Assembly (NCBI GenBank): GCA_965205425.1 | Contig: CBDBGZ010000009.1 | Coordinates: forward strand, 160,001 to 224,000 | Source of the DNA: Nitrosopumilus sp. | GTDB lineage: Archaea; Thermoproteota; Nitrososphaeria; Nitrososphaerales; Nitrosopumilaceae | DNA length: 64,000 nt | Direction: 5' to 3' | Shown: piece after piece, positions 1-64,000 of the stretch | Layout of the letters: each line of letters begins with the position of its first letter | How positions within the stretch are numbered: position 1 is the stretch's first letter | Notes under the pieces: generated by a model | What the model saw: only the letters and a program-made list of their open reading frames with translations | What the model was told of the DNA's origin: nothing | Databases searched by the model: none | Position numbers and translations under genes: made by a program

Positions 1-246
1 TTCAAGGGGAAAATTTGGCTAGTAGAGGCAGATGAGACAGATAAGCGGTTCATCGAAGACTTGTTTTTTCCAACTAAAATTTTGTCAATTAATGCAGTAT
101 GGGCCCCAGGAGGAGTTCAAAAGACAAAAGCAGTGGTTTCAGGAAAATGGACTCCTAAATTTCCAATAGATACTGAGAAAGTTGTTCAAATAGTTAGAAA
201 TGCCCGAAACCTTGACATTGAGATAGAATTTGAGGATAAAAGATAG
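1..246 (+). CDS. 3' part of conserved archaeal protein, possibly NusA-like/KH-domain (partial at window edge)
   Basis: Frame is open from position 1 (FKGKIWLVEADETDKRFIEDL...) and ends 2 nt before aspS. Confidence 0.5.
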   Translation, partial: FKGKIWLVEADETDKRFIEDLFFPTKILSINAVWAPGGVQKTKAVVSGKWTPKFPIDTEKVVQIVRNARNLDIEIEFEDKR

Positions 247-248
247 AT

Positions 249-1535
249 ATGGTTTTTGTAAAAACACACGATATTTCTGAATTGAATGAAGAGTTGATTG
301 GAAAACAAGTTGTGCTAGGGGGATGGATTGAAGATCTTAGAAAATTAGGAAAAATGTCATTTATTACACTTCGTGACGTATCAGGGATTTCTCAAGTTAT
401 AGTTAAAGGAGAACTAAATGACAATTTAGGGGAAATTAATCGTCAAAGTGTTGTAAGCATTAAAGGAATCGTACAAGAAACCAAGGCTAGAGATTTTGCA
501 TTTGAGGTAAAAGCTGATGAAATCGAAGTTTTAGGAAAAGCAATTCATCCACTACCAGTAGACCCAATTGGCAGACTAGAAAGTAATATCGATACACGGT
601 TAAATCATCGAGCATTAGATATGAGAAATCAAAAAACAGCTTCGATTTTTAAATTACGTCATCATGTATTGCAATCATTAAGAAAAACTCTTGCAGAGAA
701 AAAATTCTTAGAGATTACGACACCAAAAATTATTGGTAGTGCAAGTGAAGGTGGGGCAGATTTATTTTCATTAGATTATTTTGGAAAAACAGCATATCTT
801 GCTCAAAGTCCACAATTATACAAAGAACAAATGACCATCGGATTAGAAAGAGTGTTTGAAATTTCAAATTTTTACAGAGCTGAAAATTCCCACACAGGCA
901 GACATTTGACAGAATTCACTAGTATCGACATAGAGGCTGCATTCATGGACTATGAAGATGTCATGAATGTTTTAGAATCTTTAGTGTTAGCAGTTTACAA
1001 AGACGTTTCAGAAAATTGTAAAGAGGAACAAGAATCTATTGAGCACATAATAGAAGTACCTACAGCACCATTTGAGAGAGTAACATACACTCAATGTGTT
1101 GAAGAATTGAAAAAAGAAGGTGAAAAAGTTGAGTTTGGAGACGATTTACTTGATTCGCATCTTAGAATTATTGGCAAAAACCACCCTGGATTTTACTTTT
1201 TGACAGATTGGCCAATGAAACTAAAACCATTTTACATTAGAGAAAAAGATGAAGATGCCACATTATCACGTTCATTTGACTTACAGTATGGATTTTTGGA
1301 GTTATCTTCAGGAGGAACCAGACTGCACAATCCAGAAATGCTCAAAGAGAGACTGAAAGAACAAGGATTAGACCCCACTCAATTTAATGACCATTTGAAA
1401 ACATTTGATTGGGGAATGCCACCTCATTCTGGATGGGGCATGGGATTAGATAGACTGATGACTACACTAATTGGAATTGATAATGTTCGTGAAGTTGTTT
1501 TGTATCCACGCGATCCAGACAGGTTAAGTCCATAG
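249..1535 (+). CDS. aspS: Aspartyl-tRNA synthetase, archaeal type (probably non-discriminating)
   Basis: N-terminal OB fold; YLAQSPQLYK, FYRAENS..RHLTEF and GMPPHSGWGMGLDRL class II motifs. Confidence 0.96.
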   Translation: MVFVKTHDISELNEELIGKQVVLGGWIEDLRKLGKMSFITLRDVSGISQVIVKGELNDNLGEINRQSVVSIKGIVQETKARDFAFEVKADEIEVLGKAIHPLPVDPIGRLESNIDTRLNHRALDMRNQKTASIFKLRHHVLQSLRKTLAEKKFLEITTPKIIGSASEGGADLFSLDYFGKTAYLAQSPQLYKEQMTIGLERVFEISNFYRAENSHTGRHLTEFTSIDIEAAFMDYEDVMNVLESLVLAVYKDVSENCKEEQESIEHIIEVPTAPFERVTYTQCVEELKKEGEKVEFGDDLLDSHLRIIGKNHPGFYFLTDWPMKLKPFYIREKDEDATLSRSFDLQYGFLELSSGGTRLHNPEMLKERLKEQGLDPTQFNDHLKTFDWGMPPHSGWGMGLDRLMTTLIGIDNVREVVLYPRDPDRLSP

Positions 1536-1549
1536 AGAGAATTAGAAAA

Positions 1550-1783
1550 ATGACATTATTTTGTAAACAATGCAATGAAAGAAGGATGCCAATAGTTTTT
1601 GCAAAAGATAAAGCTCCATTATGGTTATGTGAAAAATGTGGAAATTTTGCAGATGGAAATGATGTTATCGTTCGTGAACAGACTAAAGAAGAAAAAGATG
1701 AAATGAATACTAAATTAGAGAAATTCCAAAAAGATTTCGTTCCAACAGGAGAGAAGAAAAGTAGGAGAAAGGGAGTAAATTGA
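1550..1783 (+). CDS. Small Zn-ribbon protein
   Basis: CKQC...CEKC. Confidence 0.7.
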   Translation: MTLFCKQCNERRMPIVFAKDKAPLWLCEKCGNFADGNDVIVREQTKEEKDEMNTKLEKFQKDFVPTGEKKSRRKGVN

Positions 1784-1811
1784 GATATAATGCATTCAAA
1801 TTTTTATTCCA

Positions 1812-2084
1812 TTGAGGTTTTACAATCACATGATTGAACAAGAAGATGCAAAAAAAGTAGTTGAAGTTATAGGAAATAACTTGATTGGAGTATCACATGA
1901 TTCAAGCAATTTTGCAAAACTACCAGATTCTTTTTGGGGGTATTTCGCAAGAGGGCACGATAAAAAAGGAACATTTGGAGTAATAGTCACTTATTCTGAA
2001 GATGGAAAGGATGTTGATGAATTAATAAAAATGTATGAAGATTGGGCTGCAAAAAACAAAACAAAATCAGAAGAATCTACTTAG
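1812..2084 (+). CDS. Hypothetical protein
   Basis: 90-aa ORF; the start may be the ATG of MIEQ. Confidence 0.6.
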   Translation: MRFYNHMIEQEDAKKVVEVIGNNLIGVSHDSSNFAKLPDSFWGYFARGHDKKGTFGVIVTYSEDGKDVDELIKMYEDWAAKNKTKSEEST

Positions 2085-2208
2085 TTTCTTTAAGTAATTT
2101 TCTATATCCAGCACATTCTTTACAAATTGGTTTTCCCTTATACTTTGGATTACCATCAGTAATTTTTAGAGTTCCCGGAACTGCTTTACAAATACAACAA
2201 TCCGCCAT
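2077..2208 (-). CDS. 43-aa Zn-finger microprotein (not in ORF track)
   Basis: Hand translation MADCCICKAVPGTLKITDGNPKYKGKPICKECAGYRKLLKETK; TTTATAAA box about 25 nt upstream. Confidence 0.65.
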   Translation of the reverse strand: MADCCICKAVPGTLKITDGNPKYKGKPICKECAGYRKLLKETK

Positions 2209-2472
2209 ATGGTTTGATTAAATTTACAATTTATAAAAATTGGCAATTATACAAAATATGAAAATAACTAAGGAAAACAGGCTCAAAAGATTTGCATAAC
2301 TAATCGATCAAATTTTTTACACATTTTGATCTTTATCAAAAAGTATCTAGTAATTTTCATGAATACAAATTATGAAGTATTTTTGTGGATCATACAAAAT
2401 CAGAAAAAAACTCATGATGAATATATTCAGAAAATATCCTAGTTGAAGAAATTATCATCAGATGGAAATTAG

Positions 2473-3501
2473 TCTATTATCCTCAAATTAGTTCACCCCA
2501 TTATTTCCAGACTAAAGTCAAGATACGTTTGGAAAAGAGGAAAGAATCACAAGATTATGCAAAAATTAGATCCAATCCAGATATCCTGGATAATCAAGTC
2601 AAAAGAGGACGGTGCCAAGAACGCAGACGTTGCCTCATCCATGAAGATATCTGTTCGGTGGGTGCAGAAACTCTACTCACGGTATAGCCGTACTGGTGCA
2701 GTTCCGATTCTAGGCAAGCCTGGAAGGCCAAAGGGAATAATCACAGAGCAGATGGTACAAACTGTCCAGTCTACATTTGAAAAGTTCAGGTGTTCTGCAG
2801 TATTCTTGGAGAAAATAATTGATACTACTGGAACACACATACCTCACAATACCATACACAAAATTATGAGAGATGAAGGGTTGGCAGAAGCTCAGCCAAA
2901 GAAGAGGAGAAGACGAAAGTGGGTTAGATACGAGAGGACATATTCAAACTCCATGTGGCATACTGACTGGAAGAAGCTAGATGATGGCAGATGGTTCTTA
3001 TGCTACCAGGATGACGCATCAAGGTTTATCGTTTCTCATGGAGTGTTTGCAGAGGCAACAACAGATAACGCACTTGTAGTATTACATGAGGCAATTGCAA
3101 AGCACGGTAGGCCTGCATCAATTCTAACTGATCATGGCTCCCAGTTTTATGCAAACCAATCAGAATACAAGAGAAAAGGAGCATCCCAGTTTGAGCAAGA
3201 ACTGGTAAAATTAGAGATAAAGCATATCATGGCAAGAGTGAACCATCCTCAAACCAATGGCAAGCTCGAAAGATTTCACGGCGAGATTCAGAGAAAGCAG
3301 AAATGGTTTGGCACCATTGATGAGCTGGTCCACTGGTACAATCACATAAAGCCACACATGTCACTTGACTGGGATAATCTTGAGACCCCTGCAAAGGCAT
3401 ATGCAAGAAAGATGCCAGAGAAAGGAACAAGAGTTATTGATGAGCAGACAGGAGAAGAATACGATGTCAAATAAGGGACGAACTGATTTTGGGATACAAC
3501 A
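2473..3501 (+). mobile_element. IS481-family insertion sequence (transposase 2557..3474)
   Basis: HTH plus integrase core (WHTDWK, TDHGSQF, PQTNGKLERF); imperfect terminal IRs; flanking direct repeat TCAGATGGAAATTAG at 2458-2472 and 3502-3516. Confidence 0.9.
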
Positions 3502-3677
3502 TCAGATGGAAATTAGGATCATCGTTAAATATGATTTTGACGTAATAGATATGACGAGAAACCATTGTTCTGCATCGTAGAATGATAGGTCTGGAAAACA
3601 CATCATGTTAGGAATACGTCCTCGATTCAACGTGTTTTCCTTGTATCTCGTTGTATCAAAAAAATTGTGATAAGATT

Positions 3678-5395
3678 ATGACCAAACTAAATGCAACTGG
3701 AATCAGTAGATGGGAAAGTACATCAAATTACACATTCTAGAAAATAATTATTTTTGTTATTTCTAAAGTAATGAATAATTATCTTTACAAAGAAATATTT
3801 GAGAATTTCAATTGATATTATTGGTTTGTAATTTTTTACATTAGTTTCTTCTGAGATAATCAAATTAGCAATTATCCATGCATTGTACAAAATCAATGAA
3901 TAGTAAAAATACAACAATCTTATGGATTGGTTTGAACTGGTGGTTTTTGGTCTGAACCTTCCCACACATGCATAGCCTGTTTCAATTCCCCAACGTTTCT
4001 TGTAATCAGTTGGAATGTTTTGTATGTTATATGATATTTCTTTTGGTGAAACGTTTGTTGCAAACACAACATACTGATCAATAATATCTGATTTTTTTCT
4101 TGCATTTTTGTTTGGTAGAATAACTAGATTAAATGATTCTACATGTCCTGATGATGATTTTATTGTGTATGGCGAGATTGACTTTCTATCTCCATTAACG
4201 TATTGTAAAATGGCATCTTTGATTCGAGAATTCTTTTTTGCAGGCATTAGAAATTTCAGATTCTTTTGTTTTATTTCTGAAATTGTTCCAGCTGTGAAAA
4301 ACTCCCTATCCACTAGCAATAGTTTAATCTTGATTCCATTATTGATGCCATCAGAGAGTAATTTACGCACAAAATCGGCATTTGATATGTTGTCATACAA
4401 AGGATAACAACCTAATTGAGCCCTGATTCTTTTTTCAACGCACTGCATGGTGCAGTAACTCTCAAAATGAGTAGTACTGTTTTTTGATTTTGATTTTATT
4501 AAAGAATGGTTTGGCAATTTGTCATATCTTGGGATTAGATGTTTGTCAATTGCTACAGTAACTGGTTGCTCCAATACTCCCAATTCTTGTAATTTTGATA
4601 TGGTACTATCCAGTGAACGATGTAATTGAATTTGCATTGTTTTTTGTGATATTTTTGATATAATTTTTCTCAACCATGAAACCCGTTGGAGAATGATTCT
4701 GGGATTCCATTGCCAGTCTCTTTAATCCAGATTCAGAATATGAATTTCCCAAACACAATGACATGATAGAATTGTGTGCATCAGCATTGTGGAACCGTGA
4801 GTTATTTTTACTAGAGCATGGAAACAACAAGATATTGTACATTATTTTAGTGATAATCTCAAATGCTTTAGATAGTATCACGCCTTGGTGTGTCATGGTA
4901 TCAAATGAAGTACAATGCATATTTGATGGAGTGACATACTTTCATCAAGCTTTTTCTATCTGAATAGATTGATTGAATAATTGATAGTTTTTGATCTAAA
5001 TTGAGTTACTTTCCCATCTACTGGGAATCGATCATGTAAACATGAAAGTAAAGAATTTAGAACAAAGTATAGAATTTTACAAAAATCTTTTCGGCTTTGA
5101 AGTAAAAAAGGAAGAAAACGAACCAAACAAACTCGAAGCTCCATCAAAAATTATTGGGAATGATTCTATCAAATTATGTATGTATGAGATGCCAGATATG
5201 AAACCAGAGGGTGGAATTGCACATTTTGGATTCAATATTGAAAATTTTGATGAAGTGATTTCAAAGTGCAAAGAACTAGGAGTGCAGATTCTATATGGAG
5301 GAACTATTGACTGGGAGAAATCAAAATCAGTATACATTGTAGATCCTAGCGGATATGGATTGGAATTAGGGCAAGTTTCTGGTGGCGGATTATAG
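3678..5395 (+). pseudogene. VOC/glyoxalase-family gene split by the ISH3 element
   Basis: Removing the IS and one TSD gives MTKLNATGIDHVNMKVKNLEQS...DPSGYGLEL in one frame. Confidence 0.85.
3704..5023 (-). mobile_element. ISH3-family IS with frameshifted transposase (ORFs 4606..4920 and 3723..4673)
   Basis: Perfect 17-bp TIR CAGTAGATGGGAAAGTA (3704-3720 / 5007-5023); 5-bp TSD GGAAT; DDE motifs AIDKH, VDREF, YKKRWGIETGY; frameshift near 4680. Confidence 0.88.
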
Positions 5396-5397
5396 CA

Positions 5398-6411
5398 TTA
5401 GAGATTATCTGTAATCTGTTTTGTAAACTCTAAAGTACTTTTATCCCCACCAATATCTTTAGTTTTGATACCAGACTTTACCAAATCAAATATTGTCGAT
5501 TCCAATTTCTGACCAACTTCAATACATTTAGAATCATTGTGTTTCTTTCCCAACCAATCAAACATCATCTTAATAGATAACAAGAATGAGGAAGGATTTG
5601 CAATATTTTGTCCTGCAATGTCAAATGCTGCACCATGTACAGGCTCAAACAATGCAAATTTGTCTCCAATGTTAGCAGTTGGGGCCATCCCCAATCCACC
5701 AACTACTTGAGAGGATTCATCAGATAAAATATCTCCAAACAAATTAGTTGTAACTACAACATCAAATTGTTCGGGTTGACGAATTAAATTCATTGCACAT
5801 GCATCTACATACATTTCTTCAAATGTAATATCAGGATAATCTTTAGAAACTTCAGTGCATGCTTTTGCAAACATGCCATCAGTAACTCGCATGACATTTG
5901 ATTTATGTACACAAGTAACTTTTCTCATAGAGTCACGTTGTTTTGCAGTTTCAAATGCATATTTTGCTATTCTTTTTGAGGCAGCTTCAGAAATTATTCT
6001 TAGAGCAACAGAGGAATCACCTAAACTGAATTCTTTACCAGTGTAAAGATCTTCAGTGTTCTCTCTAACTATCACCATATCAATATCATCACGCAATGCA
6101 GGCATATGTGGGTAGGATTTTGCAGGACGGATATTTGCATAAAGATCAAGCATTCTTCTCAACACCACAATGACATCAGCTGCACTTTCACCAACAGGAG
6201 CTTTCAAACAAACATCAGATTGTTTTATAGTTTCAACAGTTTCATCAGGAAGTGCTTTTCCAGTTTCAGATAAGGCCTTGTCACCTGCAGATAATTTTGT
6301 GATATCAAATTTCAGATCAAGCTTATCATGGATTGTATTTAATACAGAAATTGCAGATTCGGATAATTCAGGACCTATTCCATCGCCCGTAATTAATGAT
6401 ATTTTATACAT
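5398..6411 (-). CDS. leuB: 3-isopropylmalate dehydrogenase
   Basis: GDGIGPE, IVRENTED, NLFGDILSD, EPVHGAAFDIAG; lies in ilv/leu operon. Confidence 0.9.
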   Translation of the reverse strand: MYKISLITGDGIGPELSESAISVLNTIHDKLDLKFDITKLSAGDKALSETGKALPDETVETIKQSDVCLKAPVGESAADVIVVLRRMLDLYANIRPAKSYPHMPALRDDIDMVIVRENTEDLYTGKEFSLGDSSVALRIISEAASKRIAKYAFETAKQRDSMRKVTCVHKSNVMRVTDGMFAKACTEVSKDYPDITFEEMYVDACAMNLIRQPEQFDVVVTTNLFGDILSDESSQVVGGLGMAPTANIGDKFALFEPVHGAAFDIAGQNIANPSSFLLSIKMMFDWLGKKHNDSKCIEVGQKLESTIFDLVKSGIKTKDIGGDKSTLEFTKQITDNL

Positions 6412-6444
6412 AATTACACATCACACAAAGGGAGATTTTAGGAT

Positions 6445-7962
6445 TTAGCTTACCTGTTTTTCACTAAGCATTTTTTTGAGCATGATTCTATTGATTGCAT
6501 CAATGACTGCTTTTACAGAAGTAGTAACAATATCCTCACCAACAGATTTTGCTGAAACCTTGTTTCCTAATGGATCCTCAACTTTTACTGTAACTTCACA
6601 TAATGCTCCAGAACCGCCAGAAATAGATGCCAATCCATAGTCCTTGATTCGAATTTCGGAAATCTTACCAGTGATTTTTTGAATTGCATTTAATGCAGCA
6701 TCTACAGGACCAACTCCGTAATCAGTACCAATATGATCCTGACCATCAACGTTTAATTTTACAAATGCGTATGGCATTGTTCCAATTCCAGTAGAAACTG
6801 AAAAACCAGTTAATTGTACAATTCTTTTGAGTTCTTTTTCACCCAATACTTCACTTGCCATAGATAACAATTCTACATCAGTGACTTGTTTTCCTTGATC
6901 ACCAAGTACCTTTACTTTTTCCAAGATTTGTTTTGCTTGTTCCTCAGTTGGTTTTACACCATATTCTTCCAACATTGCATTCATTCCATGAACTCCTGCA
7001 TGTTTTCCAACCTTGAGCCATCTTTTTCTTCCCACTAATTCAGGGCTAATGGGTTCGTAAGTGAGAGGATTATTCAATACACCATGAGTGTGGATTCCAG
7101 ACTCGTGACCAAATGCATTAGCACCAACTATTGCTTTGTTTGGTTGTACAATAATTCCAACAGTTTTTGAAATAAATCTAGATGCATCATAGATTAATTC
7201 AGATTTAATGTTAGTTTCATAATTTTGTTCATATGGCAAACATTTGAGTGCCATGGAAAATTCTTCTAATGAAGCATTTCCAGCTCTCTCACCAATTCCA
7301 TTAATTGTAACATGTGCACATGCAGCTCCTGCATGAATTCCAGATAATGCGTTTGCTACAGCCAATCCAAAGTCATTGTGACAGTGAACACTCACTGGAA
7401 GTTTTGTAGCTTCAATGGCATCCCTAGTAATTTCAGCCATATACTCAGGAGTTGAATAGCCCACAGTATCAGGAATGTTAACACGGTCAGCCCCTGCTTT
7501 AGCAACATCGCCGAAAACTTTTTTCAAAAATTCTCTGTCTGTTCTAGATGCATCTTCAGCTGAAAATTCTACTTGCAAGCCACGAGACTTTCCATATTCT
7601 ACAGCTTCAATTGCTTTTTCAAGCGCTTGGTCTCTAGTCATTTGGAGTTTGTGTTCCAGGTGAATATCTGAAGTTGCGATGAATGTATGGACATAGTTTA
7701 ATCCGGCATCAACAGCTGCATCAATATCTTTTTTGATGGTTCTAGTCAATCCTGCAATTTCACAAGATAATCCTTCTGAAGTTATCATTTTAACAGCTTG
7801 TGATTCACCTGCAGAGATTACTGGAAAACCTGCTTCAATAGCATCAACACCTAATTCATCAAGTTTTTTTGCAATTGCTAATTTTTGATCAGGTGATAAC
7901 GATACACCAAGTGTTTGTTCTCCATCTCTTAATGTGGTATCAAAAATTCTGACATTTACCAT
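6445..7962 (-). CDS. leuA: 2-isopropylmalate synthase (LeuA/CimA family)
   Basis: DTTLRDGEQ, HCHNDFG, GIGERAGN, C-terminal regulatory domain GVGPVDA. Confidence 0.9.
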   Translation of the reverse strand: MVNVRIFDTTLRDGEQTLGVSLSPDQKLAIAKKLDELGVDAIEAGFPVISAGESQAVKMITSEGLSCEIAGLTRTIKKDIDAAVDAGLNYVHTFIATSDIHLEHKLQMTRDQALEKAIEAVEYGKSRGLQVEFSAEDASRTDREFLKKVFGDVAKAGADRVNIPDTVGYSTPEYMAEITRDAIEATKLPVSVHCHNDFGLAVANALSGIHAGAACAHVTINGIGERAGNASLEEFSMALKCLPYEQNYETNIKSELIYDASRFISKTVGIIVQPNKAIVGANAFGHESGIHTHGVLNNPLTYEPISPELVGRKRWLKVGKHAGVHGMNAMLEEYGVKPTEEQAKQILEKVKVLGDQGKQVTDVELLSMASEVLGEKELKRIVQLTGFSVSTGIGTMPYAFVKLNVDGQDHIGTDYGVGPVDAALNAIQKITGKISEIRIKDYGLASISGGSGALCEVTVKVEDPLGNKVSAKSVGEDIVTTSVKAVIDAINRIMLKKMLSEKQVS

Positions 7963-8447
7963 TATGCACCACTTCTCTGTAATGCAGCAACCCCAGTTCG
8001 TGCAACATCAAGAATTCCAAATGGTTTTGCTAATTCTTCAAATGCCTTGATTTGATCTGGGGTGGCAGTTAATTCCACCATGATAGAATCTTTCTTTACA
8101 TCATGAACTTTACCATCATATGCATTTGCCAATTTGTTAATTTCCATACTATCATTAGCATTACTGAGTTTTATCTTAAAAATACTAAGTTCTCGAAATA
8201 CAGTTTTGTGCTCATCTAAACGCTCAACTTTGACTGTGTCAATCATTTTATCGAGTTGTTTGACTATCTGAGCAATTTGCTTTTCATCACCATATGTAGT
8301 AATAGTCATTTTTGAATAATCAGGATTCTCAGTGGTCCCTACAGAAATACTATCAATATTGAAATTTCTTGCTCTAAAAAGATGAGTTACCTTAAACAAG
8401 ATTCCAGGTTTGTTTTCAACTAAAATAGAAAGAATTGCCCACATCAT
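7962..8447 (-). CDS. ilvH: Acetolactate synthase small subunit
   Basis: ACT domain ENKPGIL..RNFNIDSI; C-terminal ARTG. Confidence 0.93.
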   Translation of the reverse strand: MMWAILSILVENKPGILFKVTHLFRARNFNIDSISVGTTENPDYSKMTITTYGDEKQIAQIVKQLDKMIDTVKVERLDEHKTVFRELSIFKIKLSNANDSMEINKLANAYDGKVHDVKKDSIMVELTATPDQIKAFEELAKPFGILDVARTGVAALQRSGA

Positions 8448-8454
8448 AAATCAC

Positions 8455-10167
8455 CTAAGAGGGTAAAATCATATCCGATAACGAAGTTCCAGGAGCTACA
8501 AATGGCAATACGTCTTCCTCAGGATCAATTGGAATGTCAATTACGGTTGCCACATCACTGCTTAATGCATCTTTGATAGCTTTATCAAGTTCATCCATAG
8601 ATTGTGCTCTAATTCCTTGAGCACCATAAGACTGGGCTAATTTTACATAATCAGGACAACTGTGTTGTTCAACACCAGTCATTCTTCTATCATAGAAAGT
8701 TCTTTGCCATTGAGCTACCATTCCCAACGAAGAATTATTCAAAAGAAATACAATGACAGGAATATCTTCCAACACTGCAGTTGCAAGAGAATTTTCAGTC
8801 ATACTAAAACTACCATCACCTGCAATATCTACAACAGGAACATCAGGTTTTGCAACTTTAGCACCAATAGCAGCTGGAAAACCCCAACCCATAGTACCAA
8901 GGCCAGTAGAACTAAAGAAAGTACCAGGTTGAATTACATCATAAAATAATGATGCCCACATTTGATGTTGACCTACTTCAGTTGTTACAATAGATTCTTT
9001 TGGCAATAATTCACGTAATTTACGTAAAAGTTTAGCAGCACCCATTTCACCTGGATGAAGTTTCAAATTTTCTTTCCAATAGGATTTAGTTTCTTGTACA
9101 TGTTTAAACCAAGGAGTTTCTTCTGTTTTTCTAATTGCTTTTTGTAAAAGTATCTTAACCATAACTCTAAGATTTACACGTACATCTCCAATTACTGCAA
9201 TTTGCGCATTTTGATTTTTGCCTATTTCTGCAGGATCAACATCCATATGAATAATCTTTAATCGTTTTTCAAATGCCTCAAAGGTTCCAACAGATCTATC
9301 CGAGAATCTAGTGCCTATTGCTAATACACAATCAGCCTCTGCCATCATTTTGTTAGCTTCTGCATGTCCATGCATTCCAATTGGGCCTAATGATAATGGG
9401 TGAGTTTCAGGAAATGCACCCTTGCCTTTGAAAGTTGTAACAACAGGAAGCATTAGAGCTTCTGCAATTGATTGCAATTCAGGAAATGCAGAAGAAATGA
9501 TTACACCACCACCAGCTAAGATGATTGGTTTTTCTGCATGAAGTAACATGTCTATTGCTCTTTCAACATTAACAATATCAGGATCAGCCCAAGGATGATA
9601 TCCTTGAATTTTAAATTCATCTGGAAAATTCATTGGTGCTTCATTTGTTTGTACATCTTTTGGAACATCAATTAATACGGGTCCAGGTCTTCCAGTTTCT
9701 GCAATGAAGAATCCTTTTTTGACAACTTCAGGAACTTCAGCAGCAGTTCTTGGTTGAAATGCATATTTTACAACAGGATTTGCCATTCCAATAATGTCAC
9801 TTTCCTGAAATGCATCTTTTCCAATCATATTAACAGATACTTGTCCAGTTACTGCAATCATCGGAGCTGAATCAGCTTGAGCTGTTGCAATACCAGTCAA
9901 AATATTAGTTGCACCAGGTCCGGATGTTGCAAAACATACACCAGGTTTTCTACTTACTCGACCAAAACCATCAGCCATATGAGTAGCAGATTGTTCATGT
10001 CTTACCAAGATATGTCTAATATCACATCGATTAAACTCATCATACATTGGAAGATTTGCACCTCCTGGTAATCCAAATACTTGTTTGACGCCTTCTTTTT
10101 CCATAGCCGTCATCAAGGCCTTTGCACCTGTCATATTTTCCATTTTATTCATTAAATTTCTCTCCAT
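8455..10167 (-). CDS. ilvB: Acetolactate synthase large subunit
   Basis: FGLPGG, RHEQ, TSGPGATN, GDGSF ThDP motif; true start may be a few codons downstream. Confidence 0.95.
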   Translation of the reverse strand: MERNLMNKMENMTGAKALMTAMEKEGVKQVFGLPGGANLPMYDEFNRCDIRHILVRHEQSATHMADGFGRVSRKPGVCFATSGPGATNILTGIATAQADSAPMIAVTGQVSVNMIGKDAFQESDIIGMANPVVKYAFQPRTAAEVPEVVKKGFFIAETGRPGPVLIDVPKDVQTNEAPMNFPDEFKIQGYHPWADPDIVNVERAIDMLLHAEKPIILAGGGVIISSAFPELQSIAEALMLPVVTTFKGKGAFPETHPLSLGPIGMHGHAEANKMMAEADCVLAIGTRFSDRSVGTFEAFEKRLKIIHMDVDPAEIGKNQNAQIAVIGDVRVNLRVMVKILLQKAIRKTEETPWFKHVQETKSYWKENLKLHPGEMGAAKLLRKLRELLPKESIVTTEVGQHQMWASLFYDVIQPGTFFSSTGLGTMGWGFPAAIGAKVAKPDVPVVDIAGDGSFSMTENSLATAVLEDIPVIVFLLNNSSLGMVAQWQRTFYDRRMTGVEQHSCPDYVKLAQSYGAQGIRAQSMDELDKAIKDALSSDVATVIDIPIDPEEDVLPFVAPGTSLSDMILPS

Positions 10168-10203
10168 AATTTTAAGATACTAGACTACTGTTGTTACAGG
10201 AGT

Positions 10204-10257
10204 TTAATTCACAACCTCCAGTAGAATAATTGAAGAAGCAGCTACTGGATTGAACAT
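10204..10257 (-). promoter_or_regulatory. Putative Ile/Leu/Val-rich leader peptide (MFNPVAASSIILLEVVN) with alternative RNA pairings
   Basis: 17-codon ORF about 24 nt below a TTTTATAA box and directly upstream of ilvB; IILLEVV run. Confidence 0.6.
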
Positions 10258-10291
10258 ATTACATCAAAGTTACAGATTCTTATAAAATTAG

Positions 10292-11059
10292 CTAATTTTG
10301 AGATTGTTTATCAGCGGGCTTGAGCGGTCTTTTAAAATGAGCAGTAACCAATTTTACAAAATCCAAAGTATTTTTCCATTTATCAGCACCCTCTACATCG
10401 GCAAGATGTTCTAAACGATAATGAATGAATTGAATAAGAGTTTGTTCTTCTTTCCTAAGAGATACACCTTTCAGATGACCAAAAAAATGATGAAGATCAA
10501 CATCTTGAAAAACGAGAGCGTAAGTCTCCAATGATTTACCATTCTTTACAGGTACAGAATAAGGATAAAATCTACTTTTAAGAACTACATAATCAGAATC
10601 AAAAAATCTATCAACTACGCTAAATGCACTAGGAGTCAAATGAACTCCAATCCAATTTGCATGTTCATAATACTGAGCTGCTTCATCAATAGCAGGTCCT
10701 AAAATCATTTTGTTTGACTCATAAAAATTTCCAATACTCATACAACCTCGTAAAAATATACTACGAGGTAAACCAAAAAGAGTAGCACTAAGCACATGAA
10801 CACCTAACTCATAAAGCAATTTTTCAATAGGATGTTTTCCGGAACAAGTAAGTATCAAAGTATCTGAAAAAGCATATAGATTAAAGACAAATCCGTTTTT
10901 ACGAGCATCCGAAAAATGATCATCAAGAACATTAACAAAATATTCCCAATTTGCGATTACTTCTTGAGGGTTTTTTTGTTTCCAGATACCTTTAGTACCT
11001 AACGCATCAAGAATACAGATTGCACCATATTGTTTAGAATGTTGTATTTTCTTAGCCAA
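10292..11059 (-). CDS. Class III nucleotidyl-cyclase-like protein
   Basis: ILDALG, AFSDT and LRGCMSIG...GPAIDEA pattern of the adenylate/guanylate cyclase fold. Confidence 0.6.
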   Translation of the reverse strand: MAKKIQHSKQYGAICILDALGTKGIWKQKNPQEVIANWEYFVNVLDDHFSDARKNGFVFNLYAFSDTLILTCSGKHPIEKLLYELGVHVLSATLFGLPRSIFLRGCMSIGNFYESNKMILGPAIDEAAQYYEHANWIGVHLTPSAFSVVDRFFDSDYVVLKSRFYPYSVPVKNGKSLETYALVFQDVDLHHFFGHLKGVSLRKEEQTLIQFIHYRLEHLADVEGADKWKNTLDFVKLVTAHFKRPLKPADKQSQN

Positions 11060-11307
11060 AAGATAGATCTTAATTCAGGTTAAATTTCAATCTTTAGTAA
11101 TGAACTGAGAACAAAAATAGTCACAGAAAATTTGAGGATTCATTAAACTCTCCGCAGAATGGGACGCTAAGTTAGTAAATTTTAGGACACTATAGTAGAA
11201 CAACAAGAGGCAAATCATTGCCCAATCTTTCAGTTAATTTTGTATCCATTGAAATCATAAAAATAATCAATTGATAATTAATAAAGATTATCTGAAAAAT
11301 AATCGAG

Positions 11308-12349
11308 TGTTCTTTCCAGAAATTATTTCGTGTCACTTTCATGAGTAATTCCTCCATAGAATGCTTGGGTCTATGAGTATTTCGTTTGTTATCATCTTGG
11401 AGTGATACGCATCAGATGGTGTCTCCATGTTATCCAAGTCTAGTGCGCCATGAACTCTAATGTGATTGTACCAATGCATAAACTGCTCCACTGACTCAAA
11501 GTATTCTATTTTACACTCAAAGATATCCCAGAACTTTTCTAGCTTACCATTTGTTTGTGGATGTCTCACTCTTGTACGAGAGTGCTTTACGTGATGTCTC
11601 ATTAGTTGCTGCTCAAAGTCTACTGGCTTGTTATGATCAAGAGTATTGACATTTGATGTGAACTGTTTTCCATTATCAGATAGTACGGATGCTGGTCTAC
11701 CGTGATTCTTTATTGCATCAGATAGTACTGCAGAAGAATTCACAGATGTTGCCTCATCATACACTCCGAAACCCGTGATAAATCGTGAGGCATCATCTTC
11801 AAATGCAATTAGTTGTTTTCCTGCCCAGCGTGAATCATGTATTGTGTGCCAGTCAGTATGCCACAGTGAATTTGAATATTCACGTTCATACCTGATCCAC
11901 TTTCTTCTCATCTTTTTCCGTGGTTGCTCAACTGATAATCCTTCATCTAGCATAATCTTGTGGATGCGATTGTGGTTTATCTTGGTATTGTACAATTTTG
12001 ATATGATTTTCTCAAGGTATAGTGCGTTTGTATGAAATTTTTCTTGAACTTGTTTGACTAGCTCTATCTCGTGTACAGTGACTGGCTTTTTTGGACGCCC
12101 TGGTCTTTTGAGTGTGGGAATCTTTTTGGTTTTTTTGTACTGAGAGTAGACTTGTTGTACTCTTCTAGGCGTTATCTTGAGGATTACTGAAATATCTAAA
12201 TTCTTGACTTTTTCATTTTTAGATTGTATAATCCACCTGATCTTATTCTCATCTAACTTTACCATAGGTATGCCACGATACCCACGCATACGATAGTATG
12301 GGAATGATGCTCTCCTAGTTAAGGGGTGAAATAATTTCCGGAAAAGATA
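11308..12349 (-). mobile_element. IS481-family insertion sequence (transposase 11339..12289)
   Basis: WHTDWH, SDNGKQF, PQTNGKLEKF; TGT end; 15-bp direct repeat TGAAAAATAATCGAG at 11293-11307 and 12350-12364. Confidence 0.9.
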
Positions 12350-12426
12350 TGAAAAATAATCGAGTTTTTACTTCATACACTCCAGAAGACTTAAACTGAT
12401 ATTTTCTGCATTCGAAATGAACTGTT

Positions 12427-12831
12427 TTGAGTGATAATGAAGAGATCATCAATGTTATAGAGACATTATTTCAAGCAGGAATTACCAAAAATTTGGAGAT
12501 GTTGAAAGACATTCATCTAAATGATCCCAAATTCTCTAGTTTCAGTGATTTACCACCATATGATCTTAAAGATTATCAAACAACCATAGAACTTGAAGAA
12601 TTAAGATTTATCAGTATTTCAGACTATACTTACGAGATAAAAAATCCAAAGATTAGCTTATTTGGAGATACAGCAGTTGTTGCATTAGAACTAATTCAAA
12701 AAGGAATGTTAGTAGATAACAAGGCATTCACAGGAGAACACATGGTAATTACAGGTCGTGCAACATTTGTTCTTGTAAAGCAACCAACATGGAAAATTGC
12801 TCACATTCATCTATCAAAAATTGATGGGTGA
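12427..12831 (+). CDS. SnoaL/NTF2-like protein
   Basis: GDTAVV...RATFVLVK..WKIAHIHLS. Confidence 0.8.
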   Translation: MSDNEEIINVIETLFQAGITKNLEMLKDIHLNDPKFSSFSDLPPYDLKDYQTTIELEELRFISISDYTYEIKNPKISLFGDTAVVALELIQKGMLVDNKAFTGEHMVITGRATFVLVKQPTWKIAHIHLSKIDG

Positions 12832-12834
12832 TTT

Positions 12835-13773
12835 TTATTTTTTAGTAGAATCAGGTTTCTTTTGATTAGGATTGTTTGGTTTGTTTGATTTCTTTTGATT
12901 AGGATTGTTTGGTTTGTTTGATTTCTTTTGATTAGGATTGTTTGGTTTGTTTGATTTCTTTTTTTGTGATTTTTGTTTCTTTTTTGGTTCTTCGCTAACT
13001 AATTTTTGGTACAATTTGAAAGCTTGATCAACATTTAGATTTCCATGAATAATTGCTCTAGCAGCTTTTATCATAGGTACGGGATGTTCAGATTGCCAGA
13101 TGTTTCTACCCATATCAACTCCAACTGCACCGGCTTTGATTGCATTATACGTTAACTGTAATGCATCACGTTCAGGAATTTTCTTTCCTCCGGCTACAAT
13201 AATTGGAACAGGACACGATTGAACTACTTTTTCAAAATTATCACAATAGTAAGTTTTGACAATATGTGCACCTTGTTCTGCAGCTACACGACATGCTAAA
13301 GAAAGATATCTTGCATCTTTTCCTAGTTCTTTTCCAACAGCAGTTACTGCTAAAACAGGTATTCCATATTTTTCAGCCTCACTTACAAGTTTTCCAAGAT
13401 TAACAATTGTTTGATATTCATATTTTGAACCGACAAAAATAGACATTGCAAGAGCGCTAGCATTTAGTCTAATTGCATCTTCAATTGACACAGTGATATC
13501 TTCTTGAGATAAATCCTCACCAATAATACTGGAACCACCAGAAACTCTCAAAACCATAGGAGTGTCAGTTGTTGCCGAAACAGATGCTCTTTGAACACCT
13601 CGAGTTACCATTAAAGAATCGCAATGTTTCAAGAGAGGGGCAATTACCTTTTTTGGGTCTTCTAGTTTTTCAGTTGGACCAAGGAAATAGCCATGGTCTA
13701 CTGCCAACATTAATGCACGATTATTTTGTGGTTTAATGATACTTGAAATTCTATTTTTTAATCCCCAATCCAT
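12835..13773 (-). CDS. lsrF: LsrF-like class I aldolase/thiolase
   Basis: LAVDHGYFLGP, GAHIVKTYY, IVAGGKK, GVDMGRNIWQ. Confidence 0.85.
   Translation of the reverse strand: MDWGLKNRISSIIKPQNNRALMLAVDHGYFLGPTEKLEDPKKVIAPLLKHCDSLMVTRGVQRASVSATTDTPMVLRVSGGSSIIGEDLSQEDITVSIEDAIRLNASALAMSIFVGSKYEYQTIVNLGKLVSEAEKYGIPVLAVTAVGKELGKDARYLSLACRVAAEQGAHIVKTYYCDNFEKVVQSCPVPIIVAGGKKIPERDALQLTYNAIKAGAVGVDMGRNIWQSEHPVPMIKAARAIIHGNLNVDQAFKLYQKLVSEEPKKKQKSQKKKSNKPNNPNQKKSNKPNNPNQKKSNKPNNPNQKKPDSTKK
12858..12961. repeat. 33-bp tandem repeat (about 3 copies) encoding QKKSNKPNNPN
   Basis: Visible in DNA and in the lsrF C-terminal tail. Confidence 0.9.
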
Positions 13774-13818
13774 ATTTCTTCGATTTTGAAAGAATGAAAA
13801 TCCCTTCTTAAGCCTTTC

Positions 13819-14847
13819 TTATTTTGTAATGATAATTTTCATCGCATTTTCACCGGTTCGCGCATGATCAAATGCTTTTTGAGTATCAGAAATAGAATAA
13901 GTGTGAGTAACTAATTGTTTGACATCAATTTGAGAAGACTCTATCAAAGATAGGGCTTCTTTGGTATCTAAATCAGAAGCAGCATAACTAGTAACTATAG
14001 TAATTTCTTTTGAGTAGATTTTACTCATGTCTAAATCTAATTTTGCACCTTTTGATGGGACACCAAACATCATGACTGTACCGCCTTTTCTAACCATGTC
14101 TATTGCATCATCTAGTGCTTTCAAACTACTTGTAGCAACAATTGCAACATCTACACCTTGACCATCCGTGTTATCCAAAATTTGTTGTTTTCTAGTTTCA
14201 TCCAAAGATGAAATTGAAGAGGTGATATTGAATTTTTTAGCAAAATCTAATCTAAAATCATTTACATCAAAACAGAAAATCTTTGAAAACTTTTTTGCAT
14301 TTGCAAGCATTACATGCATCATGCCAGTAGGACCTACACCAAAAATAGCAGTGGAATCACCTTCACTATAGGAAAATTTTGTCCAGGCCCTAACACAGCA
14401 TGCCAAAGGTTCAATCATTGCAGCCTCTTCATAACTAAGAGAGTCAGAAATTTTCAAAACACCACCATGAGAAACATTCCACGATGGAACAACATATTCT
14501 TCGGATAATCCACATGGAGATAGATTTGTTTCATAATATTTTTTACACATTGTTTCATTTCTATGATTACAAAAATGACAATCATAGCAAGGGACATGAT
14601 GGTGTGTGAATACTCTATCACCTTTTTTAAATTCAGTTACATCAGAACCAACATCTAAAATAATTCCAGAGGGTTCATGGCCTAAACGCATTGATGGTTG
14701 ACCATATTGACCAAAAACTTTTTCCAAATCAGAACCACAAATACCACATGCATGCATCTGTACTAAAATATCACCAGATTCCAATTGAGGATTTTCTGTT
14801 TCATCAATGGAAATTATAGAAGGCTCTTTAACAGATGCAGTTTTCAT
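13819..14847 (-). CDS. Zn-dependent medium-chain dehydrogenase
   Basis: CGICGSD, GHE, C..C..C...C, GVGPTG. Confidence 0.9.
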   Translation of the reverse strand: MKTASVKEPSIISIDETENPQLESGDILVQMHACGICGSDLEKVFGQYGQPSMRLGHEPSGIILDVGSDVTEFKKGDRVFTHHHVPCYDCHFCNHRNETMCKKYYETNLSPCGLSEEYVVPSWNVSHGGVLKISDSLSYEEAAMIEPLACCVRAWTKFSYSEGDSTAIFGVGPTGMMHVMLANAKKFSKIFCFDVNDFRLDFAKKFNITSSISSLDETRKQQILDNTDGQGVDVAIVATSSLKALDDAIDMVRKGGTVMMFGVPSKGAKLDLDMSKIYSKEITIVTSYAASDLDTKEALSLIESSQIDVKQLVTHTYSISDTQKAFDHARTGENAMKIIITK

Positions 14848-14879
14848 GGTAGAACATTAGAAATTTGAGTATAAGTAGA

Positions 14880-15173
14880 TTATACGCCGAGAATCTTCTT
14901 TAGCATTACTCTATAATCAACTTCGTTCTTTTCACTTCCAGTTGCAGGTAATGCAAAGACAAGAGTAGATTTTTCAGCTCTTAATGCAGTCAATTCATCA
15001 TTAATGGATTCTGTAATATCATCACTAACTAGAACTAAACCCACATCAGAATCATCAGTTAATGTTTTAATTTCCTCCAAGGCTTTTTGTGGATTTTCAG
15101 AAATTTTTCCTGGAATTCCAGCTAATTGGAAACTAGTTACAAAGGATTTACTGCCAACAGTAAAGATTTTCAC
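14880..15173 (-). CDS. A/V-type ATP synthase subunit F
   Basis: MKIFTVG...FQLAGI; ends KILGV. Confidence 0.85.
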   Translation of the reverse strand: MKIFTVGSKSFVTSFQLAGIPGKISENPQKALEEIKTLTDDSDVGLVLVSDDITESINDELTALRAEKSTLVFALPATGSEKNEVDYRVMLKKILGV

Positions 15174-15260
15174 AGTTGAGAATTTTGTACGTTCTAATTT
15201 AACCCTTTTTGGCGGAATTAGATCAGGAAGGTTGATTTAGTTTGAAAAATAGGTGATTTT

Positions 15261-15560
15261 ATGGCAGAAATTGATACTCAGAAAGATGTCTATTTGTTCC
15301 TACATGGAAAAATGGATCTTAAAGAAAAAGCAACAAATGCATTAACTGCAAAAGGATTTGCAGCTGATAAAGTCACCATGGCCCTACCAACCAAAGTTGG
15401 AGAAATAGGAGATTACATGGCAATGTTATGGATGCCTCCAAACCCAGATCACATCAAGATTCAACAAATTACAAAAGTTGAAGAAGTTAAACCGGAAGGA
15501 ATGGTGGGTCTTTGGAAAGGTGTTTCAAAAGACGATATCGATACTATACCATTAGAATAG
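15261..15560 (+). CDS. Hypothetical protein
   Basis: 99-aa ORF preceded by GGTGA ribosome-binding site. Confidence 0.7.
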   Translation: MAEIDTQKDVYLFLHGKMDLKEKATNALTAKGFAADKVTMALPTKVGEIGDYMAMLWMPPNPDHIKIQQITKVEEVKPEGMVGLWKGVSKDDIDTIPLE

Positions 15561-15562
15561 GT

Positions 15563-15814
15563 TTAGCTGAATCCAGCTCCAAACTCATTACCTTTTTCTA
15601 AAACATCACTAGAATCAGAATTTTTTAATTTTCTATAAAGCAATGTCTCATAAACAATTTTCATTGCCTGTTCATCATCTAAATCACAATCATCTTTGAT
15701 TTGATTTTTGTATTTTGCAAGTTTTGTTTCATCTTGTTCATCAGGAGATATCCCATCATGAACCATAAGATTTGCAATCTTTTCAATTTCAGAATTTTGT
15801 TGGTCTTCATCCAT
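15563..15814 (-). CDS. Hypothetical acidic protein
   Basis: 83-aa ORF ending FGAGFS. Confidence 0.65.
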   Translation of the reverse strand: MDEDQQNSEIEKIANLMVHDGISPDEQDETKLAKYKNQIKDDCDLDDEQAMKIVYETLLYRKLKNSDSSDVLEKGNEFGAGFS

Positions 15815-15862
15815 GATTTTATAAGAAATTTCTAGTTATTAACACATTCGAATAACTGATTA

Positions 15863-16165
15863 TTACAAATCAGATATCAATCCAGAAAGAAAATCAGTAA
15901 ACTCATCATCTGAAAAAATAATTTTTTCAACTTGGTTTTGAGTTCGAGCTAATTGTGCGGATTCTAAATGATAGCATGTCGTTTTTCCATTTAATTTTCC
16001 AAAATAGAATCCAGGACAAGAACAATAATTGCTTTCAGGATCAATCCAGTGCTCTTCCCCTTTTCCAACTACAGTCCAGATTTTTCGTTGAGTGGGCTCA
16101 AAAACATGTAGTTTTACACGTTTTTCAGAAACCATTGATTGAACTCGATCCGGATCTTTGTTCAT
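15863..16165 (-). CDS. SWIM zinc-finger protein
   Basis: YCSCPGF...CYH. Confidence 0.8.
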   Translation of the reverse strand: MNKDPDRVQSMVSEKRVKLHVFEPTQRKIWTVVGKGEEHWIDPESNYCSCPGFYFGKLNGKTTCYHLESAQLARTQNQVEKIIFSDDEFTDFLSGLISDL

Positions 16166-16196
16166 AAGAGTTTAATCAGATATCTACAGTATAACT

Positions 16197-16446
16197 TTGA
16201 TGTTACAAACAAGAATAGTCCCATCAAAACCAGCTTTAATTTTAGAGGGAGAAAAAAAGAATCTCATAGTCACAGATGTTCACATAGGATTTGAGAATAG
16301 TATGTCTTCAAATGAAATTTTCATAGGTAAAAATTCAACGATAAATGAAATAATTCAAGAATTATTAGAAATAATTGATGTAGAAAAACCAGATTCTGTA
16401 ATTTTACTAGGAGATGTTAAATCCAGCATCAAAAGTATTTCTAGAA
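16197..16446 (+). pseudogene. Metallophosphoesterase, 5' half (interrupted by integrated element)
   Basis: Calcineurin-like motifs I and II (TDVHIG, LLGDV); premature stop just after attL. Confidence 0.9.
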
Positions 16447-16750
16447 AGCAGTAGAAAGTTAGATTAGATTAAGAAAAAATTCCCACGAATTTCACGCCAT
16501 TAATGTATTCTAAAAAGGATTAATTTGTTTGAATCGCTGTAAAGCGTTTGTGTGTATGTATATTTTTTAGGAAGATAATTTGTATTTGACTAAAATCATT
16601 TTTTCCATATTGACGTTTTCTTTCTACTAGAACAGAATCTTTCATAATTACCACAGTTATTGCATTTTAACAAATGATCGGAAGATAACCATGACCATCT
16701 AGTATTTTTTAAAAATCCTTTGTTGCATTTCTTACATCTTCTTTTTGTAC

Positions 16751-17095
16751 TCATCTTGATCGAATCTTATTACATAATTTTTCTACTGGTTTTAGAACTG
16801 TAAAATATACAAATGTCACACAAAAGGCAATTCCAAAAAAGAATTCAGAGAATCCATTAAGCACGTAATCAATTTCATCAATCAAAATCACAGTAAGTAA
16901 AATAATTGCAAGTGGTGGTAAAAGAATTCTTAATACTAATTTTTCATAATTTTTAGCAGTATTCTTGTTTTTCTTTTTGTCTGGATAATACTTGTTGCAT
17001 TTACAAGAGTTACAACCGCCTACTTCATTTTTTGGTTTGGTACATTCTGCATGAGTTCCTCTTGAATGTCCACAAGTACAAAAGAATCTTAACAT
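16751..17095 (-). CDS. Cys-rich protein with two C-terminal TM segments
   Basis: CTCGH...H...C..CKC followed by hydrophobic helices. Confidence 0.65.
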   Translation of the reverse strand: MLRFFCTCGHSRGTHAECTKPKNEVGGCNSCKCNKYYPDKKKNKNTAKNYEKLVLRILLPPLAIILLTVILIDEIDYVLNGFSEFFFGIAFCVTFVYFTVLKPVEKLCNKIRSR

Positions 17096-17766
17096 TTTAT
17101 TTTACATGCCTCTTTCATGTTTTGCCAATGATTCAACTCATTCCAAGCCTTTGATGAATTGTGATTAAATGAAAATTGCTCTTGTTGGATAATTTTTACT
17201 GTGTTTAATCTATCAAACTCACAACCAGTGTATAGATAATAAATCGTATCAGGTAAAACATATCTTAAATTATCATCAGATATGGTTGCACTGTGACAGT
17301 TTGAATCAACATAGCGTGTATTGTGTAATGTTCTGATTCCGTCTGATATTTTATGATCACCAGATAAAACAAAATCACCTAGTTGTGGTTCTACATATAT
17401 CATGAAAATTTTGTTTCTAATGTCAGCAGGAGGATCAATAAAGATAGCATTTGTGTTAAAATGATCATACCATTTGAAATGATGTTCTAGTTGTGGTGGC
17501 TCTCTTTGGAATATTTCATTAACATAATCAAAGCCACCTGAAATGTTTCTATTTGAACTATCAAGATGAATCAACAAAAGATCATCATATTTGATGCAAT
17601 TCTCAGACAACATACATGATTTGCTTAGTGCAATGCCTATCTTCTGATTGTATGTTTCTTCTTCTGCATATGAATATTCGATTAAACCACCTACAGCAAA
17701 TCCAATAACTCCAAATATTATGGATAATGTAATTGTTTTTTTCCAGTTAATCCGCCTATTTTTCAA
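17089..17766 (-). CDS. Membrane-anchored/secreted hypothetical protein
   Basis: N-terminal hydrophobic segment; motif-A promoter 22 nt upstream. Confidence 0.75.
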   Translation of the reverse strand: MKNRRINWKKTITLSIIFGVIGFAVGGLIEYSYAEEETYNQKIGIALSKSCMLSENCIKYDDLLLIHLDSSNRNISGGFDYVNEIFQREPPQLEHHFKWYDHFNTNAIFIDPPADIRNKIFMIYVEPQLGDFVLSGDHKISDGIRTLHNTRYVDSNCHSATISDDNLRYVLPDTIYYLYTGCEFDRLNTVKIIQQEQFSFNHNSSKAWNELNHWQNMKEACKIKC

Positions 17767-17803
17767 CAGTATAGATCAATTTCTGAGAATAAAAAAACTA
17801 GGT

Positions 17804-18340
17804 TTAGTAGCCAATTACTCTTTTTCGCAGTTTTGATAATAGAGAAGGTTTCATCGATGCATTTTTGGCTAGAATTTTTCTTCCCTCTACATAACCGTGT
17901 CTGTCTAGTATTGCATGTTGTTTCTTTCGTAGTTTTTCAGCCTGAATTTTTTGAATTCTTGCTTGTTTTTCTTGCTGTATTTTCTTAAGATATGCCTCAT
18001 CTCTGATTCTTTGGGCATTTAGTTTTTCTTGCTTTTTGTGTGCTGTTACTTTATCGTGCATCTTTCTTGTTTCTGCATTTCTCACATTTTGCTTGAAGTT
18101 TTTGATGTCATGATACATTGTCTGCATTCCTTGTATGGAATCCTCAAATCCTTGAGCATCAATGCCAAAATAGTTTTCAGACTTTTTAGTAGATGATTTT
18201 TTACTTTTTCTCTTTCTTTTTGGAGTTGTATGTGATGTCGATTTTCTTTTTGGTGGATTAGGTAATGAAAATCCATCTGCAAATACATTATTTTTCTTTC
18301 TCTTTGATATTTTATGATCACCATAATCTAGCAAACCCAT
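17804..18340 (-). CDS. Basic low-complexity/coiled-coil protein starting with GLLDYG motif
   Basis: Start moved to ATG 18340, which lies 24 nt below the motif-B TATA box. Confidence 0.7.
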   Translation of the reverse strand: MGLLDYGDHKISKRKKNNVFADGFSLPNPPKRKSTSHTTPKRKRKSKKSSTKKSENYFGIDAQGFEDSIQGMQTMYHDIKNFKQNVRNAETRKMHDKVTAHKKQEKLNAQRIRDEAYLKKIQQEKQARIQKIQAEKLRKKQHAILDRHGYVEGRKILAKNASMKPSLLSKLRKRVIGY

Positions 18341-18495
18341 TGTATTATTTGCCAAAAAAAGGTTATTTAAAGAAAAATTGCGATCAATAAAAAATTAGAT
18401 TCATTTTTGTATGTTTCCTACACATTTTGGACATGTCAGTTTATTTTTCAAAGCATCATGCACGATTCCTTTACCATCACAGTTTTTGCATAAAC

Positions 18496-19086
18496 TCAAT
18501 TTTCTTTTCTCCTGAAAATTATCCAGCATGAATCATATGGTGCAGAGGTTTCAGCCATCTTTTCTGAACATTTAGGACAGAACATTTCTTCAACATCATA
18601 AAATGACTTTTTGCAGATTTTACAATTTTTTGGTACAATTCCATTTAGAGTAAATTTTATTCTGTGGTCTATGGGTAGGAATTCTGCTAACCACTTGTTG
18701 TTTTTCCTGTCATATACAAACTCATGAAACCATTTTACACCAATCTTACCAAAGACCAAAATCAAGGCATTAACGTTATACTTTAGATGTTCTTCATATG
18801 CTTTTTTCATCCACGTGCCAATTTGAGAGTATGGTGGATTCATGAAAAAATCCTCATTCCATTGTTGATTTAGCGCATTGTCTTTTTCTGAGAAATATTT
18901 CTCACATCTTCTATTTTTCTCATTTGCACATACGTCTATTGCAGGAGTAACGTCATAGTTCCAGACTGCATATGCATATTCAGATCGCGGGGTTTCCCAA
19001 TAGTCATTTACGTTAATAATCCCTAGATGTTGGATTGCTTTTTTCATTTTTGATACCTCATAATCACTGCAAAAACAAAGGCACAA
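18496..19086 (-). CDS. Phage-type DNA N6-adenine methyltransferase (Dam-like) with Zn-ribbon insertion
   Basis: WETP, DVCA, FMNPPYS, RIKF; inserted CKIC...CPKC; likely start at MKKAIQ. Confidence 0.85.
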   Translation of the reverse strand: MCLCFCSDYEVSKMKKAIQHLGIINVNDYWETPRSEYAYAVWNYDVTPAIDVCANEKNRRCEKYFSEKDNALNQQWNEDFFMNPPYSQIGTWMKKAYEEHLKYNVNALILVFGKIGVKWFHEFVYDRKNNKWLAEFLPIDHRIKFTLNGIVPKNCKICKKSFYDVEEMFCPKCSEKMAETSAPYDSCWIIFRRKEN

Positions 19087-19292
19087 TCACAACGACTACA
19101 AACGTTTAGTTTGTCTTTTAGTGTAACAAGATCATATTCTTCTGATAATTTCTTTCTACAAACAGGACACCAAATAACTAATCCATCAATCATATTCTTC
19201 ATCCTCATATTCTTCATCCCCATACTCCCAATCTTGGGGGTTTTGTGTATCCTCATGTCCATTAGGATCAACATCAAAAGGAATTGGAAAAC

Positions 19293-19637
19293 TCATGCCA
19301 TACACTCCTGGACCTGTGCGGTTGTGTGATGGTCTTTAGGTCTGCCACAGGATATGCATTTCTCTTTTACTTTACCCCAAAAAGAGCCAGAGGATTTGGT
19401 TTTGTATCTTGGTTTAACAGATACAACAGTTACTGTATCATCTTCCGAATAATCATCTATTGTACAATTTGATTTTACTTTTATCGCACATTCCAAATGA
19501 TAGAATCTGTGATTAATTTTGATAAATGAATCCTGTAACTCTGAATACAATACAATGTCTTTTTTGCAAAAGGTACATTTTGTCATAGAACAACCTCCAA
19601 AGAGAAGATCCCTTGTGCAGTAGCAGTATCTACACAA
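19293..19637 (-). CDS. Zn-finger protein
   Basis: CTFC...HLEC and CISC...H...C; likely start at MTKC. Confidence 0.6.
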   Translation of the reverse strand: MCRYCYCTRDLLFGGCSMTKCTFCKKDIVLYSELQDSFIKINHRFYHLECAIKVKSNCTIDDYSEDDTVTVVSVKPRYKTKSSGSFWGKVKEKCISCGRPKDHHTTAQVQECMA

Positions 19638-19821
19638 GGGATACTATGGTCGGTTTGTGCCATGTTATTTGTATGACAATTTGCAGTGACTCCAAAGCTG
19701 CACAAATTACATGACAAGCAAAAATGATTCATCAATTATTCCATCCCTTACACATTCGGCAAATTTTATTTTCCGTGTCTGTTCTTCTACCACAGTCTTT
19801 TATGCAAAAATAATATCTCAT

Positions 19822-20244
19822 TTAGCACACACTCCATCCACATTTTAGACATTCTGAATAAATTGGGATATATTCTTCATCTGAAAATTCGTCTGCTTCT
19901 GATAGGTGGTATTCTGTTTCGCACTTTGTGTTGCATTCAGGACAAACTATAAGATCGTAAGGTATCTTACCCTCATCATTTTCAATATAATTATCTGCAC
20001 CATCAAAGATAGATTCCTCAATGTTGTTTCCTTTTTCATCCTTGATTTTTCTTACAACAGAGATTTCATCACATTCAAAGTCTATTGCAAATGTTGTTCC
20101 ATCATGACCTAGTTTCTTTACATAAATTGTATCATCCAAATCATCAATGGTACAATATCTTTTGAGATATTGTATGGTATGTTGTTTTGATAGTGTTGGT
20201 AGGATTTCAACACCAGGAAATAGGATTATTGGTTTTTGGTTCAT
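19822..20244 (-). CDS. Acidic protein with C-terminal Zn ribbon
   Basis: CPEC...CLKCGW. Confidence 0.7.
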   Translation of the reverse strand: MNQKPIILFPGVEILPTLSKQHTIQYLKRYCTIDDLDDTIYVKKLGHDGTTFAIDFECDEISVVRKIKDEKGNNIEESIFDGADNYIENDEGKIPYDLIVCPECNTKCETEYHLSEADEFSDEEYIPIYSECLKCGWSVC

Positions 20245-20426
20245 GGTATAACTCCTGGTGGAACTTTGACATCCATAATTTCCGTCATGATGACAAAAGT
20301 GGTATTGCAGTCATTGCAGCAAAAACTATGCTCATTTAGATCCTCCCTTGTACTGACGCTGTTTGTCAATTCAACATCTTCTGACATACATTGACCATTG
20401 ATGCAGTGAATCTCGATTGATGCCAT
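20241..20426 (-). CDS. Small Zn-ribbon protein
   Basis: C....C...CNDC; start/stop overlaps with both neighbours. Confidence 0.65.
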   Translation of the reverse strand: MASIEIHCINGQCMSEDVELTNSVSTREDLNEHSFCCNDCNTTFVIMTEIMDVKVPPGVIP

Positions 20427-20574
20427 TAGATAATAATCTCCTTTTCTTTTTTGATTGATTTTTTATGATGTCTAATTATCTCATTTTTGATTTCATTTAG
20501 TGCAGCATATTTTAATTTGAGATGGTTACACTTTGAACATACCAGAATAAAAGATCGCAAGTTGCTAGGAATAA

Positions 20575-20787
20575 TCATTGAATAATTACCTCTTTTGTAG
20601 AGATTAAGCAAAAATTCTCTAGTGTGAAATTGATTGATACTTTTCTTATCTGTCTGTGTTTGTGATGTGTAGCATGGTGCTTTGATGATGATACCATAGT
20701 TTCAAAGCATTTACCGCATTTCTTGCAAGAGTATGGTATTTCAAACCCGAACAGATCAAATTGAACTGGTATTGATGGTGGTGTCAA
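20575..20787 (-). CDS. C2H2 zinc-finger protein
   Basis: YSCKKCGKCF......HHATHH. Confidence 0.7.
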   Translation of the reverse strand: MTPPSIPVQFDLFGFEIPYSCKKCGKCFETMVSSSKHHATHHKHRQIRKVSINFTLENFCLISTKEVIIQ

Positions 20788-21356
20788 TTCGGATAAATCT
20801 CCATGAGTTCTTTTCTTTCTGATTCGTAAAGACTGCCATGTGAGATTTCAACGTGCTTTCGGTAATCGTCTAGTTGTTCAAAGTTAAATGCCCTCATCTC
20901 TATTTTCTTGTTGCATCTCATGCAACGCAGAGTACCATTTTCTTGCAAGATTTTCTTTGGCTTGTGAGTTATTGTGGTACCGTATGACTTGAATTCCACT
21001 TTTGGTGTATCATCTGTTGCTGGTTCTGTGTGATTCTCTATTAAATTTGGAATCTCGCCATTGTTTACCAGTCTGGCAAAATCCTCAGGAGTTCCACCGT
21101 CTTTTCTAATTTCTTTCCATAGTTTAAGGCGATCAGATCCTAGTTTGATTCTTTCATGTTCTTGCTTTGTAGTTAGTGTTGTGTTGTATTCTGTATTTTC
21201 TGATTGTACCGTCTGAGTATTTTTTCCATTGATGAAATCTGTGAATAGATTCTTTGCAATTTCGTTTCTCTGCTCTATTGGGTATTTTGAGAGATATTTT
21301 TCTAATGTTTTATCATCCATGTTAAATTGAACTTTACGCTCAAAACTCAATGGCAA
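20784..21356 (-). CDS. Putative DNA-binding protein with C-terminal C2H2 finger
   Basis: CMRC...HVEISH; N-terminus resembles a ribbon-helix-helix (RKVQFNMD). Confidence 0.65.
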   Translation of the reverse strand: MPLSFERKVQFNMDDKTLEKYLSKYPIEQRNEIAKNLFTDFINGKNTQTVQSENTEYNTTLTTKQEHERIKLGSDRLKLWKEIRKDGGTPEDFARLVNNGEIPNLIENHTEPATDDTPKVEFKSYGTTITHKPKKILQENGTLRCMRCNKKIEMRAFNFEQLDDYRKHVEISHGSLYESERKELMEIYPN

Positions 21357-21357
21357 A

Positions 21358-21771
21358 TTACTTGTTCCTCCTTTGTGTTATCAGTAGTTGGGAAATATTG
21401 AACAAAACACATTTTGCATAGACATCAAAGGAAATGTTTTGTGATTGACACCATTCCTCGTTAATAATTACTGGGTGATACCCAGCAGTGACATAGTCTG
21501 AATTTCTGTTATACGTTTGAGAAGACATTGACATTTCATCACCTGAACCGTGAATAGTACCATCTAGTTCTATCGGGATGGTATGACCATACTTTTTTAC
21601 TATAAAATCAGGATAACGCCTTTCATGAATGAAAGAATGATTAATGATAACCTCATTACGTAATGGATGAAATTCTGATAATTCCTTTTGCAGTTTATCT
21701 AGTTTGGTACTATCTGAATTACGATCTCTTTTTTTGGATGTTGCTGCCCTTACAAAGGATTTTCCTTTCAT
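21358..21771 (-). CDS. Vsr/DUF559-like PD-(D/E)xK endonuclease
   Basis: YPDFIV...IELDGTIH...RN..Y...GY. Confidence 0.7.
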   Translation of the reverse strand: MKGKSFVRAATSKKRDRNSDSTKLDKLQKELSEFHPLRNEVIINHSFIHERRYPDFIVKKYGHTIPIELDGTIHGSGDEMSMSSQTYNRNSDYVTAGYHPVIINEEWCQSQNISFDVYAKCVLFNISQLLITQRRNK

Positions 21772-22028
21772 GCAGAAAACCTCTTGTTGATAAATTGGAT
21801 TATCTCGTTTAATTTTTTGCGATTATCTAGTGCAAGTGCTTCAGAGTAGGATATTTCACCAATAGATACAACAGGTAACGGAATGATTATTTTGCCTTGT
21901 TTTTTCCTAATGTGATGTTCCAACTGTACAATTATAGTTTCAATTTCAGATATTGCAGTTGGTGTATTGCCTAGTTCTAAGAGTTTTTTTATCTTGTCTA
22001 ATATTATGATGATGTTCTGATCTTCCAT
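21768..22028 (-). CDS. Hypothetical protein
   Basis: ORF with start/stop overlaps in the operon. Confidence 0.6.
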   Translation of the reverse strand: MEDQNIIIILDKIKKLLELGNTPTAISEIETIIVQLEHHIRKKQGKIIIPLPVVSIGEISYSEALALDNRKKLNEIIQFINKRFSA

Positions 22029-22234
22029 TATTGTATAGCCCCCAATGGAATTTTTAATTTCCTAACGTCTGATTTTGTGACAAATGATAATCTTATTGCA
22101 CAACGCAAACAGAACTGTTTACTTCGTGGTCTTGATACTGCATACTTTCCTTCTAGTATGATTTTGCAGTGATAACAGGTGATGTTATGATACTTACAGA
22201 TGTATAATCGAGAGCCACGTGTCAGTTTGACCAT
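22028..22234 (-). CDS. Small Zn-finger protein
   Basis: CYHC...FCLRC. Confidence 0.65.
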   Translation of the reverse strand: MVKLTRGSRLYICKYHNITCYHCKIILEGKYAVSRPRSKQFCLRCAIRLSFVTKSDVRKLKIPLGAIQ

Positions 22235-22346
22235 TATTTTTCATCCTCCATATTTGAGATTCCTAGTTCATCGCAAATTGCTACAAACTGTACCTTGCCA
22301 TGAGCCGATACATACTGATCATGTATGATTCGTCTTACTGCTGAAT

Positions 22347-23750
22347 TCATTGTATTACTCCTTTAAGTGAAGATTCAGATTTGTTACCGTTTGAATAGTA
22401 AATTAGGGCATGACCCCAAGAGCAGAACATTCTATTTGATTCAGGAATGGTGACTTTAGGAGGTCTGCAAAAATCACACCTTCCAGCGTGTAGTCTCTGC
22501 TCGTTTGTGAGTTTACCGTAAACTTGGGTGATCATGTTTGGATCATCCCAGCCTAAGGACATTACATATACGACATTGTAATTGCAACGTCTTAGCCACA
22601 TATGGCATCCTGAATGTCTTAAGGCGTGTCCTGGCTTGTTTGACAGATAGTATCTGTCACCATCAATTACTTTTTTGTAGACGTTAGGGTTGGTTACTGC
22701 ATCTCCTGAAATTCTATCTACACTTGCATATGCTTCTCGTAGTAGTTTATTGAATTTGGATTTTACATCTGATAGACTGGAATATTTCACGAATGTTTCA
22801 TTTGGAGTTAGCGTATTGAGTAATTCTAAACATCTTGGATTGAAAATCAGCTTGTCAAATGAAGCAAAGGTTTTCTTTTCATATACTCCTAGTGCTTCTG
22901 CATAATTGCAAATGTGATCCTCTATTGCTTCTTTCTTTAGTGTGAGATTATTTTTCATGGTGTGTAAAGTATCAGGTCTTGGTATCATTTCATGTGCTAT
23001 TGCAGTTAGTGCCTCAAAGTTGTATTTTGTTGAATGGTCTTTCATGAAATCTAGTATTTTATCAACTTCTAAATCTGATAGTTGGACGTTGGCATATGCT
23101 CCATAGTTTTCTTTTTTTCTTGATAATACACCATCAGAATTTTTTGGCAATGGCTTACCATTTCTAAAACAAAAGTTTGCAACTGCTGATACATATGCAG
23201 TAATTGATGTGTCTGCTCCTGACTTTAGATGTAGTTTGGAATTTTTCGATGTAGAATATTTTGTCTCACCAGCTAGGAATAATTCTTTGAATCTTGATAG
23301 TAGTTTTTCTGTTTCTTCTGGAGAAATTAAAAATGATAATGGTGCAACGTTTAGTGTTTTGCATACTGTGTAAAATGCTGAAACCTTACTTTTCCATGCA
23401 ACGATACCAGTTCCTTTCTTGCCACCTTTGAGCATTTTGTCAATCCATATTTTGACCTCTGGATTCTTACCATCAAGCCATTCTGATTTTAGTAATTCTT
23501 CATAGTGCTGTTTCTCTTTTTGAATTTGTGATTTTTTCACTCTACCTGATTTTGTCTTTTCTAATCTACCTTGTGAGATTAATTTCTTGAAATAATTAGT
23601 AATCATTGGAGGCGAACGATTAACTAATTCTGAGATTTGGTTTCTATTGTAGCCTTGAATTACCAAATCATAAACTCTGTCCAAAAGACGATTCTCATCA
23701 TCTTCTGAGCCAATACGACCACCGAAATTCTTGTAATTTCTACGTGCCAA
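22347..23750 (-). CDS. Tyrosine recombinase/integrase with N-terminal HTH and C-terminal Zn finger
   Basis: Catalytic set R (IPRPD), K (EKKT), HALRH, LGW, Y (QVYG); tail CDFC...FCSWGH. Confidence 0.85.
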   Translation of the reverse strand: MARRNYKNFGGRIGSEDDENRLLDRVYDLVIQGYNRNQISELVNRSPPMITNYFKKLISQGRLEKTKSGRVKKSQIQKEKQHYEELLKSEWLDGKNPEVKIWIDKMLKGGKKGTGIVAWKSKVSAFYTVCKTLNVAPLSFLISPEETEKLLSRFKELFLAGETKYSTSKNSKLHLKSGADTSITAYVSAVANFCFRNGKPLPKNSDGVLSRKKENYGAYANVQLSDLEVDKILDFMKDHSTKYNFEALTAIAHEMIPRPDTLHTMKNNLTLKKEAIEDHICNYAEALGVYEKKTFASFDKLIFNPRCLELLNTLTPNETFVKYSSLSDVKSKFNKLLREAYASVDRISGDAVTNPNVYKKVIDGDRYYLSNKPGHALRHSGCHMWLRRCNYNVVYVMSLGWDDPNMITQVYGKLTNEQRLHAGRCDFCRPPKVTIPESNRMFCSWGHALIYYSNGNKSESSLKGVIQ

Positions 23751-24105
23751 ATTCTTGCACTCCTGAAACCAGAATGCAAGGAAATGGTAGAAACTACAGT
23801 ATTGACTGAGAAGTTTGTGTATGAATTTTCTATTTTGTGTGTTTCCTTTGCATGCATGTTTGGACGTTGTGACTATGAATTAGTTGATCTTAAAGGTTAC
23901 TGTCAAGAAATATCGATCTAAATTTGTAAAAATTACGTCAAATTGACAATTCAGATCGCCAGAATATTATAGATCAATTCAAAAAAAAAAGATGCAGTTG
24001 GGGTCAGCATACGTGTTTGGACGCTTGTATTGACTGTGTGGTTAAATCCATAGCCTCAACTGCACTAGAATTATAACCAGTATGATAAAGTCATGAAGGT
24101 TATTA

Positions 24106-25251
24106 TAGTTAAGGCATTAAATATTTGAATATTTTAACAACTCGAACGTCTCCATTATCTAGTCTCTTCTGCATGTGTTTTCTCATCTCAGTTCCATTTG
24201 CAAAGAATGTATTGGCATTACCATTTTTCTCTTCTCTCCACTGTACCTCAATTGGATTGAGTTCTGGGGTGTATGCAGGAAAATATCTTATGATTACATT
24301 TCTTTTTGATTTCTTGAGAAATTCTTTTACTCTGACACTTTTGTGGTATGATGCATTGTCTGCAAATAATAACAGTTTCTTGCCAAATTGTTTCTGCAGT
24401 GATTCTAAAAAATCAAGAAATGAGTCTGTGTTTGATTTATCATAGAACCTACAAAAAAATACGCCGTCATCCCCCAATGCACCAAATGATTGAAATTTTT
24501 CTCGAGTGTAATTAATTGGTGTGGTAATGTTATTGCCTGCAAGATACCATCCGCGCTTTATGTTAGGTGCTATCTTGTTTGTTGACTCATCCAGACATAG
24601 TGTGGTGTATCCCAATTTGGAATATTTTTTGATACTCCTTTTTGCGTTTTTTTAAAACGGGTTTGTTCCTCTTTTGAGGCTGATTTGTGATGTGTGGGAC
24701 GTGGTTTTTTTGATGAGAATCCAATTCTGTGCAGCAATTCACGCATTCCTCTTGCAGAGTATAGGGTGTTGTATTTTTTATTCACATGTGTAATTACCAT
24801 TCTTGTACTCCACATGAATTGGTTAAATCCAAACTTTTCTGGACCTGAAATTAGATCATTTCTTAATGATACTAGCTGTTTTTCATTTAGAAAACATCTA
24901 GAACCAGAATATTTCTTGCGGTGTGATGCAGATATTCCCTCTTCATCCATTCGATTTAGCCAGTAGGACAAAGTTGATGGTATGACATCCAGACTTGCAC
25001 ATATCACAGAATACGGAATATTTTGTTTTCTTAGTATTGCAGCCTTTAATCTTATCTTTGCTTTTGCATTTTTTTCATTCTTGCATACTTTTCTTAAAAA
25101 ATTAATGCTTGTACCTTTCATGAATTGATTTCCAGAGGAAACCTTGGATTGTCTTGTACTCTTTGACATGGTTTCATGAATTGATTCTACGATCTAGATC
25201 TTTTGAGTTAAAATACTTGACAGTTTATTCAAAATTTATATGCCTAAACTA
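24106..25251 (-). mobile_element. IS630-family element inside the provirus (ORFs 24570..25169 and 24109..24615)
   Basis: TIR TAGTTAAGGCAT / ATGCCTAAACTA flanked by TA; LDES, DNASYH, YTPELNPIE; slippery TTTTAAAAAAA in the ORF overlap. Confidence 0.9.
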
Positions 25252-25267
25252 TATGTTCTAATCAGAT

Positions 25268-25867
25268 TTGATAAAAATAGAAATAATTCTCAAAAGATTT
25301 AAGATTGTAAATTTATTCCAATACATGAAAATTGCATTAATTGCAGTTGTTGCAATAGTCGGAATTTTTGGAATTATTTATGTCATGGGTGATGATGATG
25401 AATCTACAAAATATTACAATGAATTTACAGAAGAAGATGTTAGGAATTTTGAGTTAGAATTATTTGAAATTACAAATCAGAAAAGAATTGAAAATGGTGT
25501 GCAACCCTTAGTATGGGATGATAGATTACATAGTATAGCAAAAAATCATAGCCAAGACATGGCAGAAAAGAATTATTTTAATCATAATAATTTGGATGGA
25601 ATGTCTGCTTTTGATAGGGGAAATAATGCATACTATGAATGTGAAAAAGAAAGAGAGAGTATTATGTATGAAGGAATTTCTGAAAATATTTCTCAAATGG
25701 GATTAGAACGTAAAAATTATGAATCAATAGATGAAGAAACTATCGTTGATGGTTTGATGAATAGTTCAGAACACAGAGAAAACATGTTAGATAATGCATA
25801 TATAAAAATTGGAATTGGTATTGCAATAAATGAAAATCATTTGTACACAACTCAAAACTTTTGTTAG
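25268..25867 (+). CDS. Membrane-anchored CAP/SCP-domain protein (copy 1)
   Basis: N.KR..NGVQPL, HSQDM..NYFNH, SENI, MNSSEHRENM, TQNFC; likely start at MKIAL. Confidence 0.88.
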   Translation: MIKIEIILKRFKIVNLFQYMKIALIAVVAIVGIFGIIYVMGDDDESTKYYNEFTEEDVRNFELELFEITNQKRIENGVQPLVWDDRLHSIAKNHSQDMAEKNYFNHNNLDGMSAFDRGNNAYYECEKERESIMYEGISENISQMGLERKNYESIDEETIVDGLMNSSEHRENMLDNAYIKIGIGIAINENHLYTTQNFC

Positions 25868-25910
25868 TTTAGATCGCCAGAGATAAAAAGACAAAAGTAA
25901 TTTTTATTTT

Positions 25911-26108
25911 ATGAGTAAATTGTCAAACACAGACACAATGATTTTACTTGGAATTATTGGAATTGTCGTGTATGCCTTAATGACATATTCTTTAGACATA
26001 TCAAATAATGATACAATATGGATTGCGTGGATTATAATCAGTATTATTTTACTTGTAGTTGGGATTACAATCAAAGTATACACTAAAAATTCATCATCTG
26101 AAATTTGA
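25911..26108 (+). CDS. Small two-TM membrane protein
   Basis: Two hydrophobic stretches; GATCGCCA...ATAAAA promoter-like sequence upstream. Confidence 0.65.
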   Translation: MSKLSNTDTMILLGIIGIVVYALMTYSLDISNNDTIWIAWIIISIILLVVGITIKVYTKNSSSEI

Positions 26109-26201
26109 TCTGTCAAACCTAAATTTTGCCACACAGTATCCTAGAAAAAATACTTTTCCCATCAATCCAAACAAAATTAATTCATACAACGGAGATTCCA
26201 A
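26094..26201 (-). CDS. 35-aa single-TM peptide (not in ORF track)
   Basis: MESPLYELILFGLMGKVFFLGYCVAKFRFDRSNFR (TTG start), 25 nt below motif A. Confidence 0.45.
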   Translation of the reverse strand: MESPLYELILFGLMGKVFFLGYCVAKFRFDRSNFR

Positions 26202-26242
26202 GATCCATCAGATACAACAAATGAGAATAAAAAAACTAGGTT

Positions 26243-26422
26243 TTATAGTTCCCACCATGCTTTAGTTTTCTTTGCTTTCTTTTTTGATTTAGTTTTCTTC
26301 TTGGAAATTCCAAAATCCAACAATCCTGGAATAGATGATTTACCATTAGACCTTTTCTTTGGGATTTTATCTATTGGATGTGGGCTATCTGCATGAATTC
26401 CTATTCTTGATTTTTCAAACAT
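26243..26422 (-). CDS. 59-aa basic protein with GLLDFG motif (not in ORF track)
   Basis: MFEKSRIGIHADSPHPIDKIPKKRSNGKSSIPGLLDFGISKKKTKSKKKAKKTKAWWEL; tail resembles that of the 863-aa protein. Confidence 0.65.
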   Translation of the reverse strand: MFEKSRIGIHADSPHPIDKIPKKRSNGKSSIPGLLDFGISKKKTKSKKKAKKTKAWWEL

Positions 26423-26536
26423 AACGATAGAATTTAATGTATTTTATAGGAAATAATGATCTAAAAAGATTAGGTTTTGTTAGATTTAGATCCATAGTTT
26501 TTCACAATCTAAATAAATGATCAGATTTAGTAATAA

Positions 26537-27082
26537 ATGATGTCAATTTCAGTATCTTATCCAAAAATTATAGAATTGGAAGACGGTAATCAAGTTGAAA
26601 TTACAACAGACGTATGGAAAAATAGACAACTTGTTGTAGAAACTGACAGAACAGAAAAAGAAGTTAGGGAAATTTTTGAAAAAGAAGGCTTCAAAACAAC
26701 GATAAAAGAATTTGTTAAAAATAATCAATTGGGTTCTGGAATGGTTAAAAAAATTGATGATTGGCAAGTGCATTTTAGATTTTTCCAACATGGCGATCAT
26801 ATACAAATTGATGGAGAAGTTGAAGTTTCCAGTGATTACACACAACATCTTACACATGGTTGGATCTCTGCATTCAAAGAAAGTATGGATATAATTTCAC
26901 GACATTTTAATGAACTTTGGGTTTATCACACAAAACTAAAAAAATATGTGAAAAGAATTGTCAAAGAGAATATTTTAGAACTTACTGAACCAAAAACAAA
27001 GACAGATGTTATTGATTTGTTATTGATTGGTATTGGAGCATTGTCTGCTGGTTTGTTAGTTGCAAGTGCTTTGAAGAAATAA
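26537..27082 (+). CDS. Hypothetical protein with C-terminal TM anchor
   Basis: 181-aa ORF with hydrophobic tail. Confidence 0.7.
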   Translation: MMSISVSYPKIIELEDGNQVEITTDVWKNRQLVVETDRTEKEVREIFEKEGFKTTIKEFVKNNQLGSGMVKKIDDWQVHFRFFQHGDHIQIDGEVEVSSDYTQHLTHGWISAFKESMDIISRHFNELWVYHTKLKKYVKRIVKENILELTEPKTKTDVIDLLLIGIGALSAGLLVASALKK

Positions 27083-27084
27083 AA

Positions 27085-27621
27085 TTATTTGATTCCTTCT
27101 ATCAATGTTAAAATCTGAACAAAAATTATTATTTTTTCCATTGTTGTTTTTTTATCTCTAATTATATATGTTGAAATATTTTCAAAATTTCGATATGATG
27201 TTATTTGCTCACAAATATTTTTTGATGTTTCATAAAAATTTGAAGTTCTTATTTTATCTAGTATTTTCTTAACTTGAATATTATCCAACTTGTTCTCTAA
27301 TTGTTGAAAACAATACAATTTCCCTTTTTCTGTAAATATTAGAGAACCTGATGAAATGATTTGATTATCGTCATTTTTATATTCAATTGCTACATCATCT
27401 AGGATTCCAACCTCTTGAAAATATTCTAATTCTTTTTGTAATTGAGCCATATCATCATCATAGTTTTCTATATTGATATTGTTTTTCGTTTTATCACAAA
27501 AATTATTTATTTCATTTTTCACATGATTCATCATACTTCCTTTATTACGAATATAGAAAATAACCCATTGTTGAAAGTTTGTTAATTCAACAAACGGAAT
27601 AATCCTTGTTTCATCACTCAT
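27085..27621 (-). CDS. Hypothetical protein (very AT-rich)
   Basis: 178-aa ORF; FTEKGK resembles a winged-helix wing. Confidence 0.6.
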   Translation of the reverse strand: MSDETRIIPFVELTNFQQWVIFYIRNKGSMMNHVKNEINNFCDKTKNNINIENYDDDMAQLQKELEYFQEVGILDDVAIEYKNDDNQIISSGSLIFTEKGKLYCFQQLENKLDNIQVKKILDKIRTSNFYETSKNICEQITSYRNFENISTYIIRDKKTTMEKIIIFVQILTLIEGIK

Positions 27622-27668
27622 CAGGTTAATTCAAATTTTTACATTTAATTATTTTATGTTGATCGCAA

Positions 27669-27884
27669 TCACCTATCATCTTTTTTCTCATAAATTTTTC
27701 CTAATTCCTCAAATAGTTTCTCATACTGCATCATTAGACTTTCAATTTCAGACTTTATTGTATCTGAATCCCATTTTGCTGCGATCAAGATTTGTATTCT
27801 TTCTAGTATTTCACGTTCAGTATCATATGATTCCTTTTCTAACGCTTCTTCTTGTTTGGTTTCTTTTGTTTCTTCTTTTTCCAT
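27669..27884 (-). CDS. Small acidic helical protein
   Basis: 71-aa ORF overlapping the end of the HNH gene. Confidence 0.55.
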   Translation of the reverse strand: MEKEETKETKQEEALEKESYDTEREILERIQILIAAKWDSDTIKSEIESLMMQYEKLFEELGKIYEKKDDR

Positions 27885-28825
27885 TTTTTAGATTCCTCAA
27901 GATTCCATCCGTGTAACTCATTATGACACTTTCGACATAGGGCGATCCCGTTGTTTTTGTTTAGCGAGAGTTTTGGTTGGATTGCCTTGTAGATTAAGTG
28001 ATGTGAGATTTCTGCTTTGGAATGACATATTTGGCACTTGTAATTGTGTAGTTTTTTGATGGTTGCAGACCATGATTGGAGGGCATAGCGGTATTCAGTA
28101 GGAGGGAGTTTGAGGGGAAAGCCTAGTTTTTTGAGTTGGTTTAGATTGGATTTTAATATTTTCTCAGGATAGAGTTTTCTATATTTCTTCTTATATTTTT
28201 TAGCCGTATCTTTATGTTTTAAACGATATTGTTTAGCTCGTTTATCGCATGTCTCTTTATTTTTTTGGTAATGATCTTTTTTGGCTTTTTTAATTTTTTC
28301 CTTATTTTCTAATGCATATTGTTTCTTACCTTCTCTGATCTTTTCTTTATTCTTTAAACGATATTGTTTTCGTTGTTGTTTTACATTATCTATATTTGAA
28401 TGATAATATTGATTAGTTTTCTTTTTGATTTTTTCTTTATTTTTGTGATAGTGTTCTTTTTTCTGTTGTTTTATTTTCTTTTTATTATCTAACCTGTATT
28501 GTCTACTTTGTTTATTGAGAATTATTTTATTTTTTTGACGATATAATTTAGTCTTTATTGAAATCTTTTCTTTATTCTTTTGTACATATTGTTTATTGAT
28601 TTGTTTGATTTTTTCTTTATTGTGTATACGATATTGTTTGTTATGTTTTAATATTTTTACTCTGTTTTTCTGATAATGTCTTTTTTTCTGTTTTCTAATT
28701 TTTTCTTTATTTCTTTTTCTATATTGTTTAGCTTGTTGTGCTATTTTTATTTTATTATTTTCATAATATTTCTTATCATATTTCCTTTGATTTTCTTTCT
28801 CTTCTTTTGATTTCTTTTTTGCCAT
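27839..28825 (-). CDS. HNH endonuclease with long Lys-rich ~15-aa helical repeats
   Basis: Repeats like KQYRxxNKEKIK; C-terminal CQIC...HH...N...LCRKCHNELH. Confidence 0.85.
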   Translation of the reverse strand: MAKKKSKEEKENQRKYDKKYYENNKIKIAQQAKQYRKRNKEKIRKQKKRHYQKNRVKILKHNKQYRIHNKEKIKQINKQYVQKNKEKISIKTKLYRQKNKIILNKQSRQYRLDNKKKIKQQKKEHYHKNKEKIKKKTNQYYHSNIDNVKQQRKQYRLKNKEKIREGKKQYALENKEKIKKAKKDHYQKNKETCDKRAKQYRLKHKDTAKKYKKKYRKLYPEKILKSNLNQLKKLGFPLKLPPTEYRYALQSWSATIKKLHNYKCQICHSKAEISHHLIYKAIQPKLSLNKNNGIALCRKCHNELHGWNLEESKKWKKKKQKKPNKKKR

Positions 28826-28919
28826 TTCTATTATTCTAATATTTGTCTACACATTTTACAAAAAATAGAATCATCCTCATCAATCTCATTTTCAAATCCA
28901 CAACGAGAACAGATAACTA

Positions 28920-29075
28920 TCAAGAATAATACCTCTCAATTTCCTTGTTGCAGGTAACACATTGAACAATTACAATATCAGTAGATGGGATTTTGAATTC
29001 AGATGTTGATTCGTGTTTGCAAAATCCAGTTCTTAGATATAGGACTTGATCCTGTGTGTAATCTTTTTTAGGCAT
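28920..29075 (-). CDS. 51-aa putative Zn-binding protein (not in ORF track)
   Basis: MPKKDYTQDQVLYLRTGFCKH...QCVTCNKEIERYYS. Confidence 0.5.
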   Translation of the reverse strand: MPKKDYTQDQVLYLRTGFCKHESTSEFKIPSTDIVIVQCVTCNKEIERYYS

Positions 29076-29089
29076 TATAGTTTAGAGTT

Positions 29090-29168
29090 ATTGAGGGCTC
29101 AGAGGGTCACGGCTTCATCATATTGAAGTCAGAAATCACGCTTCCCGATTCTCATCATTGCCCTCAAT
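29090..29168 (-). ncRNA. C/D-box guide sRNA
   Basis: ATTGAGGGC-A-ATGATGA-19nt-CTGA-7nt-ATGATGA-12nt-CTGA-GCCCTCAAT: four consensus boxes in canonical order and a perfect 9-bp terminal stem. Confidence 0.85.
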
Positions 29169-29252
29169 TATTCTAAATTTTCACCTCCAGTTTAGGCCAG
29201 CAAACGTTTTGATTTTGTATTGACTGTGTGGTTTTAGTTTGCATAGTTATAA

Positions 29253-29314
29253 TAGGGCCCTACTTTAATATTAATGTTTAGGGCCCTATACAGTTAAATA
29301 TAACTAGGGCCCTA
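29253..29314. promoter_or_regulatory. Three palindromic operators TAGGGCCCTA interleaved with two divergent TATA boxes
   Basis: Copies at 29253, 29279 and 29305 (exact 26-bp period); spacers contain TTTAATATTAA and TTAAATATAA. Confidence 0.85.
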
Positions 29315-29325
29315 TATCAAATCTA

Positions 29326-29490
29326 ATGATGCGAATATTAAAAAAAATAAATCGAACAGTTGGTGATAAACAATACTACAAATATCTAATTCCTGTTCCT
29401 AAAGAGATAATTGAAGATATGGGATGGTCAGAACTAACAAATGTTGATTTTAGGATAAAAGGAAAAATGCTCATCATTGAAAGAGAATGA
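29326..29490 (+). CDS. AbrB/MazE/SpoVT-family repressor, 54 aa (not in ORF track)
   Basis: MMRILKKINRTVGDKQYYKYLIPVPKEIIEDMGWSELTNVDFRIKGKMLIIERE; swapped-hairpin signature; ATGA overlap with the CAP gene. Confidence 0.8.
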   Translation: MMRILKKINRTVGDKQYYKYLIPVPKEIIEDMGWSELTNVDFRIKGKMLIIERE

Positions 29491-30086
29491 ATTATTATCT
29501 CCTAGCGATTCCAGCTATTGTTTTTCTTTTTGCTTTTGCAGTTTTTAGAGATGTTGAACAATCTGATCCAACACTTGAACAATACATATCACTAGAACAC
29601 AGACCTAATTATGACTTGAAAAATATAGAAAAATTGTTAGTAGAATATACAAATGAAAAAAGAATCAAACATGGAGTACAACCATTAGAGATTGACAATC
29701 AATTATACCTTCTTGCAAAAGAAAGAAGTCATGATATGGTAACAGGCAATTATTTTGATCATGTGAATTTGGATGGTTTGACTGTACAAGATATTGCAAT
29801 CAATACAGGATACAAGTGTGAAAAAGAATATGAAGGAATATCTTATGACGGTGTATCTGAAAACATCGCATTAAGACCACTTTCAAAATCATACATAATT
29901 GAAAATGAAATAAAATTATATGACTGGCATACAAATGAAAAATTGTTTGCAGAATTGAGTATTAATTCCGTAATGGATTCAACGGAACATAAAGAAAATA
30001 TGTTACATCCAGTTAATACTAAAATAGGGATTGGAATAGCAATTAATTCTGAGAATAAATTATATCAAACACAATTATTCTGCTAG
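29487..30086 (+). CDS. Membrane-anchored CAP/SCP-domain protein (copy 2)
   Basis: NEKR..HGVQPL, DM...NYFDH, SENIA, MDSTEHKENM, TQLFC. Confidence 0.88.
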   Translation: MNYYLLAIPAIVFLFAFAVFRDVEQSDPTLEQYISLEHRPNYDLKNIEKLLVEYTNEKRIKHGVQPLEIDNQLYLLAKERSHDMVTGNYFDHVNLDGLTVQDIAINTGYKCEKEYEGISYDGVSENIALRPLSKSYIIENEIKLYDWHTNEKLFAELSINSVMDSTEHKENMLHPVNTKIGIGIAINSENKLYQTQLFC

Positions 30087-30709
30087 TAATCCATCATACC
30101 TTTGAATCCAAAAGGATCATCATCACTCTTTTTCTTTCTTCTTTTTGATTTGGTTCCACTGCTTCCATAATCAAGTAATCCCTTAAACACAAAATCATCA
30201 TTGCTTTTCTTTTTACGTATGGTGGTTTTTGTATCGCTTCCATAATCTATCAATCCACTAAAACCAAAACTATTCTTTTTCTTTTCTCTCTTTGTAGTTG
30301 TCTTTCTCTTTCTCGTTTTCTTTTTTGGTTTCTCAGGTTCCATAAATCCAAAAAATCCACCTGAATCTTTCTTTGTTTTTCTCTTGGGCTTTGAATCTCC
30401 AAAAATTGAATCAGTTAATACAAACGGATCATTTTTCTCACGTTGCTTTCTTACTCTGATTTTTGTCTGTCTTTTTGTTTTGTTTCTGTGACAGTCAAGA
30501 CATAATGCTTGAAGATTTCCTATTGAGTTGTTACTAGGATCACCATCTCTATGATCAACATCATAATGTATTCCTCCTCTGCCTATCGGCTTGGAACAGT
30601 GATTGCATAGTTCTCTTTGACCTCGTGCTATTTTTTCTCGATTTGATTTTCCAACGTTCTTTCTCTTTGGTCTTAGTTTTTCTGTGAATCCATCAAAGAA
30701 GCCTGTCAA
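30083..30709 (-). CDS. HNH nuclease with basic/aromatic disordered tail
   Basis: CNHC...DVDHRDG...N...NLQALCLDCHRNKT; tail carries GLIDYG, GLLDYG and GMMDY. Confidence 0.85.
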   Translation of the reverse strand: MTGFFDGFTEKLRPKRKNVGKSNREKIARGQRELCNHCSKPIGRGGIHYDVDHRDGDPSNNSIGNLQALCLDCHRNKTKRQTKIRVRKQREKNDPFVLTDSIFGDSKPKRKTKKDSGGFFGFMEPEKPKKKTRKRKTTTKREKKKNSFGFSGLIDYGSDTKTTIRKKKSNDDFVFKGLLDYGSSGTKSKRRKKKSDDDPFGFKGMMDY

Positions 30710-30779
30710 ACGATCTGATCATGAAAAAGGTAAAATAAAAAAGATCATAGATCGCTATTTTTACAAATATCTAATTTGC

Positions 30780-33371
30780 CTAAAAATCCCAAAATCCTTT
30801 TTTCTTGGATTTTTTAGTTATTGTTTTCTTTTTTTTCTTTTTTACTGGTTTATCATAATCCATCATTCCAGTTATGTTTGATTTTTTCTTCCCTCTCTTT
30901 TTGGTTGCAGAATAATAATCATCAATAGGTTGAGAACTGAAAACAGATTTACCTACTTGTGATTTTTCGAATACACCACGAATAGCATGTGCCTCATAGA
31001 TTTTTTTAGGTCTACCTCCACCACCTCCGAAATAACCAAATCCACTACCATATTTTCTAAATGCAAATCTTTGTCTTTTACGTTGTTTTGGTGTTGTAGT
31101 TGTTTTTGTTGTAGGTGGTCGATATACAGGAACAAAAACAGGATCTTCAACAGGAGGATCATCAATTATAGGATCTGTTATCTGTGTAGGTGGGTGATCC
31201 CAAAACAAAGTTACAAATCCTTGGTCCTGATCTTGTTTTGGTTTGGTTCCTTGTTTTGAATCCGGTTTTTTCTTGAGAGGATTATCAATTAACGGTTCTA
31301 ATATTGGTCTAACTTTCTGCTTTGGTTTTGTTTTTCTTCCAACTGCCATAATACTTAACATACCTCCAACCTTAACACCAGGCTTTACACCACTTTTCAA
31401 TTTACTTTTACTTCCTGTCTTTGCACCTTTTCTCACAGTTTTACTAACTTGTTTGGTAACCTGTCCGTTCTTTCCAGTGTTCCAAAAGTCTTTTAGTTTC
31501 TGTGTTTGATTTTTTACAGTCTTTCCAGTTTGCTTTGCTGCATTTTGTTGTACCCATTTAGGTTGAGTTTTTTGTTTAGTAGATTGTTTAGTAGATTGTT
31601 TGGTTTTATTTTTTTGTATCAACTGCTGCTTTCCTGATTTGACAACTTTTCCAAATCCTGATGATTCACCTAATGCTGCTCTACTGTTTTTGTGTGGTTG
31701 CTTTACTTTGGCATCTTTTCCCAATTTTAAAATTCTGTCTGAGACCTTTTTGTTATTTGCCATAATTTTTTTAACAGCATTACCCTTTGCAGTTTTTACA
31801 ACACCTTTGCCAAATATTTCTGAAATAGTTCTAGGTTCTAAATCAATTCCTTTTGGAATTTCTTTTGATGTAATGTTTCCAGTTTTTCTAATTAGTAGAT
31901 TAGGGTTTACTTTGTAAGATTCAGCCTTGCTAGTTCTGATACGATTTTTGTCAATTTTAGGAACCTTGCTTGTAGCTCGTGCATAACTTATAGGATCACC
32001 AATTCCAAACTTTCCCTTGTTTAATGATCGTGGTTTTCTTTTTGGCACAGCAGAACCAACCTCTTCAGTCATTCCTTTTACATTCTTGTTTTTTACGCCT
32101 ACTTTTGCACCCTTGGATATTGCCTTTGCTACTTTTGGAACTTTGGGTAAAATGTTAATACCATATTTTGCAGCACCAATAGGTGGAACAATTACACTAG
32201 CACCAATAATTAATGCAGATGGCACAGCAGAACCGATACCATATGCAGGATTAGCCCAAAAATCAGTTTCTACTTTTTTAACACGTTCATTGAAATTTTT
32301 TGTAAAATCAGTGTTGCTCTCATAAGATTGTACCCCTGCATCCAACGGTGCAAAAATCAAGTTATCTAAGGAATTACCTTTCTGTGGAATCTGTTCTTTT
32401 CCTCGTACATACCTAACTACGTTTTGTCCTGTAATGTATAGATCTTTATATCCTGCATGTTGTCCTTTTGCATATTCCTCAAGAGGCGAACCAATTTTTT
32501 TGGGTTCAGGTTTTTTCACATCATTAAAAGAGAATTCATCAAATGGGTTACGTTGAGGTACAGTTCTTGCATATGGTATTGGTTCAGGAAATTTCATAGG
32601 AACCGTTCCCACTAGTGCAGGGTTTAATTTTGCCTGTTGTACAATACTATCACGTCTTTTTTTATTTTGAGTTGCTCTGATTAGTGCTGCTGCAGATGAT
32701 TCCTTTGATGTAACGACAGTTTCATCTACTGTTCTGTTTGCTTGTTGTTGTGCAAATTTACGCTGATCAGGATTTGATACTGATTCTTTTCTAGGGGATG
32801 GTCTGCCACCTGCACGTTGTAATTTGGTACTATCATATCCTGCTGATTCAATGCTTTGTTTTACCTTTTGATTCTGTGCAGTTGTTGCTTTGATTTGATT
32901 AATTTTATTTTGTTGCTGAGATTCTCTTAATGCAATTTGTCTTCTCTCTTCTGCCTTTACTGCTGCTGATCGTGCATTGGTAATTGATGATCGTCTATTG
33001 TATGCATCTTTTGCTTCTTTGCTTCTGGCATAGTTTCGAGCCAATGTTACAGCTGATGTGTTTCTATATCCTGCAGGATTTCTTGCTATCTGTCTTTGTG
33101 CCTTGGCTTTAGCCCACTGTGGAACGTTTGATTGCCGTAATGCTAGTCTTTGCAACTCTGCATTTCTATTTCTATTAATGGCATTAATTCTGGATGAATA
33201 TCTTCGAATTGCTTTACTGTTTGGTTCTCGGGTATATCCAATCAATCTTCTTATTCCATTGCGAGGATTTGTGCGATATTTTGGTTGTCTGCGATATTTT
33301 GATGGTCTAGCGCCAAGGGCTGCAACCTGAGCATTATATCTACCATTAATTGATTCTCTGGTTAGTGCCAT
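30780..33371 (-). CDS. 863-aa highly basic protein, candidate virion core/DNA-condensing protein
   Basis: Arg-rich N-terminus, one central hydrophobic segment, Lys-rich C-half; motif-B promoter upstream. Confidence 0.7.
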   Translation of the reverse strand: MALTRESINGRYNAQVAALGARPSKYRRQPKYRTNPRNGIRRLIGYTREPNSKAIRRYSSRINAINRNRNAELQRLALRQSNVPQWAKAKAQRQIARNPAGYRNTSAVTLARNYARSKEAKDAYNRRSSITNARSAAVKAEERRQIALRESQQQNKINQIKATTAQNQKVKQSIESAGYDSTKLQRAGGRPSPRKESVSNPDQRKFAQQQANRTVDETVVTSKESSAAALIRATQNKKRRDSIVQQAKLNPALVGTVPMKFPEPIPYARTVPQRNPFDEFSFNDVKKPEPKKIGSPLEEYAKGQHAGYKDLYITGQNVVRYVRGKEQIPQKGNSLDNLIFAPLDAGVQSYESNTDFTKNFNERVKKVETDFWANPAYGIGSAVPSALIIGASVIVPPIGAAKYGINILPKVPKVAKAISKGAKVGVKNKNVKGMTEEVGSAVPKRKPRSLNKGKFGIGDPISYARATSKVPKIDKNRIRTSKAESYKVNPNLLIRKTGNITSKEIPKGIDLEPRTISEIFGKGVVKTAKGNAVKKIMANNKKVSDRILKLGKDAKVKQPHKNSRAALGESSGFGKVVKSGKQQLIQKNKTKQSTKQSTKQKTQPKWVQQNAAKQTGKTVKNQTQKLKDFWNTGKNGQVTKQVSKTVRKGAKTGSKSKLKSGVKPGVKVGGMLSIMAVGRKTKPKQKVRPILEPLIDNPLKKKPDSKQGTKPKQDQDQGFVTLFWDHPPTQITDPIIDDPPVEDPVFVPVYRPPTTKTTTTPKQRKRQRFAFRKYGSGFGYFGGGGGRPKKIYEAHAIRGVFEKSQVGKSVFSSQPIDDYYSATKKRGKKKSNITGMMDYDKPVKKKKKKTITKKSKKKGFWDF

Positions 33372-33420
33372 AGTATCACCAAGAATTCCATTTCAAGGTT
33401 ATTTAAGGAAAAATTATTGC

Positions 33421-33888
33421 TCATCCTATGCCTACGCCTTTGATTTTACCATCCACAAATGGAATGATTTCGGTTCTTCTTAATTTGGAATAGTCCTTTG
33501 CTGAAAATACCTTTCTTGCCCATGATGGAAGTTTCTTTTGCTCTATTGTATCATGGTATAGTGCAGCACATGATAACGGAACAGAATATGTAATGTATTT
33601 TTGCTTGTTGTATATTGTTATTGATTCTCTTGTTGGTGATTCTATAAATGATTCAATGATTGCTTTGTATTCACCAGTTACAATGCTGTTTAGAATCTTT
33701 TTTGTTAGATAAAATGTTTTTTTCTTTTTTGTCTTTTCACTACAACAAGGACAAATGCGATTTTTCTCAAAAGTTACATAATCCTCACAGTTATTACAAA
33801 ACACTTTTTCTGCTGTAGGATTGTGTATTGACACATGGAATCTATTTCTGCATACTCCGACCCCTGCAACTTTCATATGTATGTCCAA
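33421..33888 (-). CDS. Zn-finger protein
   Basis: GVC...FCNNC...CPCC. Confidence 0.7.
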   Translation of the reverse strand: MDIHMKVAGVGVCRNRFHVSIHNPTAEKVFCNNCEDYVTFEKNRICPCCSEKTKKKKTFYLTKKILNSIVTGEYKAIIESFIESPTRESITIYNKQKYITYSVPLSCAALYHDTIEQKKLPSWARKVFSAKDYSKLRRTEIIPFVDGKIKGVGIG

Positions 33889-33890
33889 AG

Positions 33891-34238
33891 TTATTCTTCA
33901 CCGAATCCAGGTTTTGAGTGCATCATCTTTTTTGCATCAGGTGAATCAACAGAATATTTTATTTTATGCTGAGTTACGGAATTCAAAAACCAACCTCTTT
34001 CACTTGATGATGCTATCAGCCCACCCATTAGGCCCTCTGCTGCTTCTTCCCAAATCTGTGCAATCTCTGGAGGAACTGTACTTCGCATTGATAATATGCT
34101 GTGAATGCGATTTATCATCCGCATAGCCTTATCATCTGTTTTGAGTGTTCGAGATAACAGATTTAGACGATAAATTATAGGATCATCATTTTTGGATGAT
34201 GAATCAACCATGTCAATAATTTTCTCAACTGCACTCAA
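33891..34238 (-). CDS. Hypothetical protein
   Basis: TTG start 22 nt below motif A. Confidence 0.7.
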   Translation of the reverse strand: MSAVEKIIDMVDSSSKNDDPIIYRLNLLSRTLKTDDKAMRMINRIHSILSMRSTVPPEIAQIWEEAAEGLMGGLIASSSERGWFLNSVTQHKIKYSVDSPDAKKMMHSKPGFGEE

Positions 34239-34269
34239 TGATATAGATCAAATACTGAGAATAAAAAAA

Positions 34270-34629
34270 CTAGGTACTAGACCCATGATGTAACCTGTTA
34301 GTGACTAGTTGATAAATCACTATTCCAATAGATAACGCCAACAATACATATCCCACAGTTCTGGCAGGCTCATAAAACGATATCATCATGGAATTTACCA
34401 CCAGCCCTACAATCCCTACTAGTTGAACTGAATGGGTCCTAAGCCATATTATCCCTACAAAGAATCCCCAAATGGCAACAGGTGTTAGTTCACCTAGATT
34501 CCATTGTAAAGGCATTAGTAACACTCCAAACCCATCTTTTTCAAAATCACATGATGCATCTTTAAAGCAATTATCAATTACTTGTAGAAATGTAGATTGT
34601 AAAAATAAAACTATGATATTAGGATACAT
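34270..34629 (-). CDS. Multi-pass membrane protein
   Basis: Three C-terminal hydrophobic helices; stop codon lies within motif A. Confidence 0.7.
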   Translation of the reverse strand: MYPNIIVLFLQSTFLQVIDNCFKDASCDFEKDGFGVLLMPLQWNLGELTPVAIWGFFVGIIWLRTHSVQLVGIVGLVVNSMMISFYEPARTVGYVLLALSIGIVIYQLVTNRLHHGSST

Positions 34630-35367
34630 CTAAAATCCTAAACTAAAATTACCAAACACGTTACCAACTTGTGACATTATATTTTCAAAGTTTGTCATGA
34701 AGATAACTGCACCAACTAGGAAAAGTGCTATCGTTGCGATTGGAATTACTGTAGTTATTGTTTTTGACATTGACTTTAGATGTTTTTCTGCTGCTAGTAT
34801 CTCTTTTAGTCCTAGTTTGATTGATTGGGGGTTTACTTCACAGTATGAAGATAGGAATTGTTCCACGTTAAAATTAATTGGCTCTCTAATGGAACGTGCA
34901 ACAGTTTTAATCATTTCCTTTTGTTCTGTTTCTATTTCTGGTGTTTGCTGTATTGGTTCACCTTCTTCTGTAAATTCACCAGTTTGCTCTAAATTGATTT
35001 CATGCTCGTAATCATTAGTGGTTAATTCTACATCACTTTTTGCTTGTTGTTCCATTTGTATCTCAACATATCTTTCCAGTTCTGTTCTGTTTGTTTTTTT
35101 ACAGTAAATTTCAATTTCTTTAAGAGCCTGTGGATCAAGTGGGTTATAGTTTGCACCAGAATACAGATAAACTGACTGCTTGTAGATTGATAGTTTTCTA
35201 TCAGATCGTAGTCTGAACCATCCATATTTACATACAAAAAATGTGTTTAGTATCGGTTTAATTTTTACCAGTTCTAACTGCCCAGTTCTGGTTACTATCA
35301 TGGCTATTGGATGATTGGAGAACATCAGCTCTATTACTGGAAAGTGTTTTGATATGGAAAATGGCAA
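34630..35367 (-). CDS. Hypothetical protein with C-terminal TM
   Basis: 245 aa; motif-A promoter upstream. Confidence 0.7.
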   Translation of the reverse strand: MPFSISKHFPVIELMFSNHPIAMIVTRTGQLELVKIKPILNTFFVCKYGWFRLRSDRKLSIYKQSVYLYSGANYNPLDPQALKEIEIYCKKTNRTELERYVEIQMEQQAKSDVELTTNDYEHEINLEQTGEFTEEGEPIQQTPEIETEQKEMIKTVARSIREPINFNVEQFLSSYCEVNPQSIKLGLKEILAAEKHLKSMSKTITTVIPIATIALFLVGAVIFMTNFENIMSQVGNVFGNFSLGF

Positions 35368-35412
35368 TGATATAGATCAAATACTGAGAATAAAAAAACT
35401 AGGTTTTATGTT

Positions 35413-37005
35413 TTAGAACACTTTCTTTCCTAGGAACATTCCAACTGCAACAAGTAATACAATCATAGCCCACACTTCTGCTGATAACTCAAATAATCCC
35501 AACAATCCCATTATTCCTATTGTAGCCCCTGTAACTATAACGCCTACCTGTGCGTTTCTACCTGTCCAGATTGAGGCAACTATCAGAACTATCAAGAATG
35601 GAAATGGTACGCCAAACAATCCATCATTTCCAAATGATTCATTTATCATATCAAAACCTGATGTTATACCGTATGGTTTGTAGACTGTTTGTAACAGTAT
35701 GATATTTTCTGATTCGTCATAACATCTGATGTATGATGTGTGTTTGGTTAGAAATTCAGCATCATATGATGTGATTGATGTTTGATTGTTCCATTCATCA
35801 GTTGATGATGTGAAATGATTACAAAATAATGAAAAGGCATCTTGCTGTTTGTTTGCAGTAAATATTATTTTGTCTGCGGTGCTGTTGTAAGTGGATCTAG
35901 TATGATGGTAAAACAGATCATTTTTTATTAAATAAGTGGGCGATACATTGACAGTTCTAGTTTTAGTAACTGCATTATTCCCTGATGAATCAACTGAATT
36001 GTATGTTATAGAATAAGATCCTACTGCATCTGCAAAACCAGAACTATCTATTGTAACTGCTGAACCGTCATCTGTAGTTGCACCTAGTTCTGTGTAACCA
36101 CTACCTAATTCTATTTCCTGAGGATTATTTCCAGTTAGAGTTATGATTGGTGGTGTGGTGTCAACTACGTTAACAGTTCTTGTAACTGTAACTGCATTAT
36201 TCCCTGATGAATCAACTGAATTGTATGTTATAGAATAAGATCCTACTGCATCTGCAAAACCAGAACTATCTATTGTAACTGCTGAACCGTCATCTGTAGT
36301 TGCACCTAGTTCTGTGTAACCATTGCCTAATTCTATTTCCTGAGGATTATTTCCAATTAGCGTTATGATTGGCGGTGTTGTGTCTGAATTTGCAGAGTAT
36401 GTTATGGTCAGTATCGGATTTTGAAAATTCGAGTATTTGTGGATGTTTGATACTTGGATTTCTGTTCCGCCAATAACAGACATACCAAACCAGCCATTGT
36501 TTAGATTTGATGTAAGATCTGTGATTCCAGCACTTCCAAGCGATACGTTGAGTGTACCGCCTGTTCCATCACATATGATGGAATTGTACTGTGTTCCGTC
36601 TGCCAAGTCATCCCACAAAGAAGAGGCAGATGTTACACTTGGCTGATTTGACAAACTGTATATTCTACATTGGTTGTCACCTGCCTTACTTGCTACAGGA
36701 TCCTCATCAATTGAGAATTCAACATCAGATACTACAGCACCGTCAGGAATTGCAGATACATCCCACTCCAGATACATCCTGTAACAATCCTTTGGACTTC
36801 CGAATCTTGGAACGCCTGCAACAAGATATTGGTTTTCCAGATAGTTTAGGATTCCACCGCCATCACAAATATTGTTAGAGTCCACTTCCTCAATGTACCC
36901 GTCAATGCTAGGAGATAGTGATACGGTTTCTGCATATGCTGGAATTGTATTTACTAGAATTAGAGATGAGAAAACAAGTACAAAAACAAGATAGAATAAT
37001 TTCAT
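35413..37005 (-). CDS. Putative viral adhesin/spike: signal peptide, DNRLRE-like domain, two Ig-like (DUF5011-type) repeats, three C-terminal TMs
   Basis: DGYI...YLEWDVSAIPDGAVV; 2x DTTPPIITLxGNNPQEIELG; hydrophobic C-terminus. Confidence 0.75.
   Translation of the reverse strand: MKLFYLVFVLVFSSLILVNTIPAYAETVSLSPSIDGYIEEVDSNNICDGGGILNYLENQYLVAGVPRFGSPKDCYRMYLEWDVSAIPDGAVVSDVEFSIDEDPVASKAGDNQCRIYSLSNQPSVTSASSLWDDLADGTQYNSIICDGTGGTLNVSLGSAGITDLTSNLNNGWFGMSVIGGTEIQVSNIHKYSNFQNPILTITYSANSDTTPPIITLIGNNPQEIELGNGYTELGATTDDGSAVTIDSSGFADAVGSYSITYNSVDSSGNNAVTVTRTVNVVDTTPPIITLTGNNPQEIELGSGYTELGATTDDGSAVTIDSSGFADAVGSYSITYNSVDSSGNNAVTKTRTVNVSPTYLIKNDLFYHHTRSTYNSTADKIIFTANKQQDAFSLFCNHFTSSTDEWNNQTSITSYDAEFLTKHTSYIRCYDESENIILLQTVYKPYGITSGFDMINESFGNDGLFGVPFPFLIVLIVASIWTGRNAQVGVIVTGATIGIMGLLGLFELSAEVWAMIVLLVAVGMFLGKKVF
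35941..36384. repeat. 222-bp near-identical tandem duplication (Ig-like domains)
   Basis: 35941-36162 versus 36163-36384. Confidence 0.92.
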
Positions 37006-37007
37006 TG

Positions 37008-37253
37008 TTACTCAAAAGATACTGAACTCTTTGATGCTCGCATATATCCCCATACAACAAGCCAACCAAACATGATTAATGGAAAAAAGTAGATAAAAGC
37101 AATTGTTCTATCTCGTGCAATTAATGCTTCTGCTGATGCATTATCCCATTGTGGCATATCAAGTAAAGCAATTACCATAGGCATCGACATATACCAACCA
37201 ACCCCAATGGCAAACACACCGATTACTCCTGCAATTATAATAAAAACAGCCAT
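37008..37253 (-). CDS. Small two-TM protein, candidate minor virion protein
   Basis: Start moved to ATG 37253 (21 nt below motif A); two hydrophobic helices. Confidence 0.65.
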   Translation of the reverse strand: MAVFIIIAGVIGVFAIGVGWYMSMPMVIALLDMPQWDNASAEALIARDRTIAFIYFFPLIMFGWLVVWGYMRASKSSVSFE

Positions 37254-37308
37254 AGAACTATTGTTCCTCAGCAAATAAAAAAACTAGGTTTGTGTGTTTC
37301 ATGAATCT

Positions 37309-37572
37309 TTAGTTTTGATTTCCACCAGTTCCGAAAATTTGGAACAACACAAAGAACAATGTAATAGGCAAGATTCCGATTACTGTCCATGCTGTAGTCT
37401 TTCCGTTATGGCATTCTGTATATCCTTGTACAGTTTTATCATCTGCTCCCTCATCGCCTGCACCGTCACCAGGACATGGCACAGCAACAGATACTGCACT
37501 GAATATCATGATTCCTACAATTATACCGACTGCTGCCGATATGAAGGCAAGAATGAATGTGATATTTATCAT
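37309..37572 (-). CDS. Candidate major capsid protein (hydrophobic helical hairpin, spindle-virus type)
   Basis: 87 aa from ATG 37572; two hydrophobic helices joined by a Cys-flanked loop; own TTAAATA (motif B) promoter. Confidence 0.6.
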   Translation of the reverse strand: MINITFILAFISAAVGIIVGIMIFSAVSVAVPCPGDGAGDEGADDKTVQGYTECHNGKTTAWTVIGILPITLFFVLFQIFGTGGNQN

Positions 37573-37637
37573 TAGTACCAAAAATCAAAAAAGGTTATTT
37601 AAGGAAAAAATTTTTGTTGTTTTATGCGTAATTTTTT

Positions 37638-38036
37638 TTATGAAATTTTTCCACTAGAACGACCACTCCACCAGTAAAAAATTTGAACTGCCAATAAAAT
37701 ACCAAGTAATGATTTAATTCCGATTACAAACTCATCAGGCAAATCAATAATTGAGCCATCTATCGTATCCCAGATAAAACCACCAGTTACGGTATTAATC
37801 ATAATTATTGTTGCAGCATTTGCAGCTTCTGCAAATTCATAAATCCCATCAAAGATAGTTCCATCCCCTGTAGAGTTTGTAGGGTTTATGATATTTGCAA
37901 ACTCACCAGTCGGTTTATCCCCATCAAAAGTATCTGGCAATGGCTGGCCTCCCAACTCTTGACCTGAGAATCCAGTAACTACAAAGAATCCTATGTTAAT
38001 GCAAACAAAGAATACATGCAATAGTAACAAACTCAT
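37638..38036 (-). CDS. Membrane protein of the structural module
   Basis: Hydrophobic N- and C-terminal segments. Confidence 0.7.
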   Translation of the reverse strand: MSLLLLHVFFVCINIGFFVVTGFSGQELGGQPLPDTFDGDKPTGEFANIINPTNSTGDGTIFDGIYEFAEAANAATIIMINTVTGGFIWDTIDGSIIDLPDEFVIGIKSLLGILLAVQIFYWWSGRSSGKIS

Positions 38037-38039
38037 TTT

Positions 38040-38399
38040 TTACATCTCCGAATTTACTTTGTGATTTTTGAATTGTTTGGCTGTCTGTGTAAATGAGATA
38101 AATGCTGTAAATAGACAAAACATTGCAAGCAAGAAAAATATCCAACCAAAAACAATAATTGAAAAATCACTATGTTGTATGACATATGATGTGCTAGTCC
38201 ATGTTGTAGTTCCATCAGTTATGGTACCACTAATTGTGATGTCTTGACCTGAAAATGATACTATAGATAATGAGAAAAAGAACATCATTCCTACAATGCT
38301 ATATGCTCCCTTGTGGTTAGTTGATGGAAACAGCATAAAGAAAAATGCAAATCCCAACAATGCTAAAAATACAGTTCCATCAATAGTTTCACCTATCAT
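38040..38399 (-). CDS. Three-TM membrane protein
   Basis: Hydropathy pattern; overlaps upstream stop. Confidence 0.7.
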   Translation of the reverse strand: MIGETIDGTVFLALLGFAFFFMLFPSTNHKGAYSIVGMMFFFSLSIVSFSGQDITISGTITDGTTTWTSTSYVIQHSDFSIIVFGWIFFLLAMFCLFTAFISFTQTAKQFKNHKVNSEM

Positions 38400-38752
38400 G
38401 TAATAGCACCACAGATCAGATCGCCTGTTGCGTCAATGCCTGTAACAAATTGATTTACAGGGCAGATTTTGGATTTTACACCGCCCAATTCAGATGCAGA
38501 TGCAGGACTAATCTCTAAAGTTAAAACGTCAATGGAAGTGTGATTTATTCCAGTAATTGATATGGTGTCTGATCGTACCAGTATTGATGAATCGTATTTC
38601 TCACCAAATATCACACCATTATCTGTAAAAATTGAATAATATGCAGGAGTTGGAGGGATCATACTACTATCGGCAGATGGTACAGTAAAACTCAAAATTA
38701 TCATAAATGAAACAGTGCCAATAATCCCAGCAAAAATTGATTTTTTATCCAC
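38396..38752 (-). CDS. Secreted/anchored protein with fibre-like C-terminus
   Basis: Signal-like N-terminus; ASASELGGVK..CPVNQFVTGIDATGDLIC. Confidence 0.65.
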   Translation of the reverse strand: MDKKSIFAGIIGTVSFMIILSFTVPSADSSMIPPTPAYYSIFTDNGVIFGEKYDSSILVRSDTISITGINHTSIDVLTLEISPASASELGGVKSKICPVNQFVTGIDATGDLICGAIT

Positions 38753-38782
38753 AATGATTAATGATTAATCAAAATAAAAAAA

Positions 38783-38959
38783 CTAGGTTTTGGCTTTGGA
38801 TTTTTCTTTTTGAGTGAAAACAGTTTGTGTTGTGGTAGTTTGTAGCACCTTGCCATTATCTAGGAATTGGTGTATTGTCATAATGTCTTCTTTGTTTGAT
38901 ACATCAATCCCTTTTACTCCATTGTCTATCATGTATTGTAATACGTCAAAGATATTCAT
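38783..38959 (-). CDS. 58-aa hypothetical protein
   Basis: Start moved to ATG 38959 (23 nt below motif A); stop lies within the next motif A. Confidence 0.55.
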   Translation of the reverse strand: MNIFDVLQYMIDNGVKGIDVSNKEDIMTIHQFLDNGKVLQTTTTQTVFTQKEKSKAKT

Positions 38960-38984
38960 TGTATAGTAAAGAATTGCATAGAAT

Positions 38985-39047
38985 AAAAAAACTAGGATAA
39001 GAGTCACCTTACCCTAGTTTCAAGGGCGTAACCCCTTTGAAACACAC
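38985..39047 (-). ncRNA. Putative two-hairpin small RNA
   Basis: GTTTCAA(A)GGG-GTTACG-CCCTTGAAAC then CTAGGGTAAG-GTGACT-CTTATCCTAG-T7, between two motif-A copies. Confidence 0.5.
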
Positions 39048-39078
39048 AATGATACAATAGATTCAGAGAATAAAAAAA

Positions 39079-40209
39079 CTAGGTTTTCACATCATAATCC
39101 TTAAACGGACTCTTCTTTTTTGATTCTTCCTCTAGTTGTTCTCGAATGAGAGTAGTTTTCTTTTTGAATCTATAGCCCTTTTTTCTGGGAACCTTTAGTG
39201 TACTGTCAGACAATTTCAAAACCTCATTCCAATCTACATCATATAAGGAATCCATCTCATTGATCACTTTGTATAGTGTTGCTACGTTTGATGGCAGTGT
39301 CTTTTTTCCTTTGTTGAAAAAACAGAACAAGTTAATTACACTTCTAGTTACAGATGGTGTTGATGCTTCTGTAAGTTTGTTTAATGCAGTTTGAGCATCC
39401 AATTTTTTGTATGTGTCGTGATTTGGCTTTACTGTACATTGACCACATGATTCTCTAGGATATAGCAAGTGGTGACATGACCCAATAGATGAAACTAATG
39501 CTGGTCTAAACGGATCATTTGTTCTGTAAGAGTAATGCTTTTCATCATATGACGATGTTACCACACTAAAGTAGCCCTTGAGAATTGCATTTCTATACAA
39601 TCTTATAAAATTATTCACCTTGAAGGAATTGTGACTACCTAACAACTGTTGATAGTTGGTTCTCTCATTATCTGTAATGCTTGTAAATATGGTAAAATCA
39701 GTATCACGGAAGAACTTCTCTATTGCCTTAGAGTAATGGATTTGCAATATTACGATAACTGGCTGTTTTATCTTGTGTCTGATGTATGTGAGTTCTGCTG
39801 CAATTTCCTCAATTTGTGAATCTGTCAATCCTCTTAGACTGTAACTTGCATCCTCAAAAACTAGAATATGTGGGAGTTGTGGGAGTTTTGATATGATTTT
39901 TACAAAATTTCTAATGTCTGATTTTGAGAACCATTTTATGACATAATTTTTCTTTAGATGTAATCGATGAACTATGGTCTGAGTTAGAGTAGTTTTTCCA
40001 CTGCCTGATTTTCCAATAAATAAAATTCCTGTATATTGATTGTTGATATTGGCATTGATTATCTCATCTACTAGTACCCCTAAAGAATGCCTTTGCATTA
40101 ATGGAATTGGTTCTCTGCCAGATCCTTTCCATTCAGGATGTCGATATTTTGTTGTGTGAAATTCTGCCATTATATCATCACGCTGCCATAAACTGGTCTT
40201 TCTGATCAT
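39079..40209 (-). CDS. P-loop ATPase, candidate packaging/extrusion motor
   Basis: Walker A GKSGSGKTT, Walker B LVFED, IRH...ILQIH; CGQC in the C-terminal part. Confidence 0.8.
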   Translation of the reverse strand: MIRKTSLWQRDDIMAEFHTTKYRHPEWKGSGREPIPLMQRHSLGVLVDEIINANINNQYTGILFIGKSGSGKTTLTQTIVHRLHLKKNYVIKWFSKSDIRNFVKIISKLPQLPHILVFEDASYSLRGLTDSQIEEIAAELTYIRHKIKQPVIVILQIHYSKAIEKFFRDTDFTIFTSITDNERTNYQQLLGSHNSFKVNNFIRLYRNAILKGYFSVVTSSYDEKHYSYRTNDPFRPALVSSIGSCHHLLYPRESCGQCTVKPNHDTYKKLDAQTALNKLTEASTPSVTRSVINLFCFFNKGKKTLPSNVATLYKVINEMDSLYDVDWNEVLKLSDSTLKVPRKKGYRFKKKTTLIREQLEEESKKKSPFKDYDVKT

Positions 40210-40498
40210 GGGCGTATTTTGATATTGCCTCCATTACTGCCGATAATGCACGATTATAGTAAATCCATTCAGAGGATACAGATCTTAATGATTCAGTCAA
40301 ATACATTTTATCGTGAGATTTTCTGTCAGTGGGGGATGGCCTGAACTGTTCCAGTTTGACTTGAAATTTTGGAGATAACAATTTGTTGACTGCTTCGATA
40401 TTAATTACTGCCAGTTCTGGTTCATTTCGCTGTTGTGCAAACGTACTAGCTGATACCAAGATGTTCATCATGTTTGTGATGAATTCCATAAATCCCAT
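40178..40498 (-). CDS. Hypothetical protein
   Basis: ATG about 23 nt below motif A. Confidence 0.7.
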   Translation of the reverse strand: MGFMEFITNMMNILVSASTFAQQRNEPELAVINIEAVNKLLSPKFQVKLEQFRPSPTDRKSHDKMYLTESLRSVSSEWIYYNRALSAVMEAISKYAHDQKDQFMAA

Positions 40499-40569
40499 TG
40501 TTCTAGGATGGAATAATCAGCGTAAAAAAACTAGGGTCAAGATCGCCATAAATAAAAGATGTCAAGATA

Positions 40570-40791
40570 TTGATGAAAAATATGTTAAAAATGATCCTAA
40601 TTTTGACAGGAGGTATTTTGTTCATTTATGGAGGAATTATCACGATACAATCACAACAAGAATCCGTCATCAACCATACGTTTAGTATGACGGATTATTG
40701 GGAAAATTTGTATGGTCATAACTTTATGATTGGAATTGTAATTTTAGCAATTAGTTTCATTTTGTTTGGATTTGGATTTTTTAGAAAATAG
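40570..40791 (+). CDS. Small two-TM membrane protein
   Basis: Two hydrophobic helices; GATCGCCATAAATAAAA upstream. Confidence 0.65.
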   Translation: MMKNMLKMILILTGGILFIYGGIITIQSQQESVINHTFSMTDYWENLYGHNFMIGIVILAISFILFGFGFFRK

Positions 40792-40965
40792 GCTGTGAAC
40801 TGCCATACCAAACACAAATGCACAAGCAGACATCATACCATGACTGATGTATAATGATAGTAAAATTGGATCCAAGATCAATTAACTAGAGAATCATTTC
40901 ATAAAAAAACTAGGTTTGCAGTTTTCAGATCATAGTTTTTTTATTCTATGATTTAATCTGAAATT

Positions 40966-41036
40966 AAGGATAAGGTGAACCCATCTCACCTAGAAACATG
41001 CTTACATCATGTTGCAGTGAGAAACACCTTATCCTT
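40966..41036 (+). ncRNA. Putative long-hairpin RNA or cruciform
   Basis: Nested stems AAGGATAAGGTG/CACCTTATCCTT, TCTCAC/GTGAGA, AACATG/CATGTT; begins about 22 nt below a plus-strand motif A. Confidence 0.5.
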
Positions 41037-41223
41037 GTATGACAAACAAGTGATCTTTAAACTTTTTGTTGGTGTGGTGTAGAGAGAAGAAATTGCTAAA
41101 TGTTCTTTGTTTAAAAATAATAGACCAATGATACTTGATACTAAGAATAAAGAATAGAAAAAATTATTGAAAAATTTGTTTTGGTTTGTCTAATGCAACA
41201 AAATAGCAATGTCGGAACATAAT

Positions 41224-41317
41224 TAGGCAGATACTTCTAGGCAGATTATCCATCAATGCACAACACGCCTAAAGTAATCACTTTTCGATAAAAGTATCTG
41301 CCTACGGTATCTGCCTA
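41224..41317. repeat. Two direct plus two inverted TAGGCAGAT(AC) repeats near attR
   Basis: Forward at 41224 and 41238; reverse GTATCTGCCTA at 41294 and 41307. Confidence 0.85.
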
Positions 41318-41394
41318 GATCAAAAAAATGCGTTATGCACCCCTTATACACCCTAAAATGTTGTATAACACGCCTAATAATGTCTAATAGTTAT

Positions 41395-41906
41395 TTTCTA
41401 GAACTGAATGGGATGAAGTTCCATTATTTTTTAAAAAAATTAGAGAAAAGTGTGATGTGATATTAATTCCGGGAAATCATGATGCCAATATTCAAAGACT
41501 AGTTCCAGAAAACATTTCAATGATTAGTTCAACTGGAATGGTTGAAGAGAACATTCTGTTAACTCACGGTCATACTTTACCATCAGAGAATTTTTCACAT
41601 GTGGATAAAATCATCATGGGACATCTTCATCCAGTATTTTTTCAAGAAGATTCCATAATAAACGGTCAAAGGGTTTGGGTTTCAATTAAAACTGAAAAAG
41701 AAAATATTTTTCCAAACAAAACAGGAGAAATTGAAATAACTATCATCCCATCATTTAACAAATATTTTTACGCAACTCATAGAAAGCAATACAAAAAATC
41801 CATTTCCCCAATAATTAATAAAATTAAAGAGATGTCCAAAGCGAAAATCATAACATTGGATGGAACAATAATTGGGAACGAATCAAATATCAAACAAGTG
41901 ATTTAA
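41395..41906 (+). pseudogene. Metallophosphoesterase, 3' half
   Basis: SRTEWDEVPLFF...PGNHD...THGH...GHLHP...PSFN; continues the frame of the 16197 ORF. Confidence 0.9.
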
Positions 41907-41938
41907 TCAAATTGTTTTTGTTTCTAGAGTTCCCTTCA

Positions 41939-42073
41939 TATAGCGAGAAGCATATGTTCATGAACTATTTTCAAGGTGTTTCAGATTGTTTATTCGTATT
42001 TACCTTAGGTAAAATCATCTAATCTCTAGTTTTTTGATGATTTTTAGTTCACGAACTTTATCTTTTCGCTATA
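41939..42073. mobile_element. 135-bp MITE (IS630-derived), coordinates include TA duplications
   Basis: TATAGCGA...TCGCTATA ends; matches 47806-47940. Confidence 0.9.
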
Positions 42074-42492
42074 GCACAGTTTGGGCATCTTTCTGATTTG
42101 GTCCAAGTTTTCACAGTTTTTGAATATGAAATACGAACTTCATAGGAATACCCACAATTTTGACACAATACATTAGACGAATAGCTGCTTTTATTCCAAT
42201 CATCATTTGGTTCACGAGTAAACTTGGAAATTAAATCTCTGCCCTTGTCAGATATTCTATAGAGAGTTAAATCATGAAATCCAGGTTTGTCATCAAATGG
42301 AATTCTTTGTACAAGACTATTTTCATCTAAAAAAACTAAAATGTCTTTTAGTTTAAATTCTGCAATCTTTATTTTTACAAAATTTTTCTTTACATTATTT
42401 TTTAGATGAATAAAACGAATTCCATCAGCATCAAATTTCTCAATTTTACTAAGAACTTCATCTAGTTCATCATCAGAGAATTTTTTTGCCAT
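42058..42492 (-). CDS. Winged-helix plus Zn-ribbon protein, C-terminus altered by MITE
   Basis: YRISDKG; CQNC...CPNC; removing the MITE gives the end CPNCAMKGTLETKTI. Confidence 0.65.
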   Translation of the reverse strand: MAKKFSDDELDEVLSKIEKFDADGIRFIHLKNNVKKNFVKIKIAEFKLKDILVFLDENSLVQRIPFDDKPGFHDLTLYRISDKGRDLISKFTREPNDDWNKSSYSSNVLCQNCGYSYEVRISYSKTVKTWTKSERCPNCAIAKR

Positions 42493-42529
42493 GTTATTTT
42501 ATAGAATACTTGTGTTTATGTTTTTAAAA

Positions 42530-45500
42530 TTATTCATATTCATCATAAGGTTCTATAGGATCTTTGGTTGTTTCATTATCTCTTAACCATTCTAATGTTT
42601 TAACAAAAGAATCAGCCAATTCTATGGTCGTAAGAACTGGAATTCCCAATTCCAAAGATTTACGTCTAATTTGGTATTCATCATCAAGCATTCCAACGTA
42701 TTTTTCTAAAGTAGAAGTACTTGGAATATTTATGATGAAATCTATTTTTCGGTCATACAATAAATCAGAAATATTTGGTTTTCTGTCAGGTTCAGATATT
42801 TTATGAACAATTTCTACTTCACCAATTTTTTCTTCAAAAAATTCTGCAGTATGTTCAGTTGCCAGAATTTTAAATCCTAATTGTTTTAGCTTGGCAATTG
42901 ATGCTACAAGTTTTTCTTTATTTTGTGCACCACCTACAGTAACAAGAGCAGTTCCTGTTGCGGGAAGATTGTATCCAACAGAAGTCAATCCTTTGGATAA
43001 AGCATCATAGAAACTATTTCCAAAGCATGCAGCTTCACCAGTAGATTGCATTTCAACTCCAAGTGCAATATCAGCACCATCAAGTGCCATAAATGAGAAT
43101 TGTGGAACCTTTATTCCATAATTGTGGATTTTTTGCCACTTGTTTTCGGGGATTTTAGGCAAAGGTTTGTCCAAAATTGCTCTGGAAGCTAAGGAAATCA
43201 GATTGGTTTTAACTAATTTTGAAACAAATGGCATGGAACGTGATGCTCTGATATTCAATTCAATTACATAGACATGATCATCGTGGACTAAAAATTGTAG
43301 ATTAAAGGGGCCTTTAACATTAAATGTTAGAGCAATTTTTTTAGTGTATTCATTTATTGTATCAATTGTTTTGTTACTAAGACGCCATGGTGGAATACAC
43401 ATCATTGCATCTCCAGAATGAACACCAGCACTATCAATATGCTCAACTATAGCACCAATTACAACTTCTTTGCCATTACTAATTCCATCTACATCAACTT
43501 CAAGTGAATTTAACATGAATTTAGAAATTACAACTGGATGATCGGGGGAAACATCAGTAGCTTCTTTGACATATGTTTTTAATTCATCTTGAGACCAAAC
43601 AACTTTCATTGCAGCCCCTGACAAAACATAGGAAGGTCTAACAATTACAGGGAACCCAACATCTTGTGCAAAACTTCTTGCTTCACTAAGATTTGAAAAG
43701 GCTTGCCATCTAGGTTGTTGAATGTGAAGTTTATCAAGTTCTGCACTGAATTTTGAACGGTCTTCAGCTCTATCGACATCATGGGCAGTAGTTCCCATAA
43801 TATTAATTCCATGTTCTGCAAGTCCAGGAGTTAAATTATTTGCAGTTTGTCCACCAACGCATGTAATTACACCTTTAGGGTTTTCAAAGTCAGAAATATC
43901 AAGTAGTCTTTCTTGGGTAATTTCTTCAAAGTATAATCTTGTACAAATATCATAATCAGTAGAAACAGTTTCAGGATTACAGTTAACCACTGAAACATTT
44001 TTTTCACCATTTTCTTGCAAACCCCAAACCATGTTTACAGTTCCCCAATCAAATTCAACACTGCTACCAATTCTATATGGACCAGCACCTACCACAACTA
44101 CAGCTTTTTCATCAGATGGGATTTGAATGTCATTGGAATATCCTCCATATGTCATATACAGATAGTTAGTTACGGCAGGCCATTCTGCTGCAAGCGTATC
44201 AATTTGTTTAACTGCAGGCACAACACCCATCTTCTTGCGCAAATTACGTATCTCATCAGGGGTTTTTTCGGTGGCTCTAGCAATCTGTTTATCTGCAAAG
44301 CCCAATTGCTTGGCATCACGCATCAAGGGTTCATCAAGAGTTTTAGATTTTATTTTAGTCTCCATTTCTACAATATTTTTGATTTTCTCAACAAACCAAG
44401 GATCAATAGATGATAATGTGTAAATTTTATCAACTGAAATTCTCATCTTCAATGCAATTACAACATTATACAAAATCTTGTCATCATGATGAGATAATTT
44501 TTCTTCAATCTCTTCTTCAGTATAGGATTTACCAGTTGTACGATTCAATACCAATCCATCATTTCCAATATCTAACATTCGAATTGCTTTTTGTAAAGAT
44601 TCTTCAAATGTTCTGCCAACTGCCATTACTTCACCAACAGATTTCATAGTAGGACCAAGTTTTGGATTTACAAGTTCAAATTTTGAAAAGTCCCATCTAG
44701 GATGTTTACATACAATGTAATCAAGTGAAGGTTCGAAACATGCAGTAGTATTTTTTGTAATTCTGTTTACCAGTTCAGATAAATTATAACCTAATCCAAT
44801 CTTTGCAGACATGTATGCAAGTGGATATCCTGTCGCTTTACTTGCAAGAGCAGAAGAACGAGAAAGTCTAGGGTTAATTTCAATGGCAACAAATCTATCA
44901 GAATCAGTATCAAGAGCATATTGAATATTGCATTCACCAACTATTCCAACATGTTTGGTTGCACGCAAACCAGCTGTACGTAACATATGATATTCATTAT
45001 TGTTAATTGTTTGAGAAGGAGCAACTACAATGTTATCACCAGTGTGAACTTTCATGGAAAGAACATTTTCCATATTACATACAATTACATTATTTCCATC
45101 ATAATCTTGCATAATCTCATATTCAATTTGTTTCCATTGACCAATGTATTCCTCAACTAGAACTTGGCCAACCATGGATGCTTTGATTCCTCTTTCAACA
45201 ATTTCATGAAGTTCAATTTCATTGTGAGCAACACCTCCACCTCTACCTCCAAGAGTATATGCCACACGAACAATTACAGGATAAGTAAGTTCTTCAGCAA
45301 TCTTTTTGGCATCTTCAAAATTGGTGACAGTTTTACTTTTGAGTACGGGTACACCACATTCCTTCATGGAGTCTTTGAAAAGCTGCCTATCCTCAGTTCT
45401 TTGAATTCCTGGAATCTGGGTTCCAAGTACATTTACACCATATTTTTGCAAAATTCCAGCTTCTTCTAGTTTGACTCCACAATTCAAAGCCGTTTGTCCA

Positions 45501-45772
45501 CCATATGCCAACATGATTCCATCAGGTCTTTCTTTTTCAATAATAGATTCTACATAATCAGGAGTTACAGGTAAAAGATAGACTTGGTCTGCAAATCTAG
45601 TATCAGTTTGGATAGTTGCAATATTTGGATTGATTAGAACACTGTTGATTCCATCTTCATGAATTGCTTTAAGACACTGACTTCCAGAATAATCAAATTC
45701 ACCAGCTTCACCAATTTTAATCGCACCACTTCCCAACACAAGGATTTTCTTTAGAGATTCATTTTTTGGCAT
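42530..45772 (-). CDS. carB: Carbamoyl-phosphate synthase large subunit
   Basis: GEAGEFDYSGSQ, two ATP-grasp domains, C-terminal MGS domain. Confidence 0.97.
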   Translation of the reverse strand: MPKNESLKKILVLGSGAIKIGEAGEFDYSGSQCLKAIHEDGINSVLINPNIATIQTDTRFADQVYLLPVTPDYVESIIEKERPDGIMLAYGGQTALNCGVKLEEAGILQKYGVNVLGTQIPGIQRTEDRQLFKDSMKECGVPVLKSKTVTNFEDAKKIAEELTYPVIVRVAYTLGGRGGGVAHNEIELHEIVERGIKASMVGQVLVEEYIGQWKQIEYEIMQDYDGNNVIVCNMENVLSMKVHTGDNIVVAPSQTINNNEYHMLRTAGLRATKHVGIVGECNIQYALDTDSDRFVAIEINPRLSRSSALASKATGYPLAYMSAKIGLGYNLSELVNRITKNTTACFEPSLDYIVCKHPRWDFSKFELVNPKLGPTMKSVGEVMAVGRTFEESLQKAIRMLDIGNDGLVLNRTTGKSYTEEEIEEKLSHHDDKILYNVVIALKMRISVDKIYTLSSIDPWFVEKIKNIVEMETKIKSKTLDEPLMRDAKQLGFADKQIARATEKTPDEIRNLRKKMGVVPAVKQIDTLAAEWPAVTNYLYMTYGGYSNDIQIPSDEKAVVVVGAGPYRIGSSVEFDWGTVNMVWGLQENGEKNVSVVNCNPETVSTDYDICTRLYFEEITQERLLDISDFENPKGVITCVGGQTANNLTPGLAEHGINIMGTTAHDVDRAEDRSKFSAELDKLHIQQPRWQAFSNLSEARSFAQDVGFPVIVRPSYVLSGAAMKVVWSQDELKTYVKEATDVSPDHPVVISKFMLNSLEVDVDGISNGKEVVIGAIVEHIDSAGVHSGDAMMCIPPWRLSNKTIDTINEYTKKIALTFNVKGPFNLQFLVHDDHVYVIELNIRASRSMPFVSKLVKTNLISLASRAILDKPLPKIPENKWQKIHNYGIKVPQFSFMALDGADIALGVEMQSTGEAACFGNSFYDALSKGLTSVGYNLPATGTALVTVGGAQNKEKLVASIAKLKQLGFKILATEHTAEFFEEKIGEVEIVHKISEPDRKPNISDLLYDRKIDFIINIPSTSTLEKYVGMLDDEYQIRRKSLELGIPVLTTIELADSFVKTLEWLRDNETTKDPIEPYDEYE

Positions 45773-46913
45773 TACTTTTCTCCATCATTTGTTTTAGTTC
45801 ATCAAATACAAATTTACAATCATATGGGCCAGGTGCAGCTTCAGGGTGAAACTGTACTGCAACACAATTTTGTTTTTTGTGTTTTATTCCTTCAACTGTT
45901 TTATCATCTGCATTAGTAAACCATAATTTGAAATCAGATTTTTCAATAGATTCTGGAGTTATTCCATATCCATGGTTTTGACTAGTAACATATACTTGAT
46001 CATTTTCTAAATTAATACAAGGTTTATTTTGTCCTCGATGTCCATATTTGAGTTTATAAGTTTCAGTATTTCCTGCAATACCAATTATTTGTGCTCCCAA
46101 ACAAATTCCTAATGTTGGAACATTGTTCTCAATTAGTTTTTTCGCAGTATCAATTGTATCAGGGCATTTCTGAGGATCACCAGGTCCACTACTCAATATA
46201 ACACCTTTAGGATTGTAAGACATTATTTTTTCATAATGAGTATTCCAAGGAACTAAAATTACTTTGTAACCAAGTTCACGAACATTTCTTAAAATTGCAT
46301 TCTTTGCACCAGTATCAATTACAACCACGGATTTATCACCATCACCATAAACCTGTTCTTCTTTTGTAGATACTTCATCCATGAATTGCTCAGAATCATA
46401 ATGTTTTGCAGATTTTAGTTGTTCTTTTACAGATTCAACATCAATTTCAGTATCAGAAACTACAAGAGCTGCCATCATAACTCCACTAGTTCGAAGTTTT
46501 TTTGTTAATTCACGGGTGTCAATTCCAGAAATTCCTGGAACCTTTTCATTATTCATCCATTCATCCAAGGTCATTGTAAGATTCCAATGACTTGCAGTCA
46601 ACGATAATTCATGTACGACCAAACCACGAATTTGCATTTTATTTGATTCAAAGAATTTTGGGATTCCATCATCATCTTTGATTGATGAATCTGGTACACC
46701 ATAATTTCCAACTAAAGGATAGGTTAAAGTCAAAATTTGACCATTGTAAGACGGGTCAGTAAGAGCCTCAGTATAACCAACCATTCCAGTATTGAAGACA
46801 ATTTCTCCAAAAATAGTTGTAGAATAACCAAAACCTTGGCCATCAAGAACAGTACCATCGTCAAAGATCAGTTTTCCAAACTTGTTTGCGTGGTTTGATT
46901 TCTTTGTAGTAAT
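45759..46913 (-). CDS. carA: Carbamoyl-phosphate synthase small subunit (start extended to a putative ATT)
   Basis: SGPGDP, GICLG, QFHPEA; conserved KLIFDDG...GEIVFNTG lies in frame upstream of the first ATG (46784). Confidence 0.9.
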   Translation of the reverse strand: MTTKKSNHANKFGKLIFDDGTVLDGQGFGYSTTIFGEIVFNTGMVGYTEALTDPSYNGQILTLTYPLVGNYGVPDSSIKDDDGIPKFFESNKMQIRGLVVHELSLTASHWNLTMTLDEWMNNEKVPGISGIDTRELTKKLRTSGVMMAALVVSDTEIDVESVKEQLKSAKHYDSEQFMDEVSTKEEQVYGDGDKSVVVIDTGAKNAILRNVRELGYKVILVPWNTHYEKIMSYNPKGVILSSGPGDPQKCPDTIDTAKKLIENNVPTLGICLGAQIIGIAGNTETYKLKYGHRGQNKPCINLENDQVYVTSQNHGYGITPESIEKSDFKLWFTNADDKTVEGIKHKKQNCVAVQFHPEAAPGPYDCKFVFDELKQMMEKSNAKK

Positions 46914-47522
46914 TGTGACCCTCGTTAAGTCCGCAAGAATGTGAATTTAAGTTTTATGTGAAAATAAAATCCAAGAAATTGATCGCTAATCTACAAAATA
47001 TGAAATAAAATTACAGATCATGTTCATCTACATACTACGCTGATTTATTTAGTATGAAAATAAGAAAAAACATTGAGAACAGGAATCATTAGAGATATTT
47101 TCATTCATCCAAAAAAACATTAACAGAAATTGATGAAAATTCAGAAAAATATTTTGTCCCAGCAATAGGTGTTTTAATTTTCTTAGCAATATCAGCAATG
47201 ATCGGAGAAATCAGCGGAATATGGGATGGGATGTATGGTGAAGAAACAGTGAAAGAACCAATTGAATATTCATATAATTGGATAGTCACCATAAGTTCGG
47301 CATTTTTAGGTACAGGTCTAATGCTATGGGTTGCAAGGAAAATATACCAAGTTGAAACAACATACAAAAGAATATTTTCAACACTTCAATTTGCAGGATT
47401 ACCATATTCAATACTAAGTATTCCAGTATCAATTATCCTAGGATTTTATCTAACAAATACAGCACAAGAAATGAATTTAGAATTTGCATATAATTTACTA
47501 ATAACCCCATTTCTAATGTTAG

Positions 47523-47657
47523 TATAACGACGATCAAAAGTTCATGAGTTGTTTTTAGGGGTTTCAATTTGTTTATTCGTATTTACCTATAGGTAGGATC
47601 AACTGATTTCTAGTTTTTTGAAATTATTTAGTTCACAAACTTTGTCTTTTCGCTATA
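47523..47657. mobile_element. 135-bp MITE, diverged copy
   Basis: TATAACGACGATCAAAAGTTC...TCTTTTCGCTATA; left end matches the IS630 end at 53498. Confidence 0.85.
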
Positions 47658-47805
47658 CCACTTTGGATACATCTAGTAATTTTATCGATCATTGCAGCAA
47701 AACAAAGTTTCCAATTAAGCACAACACAAGTTATTGTGGTATGGATAGTAAGCGGTATTATTGCAGTGGGTGTTTTCATACCCATAGGAATTGTATTGGG
47801 AGTAC

Positions 47806-47940
47806 TATAGCGAGAAGCATATGTTCATGAACTATTTTCAAGGTGTTTCAGATTGTTTATTCGTATTTACCTTAGGTAAAATCATCTAATCTCTAGTTTT
47901 TTGATGATTTTTAGTTCACGAACTTTATCTTTTCGCTATA
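47806..47940. mobile_element. 135-bp MITE
   Basis: Matches 41939-42073. Confidence 0.9.
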
Positions 47941-47975
47941 GGAGCTTTTAACGTATTTTAAAATAATTTAGCAAT

Positions 47976-49169
47976 CTAAAGTGCTTGGAACTCTTCGCTC
48001 CACTTGTGATAAGCACGAATCATCTCAGTTGAAACACTAGGTTTTCTTCTTTCCATAATATTTTTGAAATCAGCTGTTGTAAGAGCTCTTGGTTGAACTG
48101 GTTCTTCACCTTCAACAGGTTCATGATAATCAGGAGAATCAAAAATTTCATGAACAGTTTTAATCTGTGCTGCTTGACAAACATCTTTGATGTCACTTGC
48201 ACTATAACCATCAAATATTTTTGCGAGTTCACGATTATTTACATTAAGATTTTTACTCAAAGGAGCAGTATATTGTTCAAAGAGATTTTCTCTAGCTGCT
48301 TGTGTAGGTAAGGATACATAGATTCTCTTTTGGAATCTTCTAAGGAAGGGCCAATCAAGACTCCAAGGTTTGTTTGTTGCACCAATGACATACAACATCA
48401 AATCTTTTCCTTTTCCGTTTACTCCATCCATTTCAGTTAAAAATTGATTTTTAGTTCTAACTTCTCCACCGACTTCACTATTTCTAGAACCTAATAGAGA
48501 ATCAACCTCATCTACAAACAAAATAACTGGTTTGCCTTCCTTCTCAGCATATTGTCTTGCCATAGAGAATAATTTTGAAACATTCTTTTCTGCTTCACCT
48601 AACCATTTGCTCATCATAGATGATGCATCAACATTAATGAAATAACCATCCATTTCATTTGCAGTAGCTGCTGCAAGCATAGTTTTTCCGGTTCCTGGTG
48701 GCCCATACAACAACATGCCTTTTGGCCATCCAAGTGGAAACAAATCAGGTCTTTTAGTAGGATATACAATAGATTCACGTAATGCACTTTTAGCATCATC
48801 TAAACCAATTACTTGCTCCCAAGTAACATCAGGTTTTTCTTTCATTACTAATTCTTCAAAATCATTTTCATTTTCTTGTCTCTGAACAGATTTCTTTTGA
48901 TCTGATTCAGAAGCTTTTGGATCAACTGCGGGCTCAACACCATGAGCTTGTTGTAATGCTTGAATTCTGCTATGGTAAGAATTACATCGCTCCTTGTAAA
49001 TTTGATTCAATTTACTATTTGGGTATAATTGTAATAATTTCACTAGTGCATCAATTGCTTGCTGATAATGAGTGATTGCCATACCACGGGCACCTTGAGA
49101 ATCAAATTTGATGGCTTCAGAAGCATATTTGCTTGCTGTGTTTTCTAATTCTTGTGGGGCTAAACTCAT
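47976..49169 (-). CDS. cdvC: Vps4/CdvC AAA ATPase (MIT plus AAA)
   Basis: N-terminal MIT helices; GPPGTGKT, FVDEVD, GATNKPW. Confidence 0.88.
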   Translation of the reverse strand: MSLAPQELENTASKYASEAIKFDSQGARGMAITHYQQAIDALVKLLQLYPNSKLNQIYKERCNSYHSRIQALQQAHGVEPAVDPKASESDQKKSVQRQENENDFEELVMKEKPDVTWEQVIGLDDAKSALRESIVYPTKRPDLFPLGWPKGMLLYGPPGTGKTMLAAATANEMDGYFINVDASSMMSKWLGEAEKNVSKLFSMARQYAEKEGKPVILFVDEVDSLLGSRNSEVGGEVRTKNQFLTEMDGVNGKGKDLMLYVIGATNKPWSLDWPFLRRFQKRIYVSLPTQAARENLFEQYTAPLSKNLNVNNRELAKIFDGYSASDIKDVCQAAQIKTVHEIFDSPDYHEPVEGEEPVQPRALTTADFKNIMERRKPSVSTEMIRAYHKWSEEFQAL

Positions 49170-49178
49170 CCTAATTAC

Positions 49179-49694
49179 CTACGCAGTATCTTCTCGAGAA
49201 TTTTGTTGGTATTCTACGGTGTTAATCTCTGTCACAAAATTGGTTAAATTAATTGGACTCGTTTCGTGTTCATTGTAATCAGGTCCATCATGATATTTTT
49301 TTTTAAAATCAGATTTTTCAGAGATATGAGTATGCATATCCTTAACCTTGTTAATAGAGTCCTCAGCAGACATAATTAATTCAGAAACTTCATCATCTAA
49401 ATCCCCCAGAGAATCAGCAGTCTCAGTGATTATTGAAGTGAAATGCTTTAGAATTGAGCGCATTTCTTTTTTATCAGCATATTTACACATCATAAAATTA
49501 GCAATACCTACAATTTTATCTAAATCCTGTAATTCCTCTAAAGAAAGTTTGTCAATTTTTGAATCATCTGAAGATTTAGCCTCAGATAATTTTTTATCAA
49601 TTTTTGAAGAGATGGATCTAATACGGTCTACATCTTTTGAAAAATTTCGTTTTTGATTTAACATATCAAGTATTGCATAATTTGAAAAAATCAA
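49179..49694 (-). CDS. Hypothetical helical protein
   Basis: ORF co-oriented upstream of cdvC. Confidence 0.6.
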   Translation of the reverse strand: MIFSNYAILDMLNQKRNFSKDVDRIRSISSKIDKKLSEAKSSDDSKIDKLSLEELQDLDKIVGIANFMMCKYADKKEMRSILKHFTSIITETADSLGDLDDEVSELIMSAEDSINKVKDMHTHISEKSDFKKKYHDGPDYNEHETSPINLTNFVTEINTVEYQQNSREDTA

Positions 49695-50229
49695 GATTAG
49701 GATACTGCTTATTTAATTTAGAGCCTACCATCAATTTTACTTCATTAAGTGAAGTTGAAGATTTACCATTTGATTGACTGAAATCAAATCTTGCAGTAGT
49801 AAGTGCAGCTGAATCAAGCACAATACTACCTAAATGTACAGATATTTCAGATAATTTTTGACTGCAACTTGGAATAATATCAAACAATTGTGCACTAACA
49901 GTTCTAATCATAGGAATTGAAGGAGGAAGAATTTCTGGAATACTACCTACATTAGAAATATGTTTCATGTTCTTTTTTACGTGGAGAAGAATTTCCAGAG
50001 AGTAGGTTACAAGATGTTCAAGTTTCAAGGAGTCCATCATAGTTTTATCTGATTCATCAAAGTCATGAACTAATTCTTTGTTTGTTTCTTTTAGTTTGGA
50101 TTGTTTTTCTTTAAGAGTGTCAATTATCTCATCTAATAGATTTACAGAATATTCTAATCTAGGAACTAGAGTAACGGAATGCGAAATATTTTCAATTTCT
50201 AATGGATTTACACTACATTTTACCAACAT
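49666..50229 (-). CDS. Hypothetical coiled-coil protein
   Basis: 187-aa ORF. Confidence 0.6.
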   Translation of the reverse strand: MLVKCSVNPLEIENISHSVTLVPRLEYSVNLLDEIIDTLKEKQSKLKETNKELVHDFDESDKTMMDSLKLEHLVTYSLEILLHVKKNMKHISNVGSIPEILPPSIPMIRTVSAQLFDIIPSCSQKLSEISVHLGSIVLDSAALTTARFDFSQSNGKSSTSLNEVKLMVGSKLNKQYPNLDFFKLCNT

Positions 50230-50388
50230 ACCAAATAGAACTTCTAGATTTCATATATCAGGACGGTGTATCAAATAATTTAGTAACCACAGTTACACCC
50301 ATCAGCAGATACATTTTTGATTTTTTTTGAGTATTTGTGTAAAGGAATTTAGCTCTCAATTTTACCTAATAACAAATCAAGGATAATC

Positions 50389-51549
50389 ATGGTAAATGAG
50401 CACGTTTTGACAGTAAGTTTAGAAGAATTTGGATTAAGCAAGTATGAAGCACAGGCATATGTTGCTTTGATTGCAAAGGGTACAATTTCAGCAAGTGAAT
50501 TAGCATATTATTCTGAAATTCCAAGAACCAAAATTTATCCAACGTTGTTAAAATTAGAAAGTAAAAAACTGGTTATTATTTCAAAAAGTAAACCAATAAT
50601 GTGTACAGCAATTGCACCAGAAGATGCGTTTGATGGAATTATTCATGAGCAGATCAATAAAGTAAACGCAATGAATACACTAATTTCAAATTTAAAGAAA
50701 GCAAGTGAGGAGAGTAGAAAATCAAGAGGTTCTGAAGAAAAAAGATATTTTCATTTGAGTGCAAATAATGTATTACCTCAACTTCAAACAATGATTGAAG
50801 GTTCAAAATCATCAATTAAGATTATGACAGATCAGTGGGGATTTGGATTGTTGGCAGAATGTAAAGAACAGTTATTGTCAGTACTACGTCGTAATTTAGA
50901 CGTCAAATTGTTAGTATCACCATCACAAATTTGTTCTGAAGCATATAGAGCAATTCCAGACGATGTTGAAATTAGAGCATCAGAAATTACACAGAATTGT
51001 TTTATTTTTGATGAGACAGAATTGTTAATGGTAAATAATGAGAATGGAAAAGGAGCCACTTTTTCATCAACTGAAATTCTAGGAGTAAATCAAGAAAGAA
51101 TATTTTCAAATATTTGGAAAAATTCAATAAAAACAAAAGCTCTTGCAGACATGACAAAAGCAGAAGCACAAGAAATTTACAAAATAATTAAAACAGTCAA
51201 TGAAACAGGGTTATTGCACATTCTAAATTCTACAATGGTTTCAAAAAAATCAGATATAGACATGTTCAAACTTTTAGAAAAGAATGGAATTTCACTCAAA
51301 TCAAAGACACTAGATGATGTTATTGACATCATGGATGCCATAATGCAAATTACCTGTTCAGGACATGTGAATTTTGAGGCAAACACCAAAAATATCACAG
51401 TGGAATCAAAACTAAACAGTGGACATTCACTACCATGGGTATCAATTTTGGACGGATGCCTTCAAAAACAAGGGTACAAAACTAGAACAGTATATCAAAA
51501 CAACTCCAATAAAGGAGAAAAAGTCCTTATCAAAATTTCAAAAAACTAG
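50389..51549 (+). CDS. TrmB-family transcriptional regulator
   Basis: FGLSKYEAQAY...IPRTKIYPTL..L. Confidence 0.9.
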   Translation: MVNEHVLTVSLEEFGLSKYEAQAYVALIAKGTISASELAYYSEIPRTKIYPTLLKLESKKLVIISKSKPIMCTAIAPEDAFDGIIHEQINKVNAMNTLISNLKKASEESRKSRGSEEKRYFHLSANNVLPQLQTMIEGSKSSIKIMTDQWGFGLLAECKEQLLSVLRRNLDVKLLVSPSQICSEAYRAIPDDVEIRASEITQNCFIFDETELLMVNNENGKGATFSSTEILGVNQERIFSNIWKNSIKTKALADMTKAEAQEIYKIIKTVNETGLLHILNSTMVSKKSDIDMFKLLEKNGISLKSKTLDDVIDIMDAIMQITCSGHVNFEANTKNITVESKLNSGHSLPWVSILDGCLQKQGYKTRTVYQNNSNKGEKVLIKISKN

Positions 51550-51962
51550 TCAAGAAAAATATAGTTTGAATAGATTTAGAGTTTTTTCTGAGATTCTTTG
51601 TATGCAATATACGAAATAAAGTCAGATGTACTTTGAAACGGAGTATTACCTCTAAGATTTTTCTCAATATGTGCAGATACTTTATTTGCTAATTTTTGAC
51701 TATCAATCATTTTGATATTCTTGTTGTATCAGTTCAAGAGTCTTAGAATCAAATTTTGCAAAGCATTTGTTCAATTCTTCCTCATCTAATTCTTCATCAT
51801 GAAATAACATGTACTAATTTTAAATTAGGAATTTGATGCACATTACATTAGTAGATAAGAAACATGTACAAAATGCTCAAAATTGTATAGTTTTTGAAGA
51901 AATTCACACCTAGTAATTTTTCAAGGCACCACCAATAAATAATTCCCAATAAGGAACTGATC

Positions 51963-52568
51963 ATGAAAACAATTTCCATAAATTACATTTTAGAGTGCAT
52001 GAATGATGAAAAAAACTATTTTGGAGATTTATGGGAAACTTGTCTGAATAATAAAAAAAGATTCAACAGAACCAAATTAAAAGAAATTTTGAAAAAAATG
52101 GAAGTGTTAGGTCATATCAAAAAACATGGTTACAAAAATGACGCATATTATGTCAAAAATTATCATTATTCACTTGAGGAAAATATTGGTTTTATTAACA
52201 ACATTATGTTTACTTATGAATCTAAAATTAATTTAACACTAAAAAAATTAGAAAATAGAAAAATATTTTTAGATATTTCAAAAAATCTAACTTCGTATAA
52301 ATTTAGTAAATATACAAAAACAGAATATGAGACATTACTCACAAACATGACAAGTATGTTTGAATTGGCATCATCAATTTTATGGTCTAAAGAAAATAGC
52401 GATGATACAGAATTAAAAAAAGAATTAAAAAATTGCTTCAAACAGATAAATGAATTCATGAATGAAATAAATCAAAAATTGTTGGAAGGAAGGAAAACTC
52501 AAGAAAGAATATTGTTACAAAAAGACTTTAGTAATAAAATTCCAGAAGCAGGACATCTCAAGATATAG
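51963..52568 (+). CDS. Hypothetical protein (possible winged-helix N-terminus)
   Basis: 201-aa AT-rich ORF. Confidence 0.55.
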   Translation: MKTISINYILECMNDEKNYFGDLWETCLNNKKRFNRTKLKEILKKMEVLGHIKKHGYKNDAYYVKNYHYSLEENIGFINNIMFTYESKINLTLKKLENRKIFLDISKNLTSYKFSKYTKTEYETLLTNMTSMFELASSILWSKENSDDTELKKELKNCFKQINEFMNEINQKLLEGRKTQERILLQKDFSNKIPEAGHLKI

Positions 52569-52740
52569 AATATGACAAACGAATGTCACTAGAGACACTT
52601 ACTAGATCCTCATCATAAAGTACCCCTAGCAACAAGTCATTTCAAATTCTTGGATATATACAACAATCCATACAAGTTTAGATATCAAAAGAAATTAGAT
52701 AGTAAAAACTAAAATCACAGAAAAATTTAGCAACATAGTC

Positions 52741-53196
52741 TTGATTGAAGAAAAACTTGAAACGATGGGAATTAAACTTCCAAACCCACCAACACCCGCA
52801 GGATCATATGTTCCTGCAATCAAGACAGGGAATTTGTTATTCATCTCAGGTCAAATTCCAATGGAAGAGGGTAAAGTCATCTTTACTGGAAAAGTTTCAA
52901 ATGATAACATGGAAGTGGCTCAAAAATCAGCAAGAATGTGTGCAATCAATCTATTAGCTCAGATGAAAAGAGAACTAGGTGATTTGGACAAGGTTACAAA
53001 AATAGTAAAACTTTCAGGATTTGTAAATTCCATGCCCGAATTTTCACAACATCCCAAAATAATCAATCCAGCATCAGATTTGTTTTTTGAAATATTTGGA
53101 GATAAAGGAAAACACGCTAGAGTAGCTGTAGGAGTTGCATGTTTACCATTAGATTCAATGACTGAAATTGATGCCATTGTAGAATTTTCAGATTAA
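52741..53196 (+). CDS. RidA/YjgF-family protein
   Basis: GSYVPA, ISGQIP, GKHARVAVG. Confidence 0.9.
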   Translation: MIEEKLETMGIKLPNPPTPAGSYVPAIKTGNLLFISGQIPMEEGKVIFTGKVSNDNMEVAQKSARMCAINLLAQMKRELGDLDKVTKIVKLSGFVNSMPEFSQHPKIINPASDLFFEIFGDKGKHARVAVGVACLPLDSMTEIDAIVEFSD

Positions 53197-53241
53197 ACAA
53201 TTTGGGAATTTTCTTAAATAGATTTTTGATGTAATGAGCAC

Positions 53242-53502
53242 ATGGTGCAAATGTGTCGAGGAATATGTGAACGTCTAAAATCAACTTCATTTACAAATAA
53301 TTTACGTTACAAAATTGGTCAAAAATGGTGCTCATTATGTGCATTATTTTTCTTTACTGAAGAAAACACATGTCCATGTTGTAAAACAAGACTTAGAACA
53401 AAAGCTAGGAGTAAAAAGGATAATTGCCCAGAATGTAAACACGAAAAAGGAAAATGTGATTGTCTTTGTTGCTGTTCTGTTTCACAAATAGGCTGTGTAT
53501 AG
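53242..53502 (+). CDS. Cys-rich Zn-finger protein; stop supplied by the IS630 end
   Basis: CRGIC...CSLC...CPCC. Confidence 0.7.
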   Translation: MVQMCRGICERLKSTSFTNNLRYKIGQKWCSLCALFFFTEENTCPCCKTRLRTKARSKKDNCPECKHEKGKCDCLCCCSVSQIGCV

Positions 53503-55622
53503 CGACGATCAAAAGTTCGCAAACATCTTTGCGGGATTTCTAAAGATATAATTTGCAACATCAAGCTTGAATTTTGTCACTCTGAAATATTTTGACACTG
53601 CCTTGTTCATCATTGTAAACATTGCATAATACTCTGAAACCAACAATGCATATTTGCTTATCTTCCAGCACGGGTGTGTCCTAAAACTATCCTCTAACAT
53701 GTTTTGTAACCCCCATCAAATTAACAACTCGTATGTTGTAACAAATTACACGCAACGCCAACTCTTTTCTTTGAACCAACTTGTTTTTTGATGACAAGCT
53801 ATTTCCAAAGATTCTTTTGAGTACTGCAAATACTGATTCAACAAGTGACCTCTTGTGATAATGTCTGTCAAATTCATCTTGATTGTCCTGGAATAATGTT
53901 ATCATTTTTTTCCATGATGCAGAGCCTTTGGGATTTCTAACTGTGTTCTTCTTTGGTTTGATGTATGGTATCTTTTGCAGAGTAGCTACCATATTGCAAA
54001 TGTCTCGTGACAAATATGCAGGATCTGCACAAAAATCACCAATTCCCTTTGGAATGTCTTTGATTAGTTTTTTGAGAATTGGTGCATCACCACGAGTTCC
54101 TTTAGTAATGTCAAAAGATACTATTGCCATGGACTGTATTGCAATTAGGATGTGCAGTTTTAGATATAATTTCTTGGATTTGTGCGTGTTTGTCTTGATG
54201 TCAAACCAAGCCTCACATCTTTTGGTACCAAATCCTGAACTGTCAGGAGCTATGTCTTTTTTTTGATTGGTTCTGTGAGTTTTGCGTTTACCTTTTTCAA
54301 ATAAGGCATTGGAATTCTTTTTAGACTGTCATTAATGACAGTCTTGCTTGGTGCTTTTTTGAGCTCCATTATTTCCAACAGATCCGGCCTTGATCTCAAG
54401 TGGGACTCCATGGAACGATAATCCAATCCAAACTTTACCTTTAGCATTGCACACATTATCTTTGCTTTTGTTGGAAATGCAGGACGTCCGCCTGTCTTTG
54501 GTTCCCATGGTGTATCCATACTCCAAACTGTCTTCTTTACTTTTTCCAAGAATAGAATCTCCTCATCCTTGCGATATGTGCCATATACTTGCCAGTCTCT
54601 TTTTGATTTGTTTTGCATAGTTGTTGTGATTCCATGCGATCAATATGTTACAGAATTGAATAAAATTGTTATATTTGTCTACTTTTAGGACACACCCTTC
54701 CAGCACTGCTCTATCATGTTCTTCAAGTATGGTGATCCCTTTGGCAACCAGATTAGTTTGACATCTCTATTATTTGCAAGGTATTTCTTTACCTTCTTTG
54801 ATTTGTGAACTGATGCTCTATCTAAAATGATTGCAATTTTGCCATATTTCTGATGCAATTCCTTTAGGTACTCTACAAATGTTACAGCGTTGAATTTGTC
54901 ATAAACTCTGAATAGTTGATTGCCATTTTCTGTAATTGTACCATACACTGCCAGACTCTCATGTCGTCCTGTATATGGAAGAAATATTCTCTTGGCAACT
55001 GGTGACCAGTACTTTTTTCCTGTTTTTGTATCCCTTACAAAGAATGCTTCATCAGCCATTGCAATTACAAATCCTTTCTTTTTTAGGCGTGAAATTCTCT
55101 TTTTGATGCGTTGCTGCCAGCTTCTCACAGCAGATATACTTGCATGGTTGATGTGATATTTTTGTGCAGTTTTTGCAGACATGCCGTATTGGTGCATTAT
55201 CTTTCTGATGTGGGTTATGTGAAATTTTACTCCAGTGGAATAAAAGATACTTTGTTGCAACATTATGGGGGTAAACAAAGTTAGCATTGCTTTTGGACAT
55301 GATAGCATCCATTCGAGTCTGGGAGATTGTTCTTGGCCTACCACTTCTTGGGTGGTCGTAGAGGCCATCTATCTCAAAACGACTCGTCCATTTTCTCACC
55401 CAGCTTGTGCAGTGGTGTAATGTCTTTGCAGTGCACTGTATGTCCTTTCCATCCTTTAGAATCATCAACACTGCAAGCATCCTTACTGCAACCTTGGAGT
55501 TTTCTTTTTTGTATGCTGCTTCAAGTGATTCTAACTTGTTCATCAAATTTTACCATACATAGTGATCAAAAAGTTTTTTGTTTTGGAATAATTTAGTTCA
55601 CGAACTTTATCTTTTCGCTATA
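53498..55622 (-). mobile_element. Degraded IS630-family element interrupted by a nested IS
   Basis: Ends TATAGCGA / TCGCTATA; ADEA, LDRASVH, SPYL..IEQCWK resuming as ISKYALL beyond the nested IS; frameshift near 55292. Confidence 0.85.
53672..54697 (-). mobile_element. IS5-family (IS903-like) element with two-ORF transposase (54250..54618 plus downstream frame to 53687)
   Basis: 15-bp TIR GGGTGTGTCCTAAAA; 9-bp TSD TTCCAGCAC (53663-53671, 54698-54706); A8 run at ORF junction; DSSGF, ADPAY, YHKRSLVESVF. Confidence 0.88.
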
Positions 55623-56011
55623 CATGATATTACTCATTGGGGGATTAGTGCATCAATCGGGGTCATTTTCATCATTCATAGTTTGAAAAAGTTTGATCCT
55701 AGCTGGCAAGAATGGTTAGTGAGTATTGGAATCCCACCAGAAATGCAATTGCCAATTGCATTAGCAAAATTCATCGGGGAGGCATTTTGTTAGTTGTAGG
55801 TGTTCTCACCAGAGTTACAAGTTCAATATTTGCAGTAATTTTACTGGGGGCAATATTCCATATCAGATGGGAAAATGGATTTTTTGTTTCCAAAGGAGGA
55901 TGGGGATGGGATCTTGTAATGCTAGCTGCAGTTCTTGCAATAATAGTTGCAGGGCCTGGAAGAATTTCAATTTCACACCTGGTGAAAAAAATTCCTAGAT
56001 TTTTACAGTAA
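55623..56011 (+). pseudogene. DoxX-family membrane protein, lacking a start and frameshifted
   Basis: HDITHWG...IALAKFI and GGILLVVGVLTR...GPGRIS are in different frames; abuts the IS630 end. Confidence 0.75.
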
Positions 56012-57256
56012 TTATTTTATTTTTTTGTTTAATTCTGTAATGAATTTTTTTATTTTTGGTTTAGGAACCACAGCACCACAGGCTTTATCATGTCCTCCAC
56101 CAGAACCACCAAGACTAGTTGCTAAAAGATTTACAATTCTACCCAAGTGAACCTTACAGTCTTTTGAACCTCTAACTGAAACAGCATAGATACCATGATC
56201 AACGCGTTCTTTGTAAGCTACACCAACATTTTTCCCAGACAATCCCATTACAAAATTAACTGCACCACTTGCACCAGCATCCAAAATTTCCATATGGCCA
56301 AGATTACTCATAGTTTTCAATCCCACCTTGACCTTAGCAATCATTTGAGATAGTTTCTCTACTTGGATTTGTGCAAATTCATAGGTATTTGGAATATCAT
56401 GTGGGAATCTTGAATCTGCTAATTCTTCAACTAAATATTGTAAATAGTCAGGTTCCTTTTGATGACCCACAATATTGTAAGTCATTACAGTTGCACTAAT
56501 CAAAGCAAATTGTCTATCATAAATTTGAAATAATTTAGAACCAATTGGTCTTGTTTCCATATAATCAGTAATTGCAGCACATGTTGCAATGAAAGATGCA
56601 TGATCATTGAGTTTTGATTTGAATGCAGTATAAGCCAAAACTGCAGTACATTCATTGACATCATGAATGACTTTGACTTTGAGTTTGTTTAGTGATTTTA
56701 CAACAGTAGGATCAATATCGTGATGATCAATATAAGTAACTGAAACTTTATTCTTTCTCAGTCTTGTCATAATATCTATAAATTCATCTTGGGTTTTTTT
56801 GCTCAATCCCAAATCACAAATAAATAATGATTTTAATTTTTCATCTAAAACTACTTGGTTTAATGCTTCCATCTGTCCCGGATAATCAACTAGCATTGCA
56901 TCTCCGCCAAATGCTTGACGAATTAATGCCGCAGAACTAATTCCATCACAATCTTCCTTATGGGAAATACAAATTACTTTAGTTCTCTTTTGTTTGGTTA
57001 CTTTTTTAGCTGGTGTTTTTTTGGTTACTTTTTTAGCTGGTGTTTTTTTGGTTACTTTTTTAGCTGGTGTTTTTTTGGTTACTTTTTTAGCTGGTGTTTT
57101 TTTGGTTACTTTTTTAGCTGGTGTTTTTTTGGTTACTTTTTTAGCTGGTGTTTTTTTGGTTACTTTTTTAGCTGGTGTTTTTTTGGTTACTTTTTTAGCT
57201 GGTGTTTTTTTGGTTACTTTTTTAGCTGGTGTTTTTTTAGTTTTAGATGAAACCAA
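56012..57256 (-). CDS. DHH/DHHA1 phosphoesterase with histone-H1-like N-terminal repeats
   Basis: HKEDCDG, ICDL, IDHH, GGGHDKACG. Confidence 0.88.
   Translation of the reverse strand: MVSSKTKKTPAKKVTKKTPAKKVTKKTPAKKVTKKTPAKKVTKKTPAKKVTKKTPAKKVTKKTPAKKVTKKTPAKKVTKKTPAKKVTKQKRTKVICISHKEDCDGISSAALIRQAFGGDAMLVDYPGQMEALNQVVLDEKLKSLFICDLGLSKKTQDEFIDIMTRLRKNKVSVTYIDHHDIDPTVVKSLNKLKVKVIHDVNECTAVLAYTAFKSKLNDHASFIATCAAITDYMETRPIGSKLFQIYDRQFALISATVMTYNIVGHQKEPDYLQYLVEELADSRFPHDIPNTYEFAQIQVEKLSQMIAKVKVGLKTMSNLGHMEILDAGASGAVNFVMGLSGKNVGVAYKERVDHGIYAVSVRGSKDCKVHLGRIVNLLATSLGGSGGGHDKACGAVVPKPKIKKFITELNKKIK
56994..57238. repeat. 27-bp perfect tandem repeat, 9 copies (KKTPAKKVT)
   Basis: Directly visible in DNA and protein. 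Confidence 0.95.
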
Positions 57257-57303
57257 TACAGATTAAAAAATCACAAACCCTCATTTAAATGAAGAATGTA
57301 AAA

Positions 57304-57495
57304 TTAGGATCTTTTGGTAGATTTTTTGATACTCTGATTTACCAATGAGCTAGAATCAAGATAAACATCGTAAAATGATAATCCTTCTAATTGGGTTTGA
57401 TTATCAATTTCTTGTATTTTTTTTAATTCATCAGAAGACGCATTTAGAACCATATCATCTAGTTTTTTCAAATGTTCACGCTCTTTAGGAGTCAT
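57304..57495 (-). CDS. Small hypothetical protein
   Basis: 63-aa ORF. Confidence 0.55.
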   Translation of the reverse strand: MTPKEREHLKKLDDMVLNASSDELKKIQEIDNQTQLEGLSFYDVYLDSSSLVNQSIKKSTKRS

Positions 57496-57614
57496 TTAAT
57501 TTCTGATTAAAAATTCTCATTTATAACCAAAAGTTGCCATATTAGACTAATTACTAAACTTCATAGACATGATTATGGCGAAAATATAATAGAAGATTTC
57601 CATGTAGGCTCAAT

Positions 57615-58778
57615 ATGGAGACAAAAAATATCGGTCTACGTGGAATTGAAGTTGCAGATACCAGAATTTCAAATATTGATGGTGAAAAAGGCAAGCTAAT
57701 TTATCGAGGATTCGACATACTAGATCTCACAAAAAATTCATCATTTGAAGAAACTGCATATCTATTACTATATGACAAATTACCTACTAAACAAGAATTA
57801 GATGAATTTAATGCAAAATTGGTGGAAGCAAGATACATTCCAAAACAAATGCAGAAAAACATGGGCAATTGGAGAAAAGATGCAGATCCAATGGATATGC
57901 TTCAAGCATTCGTTTCTGCACTAGCAGGATATTATGATGAAGAATTTTCAAATAAAGATGCCAGTTACGATAAGGCAATCAACCTAATTGCTAAAGTACC
58001 AACTATTGTTGCAAGTTGGCAAAGAATAAGAAATGGATTAGATCCAATAGATCCTGATTCATCACTTAGTCATGCTGCAAATTTCCTATACATGATGTTT
58101 GGAGAAAAACCAGATTCAGAAGTTGAAAAAATCTTTGATGTCTGTTTAATTCTTCATGCAGATCACACTTTCAATGCTTCAACTTTTACTGCCAGACAAG
58201 TTGCATCAACAAGAGCACACATGTATTCAGCATCAAGTGCAGCCATTGGAGCACTAAGTGGAGAATTACATGGAGGAGCAAATACGGAAGTTATGAAAAT
58301 GCTCTTAGAAATTGCAGAATTGGATAAAGTAGAAGTATGGATTAAAGAAAAGATGTCTGTAGGAGATAGAATTATGGGAATGGGTCATGCAGTTTATAGA
58401 ACATATGACCCAAGAGCGCAAGTACTAAAAGAACTATCAAGAAAACTTGCAGAAAAAACCAAAGACCCATGGTACGAGATTACAGAAAAAGTAGAAACCA
58501 CAACTATTTCTGAAATGAAATCCCAGAAAGACAGAGACATCTATCCAAATGTGGACTTGTATAGTGCATCATTATATTACATGTTAAAAATTCCAATGGA
58601 TCTTAATACCCCCATCTTTGCAGTTTCAAGAGTAGTTGGATGGGCAGCGCACATCATTGAAGAAAAATTTGCAGAGGCAGCACCAAAGCCAGCATTATAC
58701 AGACCAAAGGCAACATATGTTGGAAAGTATTGTGGACCTCAAGGTTGCGAATACCAAACTTTAGACTTGAGAAAATAA
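57615..58778 (+). CDS. gltA: Citrate synthase
   Basis: HADHTFNAST, LHGGAN, GMGHAVY..DPR, YPNVD. Confidence 0.95.
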   Translation: METKNIGLRGIEVADTRISNIDGEKGKLIYRGFDILDLTKNSSFEETAYLLLYDKLPTKQELDEFNAKLVEARYIPKQMQKNMGNWRKDADPMDMLQAFVSALAGYYDEEFSNKDASYDKAINLIAKVPTIVASWQRIRNGLDPIDPDSSLSHAANFLYMMFGEKPDSEVEKIFDVCLILHADHTFNASTFTARQVASTRAHMYSASSAAIGALSGELHGGANTEVMKMLLEIAELDKVEVWIKEKMSVGDRIMGMGHAVYRTYDPRAQVLKELSRKLAEKTKDPWYEITEKVETTTISEMKSQKDRDIYPNVDLYSASLYYMLKIPMDLNTPIFAVSRVVGWAAHIIEEKFAEAAPKPALYRPKATYVGKYCGPQGCEYQTLDLRK

Positions 58779-58780
58779 TT

Positions 58781-59002
58781 TTAATTTCTTGTGCTTAACC
58801 AATCTTTAGCTTTTGAATTTACATCGTGTTTATACAACACTTCAAAAACCATATCATAAAATGTGATATCTTTTTTCTGGGCCTGATCATCTAGCCATTT
58901 GATTCCATCTGCCAATTCTGGATCATATTCTGAAAACTCTACTAATTCATCTACCATTTTTGAGAAGAAGGCGTGAGATTCAAGCATGAATACATCTTTC
59001 AA
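58781..59002 (-). CDS. Small hypothetical protein
   Basis: 73-aa ORF. Confidence 0.6.
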   Translation of the reverse strand: MKDVFMLESHAFFSKMVDELVEFSEYDPELADGIKWLDDQAQKKDITFYDMVFEVLYKHDVNSKAKDWLSTRN

Positions 59003-59063
59003 TCTATGATCATAAGTAAGGTATTCAAATTATATAGACAAAAGACCCCTTTTTGGTTGACAA

Positions 59064-59474
59064 TTGCACCATGTTTTCTATTTAGACGGAAATGCAAAGA
59101 AAATTTCATGGGTTATTCAGACTAATGATTCAAATTCTGAACAAAGTAGAGAACATGTAGAAATTTACAGAGATAAAATTTCAAATTTACAATCAAAATA
59201 CATTGCATTACATATTGGTTTGTTTTGGGGGATTGGAGTATTCATAATAAAAAATGACGATCATATAAAAATAAAATTAGATGATAAAATAATGTTTGAA
59301 CAATTAACGACAAATAAAATTATCAACGATGAATTTATTGAAAACAAAATTAAATTCATCAAGCAACTAATTGCTCAAAGAAAATTAAAGATAGACTTTG
59401 AAATAATACAACAAGAAACCAATATCGCTAAAAAAACACTTGATGCAAAAGAGCTTAAGAGCAAAAACGATTAG
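59064..59474 (+). CDS. Hypothetical protein, degenerate RNase H-like
   Basis: FYLDG...KYIAL..GL...N.A pattern without a full acidic set. Confidence 0.45.
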   Translation: MHHVFYLDGNAKKISWVIQTNDSNSEQSREHVEIYRDKISNLQSKYIALHIGLFWGIGVFIIKNDDHIKIKLDDKIMFEQLTTNKIINDEFIENKIKFIKQLIAQRKLKIDFEIIQQETNIAKKTLDAKELKSKND

Positions 59475-59707
59475 TATCTTGGTGAGAGCTCATTTGCAGT
59501 TTGTACATATACTACAAACTAGAATAATAAAAGAAAGATTTGTTCAATTTGATTGACAACACTTTATCTTCAATTAGAGCGATCTTATGAGATTTTCAAA
59601 GGATTACTAAGAATACTGTAAATATTTCATAGAATGAAAGAATTTTGAAAATGGATGTGTTTTAGACGATTAGATTTATTTAGATCATAGCAAGTCAGGG
59701 ATCAATT

Positions 59708-60340
59708 ATGGCAAGTATAGACAAAGCAGCTATAGTATTCTCAATTGCAATAGCCCTAATAGGTGTAGGAATTGCAGTTGCAGGAGATGCTGTACAAAAC
59801 AACCCAACATATTCTGCTCCCGTAGATTCTACTCCAAAAGTTTCAACTGAAACTTCAGAGCCAGAACCACAAGCAGACCCATTTGCAGATATTGCTGAAA
59901 AAGTAAAATCTGGAGATAATATGATGGAAAAAGAAGCTGTAGAACTTGAAGAAATCAACATAACAGAAACTCATGAAGAAGAAGCTATGATGGAAGAAAC
60001 TCATGAAGAAGAAGCTATGATGGAAGAACCAGCAGGACCAACAACTCATACTGTTGATATTCCAGTAGGAACTTCAGTTCCAGGATGTGAAGAAAGTAAT
60101 GCATGTTACTTACCAGCAGATATCACAATTAATGCTGGAGATACAGTAGAATGGATTAACATCGACACAGCAGCTCACACAGTAACTGGCGGTAGTCCAG
60201 CTGATGGCCCATCTGACGTATTTGATAGCAGTCTAGTCATGGCAGATGCAGTGTATGCATTTACTTTTGATGACGCAGGCAGTTACGATTACTTCTGTAT
60301 GGTACACCCATGGATGGTCGGTAGTGTTACAGTGAACTAA
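59708..60340 (+). CDS. Membrane-anchored blue copper (plastocyanin-like) protein
   Basis: HTVT...YFCMVHPWM; acidic linker with a 30-bp duplication. Confidence 0.9.
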   Translation: MASIDKAAIVFSIAIALIGVGIAVAGDAVQNNPTYSAPVDSTPKVSTETSEPEPQADPFADIAEKVKSGDNMMEKEAVELEEINITETHEEEAMMEETHEEEAMMEEPAGPTTHTVDIPVGTSVPGCEESNACYLPADITINAGDTVEWINIDTAAHTVTGGSPADGPSDVFDSSLVMADAVYAFTFDDAGSYDYFCMVHPWMVGSVTVN

Positions 60341-60360
60341 CCAAAATTTTTCCTTTTTTC

Positions 60361-61947
60361 TTATTTTATTTGATTTTTCCTTATTGTTCGATTATAGGAT
60401 ACACCAAATCTGTGAGTTTCATCTCTGGCATACTGTAAAATTTTCAGAGATGGTTTGTATTTTGGAATAATTACAGGATTTTTATTTTTTGGCAGATAGA
60501 CTTCTTCATTTTCTTTAGCTAATGAGATACAAGGCAAATTCAAACCAAGAGATTCCAAAGATTTTAGAGCAGCACTGAGTTGGCCTTTTCCGCCATCAAT
60601 AACAATCAAATCAGGAAGTTCAGAATTTTCTTCAAGTAAACGATAGTATCGTCGTTTTATGATTTCACCAATCATTGCAAAATCATCTCTTCCAGAGACT
60701 GTTTTAATTTTGAATTTTCTATATCCAGATTTATTTGGAATGCCACCAACAAATCTAGACATAGAGCCTACTGCAAAGTCTTCCCCATGGTTAGAAATAT
60801 CAAAACATTCAATGGTATTTGGAATCACAGGTAGATTTAGAATTTCTTTTAATTCAACTAGGCCAGGATCACCACCTTTAGAGTGAATTAGTTTAATATT
60901 TTTTAAAATTAAATTTAGAATTTCTTTTTTCTTTCCTTTTGTAGGAGATAAAATTTGAACATTTAGTCCAGATTGTTCAGATAGTAATGACTCTAATAAT
61001 TTTTTATTTTCAGGAAACTCACTAACTAAAATAAATTTTGGTATTTTATGTGTAGAATAGTACTGGAATAAGAAATTAGAAAATGAATTATCACCTACTA
61101 AATCAAAAAAGAATTTGTCACTATCTCTAATTACCCCATTAATCATTCTAAAATTCATCACAGACGCAGATTGTTCTTGAATACCTATACCAAAATATTC
61201 CTCATCAGAATTTTCAACATATTCCATTTTTTGTTTAGTCTGAAGACTTCCAAGCCTAATCAATGTATCACGAATATCTTTTGCACGCTCAAACTGCTGA
61301 GATTCTGCAGCTTGTTGCATTTCTTCTTCTAATTTCTTAGTGAAAACTTTGGTTTGGTTTTTACCTTTGAGAACATCTTGTAGAGCCTTAACGTGTTTAG
61401 GATATTTTTCTTGAGCATCTTTAAATTCACAAGGTCCTTCACAATTTCCCAAATGATATTCTAAACATACTTTTTTTGGCAGGGTTTTACAAATTCTAAT
61501 TTGAAATGCTTTTCTTAACGTGCCAATTGTAAGTAATTTTGAACTTCCTTGAGTAAACGGTCCAAAGGTTTTCCCTTTCCCTAAAAATTTACCATCCCTA
61601 GTTCGTCTCGATACTAATAACCGGGGATATTTTTCATCAGAAATTCTCAGATAGGTGTATCTTTGTTGATCTTTTAATTCTATATTGAATCTTGGACGAT
61701 ATTTTTTGATCATGTTGGATTCTAAAAGAAATGCTTCACTTTCATTATCAGTTAAAACAAATTCAATTTCAAAAATATTTTCTACAAGTTTTTGTGTTTT
61801 GTAATTTTGATTTTTGTTAAAATATGATTTTACTCTATTTTTTAAATTCTTGGCCTTACCAATATAGATAATTGTACCATCAGAATCTTTCATCAAATAG
61901 ATTCCAGGATCAGTAGGGATAGTTATTTTAGAAATATCAAAAGTCAT
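60361..61947 (-). CDS. uvrC: Excinuclease ABC subunit C
   Basis: GIY-YIG (PGIY..YIGKAKNL), ECFDISN, IDGGKGQ, RDETHRF. Confidence 0.95.
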   Translation of the reverse strand: MTFDISKITIPTDPGIYLMKDSDGTIIYIGKAKNLKNRVKSYFNKNQNYKTQKLVENIFEIEFVLTDNESEAFLLESNMIKKYRPRFNIELKDQQRYTYLRISDEKYPRLLVSRRTRDGKFLGKGKTFGPFTQGSSKLLTIGTLRKAFQIRICKTLPKKVCLEYHLGNCEGPCEFKDAQEKYPKHVKALQDVLKGKNQTKVFTKKLEEEMQQAAESQQFERAKDIRDTLIRLGSLQTKQKMEYVENSDEEYFGIGIQEQSASVMNFRMINGVIRDSDKFFFDLVGDNSFSNFLFQYYSTHKIPKFILVSEFPENKKLLESLLSEQSGLNVQILSPTKGKKKEILNLILKNIKLIHSKGGDPGLVELKEILNLPVIPNTIECFDISNHGEDFAVGSMSRFVGGIPNKSGYRKFKIKTVSGRDDFAMIGEIIKRRYYRLLEENSELPDLIVIDGGKGQLSAALKSLESLGLNLPCISLAKENEEVYLPKNKNPVIIPKYKPSLKILQYARDETHRFGVSYNRTIRKNQIK

Positions 61948-64000
61948 TTTTTTAATAATTTCTTTAGATACTTTCCAGTATAACTTCCAGGTGCTTTGGA
62001 AATTTGTTTAGGAGTACCAATAGCCACAACTTTACCACCTTCATCACCACCTTCAGGTCCAAGATCAATTAACCAATCAGAATTTTTTATTACATCCATG
62101 TTGTGTTCAATTACAACTACAGAATTCCCCAAGTTTACTAACCGATTAAGAACATCTAATAATTTTTGAACGTCAGCAAAATGTAAACCTGTTGTAGGCT
62201 CATCTAAAATGTAAAGAGTTTTCCCAGTTCCGCGTTTAGATAATTCAGATGCAAGTTTTACTCTTTGAGCTTCACCTCCAGACAAAGTTGTAGAGGATTG
62301 CCCTAGTTTGATGTAACCCAAACCAACATCATATACTGTTTGTAGTTTTCTTTTAATAGCAGGAATATTCTCAAAGAAATTTAATGCCTCATAAACAGTC
62401 ATACCCAAAATATCAGAGATATTTTTTCCTTTATACAAAACATATAAGGTTTCAGTATTGTATCTTTTACCCTTACATTCATCACATTTTACATAAACAT
62501 CAGATAAAAACTGCATTTCGATTTGTTTAACACCATCACCATCACATGCAAAGCACCTGCCATCAGCTACGTTAAATGAAAATTGTCCTGGAGCATATCC
62601 ACGTTCTTTAGATAATGCAGTATTGGAATAAAGTTCTCGAATAGGGGTAAATGCACCAATATATGTAGCAGGATTTGAACGAGGAGTCCTTCCAATTGGA
62701 GATTGATCAATTGCAATAACTTTGTCGATATTATCTAAACCAAGAATTTCTTTGTGAGCTCCGGGTCTAACATTTGATTTGTAGAAATGATTTTCCAATG
62801 TTTTTAATAAAATATCATTTATCAACGTAGATTTTCCAGATCCAGATACTCCAGTTACTGAAACAAAAAGTCCTAAAGGAATTTCAACATCAATATCTTT
62901 AAGATTATTTTCTGAGGCATTCTTTATAATTAATGAACCAGAAGAATTACGGATTTTTTCATCGAGATTTATCAATGAATTGTTTCTCAAATATTTACCA
63001 GTTACAGATTTTTTATCTTTAAGAATTTGATTTACAGTTCCTTGAAAAACAACATTTCCTCCATGTACGCCAGCTCCAGGACCTAAATCAACCATCCAGT
63101 CTGAATTTCGTATAACTTCCTCGTCATGCTCTACAACTATGACTGTATTTCCCAGATTTCGTAGCTTATTTAGCGTTTTAATTAATCTAGTGTTATCTCG
63201 CTGATGTAATCCAATAGTAGGTTCATCAAGCACATACAAAACTCCAGTTAAGTTAGAACCAATCTGAGTAGCTAATCGTATTCGTTGCGATTCACCTCCA
63301 GACAATGTAGAACTTAATCGATTTAATGTAAGATAATTCAATCCAACATTCATTAAAAATTCTAAACGTTCTCTAATTTCTTTTAGAACATCTCTTGCAA
63401 TGTATTGTTCATTTTCAGTTAATTTTAACGAGGAAAAGAAATCATAGCAATGATCAATGGACATATCACATACATCCATAATTCCTTTTTCATTAATTTT
63501 TACTGCAAGTGATTCAGGTTTTAATTTTTTACCATCACATGTTGTACAAGGAGTATCCCTCATGAATTGTTTAAGCCATTCTCGTTTGGATTCAGAATCA
63601 GTTTCCATAAATGTGCGTTGCAAATTAGATAAGACACCTTCAAATGTATTTGTAGATTGCCAAGAAGAGTCTCCAGATTTTGAACGATATGTAAAATCAA
63701 TTAAATCATCGGTTCCGTGTAAAATTATTTGAAGATGTTTAGATTTTATCTTATCAAAAGGAGTCATTAAATCAAAACCAAATTTTTTCCCAACTGCCCT
63801 TAATGCTTGGCGTCGAAATGCAGAGAATCGTCCACTCCATGGAACAATAGCACCATCCAAAATAGATTTTGTTTTATCTGGAACTACTAAATCAGCATCA
63901 AATTCCATCTTTACACCTAAACCATTACATGTTTTACACATACCAAAAGGAGAATTAAATGAAAAAGATCTTGGCTCTAGTTCACCTACAGTCAAACCAC
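61944..64000 (-). CDS. uvrA: Excinuclease ABC subunit A (5' part outside window)
   Basis: FSFNSPFG, two LSGGE signatures, GVSGSGKST. Confidence 0.96.
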   Translation of the reverse strand, partial: GLTVGELEPRSFSFNSPFGMCKTCNGLGVKMEFDADLVVPDKTKSILDGAIVPWSGRFSAFRRQALRAVGKKFGFDLMTPFDKIKSKHLQIILHGTDDLIDFTYRSKSGDSSWQSTNTFEGVLSNLQRTFMETDSESKREWLKQFMRDTPCTTCDGKKLKPESLAVKINEKGIMDVCDMSIDHCYDFFSSLKLTENEQYIARDVLKEIRERLEFLMNVGLNYLTLNRLSSTLSGGESQRIRLATQIGSNLTGVLYVLDEPTIGLHQRDNTRLIKTLNKLRNLGNTVIVVEHDEEVIRNSDWMVDLGPGAGVHGGNVVFQGTVNQILKDKKSVTGKYLRNNSLINLDEKIRNSSGSLIIKNASENNLKDIDVEIPLGLFVSVTGVSGSGKSTLINDILLKTLENHFYKSNVRPGAHKEILGLDNIDKVIAIDQSPIGRTPRSNPATYIGAFTPIRELYSNTALSKERGYAPGQFSFNVADGRCFACDGDGVKQIEMQFLSDVYVKCDECKGKRYNTETLYVLYKGKNISDILGMTVYEALNFFENIPAIKRKLQTVYDVGLGYIKLGQSSTTLSGGEAQRVKLASELSKRGTGKTLYILDEPTTGLHFADVQKLLDVLNRLVNLGNSVVVIEHNMDVIKNSDWLIDLGPEGGDEGGKVVAIGTPKQISKAPGSYTGKYLKKLLKK

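Follow-up and report, generated by a model that had tools for sequence, protein, structure and literature searches.

Why should several highly basic, otherwise dissimilar proteins encoded by one provirus-like element carry the same short peptide, and what would that peptide bind? The peptide, here called the peg, has the core G-hydrophobic-hydrophobic-Asp-aromatic-Gly, is located at extreme protein termini and has the terminal variants FWDF, WWEL and MMDY, each ending the chain. The element and its peg carriers lie as follows in the window, i.e., the whole 64-kb stretch of DNA that was analysed:

16436..41403, no strand: integrated provirus-like element of about 25 kb, which holds all carriers
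17804..18340, minus strand: first carrier, a basic 178-aa protein with the N-terminal peg MGLLDYG
18323..18337, minus strand: peg GLLDY, residues 2-6 of the 178-aa protein
18266..18283, minus strand: second mini-motif of the 178-aa protein, FADGFS, with PKRK further on
26243..26422, minus strand: 59-aa ORF, C-terminal remnant of a second, diverged gene of the 863-aa family
26312..26326, minus strand: peg GLLDF of the 59-aa ORF
26246..26257, minus strand: terminal peg WWEL of the 59-aa ORF
30083..30709, minus strand: second carrier, an HNH nuclease of 208 aa
30242..30256, minus strand: peg GLIDY, first copy in the HNH tail, missing in the shorter homologue P0010
30167..30181, minus strand: peg GLLDY, second copy in the HNH tail, kept in P0010
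30086..30100, minus strand: peg GMMDY, third copy and last residues of the HNH protein (extreme C-terminus), kept in P0010
30686..30703, minus strand: GFFDGF, N-terminal peg variant of the HNH protein, with PKRK further on
30780..33371, minus strand: third carrier, an 863-aa protein
30855..30869, minus strand: peg GMMDY, residues 835-839 of the 863-aa protein
30783..30794, minus strand: terminal peg FWDF, last four residues of the 863-aa protein, 24 residues past its first peg

The host of the element, a spindle-virus-like provirus, is a marine ammonia-oxidising archaeon. The provirus interrupts a host phosphoesterase gene, the two parts of which (ORFs 16197-16454 and 41457-41906) match positions 15-76 and 91-208 of the 224 in TIGR00024, and an imperfect direct repeat inside the split gene marks the ends of the element (TATTTCTAGAA at 16436-16446, TATTTTCTAGAA at 41392-41403). 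Its ATPase matches 10 records named "Nitrosopumilaceae spindle-shaped virus" at 23-30% identity, and a core ATPase, a 225-aa protein, an adhesin N-domain and an HNH domain are common to the element and these viruses (BK067782-BK067792; PMC10866085). A block of membrane-protein, adhesin and ATPase genes ends with the genes for the 863-aa protein and the HNH nuclease.

All six copies of G-[LM]-[LIM]-D-[YF] that an earlier, sequence-only reading of this DNA had pointed out were recovered on the minus strand. A scan of the six-frame translation of the whole window with the wider pattern G[LIMV][LIMV]D[YF] gave seven matches, six of them the known pegs and the seventh in a frame of 8 codons; within real ORFs of the window, G-[LM]-[LIM]-D-[YF] occurs only as the six pegs. 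The motif is enriched in the element relative to the host (6 matches in the 7151 aa of 41 element ORFs vs. 0 in the 11085 aa of 41 host ORFs), and 2000 within-protein shuffles of the element ORFs yielded a mean of 0.064 matches and a maximum of 2, with the observed six reached in none of them. A peg stands at the extreme terminus of 5/41 element ORFs vs. 0/41 host ORFs in the window. The Lys-rich context ascribed to the motif was found around every copy: for each, a stretch of 8 residues with 5 or more K/R lies no more than 25 residues away; Lys-rich control proteins of both element and host have basic tracts without a peg. Spacing between pegs is regular (21-28 residues), and further sticker-like elements (FGF, FVF, GFFGF, GFGYFGGGGG, DGF) occur in the tails. 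Since the codons of the peg vary from copy to copy, its conservation acts on protein, not on DNA.

The motif had been attributed to four otherwise unrelated proteins, a number that has to be reduced to three independent carriers (the 178-aa coiled-coil protein, the HNH nuclease and the 863-aa protein) and one gene remnant, the 59-aa ORF. Among the three carriers, all extremely basic (net charges +29, +30 and +122), no similarity beyond the motif was detected (pairwise E of at least 0.03). The 59-aa ORF corresponds by homology to the last ~40-60 residues of the 863-aa family, with 63% identity over 38 aa to residues 837-873 of P0003 (pairwise E 3e-14) and 43% identity to the window's own 863-aa protein, and the co-linear tails of the two are thus a matter of common descent. 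No further fragment of an 863-aa-family gene was found upstream of this ORF, which sequence comparison identifies as the C-terminal end of a second gene of that family.

In the 178-aa protein, MGLLDYG is followed by a basic disordered linker of ~55 residues, a long helix (62-148) and two short helices. An AF2 model of this protein, the one carrier modelled, has a mean pLDDT of 77 with residues 1-12 below 50, and the N-terminal tail that contains the peg is accordingly predicted to be disordered. Translation starts at the ATG at 18340; an upstream TTG start was excluded by a TATA-like box at 18359-18377. All four homologues begin with MGL[LMI][DN]YG, one of them with Asn for Asp, while the linker has indels, and M1, G2, L3, Y6 and G7 are invariant in the five sequences of the family. 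FADGFS is kept in 3/4 homologues and is similar to the N-terminal FFDGFT...PKRK of the HNH protein, with 8/17 identical residues between positions 20-36 of the former and 4-20 of the latter protein.

The HNH nuclease combines an HNH domain (~21-95) with a K/R-rich tail (96-208) that has three pegs. Its Pfam scores are slightly below the cut-offs (HNH_3, 24.2 vs. 24.8; HNH, 21.1 vs. 21.4), and it matches 18 PHROG families, 17 of HNH endonucleases and one of a terminase small subunit (best E 1.7e-8), as well as the PADLOC ZorE HNH (2.8e-8); the residues of CxxC...DH...N...CxxCH are invariant in the homologue alignment A2. Compared with P0010, the tail (171-208) is identical at 35/38 positions vs. 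54/73 in the HNH domain. This is the one of two HNH homologues with a peg; the other, P0011, has DDFGL and a chain-terminal DNFGL in its place. The HNH tails also contain DDDPFGF.

The 863-aa protein has a single hydrophobic segment (residues 376-405), no match to known families and seven homologues, of which five retain G-M-[LT]-D-Y-G, whereas P0007 has lost the internal peg. FWDF ends the chain in 4/7 and PWWKL in a fifth. The peg is thereby retained in all three carrier families, in homologues at 47-70% identity, next to linkers that vary in both sequence and length. Across the three families, the hexapeptide has flanking Gly residues, L/M at fixed places and an Asp that is nearly invariant, with Asn only in the homologue P0013.

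The suggestion of a portable tag fits this pattern of peg conservation beside drifting linkers, as it does the modelled disorder of the tail, the extreme terminal positions and conservation at the protein level. The peg is very probably a functional docking motif of some kind, and most likely a multivalent short linear motif in disordered polybasic tails that likely brings its carriers to one partner. The Lys tracts would keep the carriers on DNA, and the pegs would fit a pocket of one common, probably oligomeric, partner, with avidity arising from two or three pegs at the observed spacing. Concerning the identity of the partner, the provirus's own assembly machinery is placed first, if tentatively, with the peg as a particle-assembly or cargo tag; a PIP-like PCNA peg ranks second and sticker-spacer condensation third. 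The features that bear on this choice are:

18359..18377, minus strand: promoter-like box TTTTTCTTTAAATAACCTT, upstream of the 178-aa gene
33395..33413, minus strand: identical box TTTTTCCTTAAATAACCTT, upstream of the 863-aa gene
37591..37609, minus strand: identical box, upstream of an 87-aa, two-helix, putatively capsid-like gene (ATG 37572)
39091..39105, minus strand: possible weak peg FKDYD, part of the basic tail (...KKKSPFKDYDVKT) that ends the ATPase, not counted
40481..40498, minus strand: possible weak peg MGFMEF, N-terminal in a 106-aa ORF, with no basic tract after it, not counted

The 19-nt box occurs exactly three times in the window vs. 0.29 expected, so that two carriers, the 178-aa and 863-aa proteins, have it in common with the capsid-like gene. 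As a presumed common promoter, it speaks for a role in assembly, as do the place of the 863-aa and HNH genes at the end of their gene block and the extreme net charges of the carriers. The 87-aa protein is putatively capsid-like by its size, two hydrophobic helices and position; comparison of its sequence with PDB entries and with the capsid proteins of related viruses gave no match. The two closest tailed homologues of the ATPase have PLKDYK (P0017) and a terminal YKDY (P0097). On the other side, the HNH gene possesses a separate T/A-rich box, which weakens the case as regards co-transcription with the 863-aa gene, we know of no tag of this sort in any archaeal virus, and the grammar and position of the peg suit clamp-binding motifs about equally well.

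A precedent for an assembly role is provided by phage T4, where a capsid targeting sequence is reported as the sole common feature of diverse internal proteins and can bring a nuclease into the head (PMC3012670). Like the peg, this tag is short and borne by otherwise diverse basic proteins, which in T4 are embedded in the DNA of the virion (PMC3012670). The tag of T4 occurs once, at the N-terminus, whereas pegs occur at either end of a protein, in repeated copies, and apparently stay on it. The two are unlike in sequence, and the type of virus differs. In T4, the targeting sequence is cut off by the prohead protease. The resemblance would be one of function, in cargo loading or condensation.

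The rival placed second, on balance doubtful, is that the peg is a degenerate PIP-like motif: it would insert into the hydrophobic pocket of host PCNA, with the Lys flanks on the acidic clamp surface and DNA, and clamp-loaded DNA would become a gathering place for the nuclease, both basic proteins and possibly also the ATPase. The number of pegs in a tail, three at most, would agree with the trimeric clamp. The earlier description as loosely PIP-like holds as regards the hydrophobic residue at position 4, a single aromatic, the basic flanks and the place at a terminus (L-L-D-Y can be read as h4-x-D-a7 of QXXhXXaa) and fails for the Gln and the second aromatic: 2/4 defining positions do not fit, with Gly, Asp or the chain end at the second-aromatic site. 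PIP and PIP-like motifs share with pegs a short hydrophobic-x-Asp-aromatic core with basic flanks, a place in disordered tails that form the very N- or C-terminus of a protein, and occurrence on a nuclease; pegs differ by conserved Gly on both sides and tandem arrays. Clamp-tethered nucleases are common, which suits a nuclease among the carriers, but tandem PIP arrays are unusual. Several reports favour PCNA. KKGLIDYYL of human Pol iota binds it with a Kd of 0.39 uM (PMC8191301, PMC7225939), although this register leaves both plug aromatics absent from the peg. Archaeal PIPs are C-terminal (NucS, NreA) or extreme N-terminal behind an unstructured linker (TIP) (PMC4929162), PIP affinity shifts over four orders of magnitude with positive flanks, which may offset weak cores (PMC6881253), and P. 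furiosus ligase and UDG have pentapeptides beside a basic cluster (PMC2770678). The T4 proteins gp43, gp55 and gp33 bind the clamp through a common C-terminal epitope, hydrophobic and acidic, that follows a divergent linker (PMC2988020), a pattern matched by the conserved peg and variable-length linker of the 178-aa family. However, these epitopes lie in an acidic context, one per protein, unlike the polybasic pegs, and bind a phage-encoded clamp, whereas no clamp gene was found in the element, nor is the host PCNA encoded in the window. Nor did profile and family searches find a DNA polymerase gene in the element, which counts for PCNA as partner. Against it, the promoter common to two carriers and the capsid-like gene suits structural proteins better, and a canonical PIP was found at the termini of 0/150 ATPase homologues (58,817 aa, with one peg match).

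It is unlikely that pegs act as aromatic/hydrophobic stickers between Lys spacers, so that tails and DNA would condense the viral genome into a coacervate with no dedicated receptor. Several sticker-like elements per tail, their regular spacing, the extreme net charge and the long helix of the 178-aa protein, which in the model could dimerise, are in line with this, but the hexapeptide is conserved too exactly in three families for generic stickers, other Lys-rich element and host proteins lack them, and the conserved acidic residue is left unexplained. Pegs can be likened to FG repeats and to the DPF/FxDxF motifs of endocytic adaptor partners, i.e., weak aromatic/acidic pegs on a disordered chain that act by avidity; those systems are eukaryotic and have known receptors, whereas the spacers here are polylysine.

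Docking to another host hub is improbable; candidates would be the Cdv/ESCRT machinery for budding, the single-strand-binding protein and chromatin proteins. Host-hub mimicry typically shows itself in unrelated viral proteins that have each gained the same short motif independently, the window has a gene for a CdvC/Vps4-like ATPase (47976-49169), and the acidic-aromatic DDDPFGF is, we presume, reminiscent of SSB-type tails; yet the peg is, to our knowledge, unlike MIT-interacting motifs, and its context is basic, not acidic. Slightly less credible still are putative peripheral membrane anchors, in which polybasic tracts and pegs would attach to an acidic membrane or to the capsid lattice on its hydrophobic inner side: the basic-plus-aromatic composition, the Met-Gly-hydrophobic start of the 178-aa protein and the hydrophobic segment of the 863-aa protein would suit them, but the near-invariant Asp and flanking Gly are unexpected for non-specific insertion. 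A functionless by-product of AT-rich, Lys-rich coding sequence or of recent DNA duplication is very improbable, for although the motif was defined after its sighting and one supposed carrier is a paralogous remnant, the shuffles, the unlike codons, the retention in homologues, the peg-free Lys-rich controls and the related genomes all speak against it.

None of the nine Nitrosopumilaceae spindle-shaped virus genomes examined (293,634 nt) has a peg in a basic context, unlike the element (0/5 background matches adjoin a basic tract), and the three carrier families have no match among these viruses; in the rest of the phage collection, the 178-aa and 863-aa families were likewise unmatched, and the HNH protein had only four weak HNH-domain matches, to bacterial phages. 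Since these distant relatives do without it, the tag is no general requirement for building such particles. We propose that three unrelated proteins of this provirus each acquired it independently. As a docking tag for assembly, the peg would link the HNH nuclease, as well as the 863-aa and 178-aa proteins on the DNA, to the spindle capsid as this is assembled, and the carriers would be packed along with the genome.

The peg, a six-residue motif (G-hydrophobic-hydrophobic-Asp-aromatic-Gly) that lies beside lysine-rich tracts, belongs to the ~25-kb provirus-like insert of the window (16436-41403; hereafter, the element). Every instance named in the sequence-only reading is present on the minus strand in a listing of the open reading frames between 15 and 36 kb and in a six-frame scan for G[LIMV][LIMV]D[YF], and the sole further match to this pattern in the 64 kb falls in an 8-codon frame. 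The copies are:

18323-18337, minus strand: GLLDY, 178-aa protein (17804-18340)
26312-26326, minus strand: GLLDF, 59-aa ORF
30242-30256, minus strand: GLIDY, tail of the 208-aa HNH protein (30083-30709), start at residue 152
30167-30181, minus strand: GLLDY, HNH tail, start at residue 177
30086-30100, minus strand: GMMDY, HNH tail, start at residue 204, ending the protein
30855-30869, minus strand: GMMDY, 863-aa protein (30780-33371), residues 835-839

The expected contrast between element and host is found within the window: in ORFs listed by hand, the strict form G[LIM][LIM]D[YF] occurs 6 times in 41 element ORFs (7151 residues) and 0 times in 41 host ORFs (11085 residues), the host side being the ~11 kaa of the window. 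Shuffling the element ORFs within each protein (n=2000) gives a mean of 0.064 matches with a maximum of 2, and shuffling the four carriers alone a mean of 0.004. All six copies have at least five K/R in an 8-residue stretch within 25 residues, and a peg sits at the extreme terminus of 5/41 element ORFs vs 0/41 host ORFs. Lysine-rich controls behave differently from the carriers: a second HNH protein of the element and a host aldolase-like protein with a lysine-rich tail lack the peg, and in a host RecJ-like protein the single LVDY lies away from the lysine repeats. On the shuffles and these controls, the peg is rejected as a by-product of lysine-rich composition. A repeat at the DNA level is likewise rejected as its origin, because the codons of the hydrophobic positions differ among the copies (TTG CTA, TTG TTG, TTG ATA, TTA CTT, ATG ATG), as does that of the glycine (GGT or GGA); the likeness is therefore one of protein sequence. 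Five strict matches occur in frames of at least 40 codons in nine related virus genomes (293,634 nt; a tenth record, equal in length to one of the nine, was left out), and 0/5 have a basic tract beside them. Homologues of the element's ATPase (n=150, 58,817 residues) contain 1 match.

The control proteins have basic extensions of their own. The second HNH protein (27839-28825, minus strand, 328 aa, 34% K+R) starts with ~15-residue basic repeats in 9 copies with a 45-nt period; the host RecJ-family nuclease (56012-57256) has an N-terminal, peg-free extension of about ten KKTPAKKVT repeats with a weak histone-H1-like match; and the host aldolase-family enzyme (12835-13773) ends in a K/N/P-rich repeat tail.

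The carriers have little in common otherwise. The 178-aa protein starts at the ATG at 18340, since an upstream TTG start is excluded by a TATA-like box at 18359-18377, and the peg forms its residues 2-7. Its N-terminal ~60 residues are predicted to be disordered (pLDDT <50 at residues 1-12; AlphaFold2, 5-sequence alignment), followed by a modelled helix at residues 62-148 and two short helices (mean pLDDT 77); no fold match at E <= 0.001 was obtained with this model in either library, and a protein atlas search returned nothing. The HNH protein consists of a small HNH core and a 113-residue K/R-rich tail. Its Pfam scores lie slightly below the cut-offs (HNH_3, 24.2 bits vs 24.8; HNH, 21.1 vs 21.4), and it matches 18 PHROG families (17 HNH endonuclease, 1 terminase small subunit; best E 1.7e-8) and the PADLOC ZorE HNH (2.8e-8). 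With residues C35, C38, D52, H53, N65, C70, C73 and H74 invariant in the family alignment, it combines the CxxC...DH...N...CxxCH beta-beta-alpha-metal pattern with a profile match, as predicted for an HNH endonuclease. The 863-aa protein has a net charge of +122, a single hydrophobic segment (residues 376-405) and the chain end FWDF, and yields no family, PDB (0 profile matches) or protein atlas match. Disorder of the tails of this protein and of the HNH protein is judged from composition only, and the crude charge-hydropathy measure mislabels the HNH domain, too. The three proteins show no mutual similarity beyond the motif (pairwise E >= 0.03); the HNH N-terminus (residues 4-20) and residues 20-36 of the 178-aa protein have in common a stretch F[AF]DGF[ST]....PKRK. 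The last residues FWDF of the 863-aa protein, WWEL of the 59-aa ORF and MMDY of the HNH protein, each directly before the stop codon, are read as the same hydrophobic-hydrophobic-acidic-aromatic peg, and the distance from peg to peg is 21-28 residues in the 863-aa family, the HNH family and the 59-aa ORF.

The 59-aa ORF had been counted as a fourth unrelated carrier, which does not hold: along its whole length it aligns to the C-terminus of the 863-aa family (the 863-aa protein and seven homologues), in which a ...FEKSRIGIH-DSP-P--KIPK... block, the peg, a K-rich stretch and an aromatic C-terminus follow in this order. Pairwise, it is 63% identical over 38 residues to residues 837-873 of the 863-aa homologue P0003 (E 3e-14) and 43% identical to the 863-aa protein of the window, so that three independent carriers are left. 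Its neighbour is a CAP-domain gene (25268-25867) with 43% identity to the CAP gene (29487-30086) that adjoins the HNH gene. Because of this homology and the CAP gene, the region of ~25.27-26.43 kb appears to be what is left of a second, diverged element of this kind; tblastn found no further fragment upstream of the ORF. The putative remnant comprises the CAP-domain gene, a small membrane ORF and the 59-aa tail fragment, which has a terminator/promoter box to itself, and within 24109-26430 it adjoins an IS630-like insertion sequence (HTH and DDE_3 ORFs, 24109-25169).

Conservation in homologues, which the sequence-only reading had made a condition of its proposal, is borne out in all three families. 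Among the 863-aa homologues (47-52% overall identity), G-M-[LT]-D-Y-G is retained in 5/7 and the terminal FWDF in 4, and the 40 residues preceding the peg are identical at merely 13-19 of 36-39 positions; one member, P0007, has lost the internal peg and ends in PWWKL. The HNH homologue P0010 (56% identity) retains two pegs, with 35/38 identical residues at its end vs 54/73 in the catalytic domain, and a second one, P0011, has DDFGL and a terminal DNFGL in the peg's place. Homologues of the 178-aa protein start with MGL[LMI][DN]YG in 4/4 cases, one with Asn for Asp, and have large indels in the linker behind it. Beyond these families, genome contigs yielded 0 related loci with the 863-aa profile and two 3-kb contigs only with the ATPase profile. 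Against phage records (tblastn), the HNH protein gave generic matches only, and the 863-aa and 178-aa proteins as well as an 87-aa ORF of the element gave none. The peg shows what is typical of short linear motifs under selection: a small number of fixed residues, a disordered and terminal site, drifting flanks, separate emergence in unrelated proteins within one genome, and several copies per chain.

The element itself is flanked by host genes and splits one of them, for an SbcD-related phosphoesterase (TIGR00024). Its borders are marked by:

16197-16454: phosphoesterase part, TIGR00024 profile positions 15-76 of 224
16436-16446 and 41392-41403: imperfect 11/12-nt direct repeat at the element junctions
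41457-41906: phosphoesterase part, TIGR00024 profile positions 91-208

The P-loop ATPase of the insert (39079-40209) matches 10/10 of the listed "Nitrosopumilaceae spindle-shaped virus" records (tblastn, E 4e-21 to 6e-9, 23-30% identity); its match in the PDB by sequence search is confined to the P-loop. The paper on these virus genomes counts the ATPase among the core genes of spindle-shaped viruses (PMC10866085). With these same genomes the insert also shares a 225-aa protein, one HNH domain and the N-domain of a 530-aa Ig-like adhesin. Because of the split gene, the junction repeat and these common genes, the insert is read as a provirus, distantly related to the Nitrosopumilaceae spindle-shaped viruses. 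A candidate recombinase of 467 aa (22347-23750) has a weak HTH_40 match only and no recombinase profile match. In the 87-aa ORF (37309-37572) there are two hydrophobic stretches, and its size is that of a two-helix major capsid protein; it has no match in related virus genomes, the phage collection or Pfam, and only designed or low-complexity proteins, nothing meaningful, in the PDB. Size, hydrophobic pattern and position alone make it a capsid-protein candidate. At 18496-19086 the element also has the gene for an orphan N6-adenine methyltransferase of the Dam type, whose C-terminal part is a zinc ribbon, and the secreted adhesin (gene 35413-37005) contains two tandem 219-nt repeats, 94% identical (35944-36384), which match bacterial surface Ig-like domains. 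A term look-up in a survey of thaumarchaeal mobile elements gave neither PCNA nor a phosphoesterase target (PMC6563490).

Two classes of repeated boxes accompany these genes; an Rfam search returned 0 matches. The identical 19-nt box TTTTTCYTTAAATAACCTT occurs exactly 3 times in the window vs 0.29 expected, 18-23 nt upstream of the respective ATG, and is probably a BRE/TATA promoter for short-leader or leaderless transcripts:

18359-18377, minus strand: before the 178-aa gene
33395-33413, minus strand: before the 863-aa gene
37591-37609, minus strand: before the 87-aa capsid-like gene

The second box, ACCTAGTTTTTTTATTCTC, occurs 9 times when up to 3 mismatches are allowed, vs 0.05 expected. 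Most lie at or just past a minus-strand stop codon and ~25-30 nt ahead of the next start, and the box is likely the element's combined T-run terminator and promoter:

17785-17803, 26223-26241, 34257-34275, 35386-35404, minus strand
37271-37289, 38770-38788, 38979-38997, 39066-39084, minus strand
40930-40948, plus strand

As to mechanism, DNA or an acidic surface would be the most plausible target of the lysine tracts, and a pocket on a common partner that of the peg, which would plug it. At the top of our ranking, and still tentative, stands the peg as an assembly or cargo tag. This role is favored by the occurrence of TTTTTCYTTAAATAACCTT before the 178-aa, the 863-aa and the capsid-like genes, by the position of the 863-aa and HNH genes at the end of an adhesin/membrane-protein/ATPase gene block, by the appearance of the carriers as genome-coating proteins, and by the precedent of phage T4, in which a capsid targeting sequence is reported to be common to diverse basic internal proteins (PMC3012670); the likeness lies in one tag on diverse basic proteins. 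A more specific and rather speculative form is that the peg and its polylysine tail serve as a code dedicated to virion loading in a lineage of archaeal spindle-shaped viruses. Portable and repeatable, this code would recruit its bearers (the nuclease, the genome-condensing proteins and perhaps the ATPase) to the viral DNA and into the capsid during assembly.

In the ATPase family, C-terminal tails (homologues P0016-P0165) are mostly acidic, unlike that of the window ATPase, which ends in basic ...KKKSPFKDYDVKT. Short D[YF][DG] stretches (e.g., PDYDSTYV, MDYGF) occur in 13/150 of these tails vs 5.7 in shuffles (maximum 14, n=1000), and a link between them and the peg is possible.

The closest competitor, itself doubtful, is that the peg binds PCNA in the manner of a PIP motif. 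The loose PIP likeness noted from the sequence stands in part. With L/M taken as h4 and Y/F as a7 of QXXhXXaa, all six copies and the homologues have L or M at position 4, and the setting agrees as well, with a predicted disordered N-tail in the 178-aa protein, terminal pegs and K/R-rich flanks at all six copies. However, two of the four defining positions fail: the residue three before h4 is M, I, F, V, F or N, and Q in none, and position 7 (Y or F) is followed at position 8 by G, D or the chain end in place of a second aromatic. The peg core reads as h-x-D-aromatic, and Pol iota is reported to bind PCNA through KKGLIDYYL (PMC8191301, PMC7225939). Archaeal PIPs are described as terminal (PMC4929162), basic flanks as able to raise PIP affinity by orders of magnitude, which may offset weak cores (PMC6881253), and archaeal pentapeptide motifs as needing an adjacent basic cluster (PMC2770678); T4 gp43, gp55 and gp33 are said to have a common clamp-binding end behind a divergent linker (PMC2988020). 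Against PCNA also speak the tandem arrangement, which is unusual for PIPs, and the ATPase-family termini, for which canonical PIPs were considered and rejected (0/150 homologues). A possible resemblance to an archaeal clamp-loader PIP peptide, for which a literature search gave no paper, is left out of account. The PCNA of the host is encoded outside the window.

Further readings rank below PCNA docking: sticker-spacer condensation is unlikely, docking to another host hub quite unlikely, and membrane anchoring very unlikely. That the motif has no function is highly improbable.

A full-text literature search for the peg hexapeptides returned the Pol iota motif only. We found no earlier description of the tag and, on present sequence evidence, file it as a putative viral short linear docking motif. 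Most genes of viruses of ammonia-oxidizing archaea lack annotation, and to our knowledge almost nothing is known about the replication, DNA condensation and particle building of these viruses. For the window, the annotation changes: the 59-aa ORF becomes a gene remnant, and the element a putative provirus of ~25 kb, its borders defined and its repeated regulatory boxes falling into two classes. A conserved tag on three unrelated proteins offers a direct experimental handle on the hub of this provirus lineage. With PCNA as the hub, archaeal clamp-binding motifs would follow a wider grammar than is now accepted, and a virus would be shown to bring DNA-coating proteins and a nuclease to the host clamp. 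If it is a capsid or assembly component, no packaging tag of archaeal viruses would have been known before the peg, which might also serve to load cargo into spindle capsids. Should the virion-loading code prove true, no cargo-targeting signal would have been described before it in archaeal viruses, and it would be so readily transferable that three unrelated genes each acquired it on their own.

Follow-up and report, generated by a model that had tools for sequence, protein, structure and literature searches.

The window, the whole stretch of 64,000 nucleotides of Nitrosopumilus sp. DNA that was analysed (contig CBDBGZ010000009.1, positions 160,001 to 224,000), carries on its minus strand a gene of 79 nt (29090..29168) that is, in all features visible in the sequence, a box C/D sRNA gene. 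It begins with one strand of a terminal stem (ATTGAGGGC, 29168-29160), followed by box C (ATGATGA, 29158-29152), a 19-nt D' spacer (GAATCGGGAAGCGTGATTT, 29151-29133), the D' box (CTGA, 29132-29129), a 7-nt spacer between the D' and C' boxes (CTTCAAT, 29128-29122), the C' box (ATGATGA, 29121-29115), a 12-nt D guide (AGCCGTGACCCT, 29114-29103, with an A at 29107 in the N+5 position) and box D (CTGA, 29102-29099), and it closes with the other strand of the stem (GCCCTCAAT, 29098-29090), which pairs perfectly with the first over the 9 bp that are counted in the length of the gene. An earlier, sequence-only reading of this DNA had described the four boxes, the 12-nt D guide and the perfect stem on the minus strand, and the sequence is exactly as it claimed; the target letters that it derived by the N+5 rule, a U opposite the D guide and a C opposite that of D', are arithmetically correct.

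Guides in C/D sRNAs usually have a spacing of about 12 nt, which the D guide has and from which the 19-nt D' spacer departs; the latter measures 17 nt in relatives from genome G201 and metagenome contig L084. The suggestion that GAAUC and GAUUU within the RNA could self-pair is admissible as a possibility, but the pairing is missing from the predicted minimum-energy fold. The terminal stem is present in both the minimum-free-energy and the centroid structures (z = -2.48). In the DNA contigs of a second study the sequence of the locus is identical, with zero variants across the three DNA contig sets compared.

Short motifs randomly arranged within AT-rich intergenic DNA might conceivably imitate such a gene, and nothing favours this beyond the brevity of the individual boxes. 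When both strands of the genome (2,195,935 bp) are searched with a strict four-box pattern, 29090-29168 is the one match, and 10 equally large genomes simulated with a first-order Markov model gave 0 each; that simulation concerns the four boxes alone and does not require the perfect 9-bp stem, which itself speaks further against accident. Other genomes, and metagenomes too, contain homologues in which the stem covaries; these already refute this reading, the probability of which we consider negligible. No match anywhere in the window reached an Rfam gathering score. The C/D families of Rfam rest on particular guides from other genera, and for this reason such a miss was to be expected. When 28700-29600 was scanned permissively, 17 of the 27 listed matches were to C/D-box families on the minus strand that carries the gene, the best of them to sR3 (28.1 bits, E 5.1e-5, against a gathering score of 41). 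The window copy scores 75 bits with R1, the model of the family to which it belongs.

Relatives of the sRNA

That family consists of Nitrosopumilaceae C/D sRNAs with a GAGGGC/GCCCTC terminal stem in common, and model R1 detects relatives in 17 of 151 family genomes, its own included. Across the 11-sequence family alignment, boxes C, D' and D are invariant, 96.6% of stem cells are paired and two stem pairs are altered on both sides; the covariation score of the stem was matched by 0 of 500 shuffles. Elsewhere, as in the arrays of G201 and G080, the family is arranged in tandem, with head-to-tail units of 130-150 bp and guides that match rRNA. That members of the family work as guides is indicated by one G201 array guide, GTTCCATTCATT, which forms 11 Watson-Crick base pairs on LSU rRNA (equalled by 1 of 1000 shuffles), and by a host sRNA matching tRNA-Leu(CAA) that is taken up in the Discussion. 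In two genera the tandem-array relatives have actin segregation genes of plasmid type as neighbours. The window sRNA is most closely related to units 4 and 5 in the G201 arrays, where the gene context is different. Its D guide is identical in three G201 sRNA units and one G177 unit, whereas the D' spacer is common to the G201 units over the first 7 nt only; the C' and D' boxes are kept in G201 and on two marine metagenome contigs, L084 and L078.

Among nine metagenome loci that match the scaffold pattern, seven have a G+C content of 44-64%, and none of these seven matched an ORF of the island described below. IMG/VR viral contigs gave 0 or only weak matches for the D-guide module and for the family scaffold pattern. 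Two further candidates were set aside: a box D and stem motif at C9:152883, which has no box C and falls within coding sequence, and a 25-nt match in G159, also inside coding sequence.

Neighbouring genes and the conserved cassette

Downstream of the sRNA, and starting 14 nt after it on the same strand, is an ORF of 51 aa containing Cys and His residues (28920..29075, minus), for which there is no Pfam or PHROG match. The pair forms a cassette that recurs on L084 and L078, where the ORF has 83% amino acid identity and the 14-nt spacing is unchanged. The sRNA on these contigs keeps all four boxes and 11 of the 12 D-guide nucleotides and has compensatory changes in its stem, while the stretch corresponding to the D' spacer is unrelated. 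Further downstream on the same strand lies an HNH endonuclease of 328 aa with a lysine-rich N-terminal repeat region (27839..28825, minus; Pfam HNH, phrog_144), which has a 43%-identical homologue on L084; a second HNH gene (30083-30709) lies on the other side of the sRNA. Three copies of the palindrome TAGGGCCCTA (29253-29262, 29279-29288 and 29305-29314), 26 bp apart, are located between the sRNA and a divergent 54-aa ORF (29326..29490, plus). This ORF has no Pfam match, and the two PHROG families that it does match, phrog_661 and phrog_4324, are functionally uncharacterised; its own sequence, rather than any family match, suggests a small DNA-binding regulator, and the palindromes appear operator-like. 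In the L078 homologue, other palindromes occupy this position.

So close a coupling of RNA and ORF could be taken to mean that the RNA acts in cis, its kink-turns lying in the 5' leader of an mRNA for the 51-aa ORF and the HNH protein, with any guiding function secondary or absent. L7Ae bound 14 nt upstream of the start codon would then control translation or stabilise the transcript. The start codon at 29075 (ATG) does follow the end of the sRNA by 14 nt, both spacing and ORF are kept on L084 and L078, and the promoter motif customary in the island was not found upstream of the sRNA; furthermore, L7Ae-dependent translational regulation has been reported in archaea (PMC5539422, in the portion of the text available). 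However, the identical scaffold occurs in arrays without an attached ORF, the homologue of the ORF in G256 is without an upstream sRNA, and the C' and D' boxes and the conserved 12-nt D guide would be superfluous in a leader. We consider a leader function decidedly unlikely.

The carrier element

The gene sits within an integrated element of 24.9 kb (16447..41394), at the edges of which congener synteny stops (about 16447) and resumes (about 41397). The insertion interrupts a host gene; in 12 congener genomes the two flanks abut. A 9-bp direct repeat, TTTCTAGAA, bounds it, with the left copy (16438..16446, plus) inside the split host gene and the right copy at 41395..41403 (plus); there are no terminal inverted repeats at its ends. 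Apart from IS copies and a few matches of less than 360 nt, the interior of this island is absent from all 20 of the congeners sampled.

A P-loop ATPase (39079..40209, minus) provides a marker for the element family and is shared by 10 of 400 further family genomes. Its matches in the phage collection, 10 in number, are all to 'Nitrosopumilaceae spindle-shaped virus', at 23-30% identity and with E-values down to 4e-21. When four virus genomes were scanned, the ATPase and a 225-aa ORF were present in all four and a 530-aa Ig-like membrane protein in three (23-32% identity). Alongside the last of these, the island encodes five small proteins in succession, each with 1-3 hydrophobic segments, an arrangement like that of spindle-shaped viruses. 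Such viruses of Nitrosopumilaceae, for which the name 'Nipumfusiviridae' has been proposed, are themselves putative, being metagenomic predictions according to the available text of PMC10866085; the island resembles them as there described in its core ATPase, its size of about 25 kb and its run of small membrane proteins, and differs in carrying a C/D sRNA, which the four scanned virus genomes are without. In its short 9-bp repeat and its insertion in a protein-coding gene it is also like the thaumarchaeal cryptic integrated elements, as far as these are described in the available part of PMC6563490. The closest homologues of the ATPase (P0001-P0004) lie on contigs of 15-29 kb and on one of 618 kb.

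The sequence-only reading had called the carrier a provirus. A foreign element is indeed integrated here and shares genes with viruses, but the eight Phage_integrase matches in the genome all fall outside C9:176447-201394, the only transposase in the island is part of an inserted IS630-family element, and the island proteins have no structural match in Pfam or PHROG and no demonstrated capsid homology. Since neither an integrase nor a capsid gene was identified, the term 'provirus' is plausible for the carrier but not established. In IMG/VR, the proteins of 863, 376 and 467 aa had 0 or only weak matches and the ATPase profile only three weak P-loop matches (34% over 67 residues); in the phage collection, the 863-aa and 467-aa proteins were without a match.

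The sRNA is missing from a collinear sister element (G038) as well as from the four related virus genomes. It is therefore not needed by the element family, and is accessory cargo of the element. Conservation of the boxes in related elements, to which the sequence-only reading had tied its identification, is accordingly divided: all four are kept on L084 and L078, but the sister element and the four viruses have no sRNA in which they might be kept.

Host machinery and a proposed mechanism

All three proteins of archaeal C/D particles are encoded by the host, with Nop5 at C9:956061-956717 (Nop domain), fibrillarin at C9:955145-955801 and L7Ae at C3:19557-19829, each above its Pfam cut-off, and on this point the earlier appeal to host 2'-O-methylation machinery was well founded. 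The element has no C/D protein genes of its own, and its RNA would therefore have to rely on these three proteins of the host.

The explanation that we favour, and to which we give a little better than an even chance, is that this is a real C/D sRNA, carried as accessory cargo with the 51-aa ORF on a virus-like element, the D guide of which directs methylation of a host tRNA. Once transcribed, the RNA would have its C/D and C'/D' kink-turns bound by host L7Ae, and the bound RNA would then recruit host Nop5 and fibrillarin to form an RNP. Pairing of the D guide with a host tRNA would place a 2'-O-methyl group opposite guide position 5, most likely on U47 of tRNA-Ala(UGC), or alternatively on U35 of tRNA-Asp(GUC). 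Constraint would act only on the 12-nt D guide, the long D' spacer being an orphan.

The same affinity for host proteins might instead be the whole purpose of the RNA, if it titrated L7Ae, Nop5 or fibrillarin and so lowered methylation of host rRNA while the element was active. Perfect boxes and a long, stabilising stem would be expected to make a strong binder; yet the gene is present in a single copy, nothing points to very high expression, the host's own sRNAs have equally long stems, and a decoy would have no use for a conserved D guide. We regard this as highly improbable.

Targets of the guides

Two 12-nt targets had been proposed from the sequence alone, one for each guide, and these find no support: neither is matched with one mismatch or fewer in the genome, and the D guide reaches 9-10 bp only. 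With tRNA-Ala(UGC) it forms nine Watson-Crick pairs and one G-U pair over guide positions 1-10, which would place the modified site at U47, in the variable loop. With tRNA-Asp(GUC) it forms nine pairs, from G34 to U42, with the site at U35. To our knowledge, neither U47 nor U35 is a tRNA position known for ribose methylation. The single best 9-bp run of the D guide was reached by 109 of 1000 shuffles and is not significant, but Watson-Crick runs of at least 9 on two different stable RNAs are less common, being equalled by 38 of 2000 shuffles. The tRNA-Ala site is exact in the three Nitrosopumilus genomes that have the guide ending in GCCGTGACCCT, and the adjoining T arm of the same tRNA is matched by a second four-box sRNA on L084, which also favours this target. 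Guide variants disagree over which tRNA is the predicted target: that of G080 (AAGCCGTGACAT) forms 10 bp on tRNA-Asp and only 7 on tRNA-Ala, that of G177b (AGCCGTGACGCT) 9 bp and only 7 respectively, while the L084 guide forms 9 bp on tRNA-Ala and 8 on tRNA-Asp. On rRNA the D guide makes no more than 8 contiguous pairs, and host tRNA, not rRNA, is most likely where it points.

Several other D-guide targets were considered and rejected, namely LSU 1077, where a mismatch adjoins the target nucleotide, LSU 669, where there are just 8 pairs, one of them G-U, and mRNA or island sequences, for which the genome holds no contiguous match of at least 10 nt except the guide's own antisense strand. For the guide variant of G080 a perfect 12-nt 'target' did appear, but it proved to be another copy of the sRNA, read on its antisense strand.

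The D' spacer is probably an orphan rather than a working guide. Its longest Watson-Crick run on rRNA or tRNA is 6, equalled by 996 of 1000 shuffles, and its matches in the genome, one of 11 nt and one of 10 nt, are at about chance level. A combination of one working and one orphan guide is typical of tRNA-directed archaeal sRNAs, as stated in the available text of a review (PMC7994747), and the window sRNA, with one tRNA-matching and one probable orphan guide, would be like them in this respect.

These modest duplexes invite the view that the gene is merely a passenger, a genuine C/D unit that recombined from the tandem arrays circulating among Nitrosopumilaceae and, as an orphan, performs no useful modification now or ever. 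Such an origin would suit the different gene context of its closest relatives in the G201 arrays and its absence from the sister element and the four virus genomes; and the lack of any genome target with one mismatch or fewer, the targetless D' spacer and the non-significance of the best single match would follow from it. Against this stand the four perfect consensus boxes, the intact 9-bp stem and the retention, beside a freely drifting D' spacer, of 11-12 of the 12 D-guide nucleotides in three distinct settings; the two tRNA matches of at least 9 bp, being uncommon in shuffles, weigh on the same side. On balance we think it unlikely that the gene is a passenger, and retain tRNA methylation as the preferred reading.

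Discussion

The usual view of C/D sRNAs is that they are housekeeping genes of the chromosome. The present case, in which one lies on a virus-like island and its relatives stand in arrays beside actin segregation genes, indicates that methylation guides move horizontally. It also offers a testable instance of a mobile element altering host tRNA modification by means of a 79-nt RNA alone. In full-text literature searches, no C/D sRNA carried by an archaeal virus or by an integrated element came to light. Neither 'sRNA' nor 'snoRNA' appears (0 occurrences of each) in the available text of the mobilome papers PMC6563490 and PMC10866085, and a 2021 review (PMC7994747), in the part available, notes that the mobile features of C/D sRNAs remain to be studied.

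A broader proposal, which we put forward only tentatively and think more apt to be wrong than right, is that mobile elements of ammonia-oxidising archaea, here a virus-like integrated one and in other cases elements with actin segregation, carry programmable C/D guides, borrow host fibrillarin and rewrite the methylation of host tRNA and rRNA. The guide of the present element would then methylate tRNA-Ala(UGC), and its T arm, next to that site, would be the target of another guide from a sister contig: on L084 there is a second four-box sRNA that forms 10 bp on this arm of the same tRNA-Ala, which 4 of 1000 shuffles equal. The modified tRNA could resist a host or rival ribonuclease, or translation might be retuned in favour of the element. 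If true, this would be the first guide-RNA-based system for modifying host RNA on an archaeal virus or virus-like element.

The arrangement is superficially reminiscent of TIGR-Tas (Faure et al. 2025, PMC12045711), in which, according to the available text, C/D-like dual-spacer RNAs occur in archaeal viruses and other mobile contexts and there are HNH-fused effectors; the tandem arrays of G201 and G080 and the nearby HNH genes are points of likeness. It might thus be supposed that the RNA programmes a neighbouring HNH protein against DNA, given that HNH genes flank it on both sides (27839-28825 and 30083-30709). Yet no Tas or Nop-domain protein lies beside the RNA: the host's Nop5 is the only Nop-domain match in the whole genome, and neither HNH protein has such a domain by Pfam, by a search of solved-structure sequences or in the protein atlas. 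Nor do the dimensions agree, since the spacers measure 12 and 19 nt and not 9, there is no short-repeat array at the locus, the boxes are full kink-turn boxes with 12-nt spacing, and TIGR-Tas units are of about 36 nt with 9-nt spacers in the text available, as against 130-150 bp for array units of the sRNA family. The scaffold, moreover, carries several guides elsewhere that match rRNA as methylation guides do. A DNA-targeting role therefore seems to us still less probable than that of a decoy.

A precedent for the dispersal of C/D units comes from Pyrobaculum calidifontis, where MITE-like C/D elements with conserved flanking inverted repeats have multiplied in the genome, occupy regions that cannot be aligned with relatives, and have guides that are orphan or directed at non-conserved tRNA targets; Lui et al. 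2018 (PMC6009581, in the available portion) proposed a role for them in spreading sRNA modules. Those units are dispersed copies on a hyperthermophile chromosome with degenerate C' and D' boxes, none being reported on a virus or plasmid in that portion (PMC6009581), while the window sRNA occurs once, with all four boxes perfect, on a 25-kb integrated element, and has relatives arranged head to tail in arrays. Outside the archaea, v-snoRNA1 of Epstein-Barr virus is a C/D guide RNA carried by a virus (PMC2718842, available text), with rRNA targets reported in a 2026 preprint (10.64898/2026.05.13.724956, available text). From what these sources describe, the window sRNA would be like it in depending on host methylation proteins, and is unlike it in that v-snoRNA1 belongs to a eukaryotic herpesvirus and a nucleolar snoRNP with rRNA targets, the two have no sequence relationship, and the archaeal carrier is only putatively viral.

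A functional parallel is offered by the C/D sRNAs that guide methylation of archaeal tRNAs, which likewise have four boxes and a 12-nt guide at box D and work with L7Ae, Nop5 and fibrillarin, all three of which are encoded by this host. The window gene departs from these in being on an integrated foreign element and not on the core chromosome, in its predicted sites, U47 or U35 instead of the classic position 34, in its duplex of 9-10 bp and in its 19-nt D' spacer. Guides of the classic kind in Pyrococcus and Pyrobaculum include those for position 34 of tRNA-Leu(CAA), tRNA-Met and tRNA-Trp. The set of C/D sRNAs in a mesophilic thaumarchaeon is readable from sequence. The host has such a guide of its own, for C34 of tRNA-Leu(CAA): an sRNA at C9:836232 forms 11 bp around that nucleotide, which 4 of 1000 shuffles equalled.

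The sRNA and its host

Re-reading the minus strand from 29168 to 29090 bears out the four-box C/D layout claimed in the sequence-only reading, since it runs ATTGAGGGC-A-ATGATGA-(19 nt)-CTGA-CTTCAAT-ATGATGA-AGCCGTGACCCT-CTGA-GCCCTCAAT. A strict four-box search of both strands of the 2,195,935-bp genome returned this locus as its sole match, and the pattern had no match in 10 first-order Markov genomes of equal size. Rfam gave nothing at gathering level; when 901 bases were scanned permissively, C/D-box families on the sRNA made up 17 of the 27 matches listed, led by Sulfolobus sR3 (E 5.1e-5), whose 28.1 bits fall below its gathering score of 41. The predicted minimum-energy fold contains the terminal stem (z = -2.48). 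Judged by these features, we take the locus to be a real C/D guide RNA gene.

The host genome (nine contigs, 33% G+C), in which the window occupies C9:160001-224000, encodes Nop5 adjoining fibrillarin, plus L7Ae. When it was scanned with R1, the covariance model of the sRNA family built here, four additional C/D candidates emerged, all weaker than the window sRNA. A candidate at C8:147051 has an 8-bp stem of the same scaffold. The D guide (GGATCTTGAGTT) of a host sRNA on the plus strand at C9:836232-836295, outside the window, matches the anticodon loop of tRNA-Leu(CAA) through 11 Watson-Crick pairs and a single G-U pair, with C34 as its target (4/1000 shuffles equal the 11 bp), and recurs at L030, L031 and L032, loci of three genomes of another genus. 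It follows that neither a long terminal stem nor a tRNA-directed guide is out of the ordinary for this lineage, and as a molecule the window sRNA is an ordinary archaeal C/D sRNA; the novelty is its location.

In a literature search of the main texts of papers, no C/D sRNA turned up that had been reported from a virus, provirus or integrated element of archaea; in those main texts 'sRNA' and 'snoRNA' appear nowhere in PMC6563490 or PMC10866085, nor 'virus' in PMC7994747 or PMC6009581. The nearest precedents are the MITE-like C/D elements of Pyrobaculum calidifontis (PMC6009581), v-snoRNA1 of EBV (PMC2718842) and, conceptually, TIGR-Tas arrays (PMC12045711), whose defining Nop-domain partner is absent here.

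Separately, ARAGORN called three extra tRNA-Asp(gtc) genes of 72-73 nt and unusual sequence in the host genome (ARAGORN ranges 54916-54987, 254430-254501 and 711260-711332), besides the canonical tRNA-Asp at C9:482364-482441; they may be tRNAs that an element carries, or they may be spurious.

Integration and probable viral affinity of the island

The island carrying the sRNA (16447-41394) is a real integrated element. Its boundaries were set by aligning 20-kb stretches against 20 congeners: the flanks are found in all 20 and abut in 12 genomes, similarity ends at about 16447 and restarts at about 41397, and the interior is absent from the same 20 except for IS630-family copies and a few matches shorter than 360 nt. 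A direct repeat, TTTCTAGAA, occurs at both junctions (16438-16446 and 41395-41403), and because both lie inside one host gene, the island splits that gene; a repeat this short, and insertion into a protein-coding gene, agree with the account of thaumarchaeal integrated elements in PMC6563490. There are no terminal inverted repeats at its ends. The sequence ACCTAGTTTTTTTATT, allowing one mismatch, has 14 copies in the genome, nine of them in the island (17788-40915) and all nine on the minus strand; those island sites that were checked stand roughly 20-30 nt ahead of start codons. This clustering and position make it look like an element-specific promoter, probably one yielding leaderless mRNAs, and it was not found ahead of the sRNA.

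The majority of island ORFs have no assigned family. The encoded products include a P-loop ATPase (39079-40209, minus strand), a Dam methylase, two HNH endonucleases, two CAP-domain proteins, an 863-aa protein, several small membrane proteins in a row, and a 530-aa Ig-like protein bearing both a signal sequence and C-terminal anchors. Of 400 other genomes of the family, 10 have a homologue of the ATPase, and in G038 it heads an element of about 25 kb that is collinear with the island. Against a phage collection the ATPase gave only 10 matches, all labelled 'Nitrosopumilaceae spindle-shaped virus' (23-30% identity, E to 4e-21), and among the four such genomes examined a 225-aa ORF is present in all four and the 530-aa ORF in three. 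These virus genomes were predicted from metagenomes, and PMC10866085 proposes for them a core that includes the ATPase along with a small capsid protein of helix-hairpin type. Given this gene sharing, we regard the island as an integrated element of virus-like character that is probably related, distantly, to the spindle-shaped virus group. Of the initial description of it as a provirus, integration holds and a viral nature is plausible, while provirus status is not demonstrated, no tyrosine-recombinase match having been found within the island.

Several repeats were recorded in passing. An IS630-family insertion sequence sitting in the island (24100-25255; DDE_3 and helix-turn-helix ORFs) has at least 13 further genome copies at 98-100% identity. 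A repeat of about 140 bp (41937-42078 and 47803-47946), which may be a MITE, has at least 13 near-identical genome copies, one of them just inside the island's right flank, and copies at 83-86% identity in genome G215. Within the gene for the 328-aa HNH protein (27839-28825, minus strand), eight repeats at 28203-28756, spaced alternately 45 and 90 nt from start to start, encode a lysine-rich repeat region preceding the HNH domain, and the 530-aa protein gene contains a 219-nt tandem duplication (35944-36384, 94% identity).

An accessory but conserved cassette

With R1 and a relaxed box scan, we found no credible C/D sRNA in the G038 element or in the 211 kb that surround the remaining ATPase homologues, and no match in the four virus genomes (129 kb). 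Two matches within the 211 kb were rejected: one (E 0.33) combines a motif resembling box C with weak ends of the stem, and the other (E 0.95) aligns across 43 nt only. A pattern describing the sRNA scaffold had no match in IMG/VR and nine loci in metagenome contigs. A true homologue is present on two AT-rich marine contigs, L078 and L084, with four boxes identical to those of the window sRNA, 11 of the 12 letters of the D guide, compensatory changes in the stem (TTAGAGGGC/GCCCTCTAA) and an unrelated D' spacer. Box conservation in related elements, a check proposed with the sequence-only reading, gives a mixed answer: the boxes are kept on these contigs, and no credible sRNA was found in the G038 element or the virus genomes. 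On each contig the 51-aa ORF that follows the sRNA in the island (28920-29075, minus strand) has an 83%-identical counterpart 14 nt downstream of the sRNA, and L084 additionally has a NUMOD3 ORF and, at 43% identity, a relative of the 328-aa HNH protein. Among 400 family genomes a single further homologue of the 51-aa ORF turned up, 48% identical and without an upstream sRNA. The sRNA is accessory, not core, and yet part of a conserved cassette with the 51-aa ORF. Upstream of it the operator-like palindrome TAGGGCCCTA occurs three times, 26 bp apart (29253-29314), and L078 has different palindromes of the TAGTACATGTACTA type in the same place (about 830-900), which suggests a regulated divergent promoter region; differing palindromes at the same place would be the pattern expected of co-evolving regulator/operator pairs.

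A travelling family and its arrays

Relatives detected by R1 occur in 17 of 151 sampled family genomes (the host included) and in 8 of 27 genera, with none in 9 other sampled Nitrosopumilus genomes; when species genomes were scanned for the exact pattern, the D-guide module appeared in a further two from Nitrosopumilus. Alignment of the stems of 11 members gives 96.6% pairing, with two pairs changed on both sides, and the covariation score was equalled by none of 500 shuffles. Some relatives form tandem arrays. Genome G201 has seven C/D genes head to tail, repeating about every 130-146 bp (L007 4723-5603, minus strand) and, 175 kb away, another six (L014 1099-1824, minus strand); all units share the stem TAGAGGGC/GCCCTCTA, and box C is decaying in some (ATTATGA, ATTATAA). 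G201 units 4 and 5 have in common with the window sRNA the full D guide, the CTTCAATA spacer and nucleotides 1-7 of the D' spacer. The G201 guide GTTCCATTCATT forms 11 bp with LSU rRNA around 2071 (equalled by 1/1000 shuffles), further unit guides match SSU rRNA around 535 and 908, and these rRNA-matching guides are repeated in a ten-unit array of a different genus, G080 (L070 9581-11173, minus strand).

Both genomes have an actin-like (ParM/ALP) gene upstream of an array on the opposite strand (L070 11549-12460 in G080, with DNA methylases beyond), and downstream, on the array strand, a staphylococcal-nuclease-like gene that adjoins the array in G201 and lies about 4 kb off in G080 (L070 4885-5556). 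These shared neighbours suggest a conserved mobile element carrying guide-RNA arrays. In a further genome (G016) the sRNAs adjoin restriction-modification genes. The window sRNA belongs to a travelling family, its relatives occurring in mobile or variable contexts. Around the L007 array, five copies of GGTCGCGTAATTAGACGACC (about 5630-5930) separate the array from the actin-like gene (5953-6810) and resemble the centromere-type repeats that a ParM-style segregation system would have; another 2 kb along, at 7997-8536, is a TBP paralogue.

Candidate targets of the guides

Neither of the two 12-nt targets first proposed occurs in the genome with up to one mismatch. Beyond its own locus the D guide has no contiguous genomic match of 10 nt or more, and with rRNA it forms at most 8 contiguous pairs. 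Among 59 stable RNAs (9,037 nt) it has two 9-bp Watson-Crick runs: guide positions 2-10 (1-10 with G-U) with tRNA-Ala(UGC), placing the N+5 site at U47 in the variable loop, and positions 4-12 with tRNA-Asp(GUC) over G34-U42, placing it at U35. One such run is unremarkable (109/1000 shuffles) and two are uncommon (38/2000).

Comparative hints pull both ways. In favour of tRNA-Ala, its site is intact in the three Nitrosopumilus genomes with the ...GCCGTGACCCT guide and not in G080; the L084 guide variant makes 9 bp with tRNA-Ala against 8 with tRNA-Asp; and a second four-box sRNA on that contig (4593-4671, minus strand; R1 31.6 bits; 12-nt D guide, 24-nt D' spacer) forms 10 bp between the last 12 nt of its D' spacer and the T arm of tRNA-Ala(UGC) (4/1000 shuffles), adjoining the first sRNA's site. 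For tRNA-Asp speak the G080 variant (AAGCCGTGACAT; 10 bp, 14/1000 shuffles), a paralogue guide in G177 (9 bp) and the tRNA-Asp arm, which is identical in all four genomes. A tRNA target, though unproven, is probable; within this cassette lineage tRNA-Ala is tentatively favoured, at somewhat less than an even chance, some other RNA or none is rather unlikely, and tRNA-Asp less likely still. For the D' spacer no stable-RNA target was found (996/1000 shuffles equal its best), and tRNA-directed archaeal sRNAs are reported in PMC7994747 to carry, habitually, one working and one orphan guide.
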